A stretch of DNA of 64,000 nt from IMGVR_UViG_3300035661_000001:387957-451956, one strand, 5' to 3'. Counted from the stretch's first letter, positions 1 through 64,000 are shown. Notes: generated from the sequence alone by a model not told the origin. Program-made: numbers and translations.

Positions 1-1
1 C

Positions 2-499
2 GGTAATTTTCTTATTACTGCAGGTTCAGGAACAACACTTGATACCACAGTACTTGAATTAACTAATGGCGCAGCCAGTCCTATTGTTATAGTTGCTCAA
101 CAAACCACTGCTACAACTGGATATAATTTTAGTATTTTAGGATCTGATTCTTCTGCAGCCTTATCTACTGGTGGAACAATTAAACTTATTCCTGGAACGG
201 GAACAAGTTTTTTTGGCAACATAGCTTTTAATAGCGGTCCATCTTCAGCGGCTGGAACCGCTGGCGGCTCTAAAATAATTTGGATTGGGGATCGTTCTAC
301 AGCTCCAGGAACAAATCCTGCTGGTGGATTTATTTTCTATTCTGAATCCGGAGTAGCTAAAATTCGTTCTGCAGGAAATACAGTGACATTGGGTGACAAA
401 CCATCTGTCACTGGCTCTAAAGTTTCGGGCGCGGCACTAGCAAGCTTATTAACAGTTCTTGCCGCGGCAGGTTTAATTACTGATAACACTGTAGCGTAA
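2..499 (+). CDS. C-terminal part of a Gly/Ser/Thr-rich virion fibre-like protein (5'-truncated by window)
   Basis: Open frame +2 to TAA at 497-499; G/S/T/A-rich; ends ...PSVTGSKVSGAALASLLTVLAAAGLITDNTVA, resembling phage fibre C-termini. Confidence 0.55.
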   Translation, partial: GNFLITAGSGTTLDTTVLELTNGAASPIVIVAQQTTATTGYNFSILGSDSSAALSTGGTIKLIPGTGTSFFGNIAFNSGPSSAAGTAGGSKIIWIGDRSTAPGTNPAGGFIFYSESGVAKIRSAGNTVTLGDKPSVTGSKVSGAALASLLTVLAAAGLITDNTVA

Positions 500-539
500 A
501 ATCCTACTAATAATGATATATGTAATGTAGAAGTTTTTC

Positions 540-1289
540 ATGGAGAGAATACATTACATATATAAAATTACAAATCGAATAAACAATAAAGTTTACATAG
601 GACAAACAGTTTCTGTGAAACATAGATGGCAAGATCATAAGAGAGCGATGAAAAAACCTATTCAAATAATACATCATGCATTTGTAAAGTATGGATTGGA
701 TGCTTTTATATTTGAAGTAATTGCTACCTGTATTGGACAAGATGCGGCTAATGATACAGAAACATCCTGTGTATCACAAGAAAATTCATTAGTGCCAAAT
801 GGGTATAATGTAACTAATGGCGGTTATAACGCTCCAAAAACTCCAGAATGGATATCCTCTATGACTGGACCTAATAATCCTAATTACGGTAAACCAATAT
901 CAGAAGAACAAAAAAAGAAATGCCAGAAAACCATTAGTAATAGAGTTCTTTCAGATGAAGATAGAAAAAAATTGGGCGCTGCAAACGTAGGTAATACTTA
1001 TAGTTTGAGAAGAAAGGCTTCTGATGAAACCAAAAAGAAACTATCAGAATCTCACATGGGTCAAAAAGCTTGGAATAAAGGTATTCCAATGTCTGAAGAA
1101 GCTAAAGAAAAATCAAGATCTAAACCACGTCCTGGTTGGAATAAAGGTAAATCTATTTTTACCAAAGAGCAAATTGAAATAGCCATAAAAATGAGAGACG
1201 AAGGAAAATCATATAGTGAAATTGGTCTCATTATAGGTTGCAGCCGTCAACATATCACAACACTAATACTTAAAGGGAAACATAAATAA
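540..1289 (+). CDS. GIY-YIG homing endonuclease with NUMOD3-like repeats
   Basis: N-terminal YIYKITNRINNKVYIGQT..RW..H and NGYN; repeated SEETKKKLSESH/WNKG motifs; C-terminal HTH-like segment. Confidence 0.9.
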   Translation: MERIHYIYKITNRINNKVYIGQTVSVKHRWQDHKRAMKKPIQIIHHAFVKYGLDAFIFEVIATCIGQDAANDTETSCVSQENSLVPNGYNVTNGGYNAPKTPEWISSMTGPNNPNYGKPISEEQKKKCQKTISNRVLSDEDRKKLGAANVGNTYSLRRKASDETKKKLSESHMGQKAWNKGIPMSEEAKEKSRSKPRPGWNKGKSIFTKEQIEIAIKMRDEGKSYSEIGLIIGCSRQHITTLILKGKHK

Positions 1290-1774
1290 TGAGACACATG
1301 GATATTTTAGCTGATCATTTCGAATATAGATTAAAAAAAGAAGCTCAAGCTGCTAAAGAAGTAGATAGTACTAGCGTTACTTTGGCTGTTAGACCAAACG
1401 TTAATGCAATTATTTCTCAAAATCCTACATTGGCAAATCTTGTACAAAATATTGCTAATAAAATTGTAGCAACTAATCCTAGTTTAAGAGGAGATTTGGC
1501 AATCAATTCTTTTATTGTTAATGCTAATTTAGTTGGCGGAAAATGGAAGATCAATCCAGCTACGAGCGGATTTAAAATTACCGGATCGTTAATGAAAGAT
1601 AAAGCCGTACCAACGATTGTTAAAAATACGTTATCATCATTGAATGCAAAAATTTTCGCTAAATTGGAACAAGAATTTAATAGACAATCATCTATGGATA
1701 AAGAAGGTTGGGCTGGAACAACGATCACAAATCATGAATCAGAAATTAGTGGTAACGATTTTCAATTAAATTGA
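1289..1774 (+). CDS. hypothetical protein
   Basis: 161 aa ORF overlapping the upstream stop codon. Confidence 0.7.
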   Translation: MRHMDILADHFEYRLKKEAQAAKEVDSTSVTLAVRPNVNAIISQNPTLANLVQNIANKIVATNPSLRGDLAINSFIVNANLVGGKWKINPATSGFKITGSLMKDKAVPTIVKNTLSSLNAKIFAKLEQEFNRQSSMDKEGWAGTTITNHESEISGNDFQLN

Positions 1775-1787
1775 ATAATCTTGTCAG

Positions 1788-1835
1788 CCCTACGATATAA
1801 TATGGATGTAATATCTAATATATCGTAGGGTTTTT
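1788..1835 (+). terminator. inverted repeat / terminator-like element
   Basis: CCCTACGATATA...TATATCGTAGGG followed by TTTTT. Confidence 0.5.
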
Positions 1836-1837
1836 GT

Positions 1838-3046
1838 ATGAGTAATTTTGATATCGGTATCATCGGCGCTGGAGTAGCTGGAGCATTTGCTACCTTAAAG
1901 ATAGCTAAAGATTATAAAAATGCTAAAGCTATTGTTTTTGATTTAGGAAGACCGCCTATGAAAAGGCGTCGTCAACTAGAAGGTTGGCTTGGATGCCTAC
2001 CCAATAGTGATGGCAAATTGTACCTTAGCAACCTCGATAAGGTTGCCGAAGTTACAGGATTAAGAAAAGCTAAATCAGCTAACACTTGGATAAACAATGT
2101 GTTATCAAATATTGGATCATTCAAAACTGTTATCGATAAATCTCCATTAGTTTCAATGGAGAAAAAGATTAAAAAAAATGGTTATGATCTTTTTTTGAAT
2201 GATTACACGCAAATATATCCTAAAGATATACATGCTTTATCTAAACACATGGCTGAAACTATAGAGAATGCCGGTAACGTTACTTTTAATTTTGACAATG
2301 AAGTAAAAAAAGTCTACAAACAAAAAAATATGTTTGTAGTTGTAACAGATAGCGGCGAATTTAAATGCAAAAAACTTATCGTAGCAGTTGGTAGAAGCGG
2401 TTGGAGATGGTGTCAATCATTATATTCTGATTTTGGAATCATAGATAATAATGATGTTGCCAAATATGGTATTAGAATAGAATTAAACGCTTCTTACATG
2501 AAAGATTTTAATAAATCTAATTGCACACTTATAAAAAATGATATTGAGATAGGACCTTTAAGTTGGTTTGGAACAGTTATTCCAGAAGATCATATTGATA
2601 TGGCAATTTCATCTTTTAGATCAAATGAAAATCGTTGGAAAACTGATAAAGTATCTTTTAATTTAATAGGTAGCAGAGTGTTTCCTAATAAAGGTTTTGA
2701 ACAAACTGATAGGTTAGGAAAATTAACATTTATTCTATCTAACGATCGTATCATCAAAGAAAAAGTGTCATTGCTTTTATCTGATAAAAGCAAAATATCT
2801 ATTATTCCCGAATACGATTGGTTAAAAGATCCTATTAAAGATTTTTCTACAGTTCTACCAGAAATCATGACAAAAGCTTATTTTCATGTACCAACAATTA
2901 TCCCAATGATTCCTAAGATCAATATTGGCTCCGATTTATCTACTGAAATTGATGGTATGTTCGTTGCTGGAGAAAGCGCAGGAATTACTGGTATATTATC
3001 AGCAGCAACTACAGGCGCCATCGCCGTAGATAGTATCTGCAAATGA
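1838..3046 (+). CDS. FAD-dependent oxidoreductase
   Basis: IGIIGAGVAG Rossmann motif, LIVAVGRSG, C-terminal GMFVAGESAG.TGI..AA. Confidence 0.85.
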   Translation: MSNFDIGIIGAGVAGAFATLKIAKDYKNAKAIVFDLGRPPMKRRRQLEGWLGCLPNSDGKLYLSNLDKVAEVTGLRKAKSANTWINNVLSNIGSFKTVIDKSPLVSMEKKIKKNGYDLFLNDYTQIYPKDIHALSKHMAETIENAGNVTFNFDNEVKKVYKQKNMFVVVTDSGEFKCKKLIVAVGRSGWRWCQSLYSDFGIIDNNDVAKYGIRIELNASYMKDFNKSNCTLIKNDIEIGPLSWFGTVIPEDHIDMAISSFRSNENRWKTDKVSFNLIGSRVFPNKGFEQTDRLGKLTFILSNDRIIKEKVSLLLSDKSKISIIPEYDWLKDPIKDFSTVLPEIMTKAYFHVPTIIPMIPKINIGSDLSTEIDGMFVAGESAGITGILSAATTGAIAVDSICK

Positions 3047-3052
3047 GGAATT

Positions 3053-3427
3053 ATGACGGACACTTCTAAATATTGTAATACAACAGTCATCGTAGAACGA
3101 CCACAAACAGCTGTTTTTGATGAATTTAAAGATCCACCAACAAAACATAATCTAAGTAAATTTGAATATGATTTATATCATGAAGAAGATGATAAAGTTG
3201 AAAAAATCATTAGGATCAAAAGAGTTTCCATGCCCAACAAAGGTGAAAAATGGAAAATTTTTGAAAACAATACAGTAATGTTTATAGTTGAAAGCGAAAA
3301 GTTAACTAATAAAGAAAAAGATTTTTTATACTCCGTTGAAGGTGTGAATTTTTTACTTTCACAGTATAAACTTGGAATTAAATCTCTTAGCTCTTTAAAA
3401 GCAGAAATTAAGAAAAAAATTAAATAA
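3053..3427 (+). CDS. hypothetical protein
   Basis: 124 aa ORF with GAGG RBS. Confidence 0.7.
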   Translation: MTDTSKYCNTTVIVERPQTAVFDEFKDPPTKHNLSKFEYDLYHEEDDKVEKIIRIKRVSMPNKGEKWKIFENNTVMFIVESEKLTNKEKDFLYSVEGVNFLLSQYKLGIKSLSSLKAEIKKKIK

Positions 3428-3486
3428 TAGGCTGCTTGACTGTCGCAAAACTATGATTATATTGCTTGTCATTAAGGCAAACAACT

Positions 3487-4083
3487 ATGGAATATGTCAT
3501 ATATTTAACCGACACGGAAACCACTGGATTAGATAGTCATACTCATGACATAATAGAATTATCTATGTATAGATTGAGCGATGATGTTCAAAAAACTTGG
3601 TTCCTTAAACCTTTAAATGCTGATGCCGCTGAACAAGGCGCTCTTAGAATAAATGGTCATAAAATAGAGGATTTAAAACTAGAAACCAAATATGGTAGAG
3701 ATACGTATAAAGATCCTGCTAAAACTATTATTGAAATAGAAAATTGGATTGAAGAAGATGGCGTTCCGTCCGAACGTCGAATCATATGTGGACACAATAT
3801 TCATTTTGATAAAATGATGTTGGAACAACTTTGGATTAAATGCAAATCATCTGATTCTTATCCATTGAGTCGTCGTAGAATGCTGGATACAATGCAAATT
3901 GAATTCTTTTTAGATATGTGCAAAGGATCTATGGCAGAAGGATATAGTTTGAGCAATTTAGTAAAAAAATATGGAGTTAAGAACGAAAAAGCTCACTCTG
4001 CATTTGCTGATACTAAAGCAACTAAAGAAGTATTTGTTAAACAAGTAGAAATTTTTAAAAAGATACTAGAGGCTAATAAATGA
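3487..4083 (+). CDS. DEDDh 3'-5' exonuclease (DnaQ-like)
   Basis: DTETTGLD, GHNIHFD, LDT and HSAFAD motifs. Confidence 0.9.
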   Translation: MEYVIYLTDTETTGLDSHTHDIIELSMYRLSDDVQKTWFLKPLNADAAEQGALRINGHKIEDLKLETKYGRDTYKDPAKTIIEIENWIEEDGVPSERRIICGHNIHFDKMMLEQLWIKCKSSDSYPLSRRRMLDTMQIEFFLDMCKGSMAEGYSLSNLVKKYGVKNEKAHSAFADTKATKEVFVKQVEIFKKILEANK

Positions 4084-4244
4084 ATAATTGCAACATTGAT
4101 AATCTTCCTTGTGAGTGGACAAATGAAGAAGATGAATTTGGAAATTTATTTGTACTAGCAGAATCATGGAATTACACTTGTAAAAAATGTAAAAATCATA
4201 TTGATTATTCTTCAGAGGAATATAAAAAACTTATAAATTGTTGA
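4080..4244 (+). CDS. small Cys-containing hypothetical protein
   Basis: 54 aa ORF with ATGA overlap (MNNCNIDNLPC...CKKC...) filling the gap. Confidence 0.5.
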   Translation: MNNCNIDNLPCEWTNEEDEFGNLFVLAESWNYTCKKCKNHIDYSSEEYKKLINC

Positions 4245-4254
4245 ATAAAATAAT

Positions 4255-4728
4255 ATGGCTGATTTTAATAAAAGATTTACTTCAAAAAAACAAGAGTGGA
4301 CAACTCCAAGTTGTATTTTTGATAAATTAAATGAGGAATTTAATTTTACGTTAGATTTGGCAGCAGATAAATTTAATACTAAATGTGTTAAATTTTATGA
4401 TGAAGATTCAAATAGTTTGATTCAAAAATGGACTGGTGTATGTTGGTTAAATCCTCCATATGGTAATAGCAAATATAAATTATTAGATTTTATCAAAAAA
4501 TCACATTTATCTTCTCAAGAAGATAAATGTGTTGTAGTAGCATTAATATCAGCTAGAACAAATACTAAATGGTGGCATGAATACTGCATGAAAGCTGCAG
4601 AAATAAGATTTATTTGCGGTAGACCAAAATTTGGAAACGCGGATTACGGATTACCATTACCATTAGCTATTGTAATTTTCAAAAAACATGATATTGATAC
4701 TATTTTTTCTTCATTTTATGTGAAATAA
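4255..4728 (+). CDS. phage DNA N6-adenine methyltransferase (Dam family)
   Basis: EWTTP, FTLDLAA, WLNPPY, ARTNTKWWH and IRFICGR motifs. Confidence 0.9.
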   Translation: MADFNKRFTSKKQEWTTPSCIFDKLNEEFNFTLDLAADKFNTKCVKFYDEDSNSLIQKWTGVCWLNPPYGNSKYKLLDFIKKSHLSSQEDKCVVVALISARTNTKWWHEYCMKAAEIRFICGRPKFGNADYGLPLPLAIVIFKKHDIDTIFSSFYVK

Positions 4729-4733
4729 CAAAA

Positions 4734-5732
4734 ATGCCAGGTTTGAAAATATTATATGCAGCTAGCAACAATGAAAATTCTAAGTTAACACTACAAAGAT
4801 TTCTTCAAGTTGCTAAAAGCAAACCATATAATATCAAAATTGCTGCTTACAAAAAATCAAGCCCTAATGTTAACATTGATTGGACCTTAGATGCTTGTTT
4901 AAATTTGTATCGACCAGAAAACTGGTCAGTAGAACAGAATGATAATTTTTTAACATATTTCGAACAAATTAAATATTATGCTCCAGATCTCATTATTAGT
5001 GATCTGGAGTATTTTACTTCGTACGCCGGACATGTGTTAAACATTCCTGTTTGGCAATGTAGTTCTTCTTTAATCAATTACGCATTGGTTAAAGAAGAGA
5101 AATATGATTTAGGAATATTTAAAAACTATTCATTTGTTACAAATAAAAAATCCCCGTATAATCAAAAATTAATTAATATAATCGATAATTCTGAGAAGAA
5201 TTACGTGTACTCCCATTTTGGAGATATGGCTTTTTCTCCCACTTTAAAAGATAATTTTGAATGGGTAAGACCTTATCATCAAGTTGGGAAATTTTCTATT
5301 CCATGCAAGCACAATATTGTTGCAAGCCTATTATCTAACAACAAAAAAATATTCTCTATTCTACAGAAATATTCTGATACGGTTGTATTTTCAGAATTTA
5401 CGGATGAAACATACCGTAATATAAAAATGAAAAATATGATTTCCCAAGAAGAATATTATTGTAATTTATTTAACTCAAGATTGTTCGTTTGTGAAGGTCA
5501 AGCTAATTTACTTGCTGATGCCTTTTACAATCACAAATATTCTGTTGTCATTCCTAATTTTTCTACACCTGAGAGCGTGATCAATATGATCATTTCAGAG
5601 AAAAAAGGATACTGTTCTTGTGTATATGATGAAAGTATTGAATTAGAACAATATTCCGATTTTCATATCGATAGCCCTTATAATGATAAGGTTAATTTTC
5701 TACATGAAAAAATAGACGAATTTTATTCATGA
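4734..5732 (+). CDS. glycosyltransferase-like protein (GT-B type)
   Basis: MKILYA start, PDLIISDLE motif, G..LADA.Y..K..VVIP C-terminal pattern. Confidence 0.55.
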   Translation: MPGLKILYAASNNENSKLTLQRFLQVAKSKPYNIKIAAYKKSSPNVNIDWTLDACLNLYRPENWSVEQNDNFLTYFEQIKYYAPDLIISDLEYFTSYAGHVLNIPVWQCSSSLINYALVKEEKYDLGIFKNYSFVTNKKSPYNQKLINIIDNSEKNYVYSHFGDMAFSPTLKDNFEWVRPYHQVGKFSIPCKHNIVASLLSNNKKIFSILQKYSDTVVFSEFTDETYRNIKMKNMISQEEYYCNLFNSRLFVCEGQANLLADAFYNHKYSVVIPNFSTPESVINMIISEKKGYCSCVYDESIELEQYSDFHIDSPYNDKVNFLHEKIDEFYS

Positions 5733-5775
5733 CCCGATATATCTATTTTCGTGGAGTTTATAATTAAGGATTAAT

Positions 5776-6261
5776 ATGACGACTCAGGAAACCGCAAATA
5801 GATTTCAACAACAAGGTAAAATGAAGGTTATTAAAGGCAGCATTCTGGCTCCTGAAAATGCCGGACTTAGATTCGTATTGTCAATTAACAATTTATCAGG
5901 TAAAACTGATAGCCCATTATTTGGTATATTTGATAGAAAATGGCGTCGAGTTAGAGAAGATGCTAAAGGATGGTTTAATACTCGTACTGGCGCCTATAAA
6001 TTAGGAGCCGTTAACACGACTGCTGTCCAAAGTGACACCTGGGTAATCCATATGTTGTGTCAAGATGAAAAATTCTCTACAGATCTAAAAGGTCTTGAAG
6101 ATTGTTTGAAAAAAGTTTGCCAAATGGCTAAATATGAAAAAAGCACAGTTCATGTTTCTGGCTTGCTAGTTGAGGCTATACCTGAACTAACAGAAATTCT
6201 CTCTAAGCAATTAGTAGAACAAGGTGTAAATGTTTATTTCTACGAGGAGCAATCTAGATAA
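5776..6261 (+). CDS. Macro-domain-like protein
   Basis: KVIKGSIL start, YKLGAV...WVIHMLCQ, LEDCLKKV; size and pattern typical of phage Macro/Poa1p-like proteins. Confidence 0.55.
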   Translation: MTTQETANRFQQQGKMKVIKGSILAPENAGLRFVLSINNLSGKTDSPLFGIFDRKWRRVREDAKGWFNTRTGAYKLGAVNTTAVQSDTWVIHMLCQDEKFSTDLKGLEDCLKKVCQMAKYEKSTVHVSGLLVEAIPELTEILSKQLVEQGVNVYFYEEQSR

Positions 6262-6279
6262 TATTTAAGCATCTTCTTT

Positions 6280-6666
6280 ATGGCGAAACTAAACCCGGGC
6301 GATACGATCTTGTGTCGCTTAAAAGAAGATGCTGTTGTAAATCCATACAATTCTGATTTTGACAGTGTTAAATCTTTTGATATTATTGCTGTAGATAGCT
6401 TAGGTTATTATCTTTTTATTCCGCCTTATACTTTCATAAAAGGAAGTGTAACGGCGGATTTATTTTTTATTAAACAAGTAAAATTAGATAAAAAATTCCT
6501 GGGAGACAGTATTCTATATATTGGCGAAGGCTATGTATATAAAATCAAGAGTCAGATTGATGGTTGCGCCTGCGTGACCTGCAAAAATTTTTACCATCAA
6601 GCTGTACCAAATCAAGAAAATGGATCCCTTATTTGCTGGAGCTGCCGCTCTGATAAACATAGGTGA
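6280..6666 (+). CDS. hypothetical protein with C-terminal zinc-finger (CxxC...CxxC)
   Basis: CVTC and CWSC motifs. Confidence 0.65.
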   Translation: MAKLNPGDTILCRLKEDAVVNPYNSDFDSVKSFDIIAVDSLGYYLFIPPYTFIKGSVTADLFFIKQVKLDKKFLGDSILYIGEGYVYKIKSQIDGCACVTCKNFYHQAVPNQENGSLICWSCRSDKHR

Positions 6667-6689
6667 TACCGATAAATAGATATTAAATT

Positions 6690-7382
6690 ATGAAATCTTT
6701 TGCCTTTACCGATAACTTAGATCAATTGCTCGAAGGGGTTATACACAGCCTAACCGGCAACCAGCCCTCTTTGGACCCCAATGAATCTTATAAATTGCTG
6801 GAAGAGTCGCCCGGTGCTAGTACCAGTTCGTTCGGCAGCCAAGTTTTATCAAATGCTCAGGCGGATCTTGGGGTGCATGAGGATTTAGGCAAAAATGATG
6901 GTAAGAGAATTCGTGAATATTTCAAATATTTTAATATGGGCGGGGGACAAGATTGGTGCGCAGCCGCGGTATCGGCTTGGATGAAAGAAGCTGGTGGCGG
7001 ACCAATACAAGGAGCAGTTGGCGCAAGAAATATAGCCGGACAATTTGACCAGGCTGGTAAGTGGATTCCCAAAAACAAAATTACTCCACAGGTAATGATC
7101 CCAGGGAACATCGTCGTGTGGAGTAGAGGTGGACCTGACTCTTGGAAAGGTCATATTGGAGTTTTAGAATCTTTTGATGGTCGCGGAGGATTCACTTCTA
7201 TTGAAGCTAATTCTGGACCTAAATCAGATTCAGTAGTGAGGAATAGTCATTCTATTAGTGATGGTAATTTATTGGGAATAGGTATCTTATCAGGATATAC
7301 TCCTACCTCCAAAATTGCAGCCGTCATTAGAATTGAAAATCTTACAAATATATATTACCAAAATGCTTTAAGATTCAAATAA
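6690..7382 (+). CDS. CHAP-domain peptidoglycan hydrolase
   Basis: WCAAAVS (catalytic Cys), PGNIVVW, GHIGV (His), IEAN. Confidence 0.85.
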   Translation: MKSFAFTDNLDQLLEGVIHSLTGNQPSLDPNESYKLLEESPGASTSSFGSQVLSNAQADLGVHEDLGKNDGKRIREYFKYFNMGGGQDWCAAAVSAWMKEAGGGPIQGAVGARNIAGQFDQAGKWIPKNKITPQVMIPGNIVVWSRGGPDSWKGHIGVLESFDGRGGFTSIEANSGPKSDSVVRNSHSISDGNLLGIGILSGYTPTSKIAAVIRIENLTNIYYQNALRFK

Positions 7383-7801
7383 CGATCCAACAGTTTTTGT
7401 AATTTTTTGTTTTGGTAATTTGTATAAAGAGATTCTTTCGGTAACCAGGCACCGACCTCTAGCATATCCTCATTTGATATAACACTAATATCTCTTGTAC
7501 AAATGATAACATTGAATTTTTTCAAAGCTTCAAATTCAATGTTATCATTTTCAATGGCAAAATTAATCATTGGTTCTACATTAAATCCAAACCATTTTTC
7601 AAAATCTTTTTTATATATTTGAACTCCGGGAAGAGTAACTTTATCAGTTGATAAAGCTGCTCTCTTGTATGATTTATTATTTGAATCCCATACACATCCA
7701 GTATTTAATATAGGGTGCTTATCATCATAAACAGAAAAGATTTTTTTATTCTTGATGTAGAACGTAAAACCATGTTTTACATTTATTTGAAATACTTTCA
7801 T
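7355..7801 (-). CDS. hypothetical protein with C-terminal KAFW tag
   Basis: 148 aa ORF ending LNLKAFW. Confidence 0.7.
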   Translation of the reverse strand: MKVFQINVKHGFTFYIKNKKIFSVYDDKHPILNTGCVWDSNNKSYKRAALSTDKVTLPGVQIYKKDFEKWFGFNVEPMINFAIENDNIEFEALKKFNVIICTRDISVISNEDMLEVGAWLPKESLYTNYQNKKLQKLLDRYLNLKAFW

Positions 7802-7804
7802 TAT

Positions 7805-8452
7805 TCAGATAATTTTATCTTTAGTCCAACCAAATGCATTTAAAGATAAATCAAACTGTCCAGTTTCAGATACTGATTTTAACATCTTCTGAGCAATTTG
7901 ACAAATTTCTAGTTGAGCATGAGCGGGATCATTTCTTAAACCTTGAAAGTGCATAAAAGATCTAAAATTAAACATAACGTCAGAAGTTATTTGATTTGCA
8001 TATGGAAGATAAAATCTGGCACTTTCCTTGGCTCTTTTTTTATCCATACCATTTTCCACCAAACGTTTTAAACATTCATGGTATTTTTGTACAGATGTCT
8101 CACAGTGATCAATTAATAATTTCTGCTCCTCTGTGATCCAATCTTCTGGAATATAATATTTATCATCTTTAAGCTCTTTATAACGAGCTGATTCTGCATT
8201 TATAGATACGCCAACTCTGTGTTTTAATAAATGTACATGAGCGCTCATTTCTGTAGTTACTAGGAAATGTAAACTAGATTTTTCAAATGGAGTATGATGA
8301 CCAGCAGTAGCTAATGAATTTAATAATTTATTCATTCGACTTCTTTTATCTTCAGTTAGGTCTCTACTTGTAGATGTCCATGCAGATAGAGCATGTGTTT
8401 CATCAGAGCCGTAAATTCCAACAAGTTCTATTTTATTCGCGTGTTCTTCCAT
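7805..8452 (-). CDS. thyX: FAD-dependent thymidylate synthase
   Basis: GHHTPFE, KHR...SINAESARY, ESARFYLP and HAQLEI motifs. Confidence 0.92.
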   Translation of the reverse strand: MEEHANKIELVGIYGSDETHALSAWTSTSRDLTEDKRSRMNKLLNSLATAGHHTPFEKSSLHFLVTTEMSAHVHLLKHRVGVSINAESARYKELKDDKYYIPEDWITEEQKLLIDHCETSVQKYHECLKRLVENGMDKKRAKESARFYLPYANQITSDVMFNFRSFMHFQGLRNDPAHAQLEICQIAQKMLKSVSETGQFDLSLNAFGWTKDKII

Positions 8453-8475
8453 TATAATTCCTTATTTTTCAATTA

Positions 8476-9507
8476 TTACACAATTACATCATGTGCATGA
8501 GATTCTCTCAGTCCTGCGCCCGTCATTCTCAAGAATTGCGGATTTGATTTTAAATCATTCAGATTATCTACGCCTTGATATGAACAACCAGATTTAATAC
8601 CATCAATAATCTTAGTTAAAATCAAATTAAAACTCTCTTTAGCTGGGACTATTGAGACTACTCCCTCTATATGAGAGGTTTTATGGGTAGAGCTGCCTGC
8701 GTATTCTTTAAATCTTTTTCCGTTAATGCTTTTAATTTCTCCAGGTGTCTCTTCGCAGCCAGCAAAAATATTGCCTATCATCATCAAATTAGCAAAACAT
8801 AATCCTTTGACACAATCTCCAGCAGATTTTGCCCCACCGTCTGAAATTAATAATAAATCACGAGTAACACCTTCGTCAAGCAATCTACGACGACCTTTAT
8901 CAGCCTCTACTATAGAAGTAAATTGTGGTACACCATTGCCGGTTTCAATCCTAGTAAGACAAATACTACCACCACCAATACCATTTTTAACTATGTCAGC
9001 TCCGGCTTTCCATAATTCATAAGATCCGATATCAGTAGCTGTATTACCAGCGATTAATAATATGTTAGGATAAGTTTTTGAAATCCATTCACACATTTCA
9101 ATACACATAGCCGAATGACCATGTGCCACATCAATGCACAATATTCTAGCCCCAAATGAAACTAATGTATCTATTATTTCAATATCTTCTTTTTTTACAC
9201 CAACAGAAAATCCAATATGATTCCAAACATTTGATCCAAATTCTTCTTCTAAAGATTTGACAATATTTATTTGATCTTCTAATGGCATGAATCTGTGGAC
9301 TATGCATAGTCCGCCAGACAAATAAATAGTTTTAGCCATATCAAAACCGATCAAAGATTTCATATTTGAAACTATAATCGGGTGTTTAAGAACTGTATCG
9401 AGTTTAGGTAACTTAACTGTTGTTTTTACTAAACTCCTCGATGGTATTTTACTGTATTTTGGCACAAGTAAAACATCATCAAAACATAAACCGTCATTTA
9501 TAATCAT
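8476..9507 (-). CDS. IMP dehydrogenase / GMP reductase family protein (no CBS domain)
   Basis: FDDVLLVP, IDVAHGHS, GIGGGSICLTR (catalytic Cys), SDGG, ESHAHDV. Confidence 0.9.
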   Translation of the reverse strand: MIINDGLCFDDVLLVPKYSKIPSRSLVKTTVKLPKLDTVLKHPIIVSNMKSLIGFDMAKTIYLSGGLCIVHRFMPLEDQINIVKSLEEEFGSNVWNHIGFSVGVKKEDIEIIDTLVSFGARILCIDVAHGHSAMCIEMCEWISKTYPNILLIAGNTATDIGSYELWKAGADIVKNGIGGGSICLTRIETGNGVPQFTSIVEADKGRRRLLDEGVTRDLLLISDGGAKSAGDCVKGLCFANLMMIGNIFAGCEETPGEIKSINGKRFKEYAGSSTHKTSHIEGVVSIVPAKESFNLILTKIIDGIKSGCSYQGVDNLNDLKSNPQFLRMTGAGLRESHAHDVIV

Positions 9508-9615
9508 TTATTTGCTCCATGCTGCTAAGCAGGCATACTTATATCCGCACTAGCTTAAAACTTTTACTTTTTCTGTCAACACGTTTAAAATATAAATAAT
9601 TATAAGTGGAGAAAT

Positions 9616-10335
9616 ATGGACGCCCAATCATGGTTAAATTCATTGCCTAATAATCCTGGACCAGCCCGTGATCAAGCTGTACTAGATGCTATTTCTGGAG
9701 GAATAGTTGTATGCAATTGGTCTCCAATAACTTCAACTATCGCTGGTCATACTGCTATTTTTCAAGTTTGTGAGGATGCAGCTTACATAGAGCTACCTGA
9801 TTCTTCTAGATTTAGATTTCAGGTTTCTGCCACTCTTGCCCAAAAATGTGCAGATTTATTATCTGCCTCTTTCATCACATCAAAAATTAGTGATTTGGCT
9901 TATAAACAAGCACAAGTAGTTGTCGGTGTCTCTACATTATCTCCTGATCCAGACATGGTAACCACTGACAAATCTAAAAAATGGAATACAGCGGTTGAAA
10001 ATAAACGTGCCAGTAGAACTGGATTATTTAGAGATTGTGGAAAGGCATGGATATTGAGCAATAGATTATCTACCCCTGTCAGTGCTGTCAATTATGGATT
10101 TTATGATAAATCTGCACCATATGTTAGCCAAGGCGGATTAAAAATGTGGCAAACAGTTGGTACAAGACATGATAGATCTCATACAGATTATTCACAAACT
10201 CTTATATTAATGAGTAGTTCCTGTGAAGTCGATGGTCAATCTGTTAATGTAATTGATGTAATGAAAGATCCTAAGCTATCTTCTCTATTAAGTTATGAGG
10301 GAGTTTTACGTTTCACGCGCCAACCCGGAGTATAA
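9616..10335 (+). CDS. uncharacterised protein, paralog of downstream gene
   Basis: PGPARD/AQKCAD/H.DYSQ pattern shared with 10339..11247. Confidence 0.7.
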   Translation: MDAQSWLNSLPNNPGPARDQAVLDAISGGIVVCNWSPITSTIAGHTAIFQVCEDAAYIELPDSSRFRFQVSATLAQKCADLLSASFITSKISDLAYKQAQVVVGVSTLSPDPDMVTTDKSKKWNTAVENKRASRTGLFRDCGKAWILSNRLSTPVSAVNYGFYDKSAPYVSQGGLKMWQTVGTRHDRSHTDYSQTLILMSSSCEVDGQSVNVIDVMKDPKLSSLLSYEGVLRFTRQPGV

Positions 10336-10338
10336 CAA

Positions 10339-11247
10339 ATGTCTTTTAAGGATGAATTTCTAAAAACACCTCCTGGACCTGCCAGAGAAGCATTAGTTTA
10401 TAATGCTATTATCCAACAAGGTCCTCCAAAAAATTTAGTACCTGTTACTGTTCCTGGTCCTGGTGGAACTAAAATAACCTATCAAACTATGGCTGATTAT
10501 ATTACCATTGATGGAATTCGTGTGCCTATGACTCCAGTCACAGCTCAACGTGTAGCTAATCATTTTGGCATGATGTTGCCAACATCTAAAATGTCACAAC
10601 AAATATATGAAGCTGCAAAAACTAAAGTACGAGCTAATCCTCTTTCTGGCACAGGATATGTAAGTCCATTAACAGGTAAGAGATATTCTGGCAAAGATGT
10701 TGTAAAATCCAGAATTGGAGAATCTGATGCGGCGGTTGCTTACAGTAATTTAACAAATCAAGAGTTATCTAAAATTAAAAATCCTGGTTTAATCAGCGGT
10801 CATGGTAAAGAGATCACTGAACCAACGCAAAGTGCTAGCATTAGTGATGTTAGTTTCGGTGGTTGGCAAGGTGCTGGCGGAAAAGCATTACAGCCATATA
10901 CAAATGCTCATAAGGGACAAGCCGCATTTCATACAGAGTATGCATTAAATACACGTTTGATCGATGATGGCAATGTTATTATAACTACACCTGATGGTAA
11001 AACCATTTCAACAACAATGCAAAAATTAAGAGCTAATCCTAATTTTAGTAAAGCTATTGCAGATGCAACAGGCATCAAAAAATATGATGATAAATCACAA
11101 AAAGTATCTCCTACAAAAACAATTGAGCCGGCACCAGGTAAGGTACCAGCTCAAATTGCCGTTTCTCCACAAACAAAATCTGATCCAGGTAGAGTAGCTT
11201 TATTGCAAATAATAGACGATCTATTAAGTCAATTCACTAAAGGATAA
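10339..11247 (+). CDS. uncharacterised protein, paralog of upstream gene
   Basis: PGPARE/AQRVAN/H.EYA pattern. Confidence 0.7.
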   Translation: MSFKDEFLKTPPGPAREALVYNAIIQQGPPKNLVPVTVPGPGGTKITYQTMADYITIDGIRVPMTPVTAQRVANHFGMMLPTSKMSQQIYEAAKTKVRANPLSGTGYVSPLTGKRYSGKDVVKSRIGESDAAVAYSNLTNQELSKIKNPGLISGHGKEITEPTQSASISDVSFGGWQGAGGKALQPYTNAHKGQAAFHTEYALNTRLIDDGNVIITTPDGKTISTTMQKLRANPNFSKAIADATGIKKYDDKSQKVSPTKTIEPAPGKVPAQIAVSPQTKSDPGRVALLQIIDDLLSQFTKG

Positions 11248-11249
11248 AT

Positions 11250-11495
11250 CTACCAAAAAGCCTTCATATTTATTCTTCTAATCATTTCATCTTCACTAAA
11301 ATATATTTTAGTGAAGATGAAAGTAAAAAAAACATCAGGAATAGAATTATTATCACCAGTATAAAAGAACACTCTGATTTTTGGATACTTAAAATCATAA
11401 ACAGTAATAACTCCCGCCTTATGAGTTTTATAATTATCTGATGATAAGTCTACTAGAAATTCTTTAATTTTTGGGTGTAGATCATCTAGATTCAT
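11250..11495 (-). CDS. hypothetical protein with C-terminal KAFW tag
   Basis: 81 aa, ends INMKAFW. Confidence 0.65.
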   Translation of the reverse strand: MNLDDLHPKIKEFLVDLSSDNYKTHKAGVITVYDFKYPKIRVFFYTGDNNSIPDVFFTFIFTKIYFSEDEMIRRINMKAFW

Positions 11496-11707
11496 TTATG
11501 CCTATAGGTGATTCTTCCACGTGACATATCGTATTCACTAACTTCACAGGTTACTTTATCACCTACTAAAATCTTTACGGAATTTACTCTAATTTTTCCG
11601 CTTAGAGTGCAAAGTACAATGACGGAGTCATTAACTTTTACTTTGAAATTGCCTTTGTTAGCATCTACAACAAAACCTTCAAACTCTAATCTATCTCTAT
11701 TCGCCAT
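11492..11707 (-). CDS. infA: translation initiation factor IF-1
   Basis: 71 aa; EGFV...FKV...LSGKIR...ILVGDKV..EVSEYD..RGRITYR. Confidence 0.93.
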   Translation of the reverse strand: MANRDRLEFEGFVVDANKGNFKVKVNDSVIVLCTLSGKIRVNSVKILVGDKVTCEVSEYDMSRGRITYRHK

Positions 11708-11723
11708 CCTATATATAATCCTT

Positions 11724-12371
11724 TTATGTTAAAAACGAAAAATCTATATCGTATAATTTATTTAACGTGTCCACTAAGTCTTTAGATGGACCCATACAAG
11801 TTATCCACTCATTCGTCTCAGCGCAAGGTAAGACACAATTTTCTTTATTTTTGAATTGTAAAAAATATTTGATGTCCAAATTTTTCGCAATACGCCTCAA
11901 ACGTTTTAAACCTATTGTTAATGGAGATACTTTTTCCCACGCATTATCATATAACATATATGATCTTAAATAATTGTCTAAACCCAACAATGTTAATACA
12001 ATACAGTATTCAGAAGTATCTTCCACTTTACCAATTATTAAATAGCATAATTTACTTATCTTAATAAATTTATTTAAAGACAGACCGGCATACAAATCGG
12101 TTTGTATTAAATTTTTACGACACAATTTTAAATCGTTATATGTTATATTTAATCTTTTGTTTTTAACAATATTTAATGAGTTACCAAATTCATCAAACCA
12201 ATGTTTGTATAACTGTAAACTGTATTTATCATTGTTGTAGAATATATTGTAAGGTTTTAATCTACATGATCTAATGATAAATGAGAGTTCCTCAATCTCT
12301 GTAAAAGAAGCTGCTAACAAGATTGCTTTGTTAATTTGAAAATAAAATCTATCTAAACTAGGGCTTTTCAT
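11724..12371 (-). CDS. hypothetical protein
   Basis: 215 aa ORF in - strand operon. Confidence 0.7.
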   Translation of the reverse strand: MKSPSLDRFYFQINKAILLAASFTEIEELSFIIRSCRLKPYNIFYNNDKYSLQLYKHWFDEFGNSLNIVKNKRLNITYNDLKLCRKNLIQTDLYAGLSLNKFIKISKLCYLIIGKVEDTSEYCIVLTLLGLDNYLRSYMLYDNAWEKVSPLTIGLKRLRRIAKNLDIKYFLQFKNKENCVLPCAETNEWITCMGPSKDLVDTLNKLYDIDFSFLT

Positions 12372-13021
12372 TCTTCTAAGATGGACATATCTATATCATC
12401 ATAATATTCAGAGCTAATTGCTGGACCTACTTCATGAACAACTGTTTTGATGAACGGTAAATAATTAATCCCTTTTTCTTCTGCTAATTTTCTATGTAAC
12501 AGATAACAGTTTCTACTATCAACTTTAGCATTATGTGCATCTGCTAATTTTTTAATTCCTACTAGATCACAGGAAGACTGAAGATCAAAACGTTGTTTTT
12601 CAGATTTAACTATTCCTATTTTTTTTGCATACTCTTTGGTTAATGGAATGGTGTCTAACCACAAATTAGCAGGAAATGCCTGGCTTTCACTTTTCCATAA
12701 AGCATGTAGAAACCTACGATCGAAAGGTGAATTATGAGCAACGATTACACGATGAGCTGGTGTTCCACCATCTTCCGCGAAAAATCTATTACATTCTGCT
12801 ACAACATCAGATTTATTATGACCACGGTCTAAGTCTGCCATAGTTTTTTTAGTAATTCTTAAAGCATCAAAACTCGCTCGTTCAGGATGTTCACATTTTA
12901 TACATCTGTGAAGCTGTACTCGATCTACAGCTCTTATAATACCGATTTCGGTCATTTCATGATACCCACAGCTTAACCCGGTAGTCTCAGTATCAATAAC
13001 GTAATAAAACAGTCCGCTCAT
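12368..13021 (-). CDS. DEDDh 3'-5' exonuclease (second copy)
   Basis: IDTETTGL, AHNSPFD, LDT, HNAKVD. Confidence 0.9.
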   Translation of the reverse strand: MSGLFYYVIDTETTGLSCGYHEMTEIGIIRAVDRVQLHRCIKCEHPERASFDALRITKKTMADLDRGHNKSDVVAECNRFFAEDGGTPAHRVIVAHNSPFDRRFLHALWKSESQAFPANLWLDTIPLTKEYAKKIGIVKSEKQRFDLQSSCDLVGIKKLADAHNAKVDSRNCYLLHRKLAEEKGINYLPFIKTVVHEVGPAISSEYYDDIDMSILEE

Positions 13022-13024
13022 TAT

Positions 13025-13321
13025 TCACCAAAACGCTTTCATATTTAAAGATTTTTCTATTTTATTTACTATTATTTTCATTTCATCGACGTGTTTAATA
13101 ATAGAAAGTTTCGCTTCTAGTTCATCAACTTTAGACAAATCATCTTTATGATCTGATAACTCAGATTTTAATTCCTCTGAAGCAGAAATCATTTCATTAT
13201 AATCTCCAGCCATTTCTTTCATTTTTTCAGGATTACTGTAGATATTAACTTCCATGTAACGACGAAATTGTCTAACTGTCTTCTCTATTTTCGCATAAGT
13301 ATTTGGCTTATCTTTTTTCAT
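13025..13321 (-). CDS. hypothetical protein with C-terminal KAFW tag
   Basis: 98 aa helical/charged, ends LNMKAFW. Confidence 0.65.
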   Translation of the reverse strand: MKKDKPNTYAKIEKTVRQFRRYMEVNIYSNPEKMKEMAGDYNEMISASEELKSELSDHKDDLSKVDELEAKLSIIKHVDEMKIIVNKIEKSLNMKAFW

Positions 13322-13800
13322 CGAAAAATACTTTCCCGCATAAATAAAGGTAACATTCCTTTATTTTTCATTTCTTCTTGTACTGTAGGAGATAAATAGT
13401 GAAAACCACTAATTAACTTCCTGCATTTTACAGAACCACAGTTACATCTCATTTGCCAAATATCTACTGTGTCCGTAGAGCTAGTTGAATAATCAAATGT
13501 TAATTCAGAATCAGGAGCAATATCATACAAAGAATATAATATCGCCCTATTACCAGCAATAGATAAATAACAATTAGGATCACAACTATGATTTACATAA
13601 TCATCTTTACCACCAGATGGTCCTATAAAAATATCAGGACCTACTTGTAATGTGGTTGAACTATCTGGTAAATTACCACTGTTAAAAAAATCACCAGTCA
13701 TCTCAATGATAGGTATATTTTTTTTAATCTTAACAGATGTAAAAACGCCCTGACCACCTAGTCGGCTAGGCTTTAATTTAAGATAATCTTTAGAAATCAT
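13318..13800 (-). CDS. SET-domain methyltransferase with post-SET Cys motif
   Basis: GQGVF, NHSCDPN, ELTFDY, CNCGSVKCR. Confidence 0.9.
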   Translation of the reverse strand: MISKDYLKLKPSRLGGQGVFTSVKIKKNIPIIEMTGDFFNSGNLPDSSTTLQVGPDIFIGPSGGKDDYVNHSCDPNCYLSIAGNRAILYSLYDIAPDSELTFDYSTSSTDTVDIWQMRCNCGSVKCRKLISGFHYLSPTVQEEMKNKGMLPLFMRESIFR

Positions 13801-13801
13801 A

Positions 13802-14044
13802 TTAACCTAATAAATTCTTCATAAATCTAATCATGGTACTACCAGCCTCATAAACTATTAATTTTAATTCTCTTCTGCCTACTAATCTATGTTTCACGGA
13901 CACTGGACTTTGATTTTTAATCAATCCAGCCGCTTGATGAGCATCCTCTGCTAATATTCGATATGTCAATGTTGCTGGTAACATACATTCGACTTTTACA
14001 TCATAATAGTATTTTGGTTTTGGTAATTGTTGTTTTTCAGCCAT
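13802..14044 (-). CDS. hypothetical protein
   Basis: 80 aa ORF in operon. Confidence 0.65.
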   Translation of the reverse strand: MAEKQQLPKPKYYYDVKVECMLPATLTYRILAEDAHQAAGLIKNQSPVSVKHRLVGRRELKLIVYEAGSTMIRFMKNLLG

Positions 14045-14056
14045 AATATGTCTATA

Positions 14057-14782
14057 TCATTTCCCAACTAATTCATAAAATCTATTCAAAAATAATACTT
14101 CAGCTTCTGCCGGACCTAATGGTTCTATCTTTAAAGGTATGGGCTTAATATTAGTTATCCAATCTTCTCTTAATGGTGACATTAAATCACGAGCTTCAGT
14201 AGCCAACATTAATCCATCTGCAATTTTAACTGATGGTGGTTCTGCCATAGGAAGATTAAACCTTTTACAGATAGCTTCTTGCATTATCTTTTCAAATTCA
14301 ATGTAGGCTCCGAATTTACCTGACCTTTTAAGAGGGCTAGGAACATCTATTAAATAAGCTTCTGTAGCATCATGAAGCAAACCCCATAATCTATCAGAAC
14401 TGTCACACAGGTAAGATACTAGCACGCTGTGCTGAGCTACACTATAGAATCTTTTTACATGTCCGCTAAACCGACACTGCATAGATAGCGCATGAGCTAT
14501 ATCCTGAATTACAATGGATTCATAATTAGGATTGGTTGGAGTAAATCTTACTCCGCTAAAAGTTTGAATCCAAGCCTCTTCTGGATTAAACTCTTCTGAA
14601 CCAATATCATATCTAACCGCATATCCATTATCTGGATCTTTACTTAAATCCCTTGGAGGAATAGGCTCAGATTTTAATTGAGGATAATCAGTAAATAATT
14701 TATTAATTGCAATTTCATCTTCTTCAGTACAAATTGGAGGAAGAGTATTGCTTAAATATTCGGCATCTAATGGGTTTTTCAT
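14057..14782 (-). CDS. HD-domain 5'-deoxynucleotidase (YfbR/YfdR-like)
   Basis: DIAHALS..CRF.GH...YSVAQHS, LLHDATEAY..D.PSP; start placed at the ATG just after dut. Confidence 0.85.
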   Translation of the reverse strand: MKNPLDAEYLSNTLPPICTEEDEIAINKLFTDYPQLKSEPIPPRDLSKDPDNGYAVRYDIGSEEFNPEEAWIQTFSGVRFTPTNPNYESIVIQDIAHALSMQCRFSGHVKRFYSVAQHSVLVSYLCDSSDRLWGLLHDATEAYLIDVPSPLKRSGKFGAYIEFEKIMQEAICKRFNLPMAEPPSVKIADGLMLATEARDLMSPLREDWITNIKPIPLKIEPLGPAEAEVLFLNRFYELVGK

Positions 14783-14783
14783 A

Positions 14784-15233
14784 TTATTGACCTGTGCTAC
14801 CAAATCCACCAGCACCTCTATCGGAAACTGATAGATCTTCAACTATTTCAAACTCTATTTTGACTACTGGACAAAGAACAATCTGTGCAATCCTATCTCC
14901 AACTTCAATATTAAAATCATCTTTTCCAGAATTCATTAAGATTACACCTAATTCTCCACGATAATCACTGTCAATAGTGCCAGGACTATTCAAAACAGTA
15001 ATGCCTTGTTTAAGAGCTAAACCTGATCGCGGTCTTACTTGTATTTCATAATCTACAGGTATTTCAAATGAAAGACCCGTTGGAACAAGTGCCCGATCAC
15101 CTGAATGAATTACTAAACTTTTTGTAGAAGTAATATCCATCCCCGCCGCACCCTTAGTTTGATATTGGGGTTGTTTGGATAGAACAGAATTCAATTTTAA
15201 TTTTACTGGTTTAATCGTTGAGAAAGTTGTCAT
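14784..15233 (-). CDS. dut: dUTP diphosphatase
   Basis: AAGMD, RSGLA, GTIDSDYRGE, RIAQ, RGAGGFGSTG. Confidence 0.95.
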   Translation of the reverse strand: MTTFSTIKPVKLKLNSVLSKQPQYQTKGAAGMDITSTKSLVIHSGDRALVPTGLSFEIPVDYEIQVRPRSGLALKQGITVLNSPGTIDSDYRGELGVILMNSGKDDFNIEVGDRIAQIVLCPVVKIEFEIVEDLSVSDRGAGGFGSTGQ

Positions 15234-15254
15234 GTTTACCTCGGAATTTACTTC

Positions 15255-15283
15255 ATTTTAATGATGAGAGAAAATAATGTCAA
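15255..15283 (-). promoter_or_regulatory. sigma70-type promoter upstream of dut operon
   Basis: - strand TTGACA-N17-TAAAAT. Confidence 0.6.
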
Positions 15284-15825
15284 GTGCATATAATGTTATT
15301 TTTTATATGCAAATTCCTTCTATTATTTTTGTTAATTATGACTCTGGTTCAGTAGCGCAAAATACATTAAAAACTCAATTAAATATTGATGAGCTTATGA
15401 ACGAGGATGAATTTGATGCGCGTGTCGCGGTTGATCCTAATTATCCAGTCATTGTTCATTTAACTAATCAAAGAATTTTAGTGACTCGCACAACTTTTCA
15501 AGATCATACGAACCGACAGTATGCGGACGTCGTGCTGTTTGTCAAGAACGGGCTCGCTACTGTTTTAGAAAATAATTACGGTCCCCCAGGACTCTCCTTT
15601 AGAGTAGAGCGCATAAATCTGTTTAATATGCTGGCAGATATTAAAAAACTTTCTTCCAGAACTTTATCATGTCACCGATGCCATTGTGGTTGTGGATGTA
15701 ATTGTTTCAAGCATTTACCAGTAGCAATACAGAAGTTATTAATTAATCCTTATGATATTAGCGGAGTCCACAATGCTAATTGTGACAACATCTTTAATAA
15801 TCCAGAATTTATTAACAGAAAATGA
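15277..15825 (+). CDS. hypothetical protein with Cys-rich C-terminal segment
   Basis: CHRCHCGCGCNC motif; true start possibly ATG near 15307. Confidence 0.65.
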   Translation: MSSAYNVIFYMQIPSIIFVNYDSGSVAQNTLKTQLNIDELMNEDEFDARVAVDPNYPVIVHLTNQRILVTRTTFQDHTNRQYADVVLFVKNGLATVLENNYGPPGLSFRVERINLFNMLADIKKLSSRTLSCHRCHCGCGCNCFKHLPVAIQKLLINPYDISGVHNANCDNIFNNPEFINRK

Positions 15826-15869
15826 TGGCATAATAGTGTATAAATTTTAATCCCCACTAGGAAGGTACC

Positions 15870-16331
15870 ATGGTTGACACAAAAGCGATACTTAAAAAAG
15901 CCGAATTATTTGAAAAGCTAGCTCTTTATGGTGACAGAAAATCTTTTCTTCAAGCCCTAGCTCAATCTCAAGACGAGTATGGTTATGAATTAAATCCAAT
16001 GGAGCCTGGATTTGCTGGAGAACTACCTTCTAGTCGTATAGTTGGCAATAAGCCGCTTTCATACCCAGAACAAGAATCAAAAGAGAAACATTCAACTAAA
16101 GTTTATAAATCAATTGCACATGGTTCACCAATTAATCCGCAATTACAAAAAGCTTTAATTCTATTATACCCAAATGCTATGAGTGGTAGTAGACCTGATG
16201 GTGTTTTTGGACCAAGAACCCAATCAGCTATGAATCAATGGAAAACTGAACGTCGTGATAACAGAGGTCTCGCAGATCCTTCACTACAAAAAGATATTAT
16301 AACCTCCGCCGGGTTAGCACAAATAAAATAA
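15870..16331 (+). CDS. protein with C-terminal peptidoglycan-binding-like domain
   Basis: LQKAL...DGVFGPRTQSAM..W. Confidence 0.65.
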   Translation: MVDTKAILKKAELFEKLALYGDRKSFLQALAQSQDEYGYELNPMEPGFAGELPSSRIVGNKPLSYPEQESKEKHSTKVYKSIAHGSPINPQLQKALILLYPNAMSGSRPDGVFGPRTQSAMNQWKTERRDNRGLADPSLQKDIITSAGLAQIK

Positions 16332-16402
16332 ATTTTATGGTCTGCAGTTAAGTAAGAGCGTTATCAGGTCTGTATAAGTTCGATAATTAAACCATCACAA
16401 AC

Positions 16403-16428
16403 AAAAGAGACGCATTCGCGTCTCTTTT
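16403..16428. terminator. bidirectional intrinsic terminator
   Basis: AAAAGAGACGC-ATTC-GCGTCTCTTTT between convergent genes. Confidence 0.8.
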
Positions 16429-16488
16429 CATTTTCCTCTCTCGACAAAAACTTGGGGGATCTATAGGGGGAAGGTTATCTCTCTACCA

Positions 16489-17001
16489 TCAGATAAAAGC
16501 AGTTAATTTCCGGATGCCCTGTAGCCAACGAACAATATCTAATACTGTGTCTATAGGTATTTTTTTACCAGTCTGAAATCCATTCCAGTGAATCACCCAT
16601 TGACATTTAGAAAATCTATAATCTTTTATAGGATCTATTTTATTAAGCAATACCGCAGGGTTTCCTAAAGCAGTTTTATATTTTTCTTCATACAAAGTTA
16701 AATCCAACACTAAATCTTTCATTTGATTATCCGTGTATTCAGATTTAATTATCTTTGCCACAAATTGACCAACTCTGATTCCTCCAGACTTAACAATAAA
16801 ATCTTTCATTTTGTTCTTTTTAACATTTGTTAAATCACAGAATCCTCCGGCTTCTTTTAGTTTCATTTTTTGTTTGATTTCAGATTCCGCCGGAATCCAA
16901 CTACCAGAAAAACTATCTGGTAAACTTTCTTCCTCTTGGGTATATTGTTGATTAACAAGCCTTTGTATTAATTCAAAATATTCTTGGTTAGTCATTTTCA
17001 T
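16489..17001 (-). CDS. hypothetical protein, C-terminal LTAFI
   Basis: 170 aa ORF. Confidence 0.7.
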   Translation of the reverse strand: MKMTNQEYFELIQRLVNQQYTQEEESLPDSFSGSWIPAESEIKQKMKLKEAGGFCDLTNVKKNKMKDFIVKSGGIRVGQFVAKIIKSEYTDNQMKDLVLDLTLYEEKYKTALGNPAVLLNKIDPIKDYRFSKCQWVIHWNGFQTGKKIPIDTVLDIVRWLQGIRKLTAFI

Positions 17002-17042
17002 AATTAATTATATAACAATTTATAATAAATTCACATCATTCT

Positions 17043-17690
17043 ATGAATATCAATAGAGTAGTTAAATTAATCGACGTTTTTTATTCTCTAGCTTCTGAGA
17101 AGTTGCCGCCTGATTCTTCTAATTTAAAAACTATATTAAAGAATATAGAAAACCTTGAAACTTATCAGGCACGTATTAAATACGCAGAAGATAATTTAGA
17201 CCATCTGTCCTCTGGATCATCTCGTATTGTTTATCAAGCACCAGATAAAACTATTATTAAATTAGCCAAGAATGATAAAGGTATAGCTCAAAATAAAGCT
17301 GAAGCCAATCCTAAAATGAAATCTGATTTCCTAAACGAAATTATTTCTAAAGATCAAAAAGGATATTGGATACAAACATATTTTTTGGATAAAATAAATG
17401 AAAAAGAATTCGAAAACTTAACTAAAATTTCTTTTGAAGATTTTAGTGAGGCATTGTCATTCGGAACTGATAAAAGTTCCAGCAAACAGCCTAAGAATTT
17501 TGATAAAGTATCAAAAACTCCTGTTTATAAAGAAATGAAAAGGCTTTGTGAGGATTTTGATCTGGTATCAGGAGATGTGACTAGGATTTCTTCCTGGGGA
17601 ACTAAAGGTAATAAACCTATATTAATCGATGCAGGATTAACAGGAAAGATCTTCGAAGAATTTTACGAAGATGAAGATTCTTCCTCATAA
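17043..17690 (+). CDS. protein-kinase-like fold protein
   Basis: SGSSRIVY (Gly loop), IIKLA, QNKAE, GD...SWG, ILIDAG. Confidence 0.55.
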   Translation: MNINRVVKLIDVFYSLASEKLPPDSSNLKTILKNIENLETYQARIKYAEDNLDHLSSGSSRIVYQAPDKTIIKLAKNDKGIAQNKAEANPKMKSDFLNEIISKDQKGYWIQTYFLDKINEKEFENLTKISFEDFSEALSFGTDKSSSKQPKNFDKVSKTPVYKEMKRLCEDFDLVSGDVTRISSWGTKGNKPILIDAGLTGKIFEEFYEDEDSSS

Positions 17691-17710
17691 TAATTTTAAA
17701 TATCGATCCA

Positions 17711-18382
17711 TTGACATGCCGATTCCATGTGTTATCTTTAGGTGAAGATTTTTATAAGATCCACCTAAAGATTATGATTTTTAAAACTATTAAGGATTTA
17801 ATTGAACATAAATCAAATTGCACAATTTGCAATTCACCATTGCACGCTTTTCTCAAAGAAAAAGCTAGGAATAAAGAAAGTATTCCCCAAAAAAGAATAT
17901 GTTTAATTAATTCTAAATTCAAAAACCAACAATTTGAATTTAAATTAGATTATTGTAGACATAATCTGGATATCCATTATCAAGCCATTCTTAATGATTC
18001 TAATCTATTAATTCTGGACCCACCTATTTTAGAAGAAAATGAAGTGGAATATGCTTTATCATTCCTAACAGATCTGTTTCTTAATATTGAATTACACTGT
18101 CTCAATAAAGAATGTAAACATAATTTTTATACCTTTACCTCAATATTAAAACCAAAATATAATTCAGATATTGGAGTATTTTTTCTTCCATTCTTTTTAG
18201 ATTGGGAATGTTTTAACTTGAAACATTTATGGATTCAAAATGATAACGTATCCCAATTAACAAAAATTTATAATACTAACTCTATTACAACACTTCCAAT
18301 TACTATGCCTTTATTGCAAATAAGTTCCGATAACAAAGAAAAGATATTCAACAGAATTAAAACTATTGTAAATTTTAGATAA
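17711..18382 (+). CDS. CxxC / C-terminal-tag paralog family member
   Basis: CTIC near N-terminus (true start likely MIFKT), ends RIKTIVNFR. Confidence 0.7.
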   Translation: MTCRFHVLSLGEDFYKIHLKIMIFKTIKDLIEHKSNCTICNSPLHAFLKEKARNKESIPQKRICLINSKFKNQQFEFKLDYCRHNLDIHYQAILNDSNLLILDPPILEENEVEYALSFLTDLFLNIELHCLNKECKHNFYTFTSILKPKYNSDIGVFFLPFFLDWECFNLKHLWIQNDNVSQLTKIYNTNSITTLPITMPLLQISSDNKEKIFNRIKTIVNFR

Positions 18383-18386
18383 TAAT

Positions 18387-19085
18387 ATGTTAAAAGAATT
18401 TTTAAATTTTAATACTCATTGCCCATCTTGTAAAAACCCCCTTACTTTATTCATGAGATGGTCCGGAGATATCATTGATAATGATTATCGTTTATTCAGG
18501 TTTCATCACAAACCAAATGAAAATATCGCATTTCGAGAAATTAAACAAGATAATAAATATCCACAAAACTCTAAACACTCATTAGGTATAAACGGAATTA
18601 TTTATCCAAATACTAATTCAATCACTTTCAATACTACCTCTGCAGAAAAGATAATTCAAAACCAAGATTCTATCTATTTCTTTTTTATATGTAATCCCAG
18701 CTCCATTGAATATCTTTCTAATGATTATGAAATCAATGTTTACGATTCTTGTTATTTTAGATCATCTTTTCCAGTAAAATTTGTAAAAAATGATAATCGT
18801 CTATGTCCGACATATATAGAACCACCAGGTAATCATATAGCTAATGAGCATTTTACTATCCTAGATAAAAAAGAAAATTCAGAAAAAGTATATGTTTTAA
18901 CTGTATCTCATGAAGATAACAAAACATATTTAATGTATTACTCAGTTGACAACGAACAGACTTCAGACGAAGCTTTTACACCAAAAGTTTTTACCAAAGA
19001 ACTTCCATTACTGAAAACTAGCCCTGACCCATCCGACAAAGACAAGTTACTGGAACGAATGAATTCCTGGATAATCATGAGTTGA
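18387..19085 (+). CDS. CxxC / C-terminal-tag paralog family member
   Basis: CPSC, ends RMNSWIIMS. Confidence 0.7.
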   Translation: MLKEFLNFNTHCPSCKNPLTLFMRWSGDIIDNDYRLFRFHHKPNENIAFREIKQDNKYPQNSKHSLGINGIIYPNTNSITFNTTSAEKIIQNQDSIYFFFICNPSSIEYLSNDYEINVYDSCYFRSSFPVKFVKNDNRLCPTYIEPPGNHIANEHFTILDKKENSEKVYVLTVSHEDNKTYLMYYSVDNEQTSDEAFTPKVFTKELPLLKTSPDPSDKDKLLERMNSWIIMS

Positions 19086-19237
19086 TTATACGCATTAGGC
19101 GCCGAAGTTGCAGACTTTTCTTTCTTAGGTAATGGCGTCAGAAACTATGTAGAAGCTGTTTGGATTCATTTTAGAGAAGAATTAGACAGAAGAAAAATAG
19201 ATACAGAATTTTTCTGTGATCTAGAAATATAAATTTT

Positions 19238-20326
19238 ATGAATATCCCGCAAATAATCGCCTCAAGCGATGATAAACTTTCATCGCTTTTTAATATGATT
19301 CCTATTCATATTCATGAAAATAGGGTAAAAGAAATAGATCATCAGGTCAGTTCCCCGGAACTCTGGAGAAATCCACAAAAAGCCGCCGTTCTTATGAAAG
19401 AAAGACAAAAACTTTCAGAACTAATATCTTTCTTATCAACCGCCAAATCTAAATTGGAATTCTATAAAGAATGTTTATCTTCCATTCCAGATGAATTAAT
19501 AGGAATAGAAGACCAAATAATGAGTTTATACTCCGCTATCTCCAACTTGGAGTTTAAACAAATGTTATCCGATCCACTCGACGATTCTCCAGCAATAATT
19601 TCTATCAACGCTGGCGCTGGAGGATTAGAAGCCGCTAATTGGACTACCATGCTTTTTAGAATGTATTCCAGATATGCCGCCGCTAATGACTTAAAAATAG
19701 AACTCCTTGACATGAAACCCTCAGAAGAACACTCTTCTATCTGTACAGACTCCGTCTCTATTCGTATCGAAGGTCCCTATGCTTATGGCTTTCTTAAATC
19801 AGAAATAGGCGTTCATCGATTAATTCGTAACTCTCCATTTAACGCTAATGATGCCAGACATACCTCATTCGCCGCCGTGACTGTTCTCCCAGATATAGAA
19901 GATCAAATAGATATTCAAATAAATGAAAAGGATATCGAAATTACTACAATGCGATCCTCTGGCGCTGGTGGACAAAATGTTAATAAAGTAGAGTCAGCTG
20001 TTAGATTAAAACATATTCCAACCGGTCTAGTTATCAATTCTAGATCAGAACGAGACCAACATACCAATAGAAAAATTGCTCTCAAAATTTTAAAAGCTAA
20101 ACTTTATGAATTAGAAGTGAATAAGAAAAATGCCGAAAAAGAGAAGTTCTTCAACTCTATGCAGGATAACTCCTTCGGACATCAAATAAGGTCATATATT
20201 CTATTCCCATCCCAAATGGTAAAAGATCATCGCTCCGAATATGAAACTAAATCTGCTACACAAGTTCTAGATGGCGATTTAACTCCATTTATTAACGCTT
20301 TTCTACATTCAAATGTTAACCGTTAA
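19238..20326 (+). CDS. prfB: peptide chain release factor 2
   Basis: [18 protein letters not shown] (RF2-specific SPF), GAGGQNVNK (GGQ), QIRSY; single uninterrupted frame. Confidence 0.92.
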
Positions 20327-20882
20327 AGATTTCATTGGATACAACAATCCATGCTTCTTCTGCAAAACACCAATAGATCTGAAGATTAGATCTACTAATG
20401 CATCAAATGATCGATCTATCTCTATCAAACCGGACCTATCATCGGAAATATTAGATCTTGCTTTAAAAGTTACCTATGTGGGCACTCTTAATTTAAAAAT
20501 AAATCACACCCACAACAGATTTAATTCAAATAATTTTAAAGACTTGACAGCATATTTAAAAGATTATAAGCTCTCTATGAGCCTTCGCTGCAATAAATGT
20601 GGCACTACCATAAAAAGCAAAAATTTACAATTTGATCTAGTTAACCAAATTATCAAACCACTAGAAATATCTAGCGAAGTTCTCAACGTTATAGGTAAAG
20701 GTACTTTTTATTCTTTAGTCTCCAATTTCCAAAAGAATATATCTATCCTGTCCGCAACTCCTATGCAACTAGGTAAAAATAATTATACCACTATACTAGA
20801 TCTCCCACTGCAACCACTATCAAAATTCGATAGTCCAGAACATTTCATAAAGAAAATGAAAACCCTTCTTCTATTTATATGA
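20313..20882 (+). CDS. CxxC / C-terminal-tag paralog family member
   Basis: CFFC...CNKC, ends KMKTLLLFI. Confidence 0.7.
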
Positions 20883-21220
20883 TATACGAAAATTGCCCAA
20901 TCTGTTCAAAAACATTATCAAAACAATCAGAAACTTTAAACCCAGGTTTAATAAGCTGCGAGTCATTCTGCGAAAAAGAAAAAGACCACTCCTTCTTCTC
21001 AAGATGGTTTAATGAAGAACCCAATCAAACGCAAATAATTAAAATTGCTTTCAAAGGTGACTCCAAAATATTTTTGAAACTCAATTACCAATTACAAAAA
21101 AGTTTTATCTGGACAAAACCAAATGACGTACATCCCATTAAAGTATCATTGTTTGAACCAGATTTCTCTGATATCCCAAAACTTAAAAAGAAACTCAAAA
21201 CCCTTCTTCTATTCATATAA
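20879..21220 (+). CDS. CxxC / C-terminal-tag paralog family member
   Basis: CPIC, ends KLKTLLLFI. Confidence 0.7.
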   Translation: MIYENCPICSKTLSKQSETLNPGLISCESFCEKEKDHSFFSRWFNEEPNQTQIIKIAFKGDSKIFLKLNYQLQKSFIWTKPNDVHPIKVSLFEPDFSDIPKLKKKLKTLLLFI

Positions 21221-21222
21221 AT

Positions 21223-21576
21223 ATGAAAATCCCATCCGATTGCCCTATCTGTCATCAATTCCTGTTAAATAAATACATACAAGATGCCAACCAAATCGAT
21301 GTCCTAAAGAAGAAATGCTTCCGCTCTCCCACCCATAATATAGAATATACCTCCCTCCCAAATCAGGACGATTCCCTTAAATCTATCACTCTCACCACCT
21401 TCAATAAACTAGAAATCTCCCATTTCAAATGGGACTTCCAATTAAAAGAATTCACAATCCGTTTCCCCAAAGGAAACTTTACCCAAGAGATAAAACATCT
21501 CCCATTCTTTATTCCCAATTTATCTAATCTCCCAACCCTAATATCAAAAATTAAGAAATACTTAATTTTCTCATGA
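21223..21576 (+). CDS. CxxC / C-terminal-tag paralog family member
   Basis: CPIC, ends KIKKYLIFS. Confidence 0.7.
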   Translation: MKIPSDCPICHQFLLNKYIQDANQIDVLKKKCFRSPTHNIEYTSLPNQDDSLKSITLTTFNKLEISHFKWDFQLKEFTIRFPKGNFTQEIKHLPFFIPNLSNLPTLISKIKKYLIFS

Positions 21577-21589
21577 CATATGATAATGC

Positions 21590-21919
21590 ATGAAGCTACC
21601 CAAATTTTGCCCAATCTGTAATAATAGATTAAAAAAAGATGTCAACCCACAAATAAACTCTAGCAAAATCTGCTGCGCTAAATCCCCAGGACACTATCTC
21701 GGATACCTATTTGACGAAAAATCTCAGCTCACTCACGTCTTCCTTACCCTAGACAATTACTCAAGCATCGAACTACGAACAATCCATAACGAAACAATCT
21801 TCTATTATAACCCCAAATCTAACCTGGATTTTCTCGTCATACCCAAACTCCTAATTCCCGATTTCCCATCCCTCAGTAAACTAAAACAAAAACTATCCAT
21901 CCTAAGGGTGTTTATCTAA
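21590..21919 (+). CDS. CxxC / C-terminal-tag paralog family member
   Basis: CPIC, ends KLSILRVFI. Confidence 0.7.
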   Translation: MKLPKFCPICNNRLKKDVNPQINSSKICCAKSPGHYLGYLFDEKSQLTHVFLTLDNYSSIELRTIHNETIFYYNPKSNLDFLVIPKLLIPDFPSLSKLKQKLSILRVFI

Positions 21920-21942
21920 CCCACCCATCAAGAGGTCTACCC

Positions 21943-22308
21943 TTGAATTGCCCCTCCCTAAATTGCCCGTTCTGTAACAATCCACTGCAATTTAAACTCG
22001 ATAATTATAAATTTGTAAGACAAAACTACTCCCAACCATATTCCTGTACAAAATGTCCAGGAAAACCTACCTTCGCCCTACTCTTCCAACAAGATAAAAT
22101 CCCCCAAGCTATTGATATCTTCCTGCCCGCCAAATATAAAAAACAACGCTATTATATTCACCAAAATTATATAGCCAAATCTACCACCATCTTAAAAAAT
22201 AACTACCCCAAATCTATCATCATAACCTCTCTCCCTATCCTAGATATCTCCCCTAATACATCCCAACATACCCTATATAGAATTCTAAGCAACAAAGCCT
22301 TCCTATGA
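21943..22308 (+). CDS. CxxC / C-terminal-tag paralog family member
   Basis: CPFC...CTKC, ends ILSNKAFL. Confidence 0.65.
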   Translation: MNCPSLNCPFCNNPLQFKLDNYKFVRQNYSQPYSCTKCPGKPTFALLFQQDKIPQAIDIFLPAKYKKQRYYIHQNYIAKSTTILKNNYPKSIIITSLPILDISPNTSQHTLYRILSNKAFL

Positions 22309-22659
22309 CTCCAAATTGCATTTTTTTTGCTCTTCTATCCTAGAAATTACCGAATTATCAAAAAACTCTTCCGTTGCACATTGCCCCCAATGTATGAAAA
22401 TAGAAGAATATTATATTTCTTATTACCTAGAAACTAATAAAAAAATTGACACATGCATGGTTTATCACTCAGACAAAAGTATAAAATACTCTGTCGCCCT
22501 AGACCTAAAACTATACACTATCATCATCACTACCTGGGAAGCAAATGCCCTAGTCGATGCTATCTATTTCCCCTCCCACTATTCAATTCCCTATTCCACC
22601 TAATGGAAATCGCCGGACAATTTGCCCAGCGATTCAATAAAATTAAAGCTTTCCTTTAA
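22305..22659 (+). pseudogene. frameshifted CxxC / KAFL-tag family member
   Basis: ATG 22305 (MTPNC..) is broken by a T8 run at 22321-22328. The body is in the 22316..22603 frame; the C-terminus ...FNKIKAFL is in another frame after a C-rich run near 22570. Confidence 0.55.
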
Positions 22660-23381
22660 TTCATTATTCCCTCACCTCTCAAAAACTCCTGGATCTTATC
22701 CACATGTACAAAAAATACATGCCCAGGGGCATCTCTCATCAGAAAACTACAAATCCCCACCAATCTGCCCTCCATATCAAATACCCCACCACCACTGTTC
22801 CCATGCCAGCCACTCACGTCAACCGCCAAAAACTTATCTCCATCTTCTATCATATCCTCCCTTATACCAGCTACCATACCCTCTAAATAATTATACAACA
22901 TACCTCCAGTATGCCCCATAACTATCACCTTCTCCCCAACTCCTACCCCATTTCCTATCTTAACCCCTTGCCCAACTCCCGATCCATCTATTGCTAACAC
23001 TAACGCCAAATCAGTATCCTCAGATACCGCACTCACTATCCCCCACCTAGCCGGACTTAAACTAATCCCCATCTTAGATATATTTACCTCACTCCTTATC
23101 TTAAATCTAATCAATGATCCAGCTTTAGCCTCATCTTCCTCATCCGTTACACAATGACGAGCCGTTATAAACCTGTCCTTGTCTATCCAAACTCCACCAC
23201 AAATCATCCTCCATCCATCCTTGCTCTCTTTCACTATCAACAATGTCTCCATCTGTAACTCAGGTATCTTATCCATCCCTCCTTCATGCTTGATTTTCAC
23301 TTCCCCCCCACGGCAACAACTTACCAGCCCTATCACCATCAGAACTAACACCATTATCCGAAACCATAATACGTTCCTCAT
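22656..23381 (-). CDS. trypsin-like serine protease with N-terminal signal/lipoprotein-like peptide
   Basis: TARHC, DLAL, GNSGG catalytic triad motifs; hydrophobic N-terminus ending in SCC. Confidence 0.88.
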   Translation of the reverse strand: MRNVLWFRIMVLVLMVIGLVSCCRGGEVKIKHEGGMDKIPELQMETLLIVKESKDGWRMICGGVWIDKDRFITARHCVTDEEDEAKAGSLIRFKIRSEVNISKMGISLSPARWGIVSAVSEDTDLALVLAIDGSGVGQGVKIGNGVGVGEKVIVMGHTGGMLYNYLEGMVAGIREDMIEDGDKFLAVDVSGWHGNSGGGVFDMEGRLVGICSFLMRDAPGHVFFVHVDKIQEFLRGEGIMN

Positions 23382-23633
23382 GATCTTATCCCGTTCTCTC
23401 CACCGCTCCCTATCAATTATATGTATTTATCAACTTATTAAAGTTTTAATTCAATTGCCCTATACATAATTTTAATAGATACTTTCAAAAATCCTTATTA
23501 GTAGTTTTTTTCATTTTGTTTGTTTTAATTCAAATTAACCGTTTTGAATTCGATATTTTCCATTTTAGGTCATATATTTGGTATTTTTTATTCTCTTTTA
23601 GTTACATTTAATTCTTCCTACCCCCTTTTGGGA

Positions 23634-23649
23634 GGCAAACCCCGTGCCA
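23634..23649 (-). promoter_or_regulatory. single sigma-54 (-24/-12) promoter facing the protease gene
   Basis: - strand TGGCACGGGGTTTGCC (GG-N10-GC). Confidence 0.6.
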
Positions 23650-23854
23650 ACACCTGACCCATCCCAGCCTTTTCCCGCCACCCCCATTGCCCATCAGTTG
23701 TTCCATCCCATCCCAAACAAAGGTCATACAATAGATTTATTAATCTATTCTTTCCGTTGACACTGTTTATTCTTTTCTTTTCCCATCCTATCAATGATTT
23801 TCTTTTCTATCTTCTTTTAGTACAGCCCATCCGTCAAACATCCCAAATCATACC

Positions 23855-24019
23855 ATGATCACCATCCTCATCACGTTTTTCGGTGTTACCACCACGGAAA
23901 CGGTGCCCGATCAGCCCATCCAGCGCCGTCGTGCTGCTGATCTGCTGATGAAGGTAGCTCTCGCGGACGGCAAAGGCGCCGGGCACCGCGACGGATGCGA
24001 TCCCATCACGGTCGGTTGA
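23855..24019 (+). CDS. small hypothetical protein
   Basis: 54 aa ORF MITILITFFG..., first gene of the GC-rich block. Confidence 0.45.
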   Translation: MITILITFFGVTTTETVPDQPIQRRRAADLLMKVALADGKGAGHRDGCDPITVG

Positions 24020-24139
24020 GCTATCATGGCGCGACTCCTCGATAGGATGCTGGGTTACTGGAGCAAGCTGGATGACTGGAGCACTAAGGTAGAGACCTAC
24101 CTGCTCTACACCCATCGCAAGTTCTGATCGGAGAAAGTC

Positions 24140-24493
<354 letters not shown>

Positions 24494-24714
24494 ATGGTTC
24501 CAGTCGAGACCCATCCTCTTACGTAGTGGGTGAATGTCATGCTCGCAATCTACAACGCTCGCGCCTTCCTTGTCGCGAACCTCACAACCTCACGTGGTTG
24601 GGACGGCTGGAATCCTCGGGGCGGACCCTGATAATCCACATCGATTACACCATCAACGGAAAGCGGGCGACCTTCACCGACTACCGCTTCGAGCTGGTCA
24701 GCAAGTAGTGTACC

Positions 24715-24755
24715 AAGGGCGGAGCCTCCGGGCTGCCGCCCTTTCACTTTTCTTT
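24715..24755 (+). terminator. intrinsic terminator
   Basis: GGGCGGAGCC-TCCG-GGCTGCCGCCC + T-rich tail; near-identical to 25673-25702. Confidence 0.8.
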
Positions 24756-24763
24756 CCCGGTAG

Positions 24764-24855
24764 TGGCACGCCGATTGCAATATACACTTCCTGTGCCAAT
24801 CAAGATAGCATCATAGGTTATGGCATTAGGTTTGCATTAAGCAAGTTGCTTGCCA
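24764..24855. promoter_or_regulatory. two head-to-head sigma-54 palindromes
   Basis: TGGCACGCCGATTGCA-ata-TACACTTCCTGTGCCA (24764-24798) and TGGCATTAGGTTTGCA-tta-AGCAAGTTGCTTGCCA (24821-24855). Confidence 0.8.
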
Positions 24856-24913
24856 TGCTCTGCTGGTCCCCAGCGAGCTCGATCCCATCCTCCCCTAGTG
24901 TTCTGCTATTAGC

Positions 24914-25195
24914 ATGAACACCCTGCAAAACATCCTCTCGACCCTCGCCGCTCTTCACACCGCGGATGCCGCAGTGACCGCGCTCCCCGTTGATGCTTCC
25001 GACGGTGAGGAAGATTCTCTCATGGCGGAATTCACCGCCGCAGAAACTGCGCTGTGGCACATGGCTCCGGCGTGGTTCAAAGATGCCGCGAGCGTCGGCG
25101 GGCTTCATGGCACGGGTCTTGCCGGCGATCCGGTCTTCTGGGCTCTAGATGACGTGGCGGAGCTTTGCGCCATATTGGCAATCGCCGCGCTCTAG
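24914..25195 (+). CDS. hypothetical protein (similar N-terminus to 25409..25666)
   Basis: MNTLQNILSTLAAL vs MSYLVKLNQVLATLAAV. Confidence 0.65.
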   Translation: MNTLQNILSTLAALHTADAAVTALPVDASDGEEDSLMAEFTAAETALWHMAPAWFKDAASVGGLHGTGLAGDPVFWALDDVAELCAILAIAAL

Positions 25196-25408
25196 CAACA
25201 AGCATGCCAAGGAGAGCTCGCTCGGGCTCTCCTTCCGGTTCGCAGTGCAAGACTGCTACGTCGTTGGTGACGAGATCGTGCTTGACGTCGAGCACCTTGT
25301 GGGCGGTGAATGGCGCCCGATCTTCATCTTCAGCGTCAAGGAAGCGGAGGAGCGAATCTTTACGCTGCCCATCTAGAGTCCCATCCTGTATTGGCTGACG
25401 GGTATGGC

Positions 25409-25666
25409 ATGAGCTACCTCGTCAAGCTGAATCAAGTTCTCGCGACCCTCGCAGCCGTTGACTCTTCCGTCTTCACTGGAACGGAGGATGAGATGGCTCT
25501 GTGGGACGCGGTGATCGAAGCAATCATCGAAATCGTCCGCCTTGATCCGACGGCGGCGAAGTTCACGGCTGGCATGGATCCTGCCGCCATCTGGCAATTC
25601 GCGCAGGAATCCGATTTTGATTCTTGGCGCGATGTCGCCGCCAGGATCGACGTATCAAGCAAGTAA
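25409..25666 (+). CDS. hypothetical protein
   Basis: 85 aa, acidic, followed by terminator. Confidence 0.65.
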   Translation: MSYLVKLNQVLATLAAVDSSVFTGTEDEMALWDAVIEAIIEIVRLDPTAAKFTAGMDPAAIWQFAQESDFDSWRDVAARIDVSSK

Positions 25667-25672
25667 CGTGCC

Positions 25673-25702
25673 AAGGGTGGAGCCTCCGGGCTACCACCCT
25701 TT
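25673..25702 (+). terminator. intrinsic terminator
   Basis: AAGGGTGGAGCC-TCCG-GGCTACCACCCTTT. Confidence 0.8.
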
Positions 25703-25720
25703 CGGTTTACCGTTCTACTG

Positions 25721-25755
25721 TGGTACGAGGTTTGCATAATGCAATTAGCTAGCCA
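25721..25755. promoter_or_regulatory. head-to-head sigma-54 palindrome
   Basis: TGGTACGAGGTTTGCA-taa-TGCAATTAGCTAGCCA. Confidence 0.75.
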
Positions 25756-25813
25756 ACTCCGGAGTACAAGCTAGAGAGCTCGGTCCCATCCTCTAACAGA
25801 TATCGGCAGTGAC

Positions 25814-26143
25814 ATGGCAACTCACCTGATGGTTCTCGGTAATCACGAAGCTGTCAACGCGTCTCTCTTCAACCCCAACCGTTACAGTTTCCGGTGGAAT
25901 GCGGATCACACGGCGTTCGAGCCCATCCTCGCCCGGTACTGGGACGATGCCAGCTACATCGCGAAGCGCTCACGCGACACCGCCCCGGAATGGAAGAAGC
26001 CCATCGCCGAGCCGGATTTCCATGAGAGGAGCTGGCTCGCGTTCCAGGCTTTCATGCACGATCCCATCGATGATGTGCAGGAGCCCGAGTTCTTCCCGCG
26101 TGACGCGACGGAGACGATGCCTGCCGATCACATGTGGTTCTGA
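25814..26143 (+). CDS. hypothetical protein
   Basis: 109 aa, GC3-rich codon pattern. Confidence 0.7.
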   Translation: MATHLMVLGNHEAVNASLFNPNRYSFRWNADHTAFEPILARYWDDASYIAKRSRDTAPEWKKPIAEPDFHERSWLAFQAFMHDPIDDVQEPEFFPRDATETMPADHMWF

Positions 26144-26178
26144 GAGATTCCCATCCTTCCACGAGGAGAGCCTGAATC

Positions 26179-26355
26179 ATGCAAACGCCTTCCATCAAGC
26201 ATCCCGAGAGCAACCACCTTTTCGCCCGGCGCGCCGCCGAGGATCAGATCCTCGTCGCTGGAGCCGGCACCTTCGCCACCGTCGAGGATGGCAAGCTGTT
26301 CACCACACCAATCGCCGCTCCCGATCAGTTCGCGAAGTGGCGCCCGGTCCAGTGA
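26179..26355 (+). CDS. small hypothetical protein
   Basis: 58 aa MQTPSIKHPE..., GAGGAG RBS, followed by terminator hairpin 26361-26390. Confidence 0.6.
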   Translation: MQTPSIKHPESNHLFARRAAEDQILVAGAGTFATVEDGKLFTTPIAAPDQFAKWRPVQ

Positions 26356-26402
26356 GGGGAGGGAGAGGATCGCCTCTCCCCTTCTCTTTTGCCGTTCTGT
26401 CA

Positions 26403-26508
26403 TGGCACACTGTTTGCAAACTGCGAGAGTTATGCCATTCGCTATTCCCGAATCGCGAATCACGGCTAGCCGTTGGCATGGGTTGTGCAATATGCAATGT
26501 CGAAGCCA
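26403..26508. promoter_or_regulatory. two head-to-head sigma-54 palindromes
   Basis: TGGCACACTGTTTGCA-aac-TGCGAGAGTTATGCCA (26403-26437) and TGGCATGGGTTGTGCA-ata-TGCAATGTCGAAGCCA (26474-26508). Confidence 0.8.
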
Positions 26509-26793
26509 AGCCCGGATCGGACCCTCCGGGCGCACTAAGAGGAGACCGGCGACCCATCCTCTAACAGGATCCCCGAGGACTACCGGCAACGCTGCGAAAG
26601 CGAAGCTGGACTCGGGTGGAACGCTCCCCGGTCCCAAGCTGCAAGAGCAGGGTCCAAACGGTGCGGCACCGTCAACAACGCCGCGGCGATAGGGAATACC
26701 TACCGCACCCTAATCGGAGGAGAGAGAGACCCATCCCCGAAAGGGGTTCTCCAAAGGGGTCAGTCACTCTCCAACCAAAAAGGATTCACCGCC

Positions 26794-28125
26794 ATGAACT
26801 CCCTCACGTCGCTCTCTTCCGCCGTCGCTCTCCCCGATAACTCCGCGTTCTTCGCGGATCTCCTCTCCGATGATCCCGAGATTCGGGCGCTGCTGGACGC
26901 GGCGTATGGTAAGGGTAGCACCAAAGTGCCCGGCGTCACCGTGACCCGCTCCGGTAGCCTCAACGCCCGTCCCCTCATCGGCGGGATCAAGCCCGGCGGA
27001 CGCAAGTCCCGTGCCAACGGCGATAAGCCCGCTCGGGCTCCGAAGGCGGACAAGCCCGCCAAGGAAGCGAAGGTGGAGCCCATCCTCGTCGAGCTGACGT
27101 GGAAGTCCAACGGTTCGGGCGCTGCCCGCTTCCTGGAAGCTCTCTCAATGGCGGGGAAGCGGTTCCGCTGCTACGAGACGGATGGTGTTGACGTGGTTTC
27201 CGGCGAGTGTCACTCGGCGGGAGATCCCGTCCTCGCCTCCAACGGCGCCCCTCTCACGTACTTCGCTGGCGACATCGCCCAGCGGTCCGACGAGCGCGCC
27301 GCGATCGAAGCCTGCTTCGACGGCTCCTCGCGCTCCGAAGCGCTCGGGACGCAACTGGATCAAGCGCGCATGCTCGCCCAAACGGCGATACGGCGCGGCA
27401 TGTCGGGCAAGGTCGAGCACCGCGCCTTTCACTACAGCGGGATCGACAATTCCCCGCGCACCGTGGTTCACGCGGTGTATCACACGGGCGTCGTCGCCTC
27501 GGCTCACCCCTGGCGTTCTCCGGATGCTCACTCGGCGATCTGGTCGGTCGAGGGTTACGTGAAGGGACTCCCCCGTCCCATCCAGAAGCTGCTCGGGGAC
27601 ATGTGTGCCCGTGAGCGTCTGGCGACCGACGAGGTGATCACGCTGGGCAAGCTCCGCGCCTTCGTGGTCGCGGAGGATCAGGAGAGCTTCGAGTCTCTCA
27701 TGAACCGGGAGTACCCCTCGTCAAAGGAGATCGAGACCATCTTCGCCCTGGATGGCATCACGGTTCAGGACTACACGGTGGTCGAGAAGCTGCACCCGGT
27801 CGTGGTCGCTCTCAAGCGCGAGCGTGGCATGAGACTCCTCGACCGTCTCGCCAAGCTGGAAACGTTCGCGGCGATCCGTCTCGCTGAGGTTCAGCGCAAG
27901 ATCGATGCCGTCGAGGGCGGCGATACCGCCAAGTCGATCGCCGACATGTACGCCGAAGCGGACGCATGCGGATCGATCGCGACGCTGGAGGAAAGTATCC
28001 TGTCCTGCTACGATCCGCAGGCGCGCATGTACTACACCCTGCCCGTGGGCACGGTGATCCCCGCCGGTCCCATCGAGCGCCTCGCGGCGCACCTCGCCGA
28101 GCACAGCCTGGATCTCACGAAGTGA
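26794..28125 (+). CDS. large hypothetical protein
   Basis: 443 aa, strong GC3 bias; no recognisable motif. Confidence 0.85.
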   Translation: MNSLTSLSSAVALPDNSAFFADLLSDDPEIRALLDAAYGKGSTKVPGVTVTRSGSLNARPLIGGIKPGGRKSRANGDKPARAPKADKPAKEAKVEPILVELTWKSNGSGAARFLEALSMAGKRFRCYETDGVDVVSGECHSAGDPVLASNGAPLTYFAGDIAQRSDERAAIEACFDGSSRSEALGTQLDQARMLAQTAIRRGMSGKVEHRAFHYSGIDNSPRTVVHAVYHTGVVASAHPWRSPDAHSAIWSVEGYVKGLPRPIQKLLGDMCARERLATDEVITLGKLRAFVVAEDQESFESLMNREYPSSKEIETIFALDGITVQDYTVVEKLHPVVVALKRERGMRLLDRLAKLETFAAIRLAEVQRKIDAVEGGDTAKSIADMYAEADACGSIATLEESILSCYDPQARMYYTLPVGTVIPAGPIERLAAHLAEHSLDLTK

Positions 28126-28351
28126 TCCCGCCGGGGAGGGTTCGCCCTCCCCATTCTCACCCGGACGGATAGGCGAGCGCCTATCCGTCCCCTCCCTGGG
28201 ATCGATCCCATCGGAGAGGAGAGAGGCGGCTCACAAGCGCTGGCGGGCGGGCGTGAGTATCTTAACGCGCACGTCTCTCTTCTCTCCGCTGCGACCCATC
28301 CTTGGAGCACAGCACCGGCTAACCCATCCTCATTCACACGTGGAGAAGGTC

Positions 28352-28546
28352 ATGCAACATCTCATCATCGGGTTTCTCATGGGCGGCGCCATCCTGGCGA
28401 TCGAGCAGGCGGACCGGCAGATCGTCCCGATTCTCACCGGCGTCCCCATCACTTCCGAGACGCGCTGGATCAGCGCGGACGCCTACAACCGGGCGGGCGA
28501 GTTCCTCTCCGAGTGCGAAAGCCGCACCGGCTGCTTCACCTCCTGA
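28352..28546 (+). CDS. hypothetical protein
   Basis: GGAG RBS, 64 aa. Confidence 0.6.
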   Translation: MQHLIIGFLMGGAILAIEQADRQIVPILTGVPITSETRWISADAYNRAGEFLSECESRTGCFTS

Positions 28547-28735
28547 TCCCATCCCCAGCTACGTCGAGGTTCCTCATGAATGATCGAATGGGTACGTACG
28601 TCACCACGGTCGTGGGCGGACGCCTGTGCATCAACGACGGGGTCGGCTGGCATCCCATCAGCGCCGCCTGGCTCGCCCAGCACGGCTGCTTGTTCCGCAA
28701 GCGGTAACCAATCCCATCCTCTGAGGAGACTCCAC

Positions 28736-29053
28736 ATGTGGAGAGACGATGAGATCAACAGGCTGGATCATCCAGCCCCCGACGGATATGTCCGCGTGGC
28801 TGCGGAAGATCCTCCCATCGACAAGGATGACGACTACGCTCTCATCATCTGCCACGTCGTTTCCTGGCTCGGGAAAGGTTTCATGCCGGCGGTTCGATAC
28901 TTCGATCGCTCCGGCACCTTTCGTCCCTGCCACAACGGCGACGCCCATCGCGGAGAGGATCGAGCTGCCTATGACTCCGCTGTCACGGAAGGGCGCAAGA
29001 TCCTCGCCGACATGCAAGCGCTCACGAAGTCCCACACGTCTCCCATCTCCTGA
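28736..29053 (+). CDS. hypothetical protein
   Basis: GAGGAG RBS, 105 aa. Confidence 0.65.
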   Translation: MWRDDEINRLDHPAPDGYVRVAAEDPPIDKDDDYALIICHVVSWLGKGFMPAVRYFDRSGTFRPCHNGDAHRGEDRAAYDSAVTEGRKILADMQALTKSHTSPIS

Positions 29054-29060
29054 GGACGCC

Positions 29061-29294
29061 ATGAACCAGAACAGCAAGACCGCGCCCGTTCGCAACGCCA
29101 CCCACGACGAGGCTCTTCTCGCCGACGAGGCGAAGTATGCCCCCGGCGGACGTGTCCCCGCCCATCTCCAGGTCGACGACTACGAACCCGCGGGCTTCAC
29201 TCGCATCACTCGTGCTCGCCCGAGCAAGCGCGCCCAGAGCGCGGAGCGCGAGCGGTTCGACACGCGCCGGCAGCCGCGCGAAGGCAAGTACTGA
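29061..29294 (+). CDS. hypothetical basic protein
   Basis: GAGG RBS, 77 aa. Confidence 0.65.
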   Translation: MNQNSKTAPVRNATHDEALLADEAKYAPGGRVPAHLQVDDYEPAGFTRITRARPSKRAQSAERERFDTRRQPREGKY

Positions 29295-29447
29295 TCCCAT
29301 CGGGGATGTAGGTCTCGGGTTGGTAAGGCTGGATCATAGGCACTTCGGTGCCCCCGCACCAATCTTTGCTCTCTCTATAGGAGAGGGGTAAGAAAGGTTT
29401 TGAACGGCGGTTGAGTCCAGCGCTCGAAACTGAACGCATGTTTCTGC

Positions 29448-29525
29448 GGGGTCTTCCCATCGATGGTTAGAGTCCTGCCGTCAAACGTAGGATGGTGCGG
29501 GTTCGACTCCCGCAAGACTCCACCA
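29448..29525 (+). tRNA. tRNA-like element, anticodon undetermined
   Basis: GGGGTCT/AGACTCC acceptor + ACCA, T-arm GCGGG-TTCGACT-CCCGC; 8-nt anticodon loop CGTCAAAC; poor D-arm containing CCCATC. Confidence 0.55.
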
Positions 29526-29716
29526 AGAAGATCACGTGAAGTATCTTCGTACATCCCATCAACGACGACGCGACCGCGGAGTCAAGGCTCGACACCGCGA
29601 ACCGGGGATGCGTTGGAACCGTCGCAAGGACAATCCTTCACCAAAGCCCGCCACGGCTACGCCTGATGTTCAGGAACACACCTAAATCCCATCTCACCAA
29701 CCTTCGGCACGAGGTC

Positions 29717-30112
29717 ATGATGAATCAGATCAGCGAAAAGGCGAAAGCGTTCAAGGCGGCAATGGTGGCGAAGCGAGCCAAGGAGAAGCTCCAGACCGCC
29801 CATCGAGATGAGCAGCACGCCAAGCGTACCGAGGCGGGTTACGTCGACACCGCGCAGAGCGAGCGCGCCGACGACTTCGACTGCGCCCGAGCCTGGGACG
29901 CCATGGAGGCGTCCGCGGAGAAGACCTCCCATCGACACTCCGCGAAGCACGAGGCGCAGGTCGCCCGTCTCGCCGCCGCGCAGCAGGCACGGGTCGCCCG
30001 CGGGGAAGCGGACCCCGAGCCCATCCCGGTCAACGACCGCAGCCACAACGAGCCCTTCCCGGTCGTGGAGTACAGCCCGGTCCGCGTCGCGCCGGATTTC
30101 GACGAAGAGTGA
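29717..30112 (+). CDS. hypothetical protein
   Basis: GAGG RBS, 131 aa, followed by terminator 30120-30160. Confidence 0.7.
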   Translation: MMNQISEKAKAFKAAMVAKRAKEKLQTAHRDEQHAKRTEAGYVDTAQSERADDFDCARAWDAMEASAEKTSHRHSAKHEAQVARLAAAQQARVARGEADPEPIPVNDRSHNEPFPVVEYSPVRVAPDFDEE

Positions 30113-30166
30113 TCACCTGCCCCGGCGCCGAAAGGTTCCGGGGCTTCGCTCTTTTCTTTTCTGTCT

Positions 30167-30242
30167 TGGCACGGGCTTTGCAATATACACTTCTCATGCC
30201 AACCCAATGGCACATCTTTTGCAATCTGCAATGTCCGGTCCA
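30167..30242. promoter_or_regulatory. two head-to-head sigma-54 palindromes
   Basis: TGGCACGGGCTTTGCA-ata-TACACTTCTCATGCCA (30167-30201) and TGGCACATCTTTTGCA-atc-TGCAATGTCCGGTCCA (30208-30242). Confidence 0.8.
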
Positions 30243-30283
30243 AACCCCGGAGCACCCATCCTCTAGAAGCCCCCGGCTAACCC

Positions 30284-30745
30284 ATGCACTACGCAATCGA
30301 GATCGTCGGTTCTTTCCTGGGTGTTGCCATTCCCGCGTGGTTGCGCGTGTTCGACTGCCGCAAGCCCATCGGGGAGGAGTTCTCCGCCAAGGCACCCTGG
30401 ACGTATACCTACGAAGGCAAAACGTTCAGCCCGGCTTTGCTCGGCTCCGAAACCGCCGCGGTGGATCTCGGATTGCGAACCGAGAAGGAGAACAACGCAA
30501 GCTGCCCATCCTCCGGCTCGGGTTACGGCGACACTCGGACCAATGAGTCGGAAGCCCATCTGGCAGTGACTCGCATGATCGAGAGCGCCATCCAGCATCA
30601 CGAGAAGTGGCTCTGGGCAAACGCTCAACCCAAGTCGACCGATGGCGGCGGGTGCTACTACCAGCCCATCGCGGTCGCCCTCTGCAACTTCGGCTGGTCG
30701 GTCATCGCTGACGGTCGGCACTACGTCGTCCCCCAGTACGTCTAA
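30284..30745 (+). CDS. hypothetical protein
   Basis: 153 aa, first gene after promoter cassette. Confidence 0.7.
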   Translation: MHYAIEIVGSFLGVAIPAWLRVFDCRKPIGEEFSAKAPWTYTYEGKTFSPALLGSETAAVDLGLRTEKENNASCPSSGSGYGDTRTNESEAHLAVTRMIESAIQHHEKWLWANAQPKSTDGGGCYYQPIAVALCNFGWSVIADGRHYVVPQYV

Positions 30746-30774
30746 CCCATCTCAATCTTCAGAAGAGGTACGTC

Positions 30775-31218
30775 ATGCAAGTCATTCTGATGAGTGGTAT
30801 CCCGGGAAGCGGTAAAGCGACCCTCGCCAAGGAATTGGGTGGTCCCCTGACCGTTGTCTGTTCTGCCGACGATTACTTCGTCGATCCCATCGAGGGCGCG
30901 TACAACTTCGATCCATCCAAGTTGTCGGAAGCGCACGGCGACTGCATGCGCAAGTTCGTTTCCCATCTGCTCCTCGACGAGGCGGATACCATCATCGTCG
31001 ACAACACCAATCTGACGGCACTGGAGCTTGCTCCGTACGTCGCCGTGGCGGCAGCCCATCATGCCAGCGTGGAGATCGTTACCGTTAACTGCAACGTGGA
31101 TGTTGCGGTGGAACGGAACACCCACAATGTTCCCATCGGTTCCATCCGTCGGATGGCAAGGACGCTCCTCGACCGGGCGCTCCCGCCTTACTGGAACGTC
31201 ATTCAGACGGTGCGCTGA
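30775..31218 (+). CDS. P-loop kinase (AAA_33 / polynucleotide kinase-like)
   Basis: ILMSGIPGSGKAT, VCSADDYF, IIVDNTN, RNTHNVP. Confidence 0.88.
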   Translation: MQVILMSGIPGSGKATLAKELGGPLTVVCSADDYFVDPIEGAYNFDPSKLSEAHGDCMRKFVSHLLLDEADTIIVDNTNLTALELAPYVAVAAAHHASVEIVTVNCNVDVAVERNTHNVPIGSIRRMARTLLDRALPPYWNVIQTVR

Positions 31219-31235
31219 CCCATCCGAGAGGTGTC

Positions 31236-31445
31236 ATGAAGTTCATCGACTGCAATAGTCCGGGCTGCATCTTCGTCGGAGAACAGGTTCACTGTGACGG
31301 TCTCTCCTACCTGGGAGGTCATCCCTGTCCCATCTCCGACGAGCTGGCAACCAAGCTGATGACGGACCCGGGCGACGAGGAAGGTCCCTGGACTCTCCAG
31401 CCGGCGCCGGCGTTCTGGGCTGACAACAACGGCAAGCCTGACTGA
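31236..31445 (+). CDS. small Cys-rich hypothetical protein
   Basis: GAGG RBS, 69 aa. Confidence 0.6.
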   Translation: MKFIDCNSPGCIFVGEQVHCDGLSYLGGHPCPISDELATKLMTDPGDEEGPWTLQPAPAFWADNNGKPD

Positions 31446-31463
31446 CCCATCTGAGGAGCACAC

Positions 31464-31658
31464 ATGATCGTTAAGGTAACGTTCAGCATTTCCGGGAACG
31501 GTCAAAACGGAATGGGATGTGTTCCCGAGCCTGGGAAGTTCGACACCGATCCCATCACCTGGGCGATCGGTTTGGAATACTTCTCCGCTTCCGAAGCGCT
31601 CGTGTGCTGGGATCCGTTCCAGGACGGTTCCCTCTACTGGAAGCCCAAGGGCGACTGA
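31464..31658 (+). CDS. small hypothetical protein
   Basis: GAGGAG RBS, 64 aa. Confidence 0.6.
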   Translation: MIVKVTFSISGNGQNGMGCVPEPGKFDTDPITWAIGLEYFSASEALVCWDPFQDGSLYWKPKGD

Positions 31659-31953
31659 CCCATCTTCTACCTTCCACGGTGATCGTCATGAATCGTAAAC
31701 CTAGGACGAACGGACCGAACCTGCACATGTGCAATCCTTTGGCGGTGCCTACCCCATCGAAAAGTTACATGTTCGGCGTGGAGATCACCGATCAGAACCA
31801 AGCCGAGCTGTACGATGCCTATCGGTCGGGACAGTCTATCGGGGATGCGTTCTGGTTCGCCGAATGCATGTACGATAAAAAAGAGCGTCTTGCTCTGATC
31901 GACCGTCGCGTCGCCGGGGGCATGTCGTTCCACCCATCCTCTCACTCACTACG

Positions 31954-32487
31954 GTGATGATCATGATGATCGACTGCAAGTGTTCGGGCAACGTGGCGTG
32001 TTCCGGTTGCAAAGCGGCGGCAGCGCAGGAGCCCCGAGCGGAACGCCAGGCGCCTCCCGCTCCCGAGACCCATCGTCCCTGCACTCGCTGCAAAGGCGAG
32101 GGAACGATTCCCGATATCTTGAACAAGTCCAAGATGCGCGACTGCCTCTCGTGCGGCGGGACCGGCGAGTTCGCACCCATCAACCTGGATGATCTCCTGA
32201 ATCGCATCCGGGCGAGCCAGGGCAAGAACAAGGGTCGGCTCCGCGCCAGCATGACGTCTCCCATCCGCAAGGACGGGATGAATGCGGCGCGAGCCTACTA
32301 CGTCTGGCGCATGGCGCGCTTCCACGGCGGGCAGGATACCACCATGCCCATCACGGCTTCGTACTGCGTCCACGGTGATCCCTTCACCGACAAGCTCGAC
32401 GCCATCGCGGATCACATCGCCAAGCAAGCCTTCGGCACGGATCTTGCCGGGGTCGCTCGCTGGGCTCGTGCCTTCGGGATGGTGTGA
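31954..32487 (+). CDS. protein with DnaJ-type CxxCxGxG zinc-finger repeats
   Basis: CTRCKGEG and CLSCGGTG. Confidence 0.7.
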   Translation: MMIMMIDCKCSGNVACSGCKAAAAQEPRAERQAPPAPETHRPCTRCKGEGTIPDILNKSKMRDCLSCGGTGEFAPINLDDLLNRIRASQGKNKGRLRASMTSPIRKDGMNAARAYYVWRMARFHGGQDTTMPITASYCVHGDPFTDKLDAIADHIAKQAFGTDLAGVARWARAFGMV

Positions 32488-32516
32488 CCCATCCGTTAAC
32501 CGAAGTCGAGGTTGCT

Positions 32517-32765
32517 ATGACGGATACACAACGGGCTCTTCGTGAGGCATTCTTCAAGCAGGAGGAGCGGCTCGCCCATCTGGTGGATGACAAGCCGGAG
32601 AACCCTTCCAATCTGGAGAAGGCAGCTTTCTGTGAAGCCATGTTCGATTTCCGTGCGGCGTGGTTGCATGCCGTCGGCTTCCGGGACGGTCTGCAAAAGG
32701 CGTGCCAGCTTGCGGGGATCCAGGGTTTCGAGGAAGCGGTCCCATCCACTACTCCGGCGGGGTGA
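32517..32765 (+). CDS. hypothetical protein
   Basis: GAGG RBS, 82 aa. Confidence 0.6.
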   Translation: MTDTQRALREAFFKQEERLAHLVDDKPENPSNLEKAAFCEAMFDFRAAWLHAVGFRDGLQKACQLAGIQGFEEAVPSTTPAG

Positions 32766-32769
32766 GGAT

Positions 32770-33060
32770 ATGAATCTACCCCGCGGCTACGAAGTCGGTG
32801 TCGTTCGTGTCTCGCGTTGCGATGAAGCGCAGGAGCATGCCAGGCTCACCTCGACCCATCGTCAGGGTGACTGCTGTGTCATTCAAGATGCGCTGTTCGA
32901 GGATGGTGTGGAGGTCGAGGGCGCAGCCACGGTCTCCCGCTGGAACAGCGGCAAGCAAGTCTTCCCCGAACCCATCAGTTCTCCGAACTGTCTGTGGGAC
33001 GAGGAGCTCGAAGCGGATTACCTGACCGAACTCTATCGGCAGGATCAGGACAGGGAGTAA
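32770..33060 (+). CDS. hypothetical protein
   Basis: GAGG RBS, 96 aa acidic. Confidence 0.6.
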   Translation: MNLPRGYEVGVVRVSRCDEAQEHARLTSTHRQGDCCVIQDALFEDGVEVEGAATVSRWNSGKQVFPEPISSPNCLWDEELEADYLTELYRQDQDRE

Positions 33061-33320
33061 TCCCATCTACAGGAGTTCGACATGTGCATCAAGCTCGGTT
33101 CTTGCAAAGGCGAATGTCCTGGGTGCAACACGCGTCGAGCCCGGCTCGACGCGGACCGAACCGCCAAGCCGTTGAGCCGGATCGTTTCCCATCCTCCGCG
33201 AGCTTGGTGCTCTGGTCCGGGAACCATTCTGGTGGACCCGGAATACGAGCTGCCCGACGGGGTGCGACTGGCGCTGACCTGAGAGCTGGTTCCCATCCAG
33301 CAATGTAAGGAGAGGTAATC

Positions 33321-33614
33321 ATGAATCACGATGCCCATTTCGACCGCATTGCTCGCGAGATTCGTGAAGATGATCTCGAAACCTTCACCTTCGCCGAAGC
33401 CCAGGGATGGGCAAAGGAGCTGGGCTTCTCCGTCGAGCGCCCATCCTCCGTCATCCAAGCTCTCGAAGCGCGGGGATTGAAGAAGGTCGAGAGGCAACCG
33501 CCTCGCAAGTTCCGCACGTTGGGGAGCAATCCTCACGATCGCTGGCAAGCCTGCCCGTCCCATGGCGGCGGCGCGGGCGACAGCATGATCGGGATGGCGG
33601 GACGAGCTGGATGA
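33321..33614 (+). CDS. hypothetical protein
   Basis: GGAG RBS; followed by terminator 33626-33657. Confidence 0.65.
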   Translation: MNHDAHFDRIAREIREDDLETFTFAEAQGWAKELGFSVERPSSVIQALEARGLKKVERQPPRKFRTLGSNPHDRWQACPSHGGGAGDSMIGMAGRAG

Positions 33615-33675
33615 TGGGCATCATTGGGCGCTGCCTCGGAAGGGGTCGCGCCCTTTTGCCGTTTCGTTTTTTGGT

Positions 33676-33710
33676 TGGCATACTGTTTGCACTCTGCACG
33701 ATAGGTGCCA
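33676..33710. promoter_or_regulatory. head-to-head sigma-54 palindrome
   Basis: TGGCATACTGTTTGCA-ctc-TGCACGATAGGTGCCA. Confidence 0.8.
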
Positions 33711-33750
33711 TCTCGATTCCCATCCTCTAATTAGCTGTCCGGTGATTACC

Positions 33751-33900
33751 ATGTCAAGCAAGGCGTCGAAGAATGCTGAGGGGATGACGTTCGCGGAATG
33801 GTTGGCTGCCGCCCATCTGCCGGAAGTAGATCCCCCGATCGACGCAGCGATTGCCTGGGCGCGGTGTGAAGATCCCGCCGACTGGCTCACGGGAACCTGA
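33751..33900 (+). CDS. small protein, paralog of 36446..36577
   Basis: GMTFAEWLAAA...AW..CEDPADW vs GLTFNEWLAGA...AW..GEDPSEY. Confidence 0.6.
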   Translation: MSSKASKNAEGMTFAEWLAAAHLPEVDPPIDAAIAWARCEDPADWLTGT

Positions 33901-33923
33901 CCCATCTTCCAACGACAGAGAGA

Positions 33924-34319
33924 ATGAACATGAAGCAAGTTCTTCGTATCATCGGTGGTCTTTCGATGCTCGTGACTCTCTGTCCGCCGCGTGCGGCGCA
34001 AGGGGCTTTCGATTCCCGGCTCGAATCCTACGAGGATCGCAATCCCATCCTCGGCGGCAAGTCGACGGAGGAGTTCCTGGCTCTCCAGGAACGGCAGGGT
34101 CCGAGCGAGGACGACTGCGAGGTCACCGTCGCCAACATCCTCGATCCCATCGAGTCGGAGGGAGAGGACGAGAACGGCGGCGAGATCATGGGATTCGCCA
34201 CGCAGCCCCGGAGGACCCGTTCCCATCGGAGCTACGACAACGCTGTCAGCAACGCCGGGTTCGAGGAGAGCGTGCTCTCTTCGCTGGTCGACGCTTGGAT
34301 GAATCGCGGGAGGACCTGA
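33924..34319 (+). CDS. acidic hypothetical protein, possible signal peptide
   Basis: 131 aa. Confidence 0.65.
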   Translation: MNMKQVLRIIGGLSMLVTLCPPRAAQGAFDSRLESYEDRNPILGGKSTEEFLALQERQGPSEDDCEVTVANILDPIESEGEDENGGEIMGFATQPRRTRSHRSYDNAVSNAGFEESVLSSLVDAWMNRGRT

Positions 34320-34470
34320 AGTCCAACCCATCGACCTGATTCTTTCAGGTCGGAGACCAGGATAGAGGCGACGCAGAAGCGACCCTTGGCAAACCGCCAG
34401 CAGCCGCCTCCCGACTTCTCTATCCTGATCTCCGGTCCGAACCCATCAAGCAAGATATCGAGGCAAGGTC

Positions 34471-34755
34471 ATGTATAAGAACACCAAGCACGGCGTCGCG
34501 GCATTCCACCAGAACATCGCGTTCACGGGACCGAGCTCCCGCGTGCTCGTCGGTGAGCAGGATGGTGATCCCATCATCACGATCTTCTCCTACGATCTCA
34601 AGGTCGGGGAGAAGCGGGGCGGACCGTTCGGGAAGATTCATCTTCTTCCCATGCCCATCAAGGGTACGCCGATCGAGCAGGGCGGGAGCAAAACGAGCCG
34701 CTCCTTGATCCGGGCGCTGTGGGCGCAGTATCCCACTGCTCAGAAGCTCGTCTGA
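34471..34755 (+). CDS. hypothetical protein
   Basis: 94 aa. Confidence 0.65.
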   Translation: MYKNTKHGVAAFHQNIAFTGPSSRVLVGEQDGDPIITIFSYDLKVGEKRGGPFGKIHLLPMPIKGTPIEQGGSKTSRSLIRALWAQYPTAQKLV

Positions 34756-35461
34756 TCTTTCCCATCAACAAGATCGTCAGAGGTGATCATGTTCTCATCT
34801 TTCAAGCCGAACGACATGCTGTGGGTCGAAGGTGTCAAGCTGGAGTCCCGCCGCTACTTCTTCGCGCTCGGCGCCATGAGCGCCGCGCTGGTCATCTACG
34901 GCGGGTTCCTCTTCGCCACCGGGTCCTGACCCATCCTGGAGATGTCATGGAAAAGAAAACCTACGTCGTCAGGATCTCCGTCAACCCGGCGACGGGAAAA
35001 GAGATCATGATCAACAACGACACCAACGAACCCATCACGGGCAGGATCACCCTGGCTGGTATGGTCCTCGTCGGAACTCGCCTTAGCGGGTTCAGTAAGC
35101 TGCTCCTGGTTTTCGAGGAGCGGTAGAGTCCCATCGTTCACAACGAGAGGCACAAGTTCATGAGAGAAGTTCGTTTGATTGGTGGCGTTCCGTTCAACGT
35201 CATGGTCTGCCCGCCGCAGCCTACCCCGGATCCCATCCGGGAAGTGGAGATGTCGGTCGACATCGAGGCGGGCATGGCGAACCAGCTCGACGGCGTGTTC
35301 TTCCCGTTCACGGGTGAGCCCATCGTCGGCAACGCCACGGACATCAACGCGCATGTCGATGCGCGAGCCGGTGATGCCCGTCTGTTCGAGTCGCTCGGCT
35401 GATACGTTCAAGTCCCATCCAAGTCCATTCCGCCAACCGTTCAGACAAGGAGAGATACGAT

Positions 35462-36085
35462 ATGTCCAAGGAAGCGAAGAGCACCGTCGGAACCGTCCCC
35501 CCGACCAAGAATCAGCGGAACAAGGATCGCAACAATCGCAAGGGCAAGCTCGTCGAGCACGGCGGGGTCTGCTCCGCGTGCGGCTCCGAAGCGACCAGCT
35601 CGCGGACCGGGACGCAGCACGCGCCGTGCTCCGGCTTCTTCGAGGGAACCTTCGACTCGTCCCATCTCAACACGCTCGCCAAGACCAACTACCTGACCGC
35701 CGACGGCAAGGTCATCGACACCCGGCGGCAGCCCATCAACGGCTTCTGGATCTCCAAGGAGGAGCTGACGTCGCGGCTCGCCGAGGAGGATCGCCGCGCC
35801 AACCTGACGCTCGCGGATCAGAACCACTGCGTCGTCGACCTGGAGGCGGAGCAGGACTGTCTGAAGGTCCGGTTCGTCAACGGTCTCAACCAGCCCATCG
35901 TCTACACCGTGGGCTTCGGCTGGGTGACCGCTGCGGCGCGCGCGTCCCAGGCGCAGCTCAACGAGACCCCGGCGAATGCCCCCATCTCCGACGAGGCAAT
36001 GGACACCTTCATCGAGGATGCGCTCGGCATCGGTGCGGAGGCGCACGAGCCCATCTCCGAGGAGCGCGAACTGGTCGCAGCGTGA
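35462..36085 (+). CDS. hypothetical protein
   Basis: 207 aa, AGGAG RBS, strong GC3 bias, CSAC motif. Confidence 0.8.
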   Translation: MSKEAKSTVGTVPPTKNQRNKDRNNRKGKLVEHGGVCSACGSEATSSRTGTQHAPCSGFFEGTFDSSHLNTLAKTNYLTADGKVIDTRRQPINGFWISKEELTSRLAEEDRRANLTLADQNHCVVDLEAEQDCLKVRFVNGLNQPIVYTVGFGWVTAAARASQAQLNETPANAPISDEAMDTFIEDALGIGAEAHEPISEERELVAA

Positions 36086-36453
36086 CAACGGCGGACGTGA
36101 AGGACGGCGATCTCAGCATCGAGGAGATGCTTGCCGTCCTGAGCCCCATCGTCGAACGGTTCAAAGAAGAGCTGGCGCTCGAGGCGGAGGGTCGCGAGAT
36201 CTTTGGGGATAGCTTCCCCCCGCGGCGCAATGCGATGCGGTGCGCCGCGTACGGAGAGCCTGACAAGGACTTGATGGGCGGGGATGCGCGAGCGTCCCTG
36301 CCTATCCTTTTACGCGAACGAGGCTATCATGATCAAGGAGATACGGAAGCGTCCTGCTGGTTCGTTCTGGATCTGCCCGAAACGTGGGGCTTCCTCCTAC
36401 CATCTGAAGTCCTGCAAGGGTCGCTGACCCATCGGAGCGGTTATCATGCGTAA
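36082..36453 (+). CDS. hypothetical protein
   Basis: GTGA overlap start; C-terminal part of track ORF 35179..36453. Confidence 0.55.
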   Translation: MTTADVKDGDLSIEEMLAVLSPIVERFKEELALEAEGREIFGDSFPPRRNAMRCAAYGEPDKDLMGGDARASLPILLRERGYHDQGDTEASCWFVLDLPETWGFLLPSEVLQGSLTHRSGYHA

Positions 36454-36577
36454 CTCCAACGGTCTCACGTTCAATGAGTGGCTCGCCGGTGCTGCGAACC
36501 CGAAAGATATCTCGTGGGACGTGCTGGAAAAGGCGTGGATCGACGGGGAAGATCCCAGCGAATACCAGCGTTCCTAG
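36446..36577 (+). CDS. small protein, paralog of 33751..33900
   Basis: GGAG RBS; shared TFxEWLA and EDP motifs. Confidence 0.6.
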   Translation: MRNSNGLTFNEWLAGAANPKDISWDVLEKAWIDGEDPSEYQRS

Positions 36578-36932
36578 CCCATCGGACGAGGACCACTGAT
36601 CATGGATATGAAAACGATTCGTTTCCTCGACGAGCTGATCGCTACTCCGGAGGGTCAAGCGCTCATCCGGTCGCGGTGGCTTCATGCTCAAGAATCTTCC
36701 AAAGCCAAGGCGGCGGCGGAATGCAAAGCTGCCGAAGAAGCACGCAAGGCGGGTCCTGGTCCCTTGACGGGATGGGATTGCTGGGCGTGTGGATGAGCGT
36801 GCGGAGCGGATCTCGCGGGAAGCGCTACGTTGCCCATCGTGCCACTGTCTGCACGGTCTTCGAGCGGCGCCGGGGGCGCCTGATACCGAGAGACGCTACT
36901 AGCCCATCCTCGATTGGGGATCAGGTGATGCC

Positions 36933-37265
36933 ATGTCGAACCTCAGAGCCTTCCAAAAAGAGTACGCGAAGATCCGAGGTCGCTCGCATTGCGAGAACCG
37001 AAAAGAATTCAACCGGCTAGCTCTTGCGTGGCTGGAAAAGCGGGGCTTGGAAAAAACCCCGGCGAACTGGATTCGAGCAGCGAACGAGGTTCCCATCCCC
37101 TGTCGCCGATGTGCTCAGACCGGGCGATTCATAACGGGGACGATGAACGGTCAACCGACCGGACCTGGCGGTGATTGTTACCGCTGCTCTGGTAAGGGCT
37201 GGCAAAACGATGATGATGCTCGGCGCAACTACGGCGCGGACATTCATCAGATAGTCCGCCTCTAA
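36933..37265 (+). CDS. protein with CxxCxxxG zinc-finger repeats
   Basis: CRRCAQTG and CYRCSGKG. Confidence 0.65.
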   Translation: MSNLRAFQKEYAKIRGRSHCENRKEFNRLALAWLEKRGLEKTPANWIRAANEVPIPCRRCAQTGRFITGTMNGQPTGPGGDCYRCSGKGWQNDDDARRNYGADIHQIVRL

Positions 37266-38315
37266 CCCATCGAGGAAGAACCATGGACGTCGATACGATT
37301 CTTCAAATCTGCTGTGGTACGGGAACCGGACCCTCCAAGCCCATCGTGGCGGAGGAAGGGAAACCCAAACCGCGGTCGCTGAAGTTCACCATGATGTATA
37401 ATGCCCGATACACGGGTTATTACTACGTCAGCCCCGACAGCCCCAATCCCCATCAGGCTGCGCTCGATCACTGTCGTCACACCTCCAATGAGGCGTGGCA
37501 CGGAACGCCTTCCGACAAGGCTCCTGGCACCTGGGAAAATTACCGGGGCTAACCCATCGTCTCGACCATCGGAGAATGTTTATCATGTGTGACAAGATCG
37601 GTTGCCCTGGTCCTGCATCATGCCCCTCCGTTGAAGACGAGAAGTTGGTTGCGATGACCGACCCATCGGCATTCCTTCTGCGTGAGGTTCAGCGGTTCGA
37701 GGGCATCACGATTCTGATTGGGGATTGCCGCGATGGCGATGCCTACTTCGCCCTGCCGCGGGTTCTCACATTCGAGGACAAGACCTTCGCTCTGACCGGC
37801 TGGAACAGCGATGCCCATCAAGCCTATTGGAAGGTCGGTGGTCTGATCGCCAAGCGCGGGGCGCGGATCGATCGCCCGATTGAAGGGTCAGAGCTAGGCT
37901 TCCCATCCGGGTCACCGGCGCGGGAGTATGCGCAACCCTGCGCGGAGGTAATCATGAAGTGGACGTGCTTCGGAGTTTGGAAAAACCGTTTCGTATTCCG
38001 AACGGACGACCCATCTGGATCGTGGGTATCGATGGTGTGGCACTGGCGCGTACGGGTGCGTCCGTGAAGCCGCAATTGAGAGCGGTGCTCAGCTACAACC
38101 AGCTACTACCCATCCTCAGCGATTATGAGCTGAAGATGGTCATCGCTCGGTTGAACACCGACTACTTCGCCGAGGCATACCATCGACGGGTGTACCTCGG
38201 GATCCTCGCCCAGAACGGCTGGACCGATGAAGGGTTCGATCAAGAGACGCTTCGTCGTATCGATGCTGGATGGGATATCAAGACGCCGCCGCCGCGGGGT
38301 GATCATCCGATGGCG

Positions 38316-38347
38316 AAGCCCGAGACTCGAAAGAGTTCCGGGCTTTT
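38316..38347 (+). terminator. intrinsic terminator
   Basis: AAGCCCGAGACTC-GAAA-GAGTTCCGGGCTTTT. Confidence 0.75.
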
Positions 38348-38365
38348 GCCCGTTCTGTTTTTTGG

Positions 38366-38400
38366 TGGCACGAGCCTTGCATATAGCACTTTACGTGCCC
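38366..38400. promoter_or_regulatory. head-to-head sigma-54 palindrome
   Basis: TGGCACGAGCCTTGCA-tat-AGCACTTTACGTGCCC. Confidence 0.78.
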
Positions 38401-38955
38401 AGCAAGTGCGTTCCTAGTAAATTCCGGGCACCCATCCTCTAGCAGTCTGGTCGGTAAGAGCAAGTCGTTGCCTACCGATAACAAGGTGGGCGGCGCATTG
38501 GGAAGCAACGAATCCCATCTAAATTGTTAGGGTTGACTGTTCAGGGTCATACTGTTTAAGGTCTGGAATATCTGAGTCCCGGCACCCTTCGATCGATGTA
38601 GTTGCAGTCCCATCCGTTTGGTGGTATCGCATAAACCAGCCAGTACGTTTGTCGGTAGTCGAATAAACCGTCATCACGCGCCAATTGAGTTTCGGGGAAG
38701 CCGATCCGAATGTAGGTCCCGAGTAAAGGAACACAGCCCATCTACGGAAAATTTGGGCTAGCAATCTCAAGCAGCGCGACGCAGCAGAAGGGCGCCGTTT
38801 CGTTTTGGTCGGGAGTCTAAGATTGTCCCATCAGAAACGTGGCGGAACTGGAACTGGCACTCAACGAATGAAAGGTAGGTTCGGCTTATGCCACGAGACT
38901 CGCCGTGATAGTCGTTGGTTCGGGGGATACAGGGTGGAGCCCATCCCCAATTTGT

Positions 38956-39037
38956 GGGCAGTGTTTCCGGTTGTTGGTATCCGGTGAGGGGTTTGAACCG
39001 CCCTTCATAGTGGGTTCGATTCCCATCATTGCCTCCG
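38956..39037 (+). tRNA. degenerate tRNA-like element (possibly Gln-derived)
   Basis: GGCAGTG/CATTGCC acceptor, GTGGG-TTCGATT-CCCAT T-arm, irregular anticodon arm with TTG. Confidence 0.4.
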
Positions 39038-40494
39038 CTAGTGATCCCGGTTAGGGGTGGATGAAAAGACACGGGTCTCTCATATATTAAAGACCACCGT
39101 CGTGATCACTGGCAACAACTTCTATCGACTCATCTTTTCATCGAAGGTGTCTATGGCAACGGAAACATTCGGTCGTTCGCCGTACTACGGCTGGGAGATT
39201 CTTTCCATCGACGAGGCACTTGCCAAGATTGGGATCGAATCCCATCTCGTCAATGGTTTGTCTGATCTCACCAGACAGCACAATCGTCTGTACTACAAGG
39301 AGGGCGAGCGGATCCACAAGCCCACGGAGTCGCAGCTCCGTCGGCGCTGGGCTTTTCCCATCCGAGGCAGCGAGTTCAAGTTCGTCGTCGTCCAGCGCAA
39401 GGAAGAGGGCGCCAGCGGTTACGAGTTCTGTATCGGGACCTGATCCCATCGGCGGAGGAACCATATTCTATCTCGAAGGTTTCTTGTTCTGCGAAGGGCT
39501 TACCGCCGCGGACCATGGCAATGCCATGATGGAGGCGGGGAAAGTAGCAGACGTCGCGACCCATCGGACTGTCATCCTGGTCTATCGTACCGTGGGGGAC
39601 ACCGAGATGATCTGCACCAAGATTCAATCTTTCGAGGATTGCCGGAGGGCTTGTCCCATCGATAAAAAAGATGCGGACGATCTGCTTCGCGATTACATGA
39701 AGTCGGCGTTCACGATGCTCTCTGACTTGCGAGGGTAGGAGACCCATCATGGAAATCGACAAGCTGGTCAAGGACCTGACGGAAAACGCCGGGCTCTATC
39801 CCGGATCACGGGTGGTTATTGGAACATCCTCTCAGGTTCTCAACAGGGAGATCCGGGGGATGGTCGCGGCGAAACGACTTCCCATCGCCGAAGGTTCCAC
39901 GCTGGGCGACGAGGATGGCGAATGCAGCAGCCTATTCCTCGTGACGACGATACCTGTTTCGGCAGAGTAACCCATCAACGGAGATCGATCATGACCATTG
40001 CAAGTGCCGTTCTAGCTCAAGGTTCGTTAAAGAGCAGGCGCACCACCAAAATCTGATCCCATCGGAGATTGACATGTATAGTGTTCACCTCTTCTTCCTG
40101 ATCGATCGTGACACTCTCAAGGTCGACCGCGCTGCGATCTGGAGCGATGGTACTCCGTGCATCGATCAGTCTCGATACATCCCGGTCAAGTGGACCTCAT
40201 GGGATGGCAAGACCCATCAAGAAGCGCACGATCGAGCCACGAACTATCTCCGAACTCATGGCAACAGCGCCATCGGTGAAGCGCTCACGAAGATGGTACT
40301 CGGGGGATAACCCATCAGAATGGAGCGATCTTCATGGAAGAGCTGAGCCTCAAAGGTATTTCTCTGAAGGGAAGGAATCGTATCCGGGGGAAGGAATCGT
40401 ATCCGGGAATTGGGATCCATCTGGATGGTTCTCCTTTACCGAAACACGGTTCGCTTCAGCCCCATCCGCCTCCCCGGCGGAGGATGGTTATGGT

Positions 40495-40854
40495 ATGAAA
40501 CACGATCATTTACGTGTCATCCTTCTCGCCGAATTCATGAGCGATGATACCGCTCTAGAAGATGCCGTGCTCGCAATCTATCGGAAGCAAACCGAAGATG
40601 AGAAACGGCAGGGAGCGACAACCCATCACAACAAGGTTGGCTTCAGCGGGTGTGATGCTCGTCAAGCCACCTACTGTGCCAAGTGGTTGCTCGACACGAA
40701 CGGGAAACGGAATCCCCATCGACATCTGTCTGGCAGATTCTTGGATTGGGCACGACGGGCGATGCCGAAGTACGCCGGACAACTGGCGACGATCGTGGCA
40801 GCGAAGGAAGAATCTTATCTCGTCGGCGAGAGGATTGCGATTCAGCAGTTTTAA
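40495..40854 (+). CDS. phage hypothetical protein
   Basis: 119 aa, IY.KQT.DEK..G.T.HHN.VGFSG.DA. Confidence 0.7.
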   Translation: MKHDHLRVILLAEFMSDDTALEDAVLAIYRKQTEDEKRQGATTHHNKVGFSGCDARQATYCAKWLLDTNGKRNPHRHLSGRFLDWARRAMPKYAGQLATIVAAKEESYLVGERIAIQQF

Positions 40855-41256
40855 TCCCATCTTTCGAGGACATCATTCCATGACTACCGACGAAGCAATC
40901 GAGGACATCTGGCGGCGGGTCGCGACCTCTGTTCGGGAGGACGTCGACCCATCGGTTCTCCAGTGGGTGTCTGACAGACTGTGCCGCGCTGATTGGTGGT
41001 ACGGTGATGGCAAAACGACCGACAACAAGACTGTCGGTTGGGGAAACAAGCACCCATCTACAAAGGATTTTCCAGAACGATCATGATCGGTAACAAGGTG
41101 ACGCCGGCGAAGCGATACTTTGTTGGTCATCTTCAGATACGGGCAGCCGATGCCAAGGTCTCCCTCCGGGAGATGCTCGGTACGAACACGTTCCCATCGT
41201 TACCGCTCGACGCCGAAGGCAATCGACTCTACCTCTAAACCATCTACGGAGGCTAC

Positions 41257-41478
41257 ATGAAACAAGCATACGACGTGGGCGACAACGTGGATGGTACGGT
41301 CACCAAGGTGGGCAGGACCCATCTGACCCTTACCATCGGAGATACCACGGGACGACTGCCGCTCTCGGATGTGCGTGCGGTTGCTCGACGTGCGATCCCC
41401 ATCGTCGGAGCCGACATGAACGTGACGGTCGCAGGGACGAAACGCGGTAAGCTGGTTCTGAGTTTCAGCCCGGGCTGA
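41257..41478 (+). CDS. single S1 (OB-fold RNA-binding) domain protein
   Basis: YDVGDNVDGTVTKV...LTIG.TTGRLPLSDV...VGADMNVTV matches the S1 repeat pattern; GGAGG RBS. Confidence 0.6.
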   Translation: MKQAYDVGDNVDGTVTKVGRTHLTLTIGDTTGRLPLSDVRAVARRAIPIVGADMNVTVAGTKRGKLVLSFSPG

Positions 41479-41673
41479 TCTCAATCGTTGCGCAGTCGAA
41501 AGATGAGAGATCATGCACAACGGATCAGGCGTGAGGATCAAAAAACCTACACCGAAGACCGCCCATCCGTTGGAGACTTCGCGCAACAACATCTGTAAGA
41601 GATAAGGAGAAAGGATGCGAATCCGAGATGGTCCGCTCTGAATGATGTTGACGGGTCGCGAGCTTGACATTCC

Positions 41674-42048
41674 ATGAGGATCAAGCTCGCGACTTCCTTG
41701 TTCCCATCGGAGGATAAGATGTTCGGTACTCAAGAGACAACGCAAAAGTTTCAGAAGCTCGGCTTCTCTCTTCCCAAGCGGAGAGGCGGTGGTAACCCAG
41801 ACTTCGGACCCATCCTGGCGTTCATCGAGCGTAGGATTGCCGGGGTGATGGAGTTCTATACCAACTGCCGTTCCGAGGCGGTGTTCTCTCGTGAGCTTCG
41901 GGAAACGATCAACCGAGAACTTGCACCCATCATCCCCGACACCGAGAAGACATTCAACCTGGAGCCGATGAACTTGGTTCTCATGGTTCGGACTACCAAG
42001 GACCCTGGTGTTCTTTTGGTCCGCGCGGAAAACCCCAATCTTTGCTGA
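41674..42048 (+). CDS. hypothetical protein
   Basis: 124 aa ORF (true start possibly the MFGT ATG). Confidence 0.55.
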   Translation: MRIKLATSLFPSEDKMFGTQETTQKFQKLGFSLPKRRGGGNPDFGPILAFIERRIAGVMEFYTNCRSEAVFSRELRETINRELAPIIPDTEKTFNLEPMNLVLMVRTTKDPGVLLVRAENPNLC

Positions 42049-44757
42049 TAGCATCGAGGTGCCACGTGGGCATTCCCATCTTCATCGGATTCTCTGAAGC
42101 GAACGTCGCTTTCTTTAACCTTCATTCCAAAAAGGTTGGCGACGACTTCTCGGTCGATGCAAACTTCTGCGGCGATCCTTCTGATCCCATCAACAAGAAA
42201 AGGTGTTTCAGTGGCGAAGAAGACGACGAACGGAATCATCAGTGCCGCAACCGCGACGTGCGCCGCTCGCCGCGCGCTTGTCGGCGTTGCTCACCAAGCT
42301 GAACGTCCAGATCAGGGACGGAAGCCGGTCTTTCTACGCGGGAGTCCGGGAGAAGGATATTCCCGACGGGATGTTCCCCTTCGGCGCGCGCGCGTTCCAG
42401 AAGAAAGATCTGGGCTGGAAAGTGAAAGTCGGCGAGCGCGATGGTTCGATCAAGGTCCGTCTCCCTGGCGAGCCGGGAGACCCATCTGATGGAAAAGCAA
42501 GTCAATGCCGGGGGAGAGCAGCTCTTCGCTCTCGCCCTGAAGATCCCATCGGGACTCTCCGAAGCGGAAGTCACGAGGCGAGTTCATTCGATGCTGTTCG
42601 GTCTCAGCGCGGCGGCGAAGACCGCCGGAGTCGAGGTCGTCAAGGGTCCGGTTCTGGAGCGGTTCATTTCTGCTCATCTGACCGGCAAGTGAAACAAGAA
42701 AGTCGAGGAGGTCCCATCGTGCAGAAAAGTTCTTCGTGGTTCATGGTTGCCGCGGTTCTCGCGGCGGTGTCTTCGCTGGGCTGCGCCGATCGTGGCAAGC
42801 CTCCCGAGGTTCCCAAGACGTTGACCAGCACCATCCCATCCGTGACGCCGGCGGACCCGAACGTGTCGCGCTGGTGTTTCTCCACCGCCGAGACCATGAC
42901 GTGCGTGCAGCGCACCACGCTCCCGAGCGGCGTCAAGAAGGTGGAGATGATCTACATTCCCATCCTTCCTTCGGCGCGGTAAATCTATGTCGAAGACCAC
43001 TATCAAGACCAGCGAGCTTCAAGGGGCGTTCGATCGATACCGCCGGCTCCCCCTTGCTGGTGATCTGGAGCCAAACCTGGACTTTCAGTGGTGGCAAGAG
43101 GGAGTCGCCAATCTCGCCGAGGTGACTCCCATCATCGCCAAGCAGTACCGAGAGGACCGGACTGCTTGCATCATGCACGGTCCGTGCTCAATTCCCGGGC
43201 GGTGATCTCGACGCGATCCGCCGCTTCTGTGAATGGTGTCTTTTTGGTGGTGTGGGCAACATGGTTCTCGCAACGCATCAGGATGCGCCATGACCCATCC
43301 CGTGACCGGGCTTGACCTTCACGAAGGGGACGCCGAGACTGACCTCGCCGCGTGGATCAAGTATGATCATCGACGTGGCGAATATGAGGGGGACAAGTAC
43401 CGTTATGATTCTTGCCGGACAACGGCGGGAGCGGATCATCATCGCCCTCTCGTGCTCAAAACACGCAAAGCATACGCGGCTGCCCATCAGGCTTTAACCA
43501 CGTTAGGTTATGAGCCTTCCGGTTACGAACCGGAACCTGAGACCTACTTCAACAAGTGAGCCAATCATGATGAACTTCTGCAAAGGTCTAGTCGAGTGGA
43601 TCAAGGACGATCCTCCCCGCTCGCTTGCCTTGATCGGCGTGGGAGCAATGGTCACCTTGATCGTTCTCTGGATGATTAGGTGAATCGTGAAGCTCAAAGA
43701 GCTGCGAATTTTTCTCGACACCCATCTTGCCGATGGTACGCTCACTGACGAGATGGAAATCAAAAGCCGTACCGGCGGATATGAGGCGCAGCATCTTGCA
43801 CACGTTTCAATCGAGCGCGATCATAACGGGATCGAATACCTCGAAAAAGAGGTCCTGAACTTCAGTGCCGATCCGTGAGACTCATTCAGGAGAATCGATC
43901 ATGAGCTACGACACAATCATCCTTCTTTTCATCGTGTTCTTTGCTGGGATCGGATTCCTGATTGCCCATCTTACCGGCATGATGATCGGTGGCTTGATTG
44001 CCTTCTTGATCATTCAGTTTCTGAGGTATCTCGCTCTTTCGTTCTGAGGACGATTGTACAGCGACGTACAACATCCAACCCATCGGATCTCCATGATGAT
44101 GAGTCTCATGTTACAAAACGAAGATATGAAATACTCGCTTCCGACCCGCTGGGAGATGTACGGCATCTTTCGTGGTAAGAGCGAGTATGGTCGTCGTTCC
44201 AGGTATCAGGCTCGCATGAATCGGAACGATGCTTATCTTGCCGCCAAGGGCAAGAGCAAACCCATCAAACATGGGGAACGATCGTGAGAGAGACTGACGA
44301 CGAATGGTATACGCGGATACGAACCACCCCGGTCGAATCGTATTACGAAGTCAATCCGTTGGTGAGTGATCTCGCGGAGATCGCCCGCCGCTGTGCGACC
44401 GACCCATCGCTGCGCGCTATCAAGGATCAAGATGCAACGATGGTGCCTTGTACCTGCGATGAGTGCGAAGGCACCAGTTTCGTCTGACCCATCCAAGGAG
44501 AAGTATGCTGAACGATAACAAAGTGTTGAAAGGTTTGAGCAACGTCCTCACAGGCATTGCTTTCATTCCGCCCTTCGTGCTCAGTTTTCCCATCGGAGCG
44601 GTGGCGGATAAGCTGGAGCGCCGGTTTGGAGCGGACGCCGCGATCTATTTCCTGGGCGCCTGCTGGCTTCCCATCGGCTTCACTGCTTTCGTGGCAGCGA
44701 CCGTGATCGACCAGATCGCCCCGCCTGACAGCGTGCGGCTCTGAACAAAAACTAGAC

Positions 44758-44802
44758 GGGAGCGAGGGGCGCCGGCATGCCCCTCGCTCCCTTTTTCTTT
44801 TC
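44758..44802 (+). terminator. intrinsic terminator
   Basis: GGGAGCGAGGGGC...GCCCCTCGCTCCC + TTTTT. Confidence 0.85.
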
Positions 44803-44812
44803 TTATTTTGAG

Positions 44813-44847
44813 TGGCATGGTCTTTGCACTCTGCGAAGTTCGTGCCA
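44813..44847. promoter_or_regulatory. head-to-head sigma-54 palindrome
   Basis: TGGCATGGTCTTTGCA-ctc-TGCGAAGTTCGTGCCA. Confidence 0.8.
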
Positions 44848-46063
44848 ACAACAATCCCATCCGTTAAGAGCGGCGGGAAAGAAAGCCAAACGATGACGCA
44901 ACGGTGACGACGGGGAAGCGTTGCGCTTCCCATCCACACGTCTAGTGTTTCTAGATGCAAGAGGAGCAACCAACAATGACCATGACTGCGATCTCGCACC
45001 GCGACGAAAACGGCAACTACGTTCCGCAGAACACCGACGCCGAAGACCTCGCGTCGATTCCCATCGACAACAGCGCTCTGCTGGACACCATGATGCTGGC
45101 GCTGACTCTCGGCGCTTACGTCCTCGGCTGCATCCTCTACGTTGTCGCTGGCTGATTCTACCGCGGTAACCGACAACCCATCGTCACAGATCATTCACAC
45201 CAAAGGGAGACCTGGAATCATATGAGCACGAATCACTTCCCCGTCACTTGCGTCAGTGTCACTCCGGGACGCATCGTCGTCAACCTGCTGGACGAGAAGG
45301 ACGGCAAGGCACTCTACTGCTTCTGCCACCCGCGCGAGGCGGACGAGCTGAGCATCTACAACCGACCCATCGCCGAGTTCCGCGAGATGTACAAGCCGGC
45401 GGGGCGCTGAAGAGGAACGAAGGTGTTGAGCCTTCATAAGTTCTACTTCGACGCCCGAGCCCGTACCCATCGCGAGCGGTACGGGCAGGCGATGTTCAAC
45501 CATCTCTTCGAGGTCCGTCGGGATCTCGCGAATGAGATTCGTGGAACGGACAATGATCCGTTCTATGTCGAAAAGCTCTCCCATCCCAATTGGGATCTCT
45601 TCGTGGAGTAGTTCGAGACGAACTGGAGAGTTCCTCCGCCGGTCATCGTCGATATCGAGGCGCTTGCTGCGTTCACTGAACGACGACTCGACAGTGACGT
45701 CGCGGCGGAATAAAAGTTAGTGTAAAAAGACGGGATACGAAACCTAAATCCCATCTGTTGCTCCTCAGATCCGATGATGTAGTTCTCGAAAGAGAATCAT
45801 CGGAGTCGCCAGCCCAGGCGTCAGGTTCAGAAATATGGGGACTACCTTTTGAATTAGATGTTATGAATCCCAAACTTGACATTTGATTATTTTTTTTGAT
45901 ACGGCGGAAAGGATAGTGCCCTGCGTTGGTGCGTCCGCCGTGTTTCTTTTCACCCATCCACCAAGCAACGTCAACCAGATACATCGAAGGGTTACCTAAA
46001 GATGAAGTTCCGTAAGACCAATGGTTCCGTGGTTCTGACCCGTGCCGCCGCCATCGCCGTCCT

Positions 46064-46633
46064 TTGCATCCTCGTCGCGGCGGGATTGGCTCACGGTTCT
46101 GGAGCGCCGAGCACGAGAACTACCACGTTCGCCGCGCCTGCTGGGTCGCGGACAACATGCCCATCCCCGAGACCACGCCCGAGCGCGTCGCGCTGTTCAA
46201 GGGTCTGATGCCCAACCACTTCAAGCGGATCGCCCATCACATGCGCGACGACCTCGCCAAGCAGGCGAAGAACGCCGGGCTCATCGAGCAGGCGGAGAAG
46301 CACAACGCCAAGGCGACGGTCCTCCGCGCGGCGGAGCCCGAGAAGTTCGACGCGCTCCTCGCCTGGCTCCCCATCAACAAGCGCGAGCTGCGCAAGCTCG
46401 GCGAGAACCCGGACAGTTCCCAGGCGGATTACAACGCTCTGTCGACGCTGTGTGATCAGATCGACGACTGGCTCCGCGAGCGGTGCCAGGTTCCGGTGCC
46501 CGAGAAGTTCAAGCCCATCGCCTCCGACGACTTCGATGCGTGGAAGAGCGTGGTCGGCGAGTCAATCTACGCCCATCTCTTCGTCTCGGATCCGGCGTTC
46601 ATCGACGCCATCGCTGCCACCCCGGCGGTCTGA
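46064..46633 (+). CDS. hypothetical protein (start uncertain; possible frameshift from ATG 46002)
   Basis: Strong GC3 bias from about 46100 in this frame. Confidence 0.65.
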   Translation: MHPRRGGIGSRFWSAEHENYHVRRACWVADNMPIPETTPERVALFKGLMPNHFKRIAHHMRDDLAKQAKNAGLIEQAEKHNAKATVLRAAEPEKFDALLAWLPINKRELRKLGENPDSSQADYNALSTLCDQIDDWLRERCQVPVPEKFKPIASDDFDAWKSVVGESIYAHLFVSDPAFIDAIAATPAV

Positions 46634-46685
46634 TCGCTTCGCTGATCCCATCAACTTCAACTCACATCCCAAGGAGAGATACAGC

Positions 46686-46904
46686 ATGCACATCAAGGTG
46701 ACCTCGAATGGCGGCGTTTACGGACGCTTCAGCTACAACCCGAACGTGGAGAGCGGTCCGGGTTCCGAACAGGAAGCCCGCACCAGCGCGGCGAAGGTGA
46801 TCGACATGCACAAGTCCCACAAGGGTGACAAGACGGCGACCAGCCCATCGTCCAGCGCGAGCTACGAGATCGTCAACGACGACGGCAAGTACCCGCTCGG
46901 CTGA
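46686..46904 (+). CDS. hypothetical protein
   Basis: AGGAG RBS, 72 aa. Confidence 0.7.
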   Translation: MHIKVTSNGGVYGRFSYNPNVESGPGSEQEARTSAAKVIDMHKSHKGDKTATSPSSSASYEIVNDDGKYPLG

Positions 46905-46919
46905 AGCATCATGCTTGAC

Positions 46920-46964
<45 letters not shown>

Positions 46965-47312
46965 TCGTCGGCGCGCAGGTGGCAATCGATGCCGCTTGTG
47001 CGCAGCTCGGACCCGAGCTTACCCCTGGTGAGCTGATATGTGGGATCATCGCTTTGTCGGCGACCCATCCACTGTTCAGAACGATCGATGTTGCCATCCT
47101 GCGACAGCAGTTGCAGGAACAACTTGATCTGCTAGCGGTTCAGCTCAACTGACCCATCGGCTGAGATAGCTTTTCTCATGTAGAGTACATACCAACCTAT
47201 ACCTGCAAACGGAATGGGAAGGTTGGTTCAGCGGGTTAACGGCGAGTCGCCGGAGCCATCCAACAACAAGAACTACGATGACTCGGGGAAACCCGGAAAG
47301 AAGGATGAATCA

Positions 47313-47825
47313 ATGAGCACGATGAAGTACGACGGGATTGTGATCACGAAGAATGCGGACGGCGGCGTGGACCGCGATGCGCTCTACCTGGAATGGCTCG
47401 ACAAGGACGCCCGGGAGCAGGGTGATCGCTTCACCGCCTGGGAGAAGAACTTCCAGGAGACCATGGTGATCAAGGGGAAGTGGTTTCCAATCGTTCACGA
47501 GGCGCTGATCGGATTCCTCAAGAACCCGGCGCAGCAGCAGTCGTGGCTGCCCCTCACCCTGGTGACGGACATGATCTACGGCTCGCTTCTCCAGTCCGGC
47601 AAGATCGCGCTCGACCGTTCGGCGAGCGGCGTGAAGGACATCATCGGCGAGTACATTGAGAGCCAGTGCGGCGACGCCAAGGAAAACCCCGAGGCGCTGC
47701 TCTTCGCCGAGTCGTCGAAGCGCGGGAAGGGTACGCGGATCACCTTCCGCCTCAACCCGAAGTACCGCGAGGCGCTCAACGCGCCGCCCCCGGCGGCTGC
47801 GCCGGAGGTTCCCGCCGACGCCTGA
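47313..47825 (+). CDS. hypothetical protein
   Basis: 170 aa, AAGGA RBS, strong GC3 bias. Confidence 0.8.
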   Translation: MSTMKYDGIVITKNADGGVDRDALYLEWLDKDAREQGDRFTAWEKNFQETMVIKGKWFPIVHEALIGFLKNPAQQQSWLPLTLVTDMIYGSLLQSGKIALDRSASGVKDIIGEYIESQCGDAKENPEALLFAESSKRGKGTRITFRLNPKYREALNAPPPAAAPEVPADA

Positions 47826-49430
47826 TCGAACTGAACGACCCGAGGGTTCCTTGGCAGCGATGCCGGGGAGCCCTATGGGCGTTTGAAAAGAGGCGGAAAA
47901 GTATCCGCCCATCTGTGTGAGGGCATCATCATGAACAAGTTCCAGAGCTTCAAGTTCCAGGCACGCCTCAAGCTGACCGCCGAGAACCTCGGTTTCCTCG
48001 CGATGACCTCGACGCTCGTCGTCGTTGCGGTGACGCCCGTGGTCATGTTCGTGCGTCACTTCGTCTAGCCCATCGTGAGTTTCAACGATGGTTGCGGGCA
48101 ACATCGTCCCGCCAAACGAACACCCGCACCGGCTTCTGAAAAGGTCCCATCAATGAGTTCAAGCACCGATCATCACGATCCCTATGTCCTGTACGTGCGT
48201 GCGTATCGGCAACACCCCGAGCGCTGGTATGGCAGCGAGCCGCCGTGTGCGAAGGGACAGCTTGCGATTGCGCTTGGTAGGGAAGACGTCAAGCTCATGG
48301 GCACAGATCTCAAGACTCGTGCGGCGTTCGTGCTGGAGATGGATCGGTACAACGCCGAACCCATCGATCGTTTCTCTTCGCGTGTTTCGCCGCGCACCTG
48401 TTCGTGCGCGAGTGATCAGGAGTCGGCGTAACGACTTCAGTCTCGCACGGGGCGAGTAACCCATCTTTGGGGTGCAACTAGATGACATGAGAACCTCGCA
48501 TCTTTGACCGCAGAGATTTGTCAGCGTGCTGATAGATTAAACCGGGCAGACGAATCTCATCCCATCCCGACGCACCCCCAGCCGTGAGTGGCGGTAACCC
48601 ACTCTTCCTAAAAAAAAGGTACACGCAATAGAAGGTATTAAATATCTTCTTCGCCAACATGTATATGTCAAAGGTGAAATGCCTTGGCTGAGGCGAGCGG
48701 CGTGGACCCATCCGGGCGGTCACACATGTGCGTGATTGGCATAGGTTTTGAATGACGGAGAGACCCTCCGTCATAGCCTATGAGCGAACGTGATGCTGAT
48801 CATGGTGTAATTGTTTGTGCCCATCATAGATAATAGGGCAGAAAAAGAAGAGCGTTACATGGCACGAGCACCCCCGTAGATTAATAATCTAAAATCCTTA
48901 AAAAGGAGCCGGGCGGCGTCACCGCCCGCGTCTCCATACGCGTAGTATTTTTTACTACGCGCGCACTCACCCAGCGGGCATCGAGCTTGCTATAAGGTGT
49001 ATTTTGTGTCAAAATGCAGATTCCCATCTGTAAGTGTGAATGTTCAAGTGGAAATTAGATTGGTTGTTTGAATCAGCCGAGGGGACAACGTTGATTATCC
49101 CCGCACCCAATCGCGCTTATAAAGATCTTTGTCGGTAGGGATGCCGAGCCAACCAATATATGGACTTGGGTAAAAGTCATCGTAGGTCACCGCTAATCAC
49201 GGCACCTTGTGTCGCCTCGGTTGATTCAAGTTACCCATCCGTGTATGAGCGTATTAGTTGGGACAGCCAAGGAATACTACGCCAGGCAGGCGTACAGATT
49301 AATTATCTGGGCTGACGAGCTTGGGATTCGATTCCCCCACTGTTTCGTGACTGTCTCAACTACTGCACTCATTCCCATCCGTGTGGATTTGTATGATCCA
49401 TTAATCGCGTAAACGTGTGTCTGGAGGAAT

Positions 49431-49799
49431 ATGTTTCAAGTAATCCACCATACCTCTGCCGTGATTGCGGTAGAGCTGCGCGAAGCGATTGCAAAGCATC
49501 TTGCCGTGCCACTGCATTGTTTGCAGTCGGCGATCGACTGGTCCAATTCCACGCCTGATAATCATGCCTATGCGATCTTCTTCGATCGTGTGGAATGTTC
49601 TCAGAGCTACGCCGCGCAGATGGCACAGCCTCCCGGCGATGAAACTATTCAGTTACCGCAGGAACCTCCAACACCATTCGTGTTAAACCTATTCATCCGT
49701 GCGTTCGAGCATGGATACAAGATGCTGGGCAAAGCCCCATCGATCGAGATGATCGATATGTTCTTCGACGGCTACAATGCTGGTCGTAAAGATACGTAG
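49431..49799 (+). CDS. hypothetical protein
   Basis: GGAGG RBS, 122 aa. Confidence 0.65.
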   Translation: MFQVIHHTSAVIAVELREAIAKHLAVPLHCLQSAIDWSNSTPDNHAYAIFFDRVECSQSYAAQMAQPPGDETIQLPQEPPTPFVLNLFIRAFEHGYKMLGKAPSIEMIDMFFDGYNAGRKDT

Positions 49800-50277
49800 G
49801 TACGTGGGGAGAGATATGAGCCAATTTTCTTTGTGGACACCCGACGGGCATGAGGTGCGTGTCGGTACGCATTGGCGTCATTCTTCCTGGGATCTAGCCA
49901 CGCCTTCCGCTGTAGTCGGAGAGATTCTTTTCGAGCAGCAATATATTCGATGGCACCGGCGTGGCGGATCGCAATTGGCTAGAATAGCCGTGCGTCAGTT
50001 ACGTGAGGGGCTTGGATGGATACGTTCACTCGCGCCCGGTTTACTCCCGACGCATAAGAGTTTGATATGCAATTTCTGATGACGATTCGGATCGACGACT
50101 CTCTCCCCATCGAGGAGCAACGTCTACGTGCGCAAGCGGTTGTCGCTGCTTGCGATCAGATCTCAGAGGTTGAGGTGGATATGAATCCCTCACCTTATGT
50201 CAATCCTTTTTACTACGTCAATACCCTCTATGGCTTTGCTACTGGAGGAGAAGGAAATCCTCCAGACATAGGCGAGG

Positions 50278-50676
50278 ATGGATGTTCGGAAGCGTTGGGT
50301 TAACGCTGATTCAAAACGAAAGGGCGATGACGTGTCAAGTGTAAGACCGCGCATGAGAAAATTGCTTCGGAAGACTTCCGGCAAATGTCACCTGTGTGGT
50401 CGTCATATGATCAAACGCAAGCCCGCGTGTTCCGATGCGGTATGGCGTTTGATCGAACCTTCACAAGACCACGTGATCCCTCGTTCGCAAGGTGGCAAGA
50501 CTACCTTGGATAATCTCATGCCCGCTCATTCTCTGTGCAACTCGCAGCGTGGCGAAAAGCCCCTCGTGTATGCACGCATGCAGAGAATGTTTTTGGAGGC
50601 GTACTCCCTCGCCAAAGAATGGGAAGAGAAATCTTTGCCGGTGAAATTGTTGTATCCGGAACACGTTATTTTGTGA
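50278..50676 (+). CDS. HNH endonuclease
   Basis: CHLC...DHVIPRSQGG...NL..AH..CN. Confidence 0.85.
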   Translation: MDVRKRWVNADSKRKGDDVSSVRPRMRKLLRKTSGKCHLCGRHMIKRKPACSDAVWRLIEPSQDHVIPRSQGGKTTLDNLMPAHSLCNSQRGEKPLVYARMQRMFLEAYSLAKEWEEKSLPVKLLYPEHVIL

Positions 50677-51179
50677 GCATCGATAATACAACATACAACG
50701 ATCATCCTAACACATTGATTATCAATTTTTGTGTGGATGCAGGCGTACCATCACGATTGGTGGTGAACATTGATATTCGAGAGAAAGAGGTGATAATTTC
50801 TTTTCCTCTTTCACTTTTCGTTTACTACGATAGGATAACTAGTGCTACTGGACGAGCACTGGGCTATTGGATTGACCCTATTGTAGCAGGGTGCTCGCAC
50901 CCCGACGATGATCCCATCAACTGGAGAGAGAATAACATGAGGTGTATGGGTTGCAACTCGACTGGCAACGGTCGATGTCACGTACTCGCAAGCATACGTG
51001 GACCCATTCTTGAATGAGGTTTTGGGCACGAGCATGATAGGAAGGGTATCTGGAAAAGGTAAACTGAAGTAAGCGGTTACCATTACGCCGATCTGTCAGA
51101 ACTCAGCAAGATCCCATATATCTAATGTTTGCGGGAGGATTAAGGGACGCCTCCAATTGAATGGCTGGTTCGAGATTGG

Positions 51180-51505
51180 ATTCGTTGGTTCTGTAAATAT
51201 GCTCCTATGCGAGAGTGTCTGCCAAATGCTCTAGCGAAACGTGGCTCAGATGATATCTTAGTGGGCGCAGAGCGTCTGTTAAGGGTGGTCGGCAGAAGAG
51301 CGCATATACAGATACAAACGAGCAGACGTCAACCTAAACTTGATGATGACTAGATAACTGTAAAAAGTTTACTAGTAGTGGCTCTGGGGGTAGCGATATA
51401 CCACCCATCGAGAAGTTATTGACGGATGAAACGTGATGATTTTAATCTCTAAAAGAGATAGGTTGCGAGGGCTGAGTGAGCCGAGGTACTCTCGCGCACC
51501 TAACG
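51180..51505 (+). ncRNA. candidate structured non-coding RNA
   Basis: ORF-free about 570-nt gap with nested complementary segments (TCTGTA/TACAGA, ATATGCTC/GAGCGCATAT, TCTGCC/GGCAGA, GCTCT/AGAGC) and TAGGTTGCGAG/CTCGCGCACCTA. Confidence 0.45.
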
Positions 51506-52034
51506 GAATAAATCAATGCAGTTGACAACTGTCAAAGATATTATTCCAATCCAGATATCTTTCCTATTGTGCTCGTGCTTTAACCCATCTCAGGAATGAA
51601 TATGAGTTCCATCAAGAACGTCAACAAACGAACGGCTGCCGACAAAGAAGAGCAACGGCTCGACGGTGGTGAGAAGATGAAGAAGCACGGTACTGCCAAG
51701 GAGCGCCTGCGTACGCGTAACCGCAAGCGTGCGCAGCGTAAGCGAGCAGAGACAATCCAAGAGTAGAGGTAATTGAAATGCAGCCGATTCGTATCTACGT
51801 GAATGGTGACTTGATGACATACAAGCCTGGCACTCACCAAGGTGGTGATTGGCTTGCTCCCATCCGTCATGGCTACGATCCTTTTGCTGCGCTGGAGCTT
51901 CGCTCTTATATGAATCTTTTGTTGGAGTGGGGTTTCTTTTTCACCGGAGAGGTTGATCGAGACGGAGCCCTGGTTCGAGAATGCGTTGGTGCTTGGAACC
52001 AGCGTAAAAAATCCCATCAACGAAAGTTCGACAA

Positions 52035-52424
52035 ATGAACAAGATCATCGATAAAAACAAGCTCCCTCGTAACCTTGGCGCATTGCTGGATGCAATGATC
52101 GATGTGCTGTCCAAGAACGGCATGAACAAAGAGATGCTGGAAGTCCTTATGGATCCATCGGCAGACAAGATCAATGACATTGCCGTACGTGATGGTTCAC
52201 CCGCACGTGCGAACAATAATCTGATGTTAGGGCTTGCCTTCTTCTCGGATGCTTATCGTTCTTATGACGTAAACCGTTTCCTCGCAGCGATGAGCAAGAA
52301 AGATGTTGCGGACATCAGTTGTTACAATCGCGACGCTTATCGCGCGGCGGAATGTTTCCGACGTCTTGGTGCGGAATGCAATCTCCGAGACGAACGTGGA
52401 GAGATTGTCAATATGACTCGTTGA
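52035..52424 (+). CDS. hypothetical protein
   Basis: 129 aa ORF, ATGA overlap. Confidence 0.65.
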   Translation: MNKIIDKNKLPRNLGALLDAMIDVLSKNGMNKEMLEVLMDPSADKINDIAVRDGSPARANNNLMLGLAFFSDAYRSYDVNRFLAAMSKKDVADISCYNRDAYRAAECFRRLGAECNLRDERGEIVNMTR

Positions 52425-52909
52425 CCCATCGGAGAAGATATGTTGTGTCGTGTGTCTGGAAAATTCTTCGACGAAGATTTCACGGGTCGAATAGCTTTCA
52501 AAGAATTTGGCTATCAAAGATCGGTCGTATTTGATACCCAGGTCAAAACTTGGGCAGGATACGTTTCGAGTCGGAGTAGTCTTTCTCTTGTTCGTGGAGT
52601 TGAATCGGATGGAACTCTTGACGGTTTATCGTTCCACAAACGACAAACGATCTTCATCGGCGATTTTTGTTTGGGTTGGGTGGTGGACTGTGGTGATTCT
52701 GTTTTCAAAGCAGAACCCATCAACCATGGTCGCCTTAATCCAACAGGTGCAGACGGTAAGATGACCGAGCCATTCAGCATGTGGACCGATGCTTACAAGT
52801 TCTTCCACCATTCGGTGCCTGAGTCATGTCGCGCCCATCTACGAGTAGCTGATCAAATAATCGAGCACACACTGTTTTCTGAATACTTAAAGAGATAGAA
52901 AGATACCGT

Positions 52910-53263
52910 ATGAGCCAAGTCGAGGAATCCTGGTGGGATAGACATCATCGGCTCTATGGTTACAAGCAAAGCACCTGGTGGGCTCAGATGCCCATCGAAG
53001 AGCGCATCACAATGGTGGCTGATGTCATTGAAGGTGGTGCCATTCCGGTCTTCTGTTCCTGGGGTGGTAACGCTTTGTGGGGACGTGGTGCTACCCATCA
53101 AGATGTGGCTGACTGTGTTGTTGCACTCTTGGATCGAAACGATACGAAAGTAGTCGAATGGTTTGATTGGCTGCAATCGTTCCGTGGCGACGGAGAAGAC
53201 AATCAAAGAATGGTTCGTGAACGTGGTCCACGCGCCTGGTTGATGTCTTTGGATTCTATTTAA
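52910..53263 (+). CDS. hypothetical Trp-rich protein
   Basis: 117 aa ORF. Confidence 0.6.
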   Translation: MSQVEESWWDRHHRLYGYKQSTWWAQMPIEERITMVADVIEGGAIPVFCSWGGNALWGRGATHQDVADCVVALLDRNDTKVVEWFDWLQSFRGDGEDNQRMVRERGPRAWLMSLDSI

Positions 53264-54301
53264 CCAAACGAGGTTTATGAGGCGAGCTTCTCCAGATGAA
53301 TTGAATCAGTGGGTGGAACAACGTTGCCAAAGCAGGAGGCTGTGGCATGGAGCGGTTCCCATCGGCTGTGCTTTGATCCTGGTGTTGTGCCGTTTGGCTG
53401 GATAGGAGTTCCTCTATGGGAAGCCGTATCATGAGTTTCGTTGCCGGTGTCTTTTGGATAACGGTAGGAATTGGTACGATCCTGTTGACCGGCGCAGCTA
53501 AGCATGGCTTGGTAGCGTTGTGTAAATAACCTTCGGAGGATGCAAGATGAGACGAAGAGATTTGATGTTGTCCAAACGATTGGCTGGTCAGTTTCTCCAG
53601 GCGATGTTTCCGACTGGTGGATATCATCCACCGGAAGAATTGGTCAGCAGGGCGTTTGCTTGCGCTGATGCTTTCATCGCCGAGAGTAACCTTCGCGGCA
53701 TTGGGACCGGCATCGATTACAAACCGCGCAAGAAGCGGAAGCCCAAGCAGAACAGTCAGTAATCTCCGCCCGCCCGTGGTCCCATCGTGGATTGCCGGCG
53801 GGCATAAACTATTGCAACGACAACCTCGTTGAGGTGGTGACCTGTTCTTAATTGAACAGGCTTTATTAGGTAAAGCCTTTGGTGTCAGATTACGGACCCA
53901 TCGCAAGATCGCTCCGTCAATAAATGTACCATGATCGATAGCCCTTCTGTCGAGCCGTTGCCTACACACCTAGTTTTTTTCAAACAGATTGAGCGTGGAG
54001 AATGAAGCGGCATGAAAGAAGATCTGCTTCTTGCTTTCAAAAGATTTTTGAGGCGTGTACGTAGTTGTTTTCCTAGAGCCTCTCTGAAGAAGAAACCCGT
54101 CAGACATTTCGTCGAGCCTCTCATTGGCGAGACCTGGGGTGAATACGAAGACTATTGCTTTGCAGTTAGAGGCAAGAGCAAATATGATTGGGCGCCGAGC
54201 AACTACGTATTCAATGGTGCCGCGTTTTTCCGAAAGAGACGCTAACACAAACAGACGTGAATACACGGGAGAGAGATACTCCCGTGCATTCGTAGTTACA
54301 C

Positions 54302-54859
54302 ATGGAGTTTTGCATGTCTGTTGCAGCAGCAAGTAACATGAATACTTCATATCTTCATCGTGTGTTTCGACAGGAAGACTTCAATGCTACTGTCAGGTGC
54401 ATGATAAAGAAAGTTTCTCAGATACATGAAGAGACTCCATTTGAGGCTCTAGCTTTTACTGGGCAAAGCGGGGCGGCTATTGCTTACGTGTTAGGATATA
54501 CTTTGGCGCTGCCGCTAATTCTTGTGCGGCGAGATGACGATGAATCCCATCATGTTAAAGTAAGAGGCATGCAACAGAAGGCGGGCTTCCGAACAGGTCC
54601 TAGATACTTGGAAGGGCATGTCGATTCGTCTTCTTTCCTGATTGTTGACGATCAGATCGAGACAGGGGCTTCGATTGATCTAATTACAAACAGAATCAAA
54701 GAGTATAATCCATATGCCACCTGTGTTGGTGTTGTGTTGTATTCTTGGAACTACTCTAGAAAACTTCAGAACCCTAATGCACCTCGTCAATTCAGAGATG
54801 ATGACGATACATTTCCGGTGTACTTCGGCGGGGTCGAGTGCATGAGCCAAAGGAAATAA
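54302..54859 (+). CDS. type I phosphoribosyltransferase-family protein
   Basis: AFTGQSG, LILVRR, PRPP-binding FLIVDDQIETGAS. Confidence 0.8.
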   Translation: MEFCMSVAAASNMNTSYLHRVFRQEDFNATVRCMIKKVSQIHEETPFEALAFTGQSGAAIAYVLGYTLALPLILVRRDDDESHHVKVRGMQQKAGFRTGPRYLEGHVDSSSFLIVDDQIETGASIDLITNRIKEYNPYATCVGVVLYSWNYSRKLQNPNAPRQFRDDDDTFPVYFGGVECMSQRK

Positions 54860-54862
54860 TTA

Positions 54863-55299
54863 ATGGGAGTCGTTTGGGTGGCAGCGGCAAAGCCATTTAA
54901 GATCCGCACAAAAAATTCGATCTACGAATTCGACCTAAGTCTGAACCGTTACCGAAAGGTAGGCAATGGCTGGGCAGAAGGTTGGAAGCCGTGTCTTGGT
55001 GGAGAGATGAAAGCTCCCATCATGGGAAATCGCTATACCATTGTACGGTACAGCGAGACCCTCTCGACGTCTTGTATACGAGAGATTGATCAGTGACCAA
55101 GTTCAAAACTCGTTATTGCATTTACGAAATCGACGCCGGCAAAAAACTTTATCGTCGCGGGAGAGGTGATTGGAAATCCTATCTCTTCTTACATTGCGAT
55201 GGTAGGGTCAGTCGAAAACCCATCGTTGGGTATCGTTTCGTGATTGCTCGTGAGGGCTGCCTGCCTTTGTTCACGAGCCCGGTCAAAGAGATTCTCTGA
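54863..55299 (+). CDS. two adjacent small paralogous genes (54863..55096, 55093..55299)
   Basis: FKIRTKNSIYEFD...YR...PIMGNRY..TS.IRE vs FKTRYCIYEID...YR...PIVGYRF..TS.VKE. Confidence 0.6.
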
Positions 55300-55323
55300 T
55301 CCGAACGTTGAGGAGTATAGTAC

Positions 55324-55722
55324 ATGGATCGTAAGATTGTCATCCTTTCTTCTGGTCAGGTTGTTGACCATGTACTGAATTCCAAGTATGAGACCATTCG
55401 TTCTCGTCCTTCTCCGTTTCTATTAGAGCTGATCTCCGACGGGTATCGCGTGATCGTGATCACTTCTCGTCGAGATTGGACTAATTGGGATCAATGCTGG
55501 ATGTCATTGCTTCCCAGAGAAGACATCCATTTTACGGAGAGACATCCGTTTGATATCTGCGACGCCAATGCGCCCGAATATGTGGTGCCTTGGCGCAAGG
55601 TATTCGATGAGCTGGGGTTAACCCATCCTGCCAAAACCAGGAGCTGGATCTTCTGGCGAGACGAAGCGGCGATGCAAGGTTTCGTCCTGAATGCCAGGTC
55701 GCAAAGGAAAAAAGCAGCATGA
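55324..55722 (+). CDS. hypothetical protein, weakly HAD-like
   Basis: GYRVIVITSR motif but no DxD. Confidence 0.55.
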   Translation: MDRKIVILSSGQVVDHVLNSKYETIRSRPSPFLLELISDGYRVIVITSRRDWTNWDQCWMSLLPREDIHFTERHPFDICDANAPEYVVPWRKVFDELGLTHPAKTRSWIFWRDEAAMQGFVLNARSQRKKAA

Positions 55723-55994
55723 GCAATTCCAAACGTAAGATCGTGGATCAAATCGTCAGCGAAAACCTCGATGCCGAAACTGATCGTGCGAAGCGGAAGC
55801 AGAAAAGCAAAGCGAAAGCAAAGGCTGGTCGGATCCAAGCGGACAAGAAAAAGAAGAAGTAATGGATCCCATCACAGAACATTGCCTGCTTTGCGTAACA
55901 AGTACGGGACTTGTTTTTCTTTCTCGTCCGAGAGATGTTCATCTATCTCGATGGTGGAAGAAAAAAACCATGTCTTCCGGAATGGTGACCCATC

Positions 55995-56264
55995 ATGACG
56001 ATACTTTCGGATTATAAGTCTGGAACGGGAACCAGTAAGACTCTTGGTAAGCTCCGACAATTGGTAGTAGAGCTGAAAGAAGTACTGGAAGATGAAGAGC
56101 TGGATTGGGAAAAGAAGTACGATTTGGTCTTCGATACCCATCAGCAACAAGTAGAAGACCTTTTGAAAGAAGCAAGGTTGCACCTGGATTACTATGATCC
56201 GGATACGACCTACGAAGAAGATGCTAAGGCATACGTTTCTGCCTTGGACGAGTTAGTGAAGTAG
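55995..56264 (+). CDS. acidic hypothetical protein
   Basis: 89 aa, LDYYDPDTTYEED. Confidence 0.65.
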   Translation: MTILSDYKSGTGTSKTLGKLRQLVVELKEVLEDEELDWEKKYDLVFDTHQQQVEDLLKEARLHLDYYDPDTTYEEDAKAYVSALDELVK

Positions 56265-56294
56265 ACCATCAACAAGAAGAAAGCGGAGGACATC

Positions 56295-56564
56295 ATGTTC
56301 AACAAGTTTGCTACGGTTCGGGTTGTCGGTGGGCGTTTCAATGACAAGCTGAAGGGTCAGCGCGGCGAGGTCGACACGTCGATGGAGGACGGCTCGTGTG
56401 TCGTGACCTTCCGTCAGGGTCATGGCGACGATGCCAAGCAGGAGAGCTATCTCCTGGCGTCGGCGAGTTTGGCGGGCGCGAAGGTTGTGGAGAAGCCCGC
56501 CGCCGAGCGTCGGGCGGAGATCGAGAAGAGCATCGGGCTCCGTTCGGATCTCGAATACGTCTGA
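56295..56564 (+). CDS. hypothetical protein (KOW/SH3-like pattern)
   Basis: GGAGG RBS; VRVVGG...KGQRGEV. Confidence 0.6.
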   Translation: MFNKFATVRVVGGRFNDKLKGQRGEVDTSMEDGSCVVTFRQGHGDDAKQESYLLASASLAGAKVVEKPAAERRAEIEKSIGLRSDLEYV

Positions 56565-56820
56565 TGCTGATCAGTCGTAATGGTTCTGATTTGACTATCA
56601 CTCTCGTCGATGGTGACGATGTTGGTGATGAAGTGCAAGCTCTGTTGCGAGCAATTCGTGATCGCAAGTACAAGTGCGAACTGGCGCAGGGCGTACGCAT
56701 GGGGCGACATGTTCCGAGCCATGAGCAGTTGAAAGAAGATCTTCCATTCATGGAGATGCTTGTCACCTCACTCAAAGAACATGGGGTCGATGAGATCCCA
56801 TCGAAGACTACTGATCGATG

Positions 56821-56852
56821 AAGGACGGGCGCTCGCGAGCGCCCGTTCTTTT
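56821..56852 (+). terminator. intrinsic terminator
   Basis: ACGGGCGCTC/GAGCGCCCGT + TCTTTT. Confidence 0.75.
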
Positions 56853-57387
56853 GTTTCACATTGACCAAGCAGAACATCCTGATCTGATGAAAGTGAAAGA
56901 CTACCTGGTGTCTCTAAGGAACGTCATTGGTTATCCTCCGGTGGATCGTTCCGCCGGTAGGCACTGATCAAGAAATACTGAAGGAGAATAGCTATGTCTT
57001 CCGCAATCTGTTTTTTCCTGGTGCTCTCGATCGTCACCAATGTGTTTCGTGTGTTGTCTATCATTGACGATGATAGGCTTCCATCGCAAGATCTGCTCGC
57101 GGCGGCGCCATGTGGTACATATTCTGCATCGTGTTCGCCGCGGTTCTTCTCGTGCTACAATTTCTGCACTGATAAAGGGCGACTATGTATATCTTGCTTT
57201 ACATTTTCCTTCCGTGTATCATCGTCGATAACACCGTTCGTTTGATCGGTCTTTCAGAAGATCGTACTCTCAACAGTGAGCTACGAGCCGTATGTGCAAT
57301 GTGGTACGTAATTTGCATTCTTTGCTCTTGCGTACTGCTCACGATCATTTCCCTTCGGTAAACGTTCTGCAACAAAAACTGAGATTG

Positions 57388-57420
57388 AGCCTGTTACCCG
57401 AGATGGGTGACGGGCTTTTT
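57388..57420 (+). terminator. intrinsic terminator
   Basis: AGCCTGTTACCC-GAGAT-GGGTGACGGGCT + TTTT. Confidence 0.8.
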
Positions 57421-57433
57421 CTGTTTTTCCTGA

Positions 57434-57468
57434 TGGCATATTGTTTGCACCCTGCATAAAGCGTGCCA
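57434..57468. promoter_or_regulatory. head-to-head sigma-54 palindrome
   Basis: TGGCATATTGTTTGCA-ccc-TGCATAAAGCGTGCCA. Confidence 0.8.
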
Positions 57469-58114
57469 AGCCAAATCCCATCCATAAAAAGAGAACGGGA
57501 AGAAAGCAAACGAAGCGGGGTGCAATGATGAGGAGATAAAGATTTCCCATCGGAGAGTGCCGTGTTCGACAATGGCGAGCCGTCACCTAATCAATGGTGA
57601 CAGAGCATGCTGTATAAGAGAGAAACCATCTGGGTATTGGTTGTAACCTCATTCGCTGAGTGCGGAAAGACAAGGCAACAGAATGAAACTTTATACCTGA
57701 ACGCTGTGTTGGAGAGTCTAATTGTTTTCTAAAATGAAAATGGTTTGACGAGAACGCCCATCAAGTCTTCACTCTAAAACGCTGCTGAGAAAGCTCGACG
57801 ATATCCTGCTCGTATTGGGTCCGATCAACCCGAGAACGACAATAGGAATCTGTAACGATTGTCTCAACCAGCTAGAGCTGTGGCGAACTGCGGGATGAAA
57901 TAAGCCAGGCTGCCGGACGACTAATTGTGAAACAATGGGAAAGGTTCGCCAACACAAGGGACGGCGTGATAACACAAATGGTCCCTACATTGAGAGAGAT
58001 AAGATAGAAAGCCAACAAGGCAAAGATTGCTAGCGATATCGTTGTGTCGATTATCAAAGAGGGTGTCCCGCACGAGCGGCATGGTTACTGAACCGATGAG
58101 TCCCCATCGCTTCT

Positions 58115-58187
58115 GGGTCAATAACTCAATTGGTAGAGTAGCTGGCTTTTAACCAGTGTTGTCTCGGTTCAAGTCCGAGTTGACCCA
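58115..58187 (+). tRNA. tRNA-Lys(TTT)
   Basis: GGGTCAA/TTGACCC acceptor, CTGG-CTTTTAA-CCAG anticodon arm, GGTTCAAGTCC T-arm. Confidence 0.85.
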
Positions 58188-58479
58188 CTAATAAAAAGGA
58201 TCGTAAACATATGCCGAATGTGATCAATGTTTGCAACTGGAGTATCTGCCGCAAGCTCGGTGGAGGTCGTGATCCAATCATTCCGGAAGGTGATCTGAAT
58301 GGTCACCCGACTGTACTCTGGGGTAGCCCTGGAATGTTCTGGAGCTTCAACGTTATCACTGGCGTTGGTCTCGCACACTCTGGTCGCACCTACGAATTCG
58401 ATCGTAAATCATTTCAACCCAATGGGTTTGCAAGAACGGTCGAAGAAGCTTTCGACTGGCTTTCGATTCATTGGCTGAA

Positions 58480-58552
58480 GCCTCTGTAGCTCAGGGGATG
58501 AGCCCCGGATACTAAGCCGATAGCCAGGTGGGTTCGATTCCCATCAGAGGAG
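58480..58552 (+). tRNA. degenerate tRNA-like element (Arg-TCT-like; could read as CTA)
   Basis: CCTCTG/CAGAGG, TAGCTCAG..GAGC D-arm, GTGGG-TTCGATT-CCCAT T-arm; anticodon arm CGGATACTAAGCCG irregular. Confidence 0.45.
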
Positions 58553-58564
58553 CAAAATAATCTT

Positions 58565-59035
58565 ATGAAAGAAGATTTGATCGCGGTTGCCTTGTACCCG
58601 AACGAAATGGAAAGATTGAGTACTCACGGGCACACCCATGTGCTCGGAATCTCTGCAATCGATCCTGAATGGGGACTCGGAAGATCTACTCTGAATAAGA
58701 AGTGGCTCCCTCTCTTTTGTTCGGAAGAAGATAGGAAGAATTTCCCTGACGTCTATTGTACTCGCGCGGCGGAGTATGGTGAAGATGATAATCTCAATGA
58801 CGAAGAGAATGGCGAACTGATCTATTCAATTTCGGGACACCGTCTTTTATATGAAGTATATCGTCTCAGATATGTTCCTGGATATTGGACCGTCAGTAAT
58901 GGTACTTATCTGGAAATCTTCGCGGATAAAAATCGTTGCTTGGCGTGGTTGCTTCGACAAGACTATCGGTATCTTGTTGTGAGAGATCATGAGGGTAATG
59001 AGAAAAAAATCAAACCCACGATCGAATTGGTATAA
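58565..59035 (+). CDS. hypothetical protein
   Basis: 156 aa ORF. Confidence 0.65.
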   Translation: MKEDLIAVALYPNEMERLSTHGHTHVLGISAIDPEWGLGRSTLNKKWLPLFCSEEDRKNFPDVYCTRAAEYGEDDNLNDEENGELIYSISGHRLLYEVYRLRYVPGYWTVSNGTYLEIFADKNRCLAWLLRQDYRYLVVRDHEGNEKKIKPTIELV

Positions 59036-59041
59036 CCAATC

Positions 59042-59428
59042 ATGAACAAAGAAGTCGAACGTTTCCTCGTTGATTGTGGTGAGTATCATTACTACGATCG
59101 CGCAGATCCTAGCGATGTACTAGCTTTGTCAGCTCTAAAGAACCGCATGTTGGAAGTACGAAAAGATCGTGCTCCCGGTGGTATTCTGACAAACGTTTAT
59201 GATTGGGATTTTATTCCCAAGGCTCTTCAGCACAGAGCAATCTCTCGGCTTTTCTATAGAATCGGTTACTCTTGGGGTTTCGATAAAGCAACTGCAATCA
59301 AGCTCACGGCAGCTCTGTGTTTGATCGAGATCTCGCCGGAGATCAAGAGTACGGTGGTAGACCTTTTCAAGGTCGCCAATAAAACCGGTTGTTTCGCCAT
59401 CCATGGCTTGTCCGCCAATCTGCGATAA
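59042..59428 (+). CDS. hypothetical protein
   Basis: 128 aa ORF. Confidence 0.6.
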   Translation: MNKEVERFLVDCGEYHYYDRADPSDVLALSALKNRMLEVRKDRAPGGILTNVYDWDFIPKALQHRAISRLFYRIGYSWGFDKATAIKLTAALCLIEISPEIKSTVVDLFKVANKTGCFAIHGLSANLR

Positions 59429-59859
59429 AAGTTATGGCAAACTTAGGACTATTTTCGGAAAGATTCTGCTTCAGGTAGAAGTGCGTTTTGCCGCCTACGA
59501 TGAACGAAGTTTTGTTGTGAATCCAGGTAGCAATTCATCTTTTCACCTTTCTTTCAAGTGGGATTATAGTTTCAGTGGATGGTCAGCTTGCGCCCATCCA
59601 GAAACATATCCTGGTTCCCGTATGCATCATAACAAAGATGTTGCTGGGACAGATCGGGAAGAAGGTCTCAAGGTTCTTCATGAGTACCTTGCTGATCCTC
59701 AATGGTCGTATGGCGCAGCGTGTGCCTTGATCAAATAATAAAGACATGATGTGGAAGAGTTGTTGCAAGCTCCCACAAACAGTAGATGATTAATAAGCAA
59801 CATGTTTCTTCTTAGAGGTATAGCGAAAGCCTTGACTACCGTCTGATGAGAAGCAGCAT

Positions 59860-59935
59860 GGACCTGTAACTCAATTGGTAGAGTAGCTGGCTTTTAACCA
59901 GTGTTGTGAGAGTTCAAGTCTCTCCGGGTTCACCA
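59860..59935 (+). tRNA. tRNA-Lys(TTT), second copy
   Basis: GGACCTG/CGGGTTC + ACCA; D and anticodon arms identical to the 58115 copy. Confidence 0.9.
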
Positions 59936-59962
59936 CAGAGTGTTATATACTGCTCCATAAGT

Positions 59963-60385
59963 ATGCACTCAAAAACTAAAGGTAGCATCGGACAGCTTAC
60001 CATTGCTGCCGACCTTCTATCAAAAGGCTACGAAGTATTTACTGAGCTTGGAGATAACTCCAAGATAGATCTGATTGCGGTTAGCAAAGACTATGATCTG
60101 ATTAAAATTCAGGTTAAATGTTTAACGCCCGTAAACGGATCAGTAAAACTAAGTTGTATAAAATCTGGACCAAACTATTCCTTTAGGTATGAGAGGTAGC
60201 ATGCTGACGTTTATGCTGTATATGTACCTGATCACAAAATGGTTTTGTATGTGTCAGCAGATGAATTGTTAACGCGGAAGAAAACGCTTTCGATTCGATT
60301 AATTGAATCCAAAAACAAGCAGAAGAAAAATACTTATTTTTGGGATCAATATATTGATTTCGAAAAATCTGTCACTAATAAGTGA
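59963..60385 (+). pseudogene. PD-(D/E)XK homing-type endonuclease interrupted by in-frame TAG
   Basis: KGSIGQ...KGYEVF...DNSKIDLI...KIQVK...Y, TAG at 60197-60199, then HADVYAVY... continues in frame to TGA 60383-60385. Confidence 0.75.
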
Positions 60386-60397
60386 CGATCAGATATT

Positions 60398-60480
60398 GCT
60401 CAAGTGGCGGAATGGCAGACGCGGAGGACTCAAAACCCTCTGTCCGAAAGGGCTTGTGGGTTCGACTCCCACCTTGAGTA
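60398..60480 (+). tRNA. tRNA-Leu(CAA)
   Basis: GCTCAAG/CTTGAGT, TGGCGGAATGGCAGACGC, loop CTCAAAA, long variable arm, GGTTCGACTCC. Confidence 0.9.
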
Positions 60481-60582
60481 CTAAATTGAGTTGGTTGACC
60501 CATCCGATTTGGGTTAATATGGATCGGAAGAAGGAGGTGCCCCATAAAAAGGGTTAATGTCGAATAAGGTAATATTGGGAAT

Positions 60583-60665
60583 GCCGGGATGATGGAATGG
60601 CAGACATAGCGGACTCAAAATCCGCAGCTCGCAAGGGCATGAGGGTTCGACTCCCTCTCTCGGTA
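60583..60665 (+). tRNA. tRNA-Leu(CAA), second copy
   Basis: GCCGGGA/TCTCGGT, GCGGA-CTCAAAA-TCCGC, long variable arm. Confidence 0.9.
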
Positions 60666-60674
60666 CTGGCATGT

Positions 60675-60743
60675 TCGGGGATCGTAGAGTGGCAAGATCC
60701 GGGGATTTGCTCCGGGACAGGGGTTCGATTCCTCTTCTCCGAC
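60675..60743 (+). tRNA. degenerate tRNA (Gln-like)
   Basis: TCGGGGA/TCTCCGA, AGGGG-TTCGATT-CCTCT; anticodon loop GATTTGC non-canonical. Confidence 0.45.
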
Positions 60744-60755
60744 ATGTGTTAACTT

Positions 60756-60856
60756 GACGAGCAGTGGCGGAATGGAAGACGCTAAGGATTTTTTGTCCGA
60801 GCTGAGTCTGCTCCATGAGGCAGATAGGCATGAAGGTTCGAGTCCTTCCCTCGTCA
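60756..60856 (+). tRNA. degenerate class II (Leu/Ser-like) tRNA
   Basis: GACGAG/CTCGTC, TGGCGGAATGGAAGACGC D-arm, GAAGG-TTCGAGT-CCTTC; enlarged variable region. Confidence 0.45.
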
Positions 60857-61045
60857 CCGTTGGCAGGTACTATGTACCTGGAACAACATCATGTGTTGTG
60901 TTTCTAGAACATTATGCAAGGTGTAGCCAAGAAGATGGTCAGCGTTCCCTGACCCATCTCGTGAAGCAAGGCAATCCTAGATCATTGCAGCTTCTAAGAA
61001 ATTGTTTGACATAACCATTCTTCAGGCTCTGGTTGTGTCTATATT

Positions 61046-61126
61046 GCCATCGTTGAGCAGGTAGTGGGCTCACCGCGCTGTAAACGCGGCTTTTCGGACT
61101 TGAAGGTGCAATTCCTTCCGGTGGCA
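61046..61126 (+). tRNA. tRNA-Tyr(GTA)
   Basis: GCCATCG/CGGTGGC, CCGCG-CTGTAAA-CGCGG, GAAGG-TGCAATT-CCTTC. Confidence 0.75.
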
Positions 61127-61713
61127 CCCATCAGCCAGGCGCCGTGCCTTCTGGCTCCACCGTAACAGGTGTGAGTCTGGCTGATGTCTTTTTTACATCC
61201 GAGCAGAACGTATATGAAAAGAGACCTTCTTGGCAGGTTTATATCAGATAACAAATGCGATTCGATCGCAGTATCGATTGCCCACGGTACTTATGTTGTT
61301 GGTGAACATGCCCATCAATGTGATAAATGCGGCAAAATTTGGAGACATTCTGATCGAGCGTTTAACAGTCGTATACTTCATATATGCGATTGTGGTCATG
61401 AACAATTCGACAGTGGGTTGTCTCCAAATTTCAATCCAAATTTTTTGTGCATACATCTGTGGCGCGTCGTGCGTCAACGTAACTGCATGGCAAGAGACAA
61501 CTAGACATGACGAAACAGTTTTACAATCAACCTTGGTTTTGGTTTCTGATTGTCACGATGCTGCTGGCAGTGCTGGCGGAATTTTTGGGTCATCGTGAAA
61601 TTATTCCGTGGTTGGGCGGATTCGTGGCTATCATGGCTTTCGGTTACGCTTTTCGTTATGTGATTGATAACTCGTAAAAATAGTTTCAGTCGCACCCGAA
61701 GAGTTAAAATTAC

Positions 61714-61825
61714 GCGAGAATAGTTCAGACGGCAGAACGTCAGCGCTACGGCGCTGAAAACGGTCAAAGGCTAATAAGCAGGTGCGAAGTGCTAACGCCG
61801 GGTTCGATTCCCCCTTCTCGTTCCA
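61714..61825 (+). tRNA. tRNA-like element with insertion (Arg-ACG-like)
   Basis: GCGAGAA/TTCTCGT + TCCA, GTTC/GAAC D-stem, CAGCG-CTACGG-CGCTG, about 35 extra nt before GGTTCGATTCC. Confidence 0.45.
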
Positions 61826-62438
61826 ATAAGAAATTCAGGAGTACAAAATGCAGATCGAAACTCTGATCAGTCGTCTACAAGACTTGCAGAAGTCCCATTC
61901 CGGAGCTACCGTCTACGGAATGGAGTATGCCTATGGGACTACCCGTATGTATCCAATCAGTGATGCGATCAGTGGTGAAGGCATTACGACCTGCACTTCA
62001 ATGCCGTCCAGCGGTCCCAAAGTGATCCTGGATATCAATCATCAGTAAACGTTACCCATCGGTGATAACCATGGACCAGAATCGAGCAGTTGCTCTCAAA
62101 GCTATGGTATCTGATCTTACGCAAGAGATTGCGATAGGTCGAAAAAGATTGACCGCGCTTGGTCAATCCTTGATTGCCGCAAGCAATGAACTCGCTTGTG
62201 AAAAGGAAAAAGATATGCCTGACGATTTGACCAACACTCGCCCTGCTCGATGCTTCGATTGGCTCCGTGCCCATCTTGGCTTTTTCGATAAGATCGCGCC
62301 GGATGCTCCTGGGTACAGTCACATGACACAGGAAACGTGGGAGAAGCTCCTCGGTGATGGCATCGATGTTTACGTAGTGAACTCTTCATCTTTCATGAAG
62401 AAAGATATCCCCGTGAGTTATCTCCCTCCGGAAAACAA

Positions 62439-62777
62439 ATGACCACAGAACGATCTTTCGTACTACACGCGTGGTTCTCCAAGAAACACGAAGTGTTTGT
62501 TGGATCAGTGGAGATGGACACGCCTGACGGAAACGTGGTTCGTGTCACTGCAATAGCGCCCGCTATTGAGGCAGCTTATCCTTGGGATGATGCTGCGTAT
62601 ATGGGCGTTGTCTTAGAGAGCACCAGCCGTAACAGATCTTTCAACAGCGGATTCAATCCTCCTCCAACACCTCCTCACAGGAAGGTTTTGAAGCTGGGGG
62701 AAATCTGTTCAACTTGTGAAGCCGAATACAAGGAACGAATTCTATTCAGAGAGTCGTACACCGGCTGTCTTTGTTAA
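62439..62777 (+). CDS. hypothetical protein with C-terminal CxxC...CxC
   Basis: 112 aa, ATGA overlap. Confidence 0.6.
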   Translation: MTTERSFVLHAWFSKKHEVFVGSVEMDTPDGNVVRVTAIAPAIEAAYPWDDAAYMGVVLESTSRNRSFNSGFNPPPTPPHRKVLKLGEICSTCEAEYKERILFRESYTGCLC

Positions 62778-62783
62778 CAAGGT

Positions 62784-63236
62784 GTGATTATGAATTCACA
62801 TGAAATTCTAGATAGTCGGAACAAGCATAAACCATTGTTCCGGACAGATCCTGAAACCTGGGAAGGTAAAGGAACTGTTCACCAGATCAAATGGGATGAC
62901 GGACACATTACTAGTCTGTACGATTACGGTAATGGCGAATCTACCCATCTCAATGTGGTCTCCGTAGAATATTACGAGAGAGAGTTTTTGCCTACTTGGA
63001 TCCCAGAAAACAAGTGGCGGCAAGCAAATCCCTTGTATCGTGACCGGCTTTTGAAAGGTCGGTCCTGTCCAAAAGAATTTAGCTGGTATGATGCTATGCT
63101 GATTCTGAAAAAGGTAGGAGTTCCTTGGAACTTTATCCAACGTATCAGCCGCGGATACTACTACGTCGTTGACGAAATCTCTCGCCTCCAATCGGAAGGT
63201 GAAGCAATCATTCGGTCTATCTCGATCAATCGTTAA
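62784..63236 (+). CDS. hypothetical protein
   Basis: 150 aa ORF. Confidence 0.6.
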   Translation: MIMNSHEILDSRNKHKPLFRTDPETWEGKGTVHQIKWDDGHITSLYDYGNGESTHLNVVSVEYYEREFLPTWIPENKWRQANPLYRDRLLKGRSCPKEFSWYDAMLILKKVGVPWNFIQRISRGYYYVVDEISRLQSEGEAIIRSISINR

Positions 63237-63746
63237 TAAGATAACGCTAGTGGGTGGCGTTCGTCTGAAAAAAACGAGGACCGAATCCCATCAATCGTAC
63301 CGGACCCTAAAAGCAAGGTACAACATCTGGATCGCTCTCCGCGATCTCGATCGTTTCCCGACGATGCCGGATGTAAATGGGACACCCGTCCCGCGCGATA
63401 ACTATAGACGAGCACGGAGGAGATTCCCATCCCATTCCTTCGTGTCTTGGGGAGAGAGAACACGATCAACGTAATAGCATGAGAGACCCGTGCATCGCCG
63501 AAAGGTGAGCGACTCTCATCCCTCTACGGTGTTGGCATCTTTCCAATATGGCAAAATTGAGGAACACCCGGCTCTGGTATAGGGCAATGCCTGTTTCTCC
63601 TTCGTGCTCGTTCCCGCCACAATTACTTCTAGAGTGGTGAGTATACAGCGTCAAGTCTTATGTGGAGGGTCCGGGAGCGATGCTCTTTAATCCGCCAACC
63701 ACAATAAAAATGTGCGGTGTCCGTCAGAATAAAATCTGAATGAGGA

Positions 63747-64000
63747 ACGGAGAATTTCCTCACTTACCTTAACTTAACTTTATGTATGCCCCGGTAGCTC
63801 AGCTGGATAGAGCGGCGGACTTCTAAGCCGAAGGTCGGGAGTTCAAATCTCTCCCGGGGCGCTAAATTTCAACACGGAGAATTTCCTCACTTACCTTAAC
63901 TTAACTTTATGTATGCCCCGGTAGCTCAGCTGGATAGAGCGGCGGACTTCTAAGCCGAAGGTCGGGAGTTCAAATCTCTCCCGGGGCGCTAAATTTCAAC
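63747..64000 (+). repeat. exact 127-bp tandem duplication containing tRNA-Arg (second copy 63915..63988)
   Basis: 63747-63873 is identical to 63874-64000 and ends exactly at the window end. Confidence 0.9.
63788..63861 (+). tRNA. tRNA-Arg(TCT)
   Basis: GCCCCGG/CCGGGGC, TAGCTCAGCTGGATAGAGC, loop CTTCTAA. Confidence 0.88.

What the first reader, a model, noticed from the sequence alone, without database searches (positions are those of the whole stretch)
7355..22659. Shared C-terminal tag on a dozen otherwise dissimilar proteins (…KAFW / …KAFL / …LLFI)
SEEN: C-termini RYLNLKAFW (7355), RRINMKAFW (11250), KSLNMKAFW (13025), IRKLTAFI (16489), RILSNKAFL (21943), RFNKIKAFL (22659 end), KMKTLLLFI (20313), KLKTLLLFI (20879), KIKKYLIFS (21223), KLSILRVFI (21590), RIKTIVNFR (17711) and RMNSWIIMS (18387). 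Each is a basic amphipathic stretch, with Phe at the penultimate position in all but the last. The three KAFW proteins differ in length and show no other obvious similarity. INFERENCE: a portable C-terminal address, such as a capsid-packaging or ejection signal, a docking peptide for a common hub, or a degron. Terminal aromatic motifs serve as protease or partner docking signals in other systems.
Basis: partly seen in the sequence, partly recalled or inferred. Interest (0 to 1): 0.65.

Follow-up and report, generated by a model that had tools for sequence, protein, structure and literature searches.

The report
Shared C-terminal handle on huge-phage proteins
Dozens of small, fast-evolving proteins of an uncultivated ~450-kb bacteriophage and its relatives end in the same short helix with phenylalanine as the second-to-last residue; this looks like a common docking handle, but its partner is still unknown.

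Summary
All 12 C-termini are in the sequence, although seven of the quoted coordinates are gene starts, not ends. A scoring matrix trained only on the window's proteins finds 13 more such C-termini elsewhere in the same 452-kb phage genome, against 0.08 expected. Related huge phages carry 36, 36 and about 70 copies. The core is Φ-x-x-[L/Y/M]-Φ-Φ-F-x-COOH, always with exactly one residue after Phe, and here preceded by Arg/Lys. Synonymous codons and stop codons vary, so selection acts on the protein. The tail is twice as conserved as the body (61% against 30% identity).

Eight genes at 17.7-22.7 kb belong to one large unannotated family: an N-terminal zinc ribbon, a β-meander and a terminal helix, with at least 1371 representatives. 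The three KAFW proteins resemble each other only in the tail. In a relative, the KAFW-type tail ends an expanded MORN-like repeat family.

My best reading is a docking handle that plugs many variable small proteins into one common partner. The closest precedent is the T4 capsid-targeting sequence (MKTYQEFIAE, against the consensus K-T-Y-L-x-F-S). The partner was not identified, and one co-folding test gave no answer.

The parts
7355..7801 (-). 148-aa protein with tail ...KLQKLLDRYLNLKAFW (class A, KAFW flavour)
   Evidence: ORF and translation. Homologues down to 35% identity keep ...YQNKKLQK..Y.N..AFW. AF2 was of low confidence (pLDDT 55) and gave a mixed alpha/beta model. No Pfam hit above cut-off.
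11250..11495 (-). 81-aa protein with tail ...EDEMIRRINMKAFW (class A)
   Evidence: The syntenic orthologue in L001 ends RRINMKIFW. No similarity to class B.
13025..13321 (-). 98-aa protein rich in helix-favouring residues, with tail ...KIEKSLNMKAFW (class A)
   Evidence: The family alignment A5 has K, F and W invariant at the end. It shares only the last 16 columns with the 148-aa family.
16489..17001 (-). 170-aa conserved core gene with tail ...WLQGIRKLTAFI, transcribed divergently from the kinase-like gene
   Evidence: Orthologues in G1, G3 and G5 end KKLTAFL, KKLSAFL and YKYPQFL. It is present beside the kinase-like gene in most of the contigs examined. Homologues carry no annotation.
17043..17690 (+). 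215-aa minimal kinase-like protein (context; a possible partner, untested)
   Evidence: Conserved next to the class-B genes in 14 viral contigs. The profile hits the SteC effector kinase weakly over the Gly-loop and Lys region, E = 0.048. No Pfam hit.
17711..18382 (+). Large class-B protein (223 aa from TTG, 202 aa from ATG at 17774): zinc ribbon CTIC and tail ...KIFNRIKTIVNFR
   Evidence: The G1 orthologue ends NRIKTIVNFG.
18387..19085 (+). 232-aa zinc-ribbon protein (CPSC) ending RMNSWIIMS; a relative of class B WITHOUT the Phe tail
   Evidence: PSSM score -2.2. Genes at the same position in relatives also lack penultimate Phe.
19238..20326 (+). Class-I peptide chain release factor, RF2-like (SPF and GGQ motifs), embedded in the class-B gene cluster (context)
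   Evidence: Translation. Bacterial relatives at 35-48% identity. A release-factor-sized GGQ gene holds the same position in 5 further contigs.
20313..20882 (+). 189-aa class-B protein with two CxxC and tail ...[15 protein letters not shown]
20879..21220 (+). 113-aa class-B protein with tail ...PKLKKKLKTLLLFI; this is the protein that was modelled
   Evidence: AF2 pLDDT 90.9: seven beta strands plus helix 99-112. No convincing PDB fold match. BFVD matches are only uncharacterised phage proteins.
21223..21576 (+). 117-aa class-B protein with tail ...LISKIKKYLIFS
21590..21919 (+). 109-aa class-B protein with tail ...LKQKLSILRVFI
21943..22308 (+). 121-aa zinc-ribbon protein (TTG start) with tail ...LYRILSNKAFL
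22316..22659 (+). Class-B gene split over two frames: zinc ribbon (CPQC) in 22316-22603, tail ...QRFNKIKAFL in 22453-22659
   Evidence: In the near-identical 349-kb contig, a neighbouring family match stops short of the tail (profile positions 4-99).

Best explanation
The tail is a 12-16-residue C-terminal amphipathic helix that serves as a shared docking handle. Its core is Φ(-8)-x-x-[L/Y/M](-5)-Φ-Φ-F(-2)-x-COOH. In this genome it is preceded by R/K(-9), and in the zinc-ribbon family it is opened by a [T/S]-P-x-N cap. The bodies in front of it are variable binder-like modules: a zinc ribbon with a beta-meander, MORN-like repeats, or small helical or alpha/beta domains. They diversify rapidly, while the handle, including its distance to the free carboxylate, is held constant. 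Many different small proteins can therefore be plugged into one common partner.

Shown: the motif, its position-specificity, protein-level selection, its presence on unrelated bodies, and its conservation across a clade of huge phages.

Inferred: that it binds an external partner at all. Of the specific partners considered, the prohead/scaffolding core comes first. That would make it a capsid-targeting peptide like the T4 CTS, loading a cocktail of variable proteins for co-injection. I put that sub-claim at about 0.2-0.25. The co-transcribed kinase-like protein and the phage's own ClpP pair are the next candidates.
For: (1) Out-of-sample enrichment: 13 C-termini observed against 0.08 expected. 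Tailed proteins number 26, 36 and 36 in G0, G1 and G3, and 74 of 302 ORFs in G005 have penultimate Phe.
(2) Exactly one residue follows Phe. In the 98 pooled tails F(-2) is 97/98. In the 150 best profile hits it is 144/150, and in nearly all of them the profile's last position is the protein's last residue.
(3) Both faces of the helix are conserved in class B: K(-9) 145/150, K(-7) 87, T(-6) 105, N(-13) 86 and P(-15) 91, as well as L/I(-8), Y/L(-5), L(-4) and F(-2). Solvent-facing residues this conserved on a body with 19% mean column identity point to an external constraint.
(4) The tail is 61% identical against 30% for the body in 31 inter-genome homologue pairs.
(5) The tail occurs on unrelated bodies: hhalign aligns tails only, there are 71 unlinked groups, MORN-like bodies carry either tail flavour or other ends, and 95 of the 96 tailed proteins scanned hit nothing in Pfam or PHROGs (the other hits only a zinc ribbon).
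(6) In G005 and in P0053 the end keeps F-x-COOH even with a Pro just before it (YKYPQFL, KLHPFW). The terminal F-x-COOH therefore matters more than helicity.
[quoted passage not shown] The CTS is MKTYQEFIAE (PMC8442874), which is K-T-Y-x-x-F-Φ in the same spacing as the class-B consensus K-T-Y-L-x-F-S.
(8) All tailed genes lie in the AT-rich body and none in the GC-rich terminal part: 26/429 against 0/206, p = 5e-5.
Against: No partner was identified. The single co-fold (major capsid protein + kinase-like protein + class-B protein) scored 0.00, which is 'no answer'.

In the confident AF2 model of a class-B protein the helix has pLDDT about 90. That fits a helix packed on its own beta sheet, and the tool gives no coordinates to check this.

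Class B, and in G005 class A, are true paralogue families. Much of the 'sharing' is therefore common descent rather than a portable tag.

Against the capsid sub-claim specifically: the T4 CTS is N-terminal and is cleaved off; no protease site is conserved before the tail; about 70 cargo genes in one genome is far more than in any known phage; the tailed proteins are not basic like the T4 internal proteins; and their expression timing is unknown.
Confidence: 0.5

Rival explanations
1. The tail is a purely structural element. It would be the capping helix that covers one face of a single-layer beta sheet in one very old, very divergent superfamily (zinc-ribbon/beta-meander and MORN-like repeats). 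It looks like a tag only because the rest has diverged beyond recognition, and there is no external partner.
For: AF2 gives the helix high confidence in class B. Structural neighbours are single-layer sheets and sheet-plus-helix proteins such as OspA, the TCP domain, p32 and TipC, plus a MORN-repeat protein in BFVD. Class B and the G005 class A are true families. The polar face changes charge between lineages.
Against: The same tail sits on bodies that are probably not beta sheets: the 98-aa E/K/L-rich protein, the 165-177-aa family at G0 197-198 kb, and the 148-aa alpha/beta model. Solvent-face residues K(-9), K(-7) and T(-6) are conserved at 58-97%. The tail is more conserved than any core position of the body. 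The strict 'one residue after Phe' rule and the Pro-containing variants are not expected of a packing helix.
Confidence: 0.25
2. The tail is a C-terminal degron or protease-tethering peptide. It would deliver the small proteins, or host proteins bound by their variable bodies, to a Clp-type protease. This would be analogous to ssrA/MuA-type C-terminal ClpX signals or to the SspB C-terminal tethering tail.
For: The phage encodes two tandem bona fide ClpP genes (about 155 bits each) and a full DnaJ. Recognition of a free C-terminal carboxylate would explain the fixed distance from Phe to the end. Non-polar C-termini are classical bacterial degradation signals (general knowledge, not tested here).
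Against: No ClpX, ClpA or ClpC was found in the phage, only MoxR-like AAA proteins. The last residue is variable (S, L, W, I), unlike known ClpX C-motifs. Nothing links the tails to ClpP by position or co-occurrence.
Confidence: 0.1
3. The tail is a membrane-targeting amphipathic helix like the C-terminal helices of MinD or FtsA.
For: In this window the tails are basic and amphipathic and sit at the extreme C-terminus.
Against: In G005 the same tails are acidic or neutral (SNDEINAFVESLLIFS, SQEEFEEQIKLAMFW). Near-invariant Phe at one exact position and a fixed end are not needed for lipid binding.
Confidence: 0.05
4. The tail is a sliding-clamp-binding motif (beta-clamp QL[SD]LF type, or PIP/T4 gp45 type).
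For: [T/K/N]-[L/M/Y]-x-[A/L/V]-F resembles Q-L-x-L-F, and clamp motifs often sit at C-termini (recalled from memory, so only a lead).
Against: No DnaN, gp45-type clamp or clamp loader was detected in the phage. None of the phage replication proteins carries the tail. The tail is a capped helix, whereas clamp motifs bind in extended form. About 30-70 clamp ligands of unknown function per genome is implausible.
Confidence: 0.03
5. The resemblance is chance or a DNA-level signal (terminator, promoter, ribosome-binding site or recombination site) that overlaps gene ends.
For: AAAGCTTT is palindromic, and many tailed genes overlap the next start (ATGA).
Against: Synonymous codons and all three stop codons are used. 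The downstream contexts differ. The statistics exclude chance.
Confidence: 0.01

Closest known systems
T4 capsid-targeting sequence (CTS, MKTYQEFIAE) of the T-even internal proteins IPI/IPII/IPIII
   Same: A ~10-residue terminal peptide is the only thing shared by small, highly diverse phage proteins that vary between relatives (PMC3012670). The K-T-Y-x-x-F-Φ spacing is identical to the class-B consensus K-T-Y-L-x-F-S.
   Different: The CTS is N-terminal and is removed by the prohead protease. T4 has a handful of such proteins, against 26-70 here. Packaging of the present proteins is untested. The phages are not close relatives (terminase no more than 25% identical to any cultured phage).
Encapsulin cargo-loading peptides and microcompartment encapsulation peptides
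   Same: Short terminal peptides (C-terminal in encapsulins, amphipathic helices in microcompartments) address unrelated cargo proteins to the inside of a protein shell. Encapsulin shells have the HK97 fold typical of tailed-phage capsid proteins.
   Different: There is no sequence resemblance (encapsulin peptides are Gly/Ser/Leu-rich and extended). No shell binding has been shown here.
Families with a variable binder and a constant docking module (poxvirus ankyrin/PRANC F-box proteins; AKAP amphipathic helices that dock protein kinase A)
   Same: Expanded, fast-evolving viral paralogue families whose only constant part is a short C-terminal docking element. AKAPs share just an amphipathic helix that docks a kinase, and here a kinase-like gene is co-located with the arrays.
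   Different: Those are eukaryotic systems with no homology to these proteins. The docking partner here is unknown.
HbYX motif (hydrophobic-Tyr-X-COOH) of proteasome activators
   Same: The same logic at the extreme C-terminus: hydrophobic residue, aromatic residue, any residue, free carboxylate.
   Different: The aromatic residue is Phe, not Tyr. No proteasome or HslV homologue is found in the phage. The bearers are small non-ATPase proteins.
MORN / MORN-variant repeat proteins (including YwqK-type immunity proteins)
   Same: The class-A bodies in G005 are tandem W-x-x-G-K-x-H-R-x-D-G-P-A repeats. A MORN-repeat protein is a weak structural neighbour of class B.
   Different: Pfam's MORN models do not hit them; only a weak DUF6745 match is found. 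Known MORN proteins are not reported to end in this tail.

Membership tests
T4-type capsid targeting sequence | Short terminal peptide that is the only element shared by otherwise unrelated small phage proteins | tested here: met
   literature statement.
T4-type capsid targeting sequence | Located at the N-terminus and removed by the prohead protease at an [L/I]-x-E site | tested here: not met
   The tail is at the extreme C-terminus, and no conserved cleavage motif precedes it.
T4-type capsid targeting sequence | Sequence K-T-Y-Q-E-F-I | tested here: inconclusive
   The class-B consensus K-T-Y-L-x-F-S has the same spacing. The class-A tails (N-[LM]-K-A-F-W) do not match. The comparison was made after the fact.
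T4-type capsid targeting sequence | Bearers are incorporated into proheads and virions | not testable with these tools
   No cultured member of the clade. The co-fold with the major capsid protein gave no answer.
Bacterial beta-clamp-binding motif (QL[SD]LF) | Q-L-[S/D]-L-F-like pentapeptide in an extended, flexible segment of replication or repair proteins | tested here: not met
   Only the L-x-Φ-F part fits. The tail is a capped helix. It is carried only by proteins of 61-232 aa of unknown function, and none of the phage's larger proteins, its replication proteins among them, ends in it.
Bacterial beta-clamp-binding motif (QL[SD]LF) | A clamp is available as partner | tested here: inconclusive
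   No phage DnaN, gp45 or clamp loader. A host clamp cannot be excluded.
MinD/FtsA-type membrane-targeting helix | Basic amphipathic C-terminal helix, with composition rather than exact sequence conserved | tested here: not met
   The tails are acidic or neutral in G005. Phe is near-invariant at position -2.
HbYX proteasome-docking motif | Hydrophobic-Tyr-X at the free C-terminus of a ring ATPase or activator, with a 20S/HslV partner | tested here: not met
   The pattern Φ-F-x-COOH fits formally, but no proteasome family member is present and the bearers are not ATPases.
ClpX C-terminal recognition signals (ssrA-like LAA, MuA-like RRKKAI) | Defined last 2-3 residues with a free carboxylate, and a ClpXP partner | tested here: inconclusive
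   The last residue is variable. Two ClpP genes are present but no ClpX-like unfoldase.
Any curated protein family (Pfam, PHROGs) | Significant profile match | tested here: not met
   Of 96 tailed proteins, one hit a zinc-ribbon model and none hit PHROGs. The G005 class A gave only weak DUF6745 matches.

The most novel reading that the evidence does not exclude
A clade of huge (350-480 kb) phages uses a C-terminal 'address code', the helix ending in F-x-COOH, to load tens of rapidly diversifying binder proteins (zinc-ribbon/beta-meander and MORN-like) into one machine. That machine would be either the prohead, so that a large cocktail of anti-defence proteins is injected with the DNA, or a phage-encoded enzyme such as the co-transcribed minimal kinase or the ClpP pair, which the variable bodies would then aim at different host targets.
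Probability: 0.2. Interest if true: 0.8.

Novelty: new variant of a known kind. Interest (0 to 1): 0.6.

Why it matters
If the tail is a docking or loading signal, it gives a one-line sequence rule (…L-x-x-F-x-stop). That rule picks out a functional class of "dark" genes, up to about a quarter of the genes in one relative, in a widespread clade of uncultivated huge phages. It also gives a handle for finding their common partner by peptide pull-down or systematic co-folding. It would extend the T4 internal-protein principle (a constant address with a variable anti-host payload) to a far larger scale and to the C-terminus. Such a tail might also serve as a portable tag for loading foreign proteins. 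Independently of function, the work defines a large unannotated family (at least 1371 representatives at 50% identity), a conserved module of kinase-like gene, RF2 and zinc-ribbon array, and a phage genome with two sharply different base compositions.

Tried and rejected
1. Co-fold of the major capsid protein (L017:15873-16883) + kinase-like protein + the class-B protein at 20879-21217: score 0.00, 'no answer'. This is not evidence either way.

2. Searches for clamp and proteasome partners in the phage (TIGR00663, PF02768, PF02916, PF13177, PF00227) found nothing. The AAA_2 search found only MoxR-like ATPases, not ClpX.

3. A fold search of the class-B model against the PDB gave no convincing match: Foldseek E >= 0.05, VIA best Z 7.1 (LolB), and generic beta meanders otherwise. 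The ESM Atlas gave only leads (Imm44, TipC, TumE). BFVD returned only uncharacterised family members.

4. AF2 of the 148-aa KAFW protein with 4 sequences gave pLDDT 55, too poor to compare folds.

5. A k-mer search for shared promoter motifs upstream of tailed and structural genes found nothing usable. Expression timing therefore remains unknown.

6. Net charge and pI of tailed and untailed small proteins do not differ.

7. Literature searches for the motif, for MORN expansions in phages and for jumbo-phage C-terminal motifs found nothing relevant.

9. The idea that the window is an assembly chimera, raised by its 32%/60% GC jump, was rejected. The GC-rich part is colinear with relatives and the record is bounded by a 254-bp terminal repeat.

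10. TAG recoding was considered because of a tRNA(CUA) plus RF2. It is not shown, so no alternative code was used.

Full report
WHAT THE WINDOW IS. The window is the last 64 kb of a 451,956-bp IMG/VR virus record. IMG/VR classes it as having direct terminal repeats, and CheckV rates it 100% complete. I found an exact 254-bp repeat at its ends. The record encodes a large terminase, a portal, a head-maturation protease domain and a major head protein. It also encodes DnaB- and UvsW-type helicases, ribonucleotide reductase, two ClpP genes, a full DnaJ and 41 tRNAs. No cultured phage is close: the terminase is at most 25% identical to any. Relatives of 350-480 kb exist in IMG/VR. I fetched G001 (terminase 82% identical) and G003 (71%) whole, together with the 239-kb fragment G005 (63%). 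The finding's region (window 7.3-22.7 kb) lies in the AT-rich body of the genome (about 32% GC), just before a jump to about 60% GC at 24 kb.

THE OBSERVATION. All twelve peptides are the C-termini of ORFs. One peptide (RMNSWIIMS) does not fit the motif. One (RFNKIKAFL, 22453-22659) is the out-of-frame end of a split zinc-ribbon gene that begins at 22316.

A 12-column matrix trained only on the ten window proteins was applied to the 625 other ORFs of the genome. It scored 13 C-termini at >=10, where internal windows and shuffled tails each predict 0.08. About 26 proteins of the genome carry the tail. All are 68-202 aa long and all lie in the AT-rich body: 26/429 ORFs there against 0/206 in the GC-rich part, p = 5e-5. 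Penultimate Phe occurs in 37 of 282 small ORFs (p = 2e-9), while neighbouring positions hold 9-17.

The signal is in the protein, not the DNA. The three KAFW ends use different Lys and Ala codons and three different stop codons. In four genomes the codons at F(-2) and L(-5) follow genome-wide usage.

ANATOMY OF THE TAIL. G001 and G003 each have 36 tailed proteins. The pooled logo of 98 tails is R/K(-9) 96%, L/I/V(-8), K(-7), T/K/N(-6), L/Y/M(-5), L/K/I(-4), A/L/V/T(-3), F(-2) 99% and S/L/W/I(-1). There are two flavours.

Class A ends ...R-x-[LI]-N-[LM]-K-A-F-[WL] and sits on diverse bodies. Class B ends ...[T/S]-P-x-N-Φ-x-x-K-[LI]-K-T-[YLM]-L-x-F-S. It follows an N-terminal CxxC...C zinc ribbon and a beta-rich middle, in tandem arrays.

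In G005, 74 of 302 ORFs (25%) have penultimate Phe. About 45 are class-B paralogues ending ...SN[DE]EIN.[FL]I..L[LI]IFS. About 25 are class-A paralogues made of MORN-like W-x-x-G-K-x-H-R-x-D-G-P-A repeats ending C-x-S-Q-E-E-F-E-x-x-I-K-L-A-M-F-W. In that genome the tails are acidic or neutral. The invariant part across the clade is therefore Φ(-8)...L(-5)...Φ(-3)-F(-2)-x-COOH. Variants with a Pro just before Phe (YKYPQFL, KLHPFW) still keep F-x-COOH.

ARE THE BEARERS HOMOLOGUES? Partly. Class B is one family. Thirty members align with three invariant Cys and the tail. A profile of them finds 1371 representatives (at 50% clustering) among 1.84 billion proteins. In the best 150, Phe is penultimate in 144 and K(-9) occurs in 145, and the profile's last position is the protein's last residue in nearly all.

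By contrast, the three KAFW families of the window resemble each other only in the tail. hhalign of the 148-aa and 98-aa families aligns the last 16 columns and nothing else, and none of them matches class B. After the last 14 residues are removed, 98 tailed proteins fall into 71 BLAST-unlinked groups. The MORN-like family has 591 hits. Half of its best 120 end in ...CSSQ.EFEKLLKLKAFW, a few end in the class-B flavour (...ELIFS), and the rest have unrelated C-termini. This shows that the tail is a separable module. Apart from one zinc-ribbon match, none of 96 tailed proteins hits Pfam or PHROGs.

CONSERVATION PATTERN. In 31 homologue pairs between genomes the last 12 residues are 61% identical and the bodies 30%. 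Orthologues of the 148-aa protein at 35% identity keep ...TNYQNKKLQK..Y.N..AFW.

An AF2 model of the class-B protein at 20879-21217 is confident (pLDDT 90.9). It shows seven strands followed by helix 99-112. It has no convincing solved relative. The nearest things are single-layer sheets and sheet-plus-helix binders or immunity proteins, plus a MORN-repeat protein, all at lead level only.

HOW IT MOST LIKELY WORKS. Four features point to an external, common partner rather than a mere packing helix.
- Both faces of the helix are conserved, including solvent-type residues K(-9), K(-7), T(-6) and N(-13).
- The tail is better conserved than any part of the bodies.
- It occurs on unrelated bodies.
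- The distance from Phe to the free carboxylate is fixed.

I therefore read it as a docking handle that plugs many variable small proteins into one partner (confidence about 0.5).

The closest precedent is the T4 capsid-targeting sequence. [quoted passage not shown] That sequence, MKTYQEFIAE (PMC8442874), has the same K-T-Y-x-x-F-Φ spacing as the class-B consensus. This resemblance is a lead, not a test. The T4 peptide is N-terminal and is cleaved off, and packaging could not be examined here. I put the capsid-loading sub-claim at 0.2-0.25.

Two other candidate partners come from the genome itself. The first is a 215-aa minimal kinase-like protein (window 17043-17690; weak match to the SteC kinase Gly-loop/Lys region). 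It is co-located with the class-B genes in 14 contigs, together with a 170-aa F-tailed gene on the opposite strand and an RF2-like release factor. The second is the tandem ClpP pair.

RIVALS.
- A purely structural capping helix of one ancient superfamily (0.25) is supported by the confident helix in the model and the sheet-type bodies. It is weakened by the non-sheet bearers, the conserved polar face and the strict end.
- A degron or protease-tethering tail (0.1) fits the ClpP genes and the role of the carboxylate. It lacks an unfoldase and has a variable last residue.
- A membrane-targeting helix (0.05) is contradicted by the acidic tails of G005.
- A clamp-binding motif (0.03) lacks a clamp, is absent from the replication proteins, and the tail is helical.
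- Chance or a DNA signal is excluded.

NOVELTY AND VERDICT. The motif and both families are unannotated. I found no paper that describes them. The principle, a constant terminal peptide on variable phage proteins, is known from T4. The C-terminal position, the F-x-COOH rule, the scale (26-70 genes per genome) and the bearers are new. I rate it a new variant of a known kind, with interest 0.6. The function remains inferred.

Noticed in passing
window 24000-50000 (57-63% GC) against window 1-23500 (~32% GC); whole genome G0 1-75 kb 44% GC, 76-411 kb 32%, 411-440 kb 57%: One phage genome bounded by terminal repeats has two sharply different base compositions. The GC-rich part holds small ORFs that are colinear and conserved at protein level with relatives G001 and G003, which IMG/VR labels 'provirus', probably for this reason. 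The ten ORFs of window 25.9-54 kb that I scanned have no Pfam hits, and no tailed gene lies in the GC-rich part. The RF2 gene's best bacterial matches are contigs of Polyangiaceae/Byssovorax MAGs. A possible reading is that the GC-rich ends are early genes with host-like codons, while the AT-rich body is served by the phage's own 41 tRNAs, tRNA-synthetase-like genes (by eye), IF1 and RF2.
   Followed up: partly
window 58115-63989 (tRNA-Lys UUU x3, Leu CAA x2, Tyr, Arg UCU x2); G0 80119 (tRNA with anticodon CUA): The window's tRNA array reads A/U-rich codons. Elsewhere the genome has an amber-suppressor-like tRNA(CUA) together with an RF2-like release factor (window 19238-20326), the combination reported for TAG-recoded phages. 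However, TAG ends only 17 of 429 ORFs in the AT-rich body and the extensions after it are mostly short. Recoding is not shown, and no other genetic code was used.
   Followed up: partly
window 16489-22659 and loci L207-L220: A conserved gene module occurs in most of the 14 huge-phage contigs found with the kinase-like gene: a ~170-aa F-tailed gene (minus strand), a 215-aa minimal kinase-like protein, two 200-235-aa zinc-ribbon proteins, an RF2-like release factor, and then an array of 8-14 class-B genes of ~110 aa. Five of the ten contigs scanned show the release-factor gene. Why a release factor sits inside this array is unexplained.
   Followed up: partly
window 22316-22659: A class-B gene is split between two reading frames: the zinc ribbon is in 22316-22603 and the tail in 22453-22659. 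This could be a pseudogene, an assembly indel or a frameshift; it was not resolved.
   Followed up: no
G0 217515-218653 and 258240-259256 (outside the window): The phage encodes two tandem ClpP proteases (about 155 bits each to Pfam CLP_protease) and a full DnaJ (J domain, zinc-finger domain and C-terminal domain). No Clp unfoldase was found.
   Followed up: partly
window 7805-15233: The class-A genes are interleaved with metabolic and translation genes. In the syntenic locus L001 their orthologues carry the Pfam families ThyX (Thy1), IMPDH/GMP-reductase, IF-1 (eIF-1a), RNase_T exonuclease, SET domain and a CHAP peptidase. The 3' end of the CHAP gene (6690-7382) overlaps the KAFW gene's end by 28 bases on the opposite strand.
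   Followed up: no
window 22656-23381 (minus strand): A trypsin-like serine peptidase (Trypsin_2, E = 1.5e-15) with a hydrophobic N-terminus lies exactly at the AT-rich/GC-rich boundary. It explains the extreme negative GC skew of 22-24 kb.
   Followed up: no
window 540-1289 and elsewhere in G0: There are many homing-endonuclease-type genes: a GIY-YIG/NUMOD3 gene in the window, and HNH and LAGLIDADG hits elsewhere in the genome.
   Followed up: no
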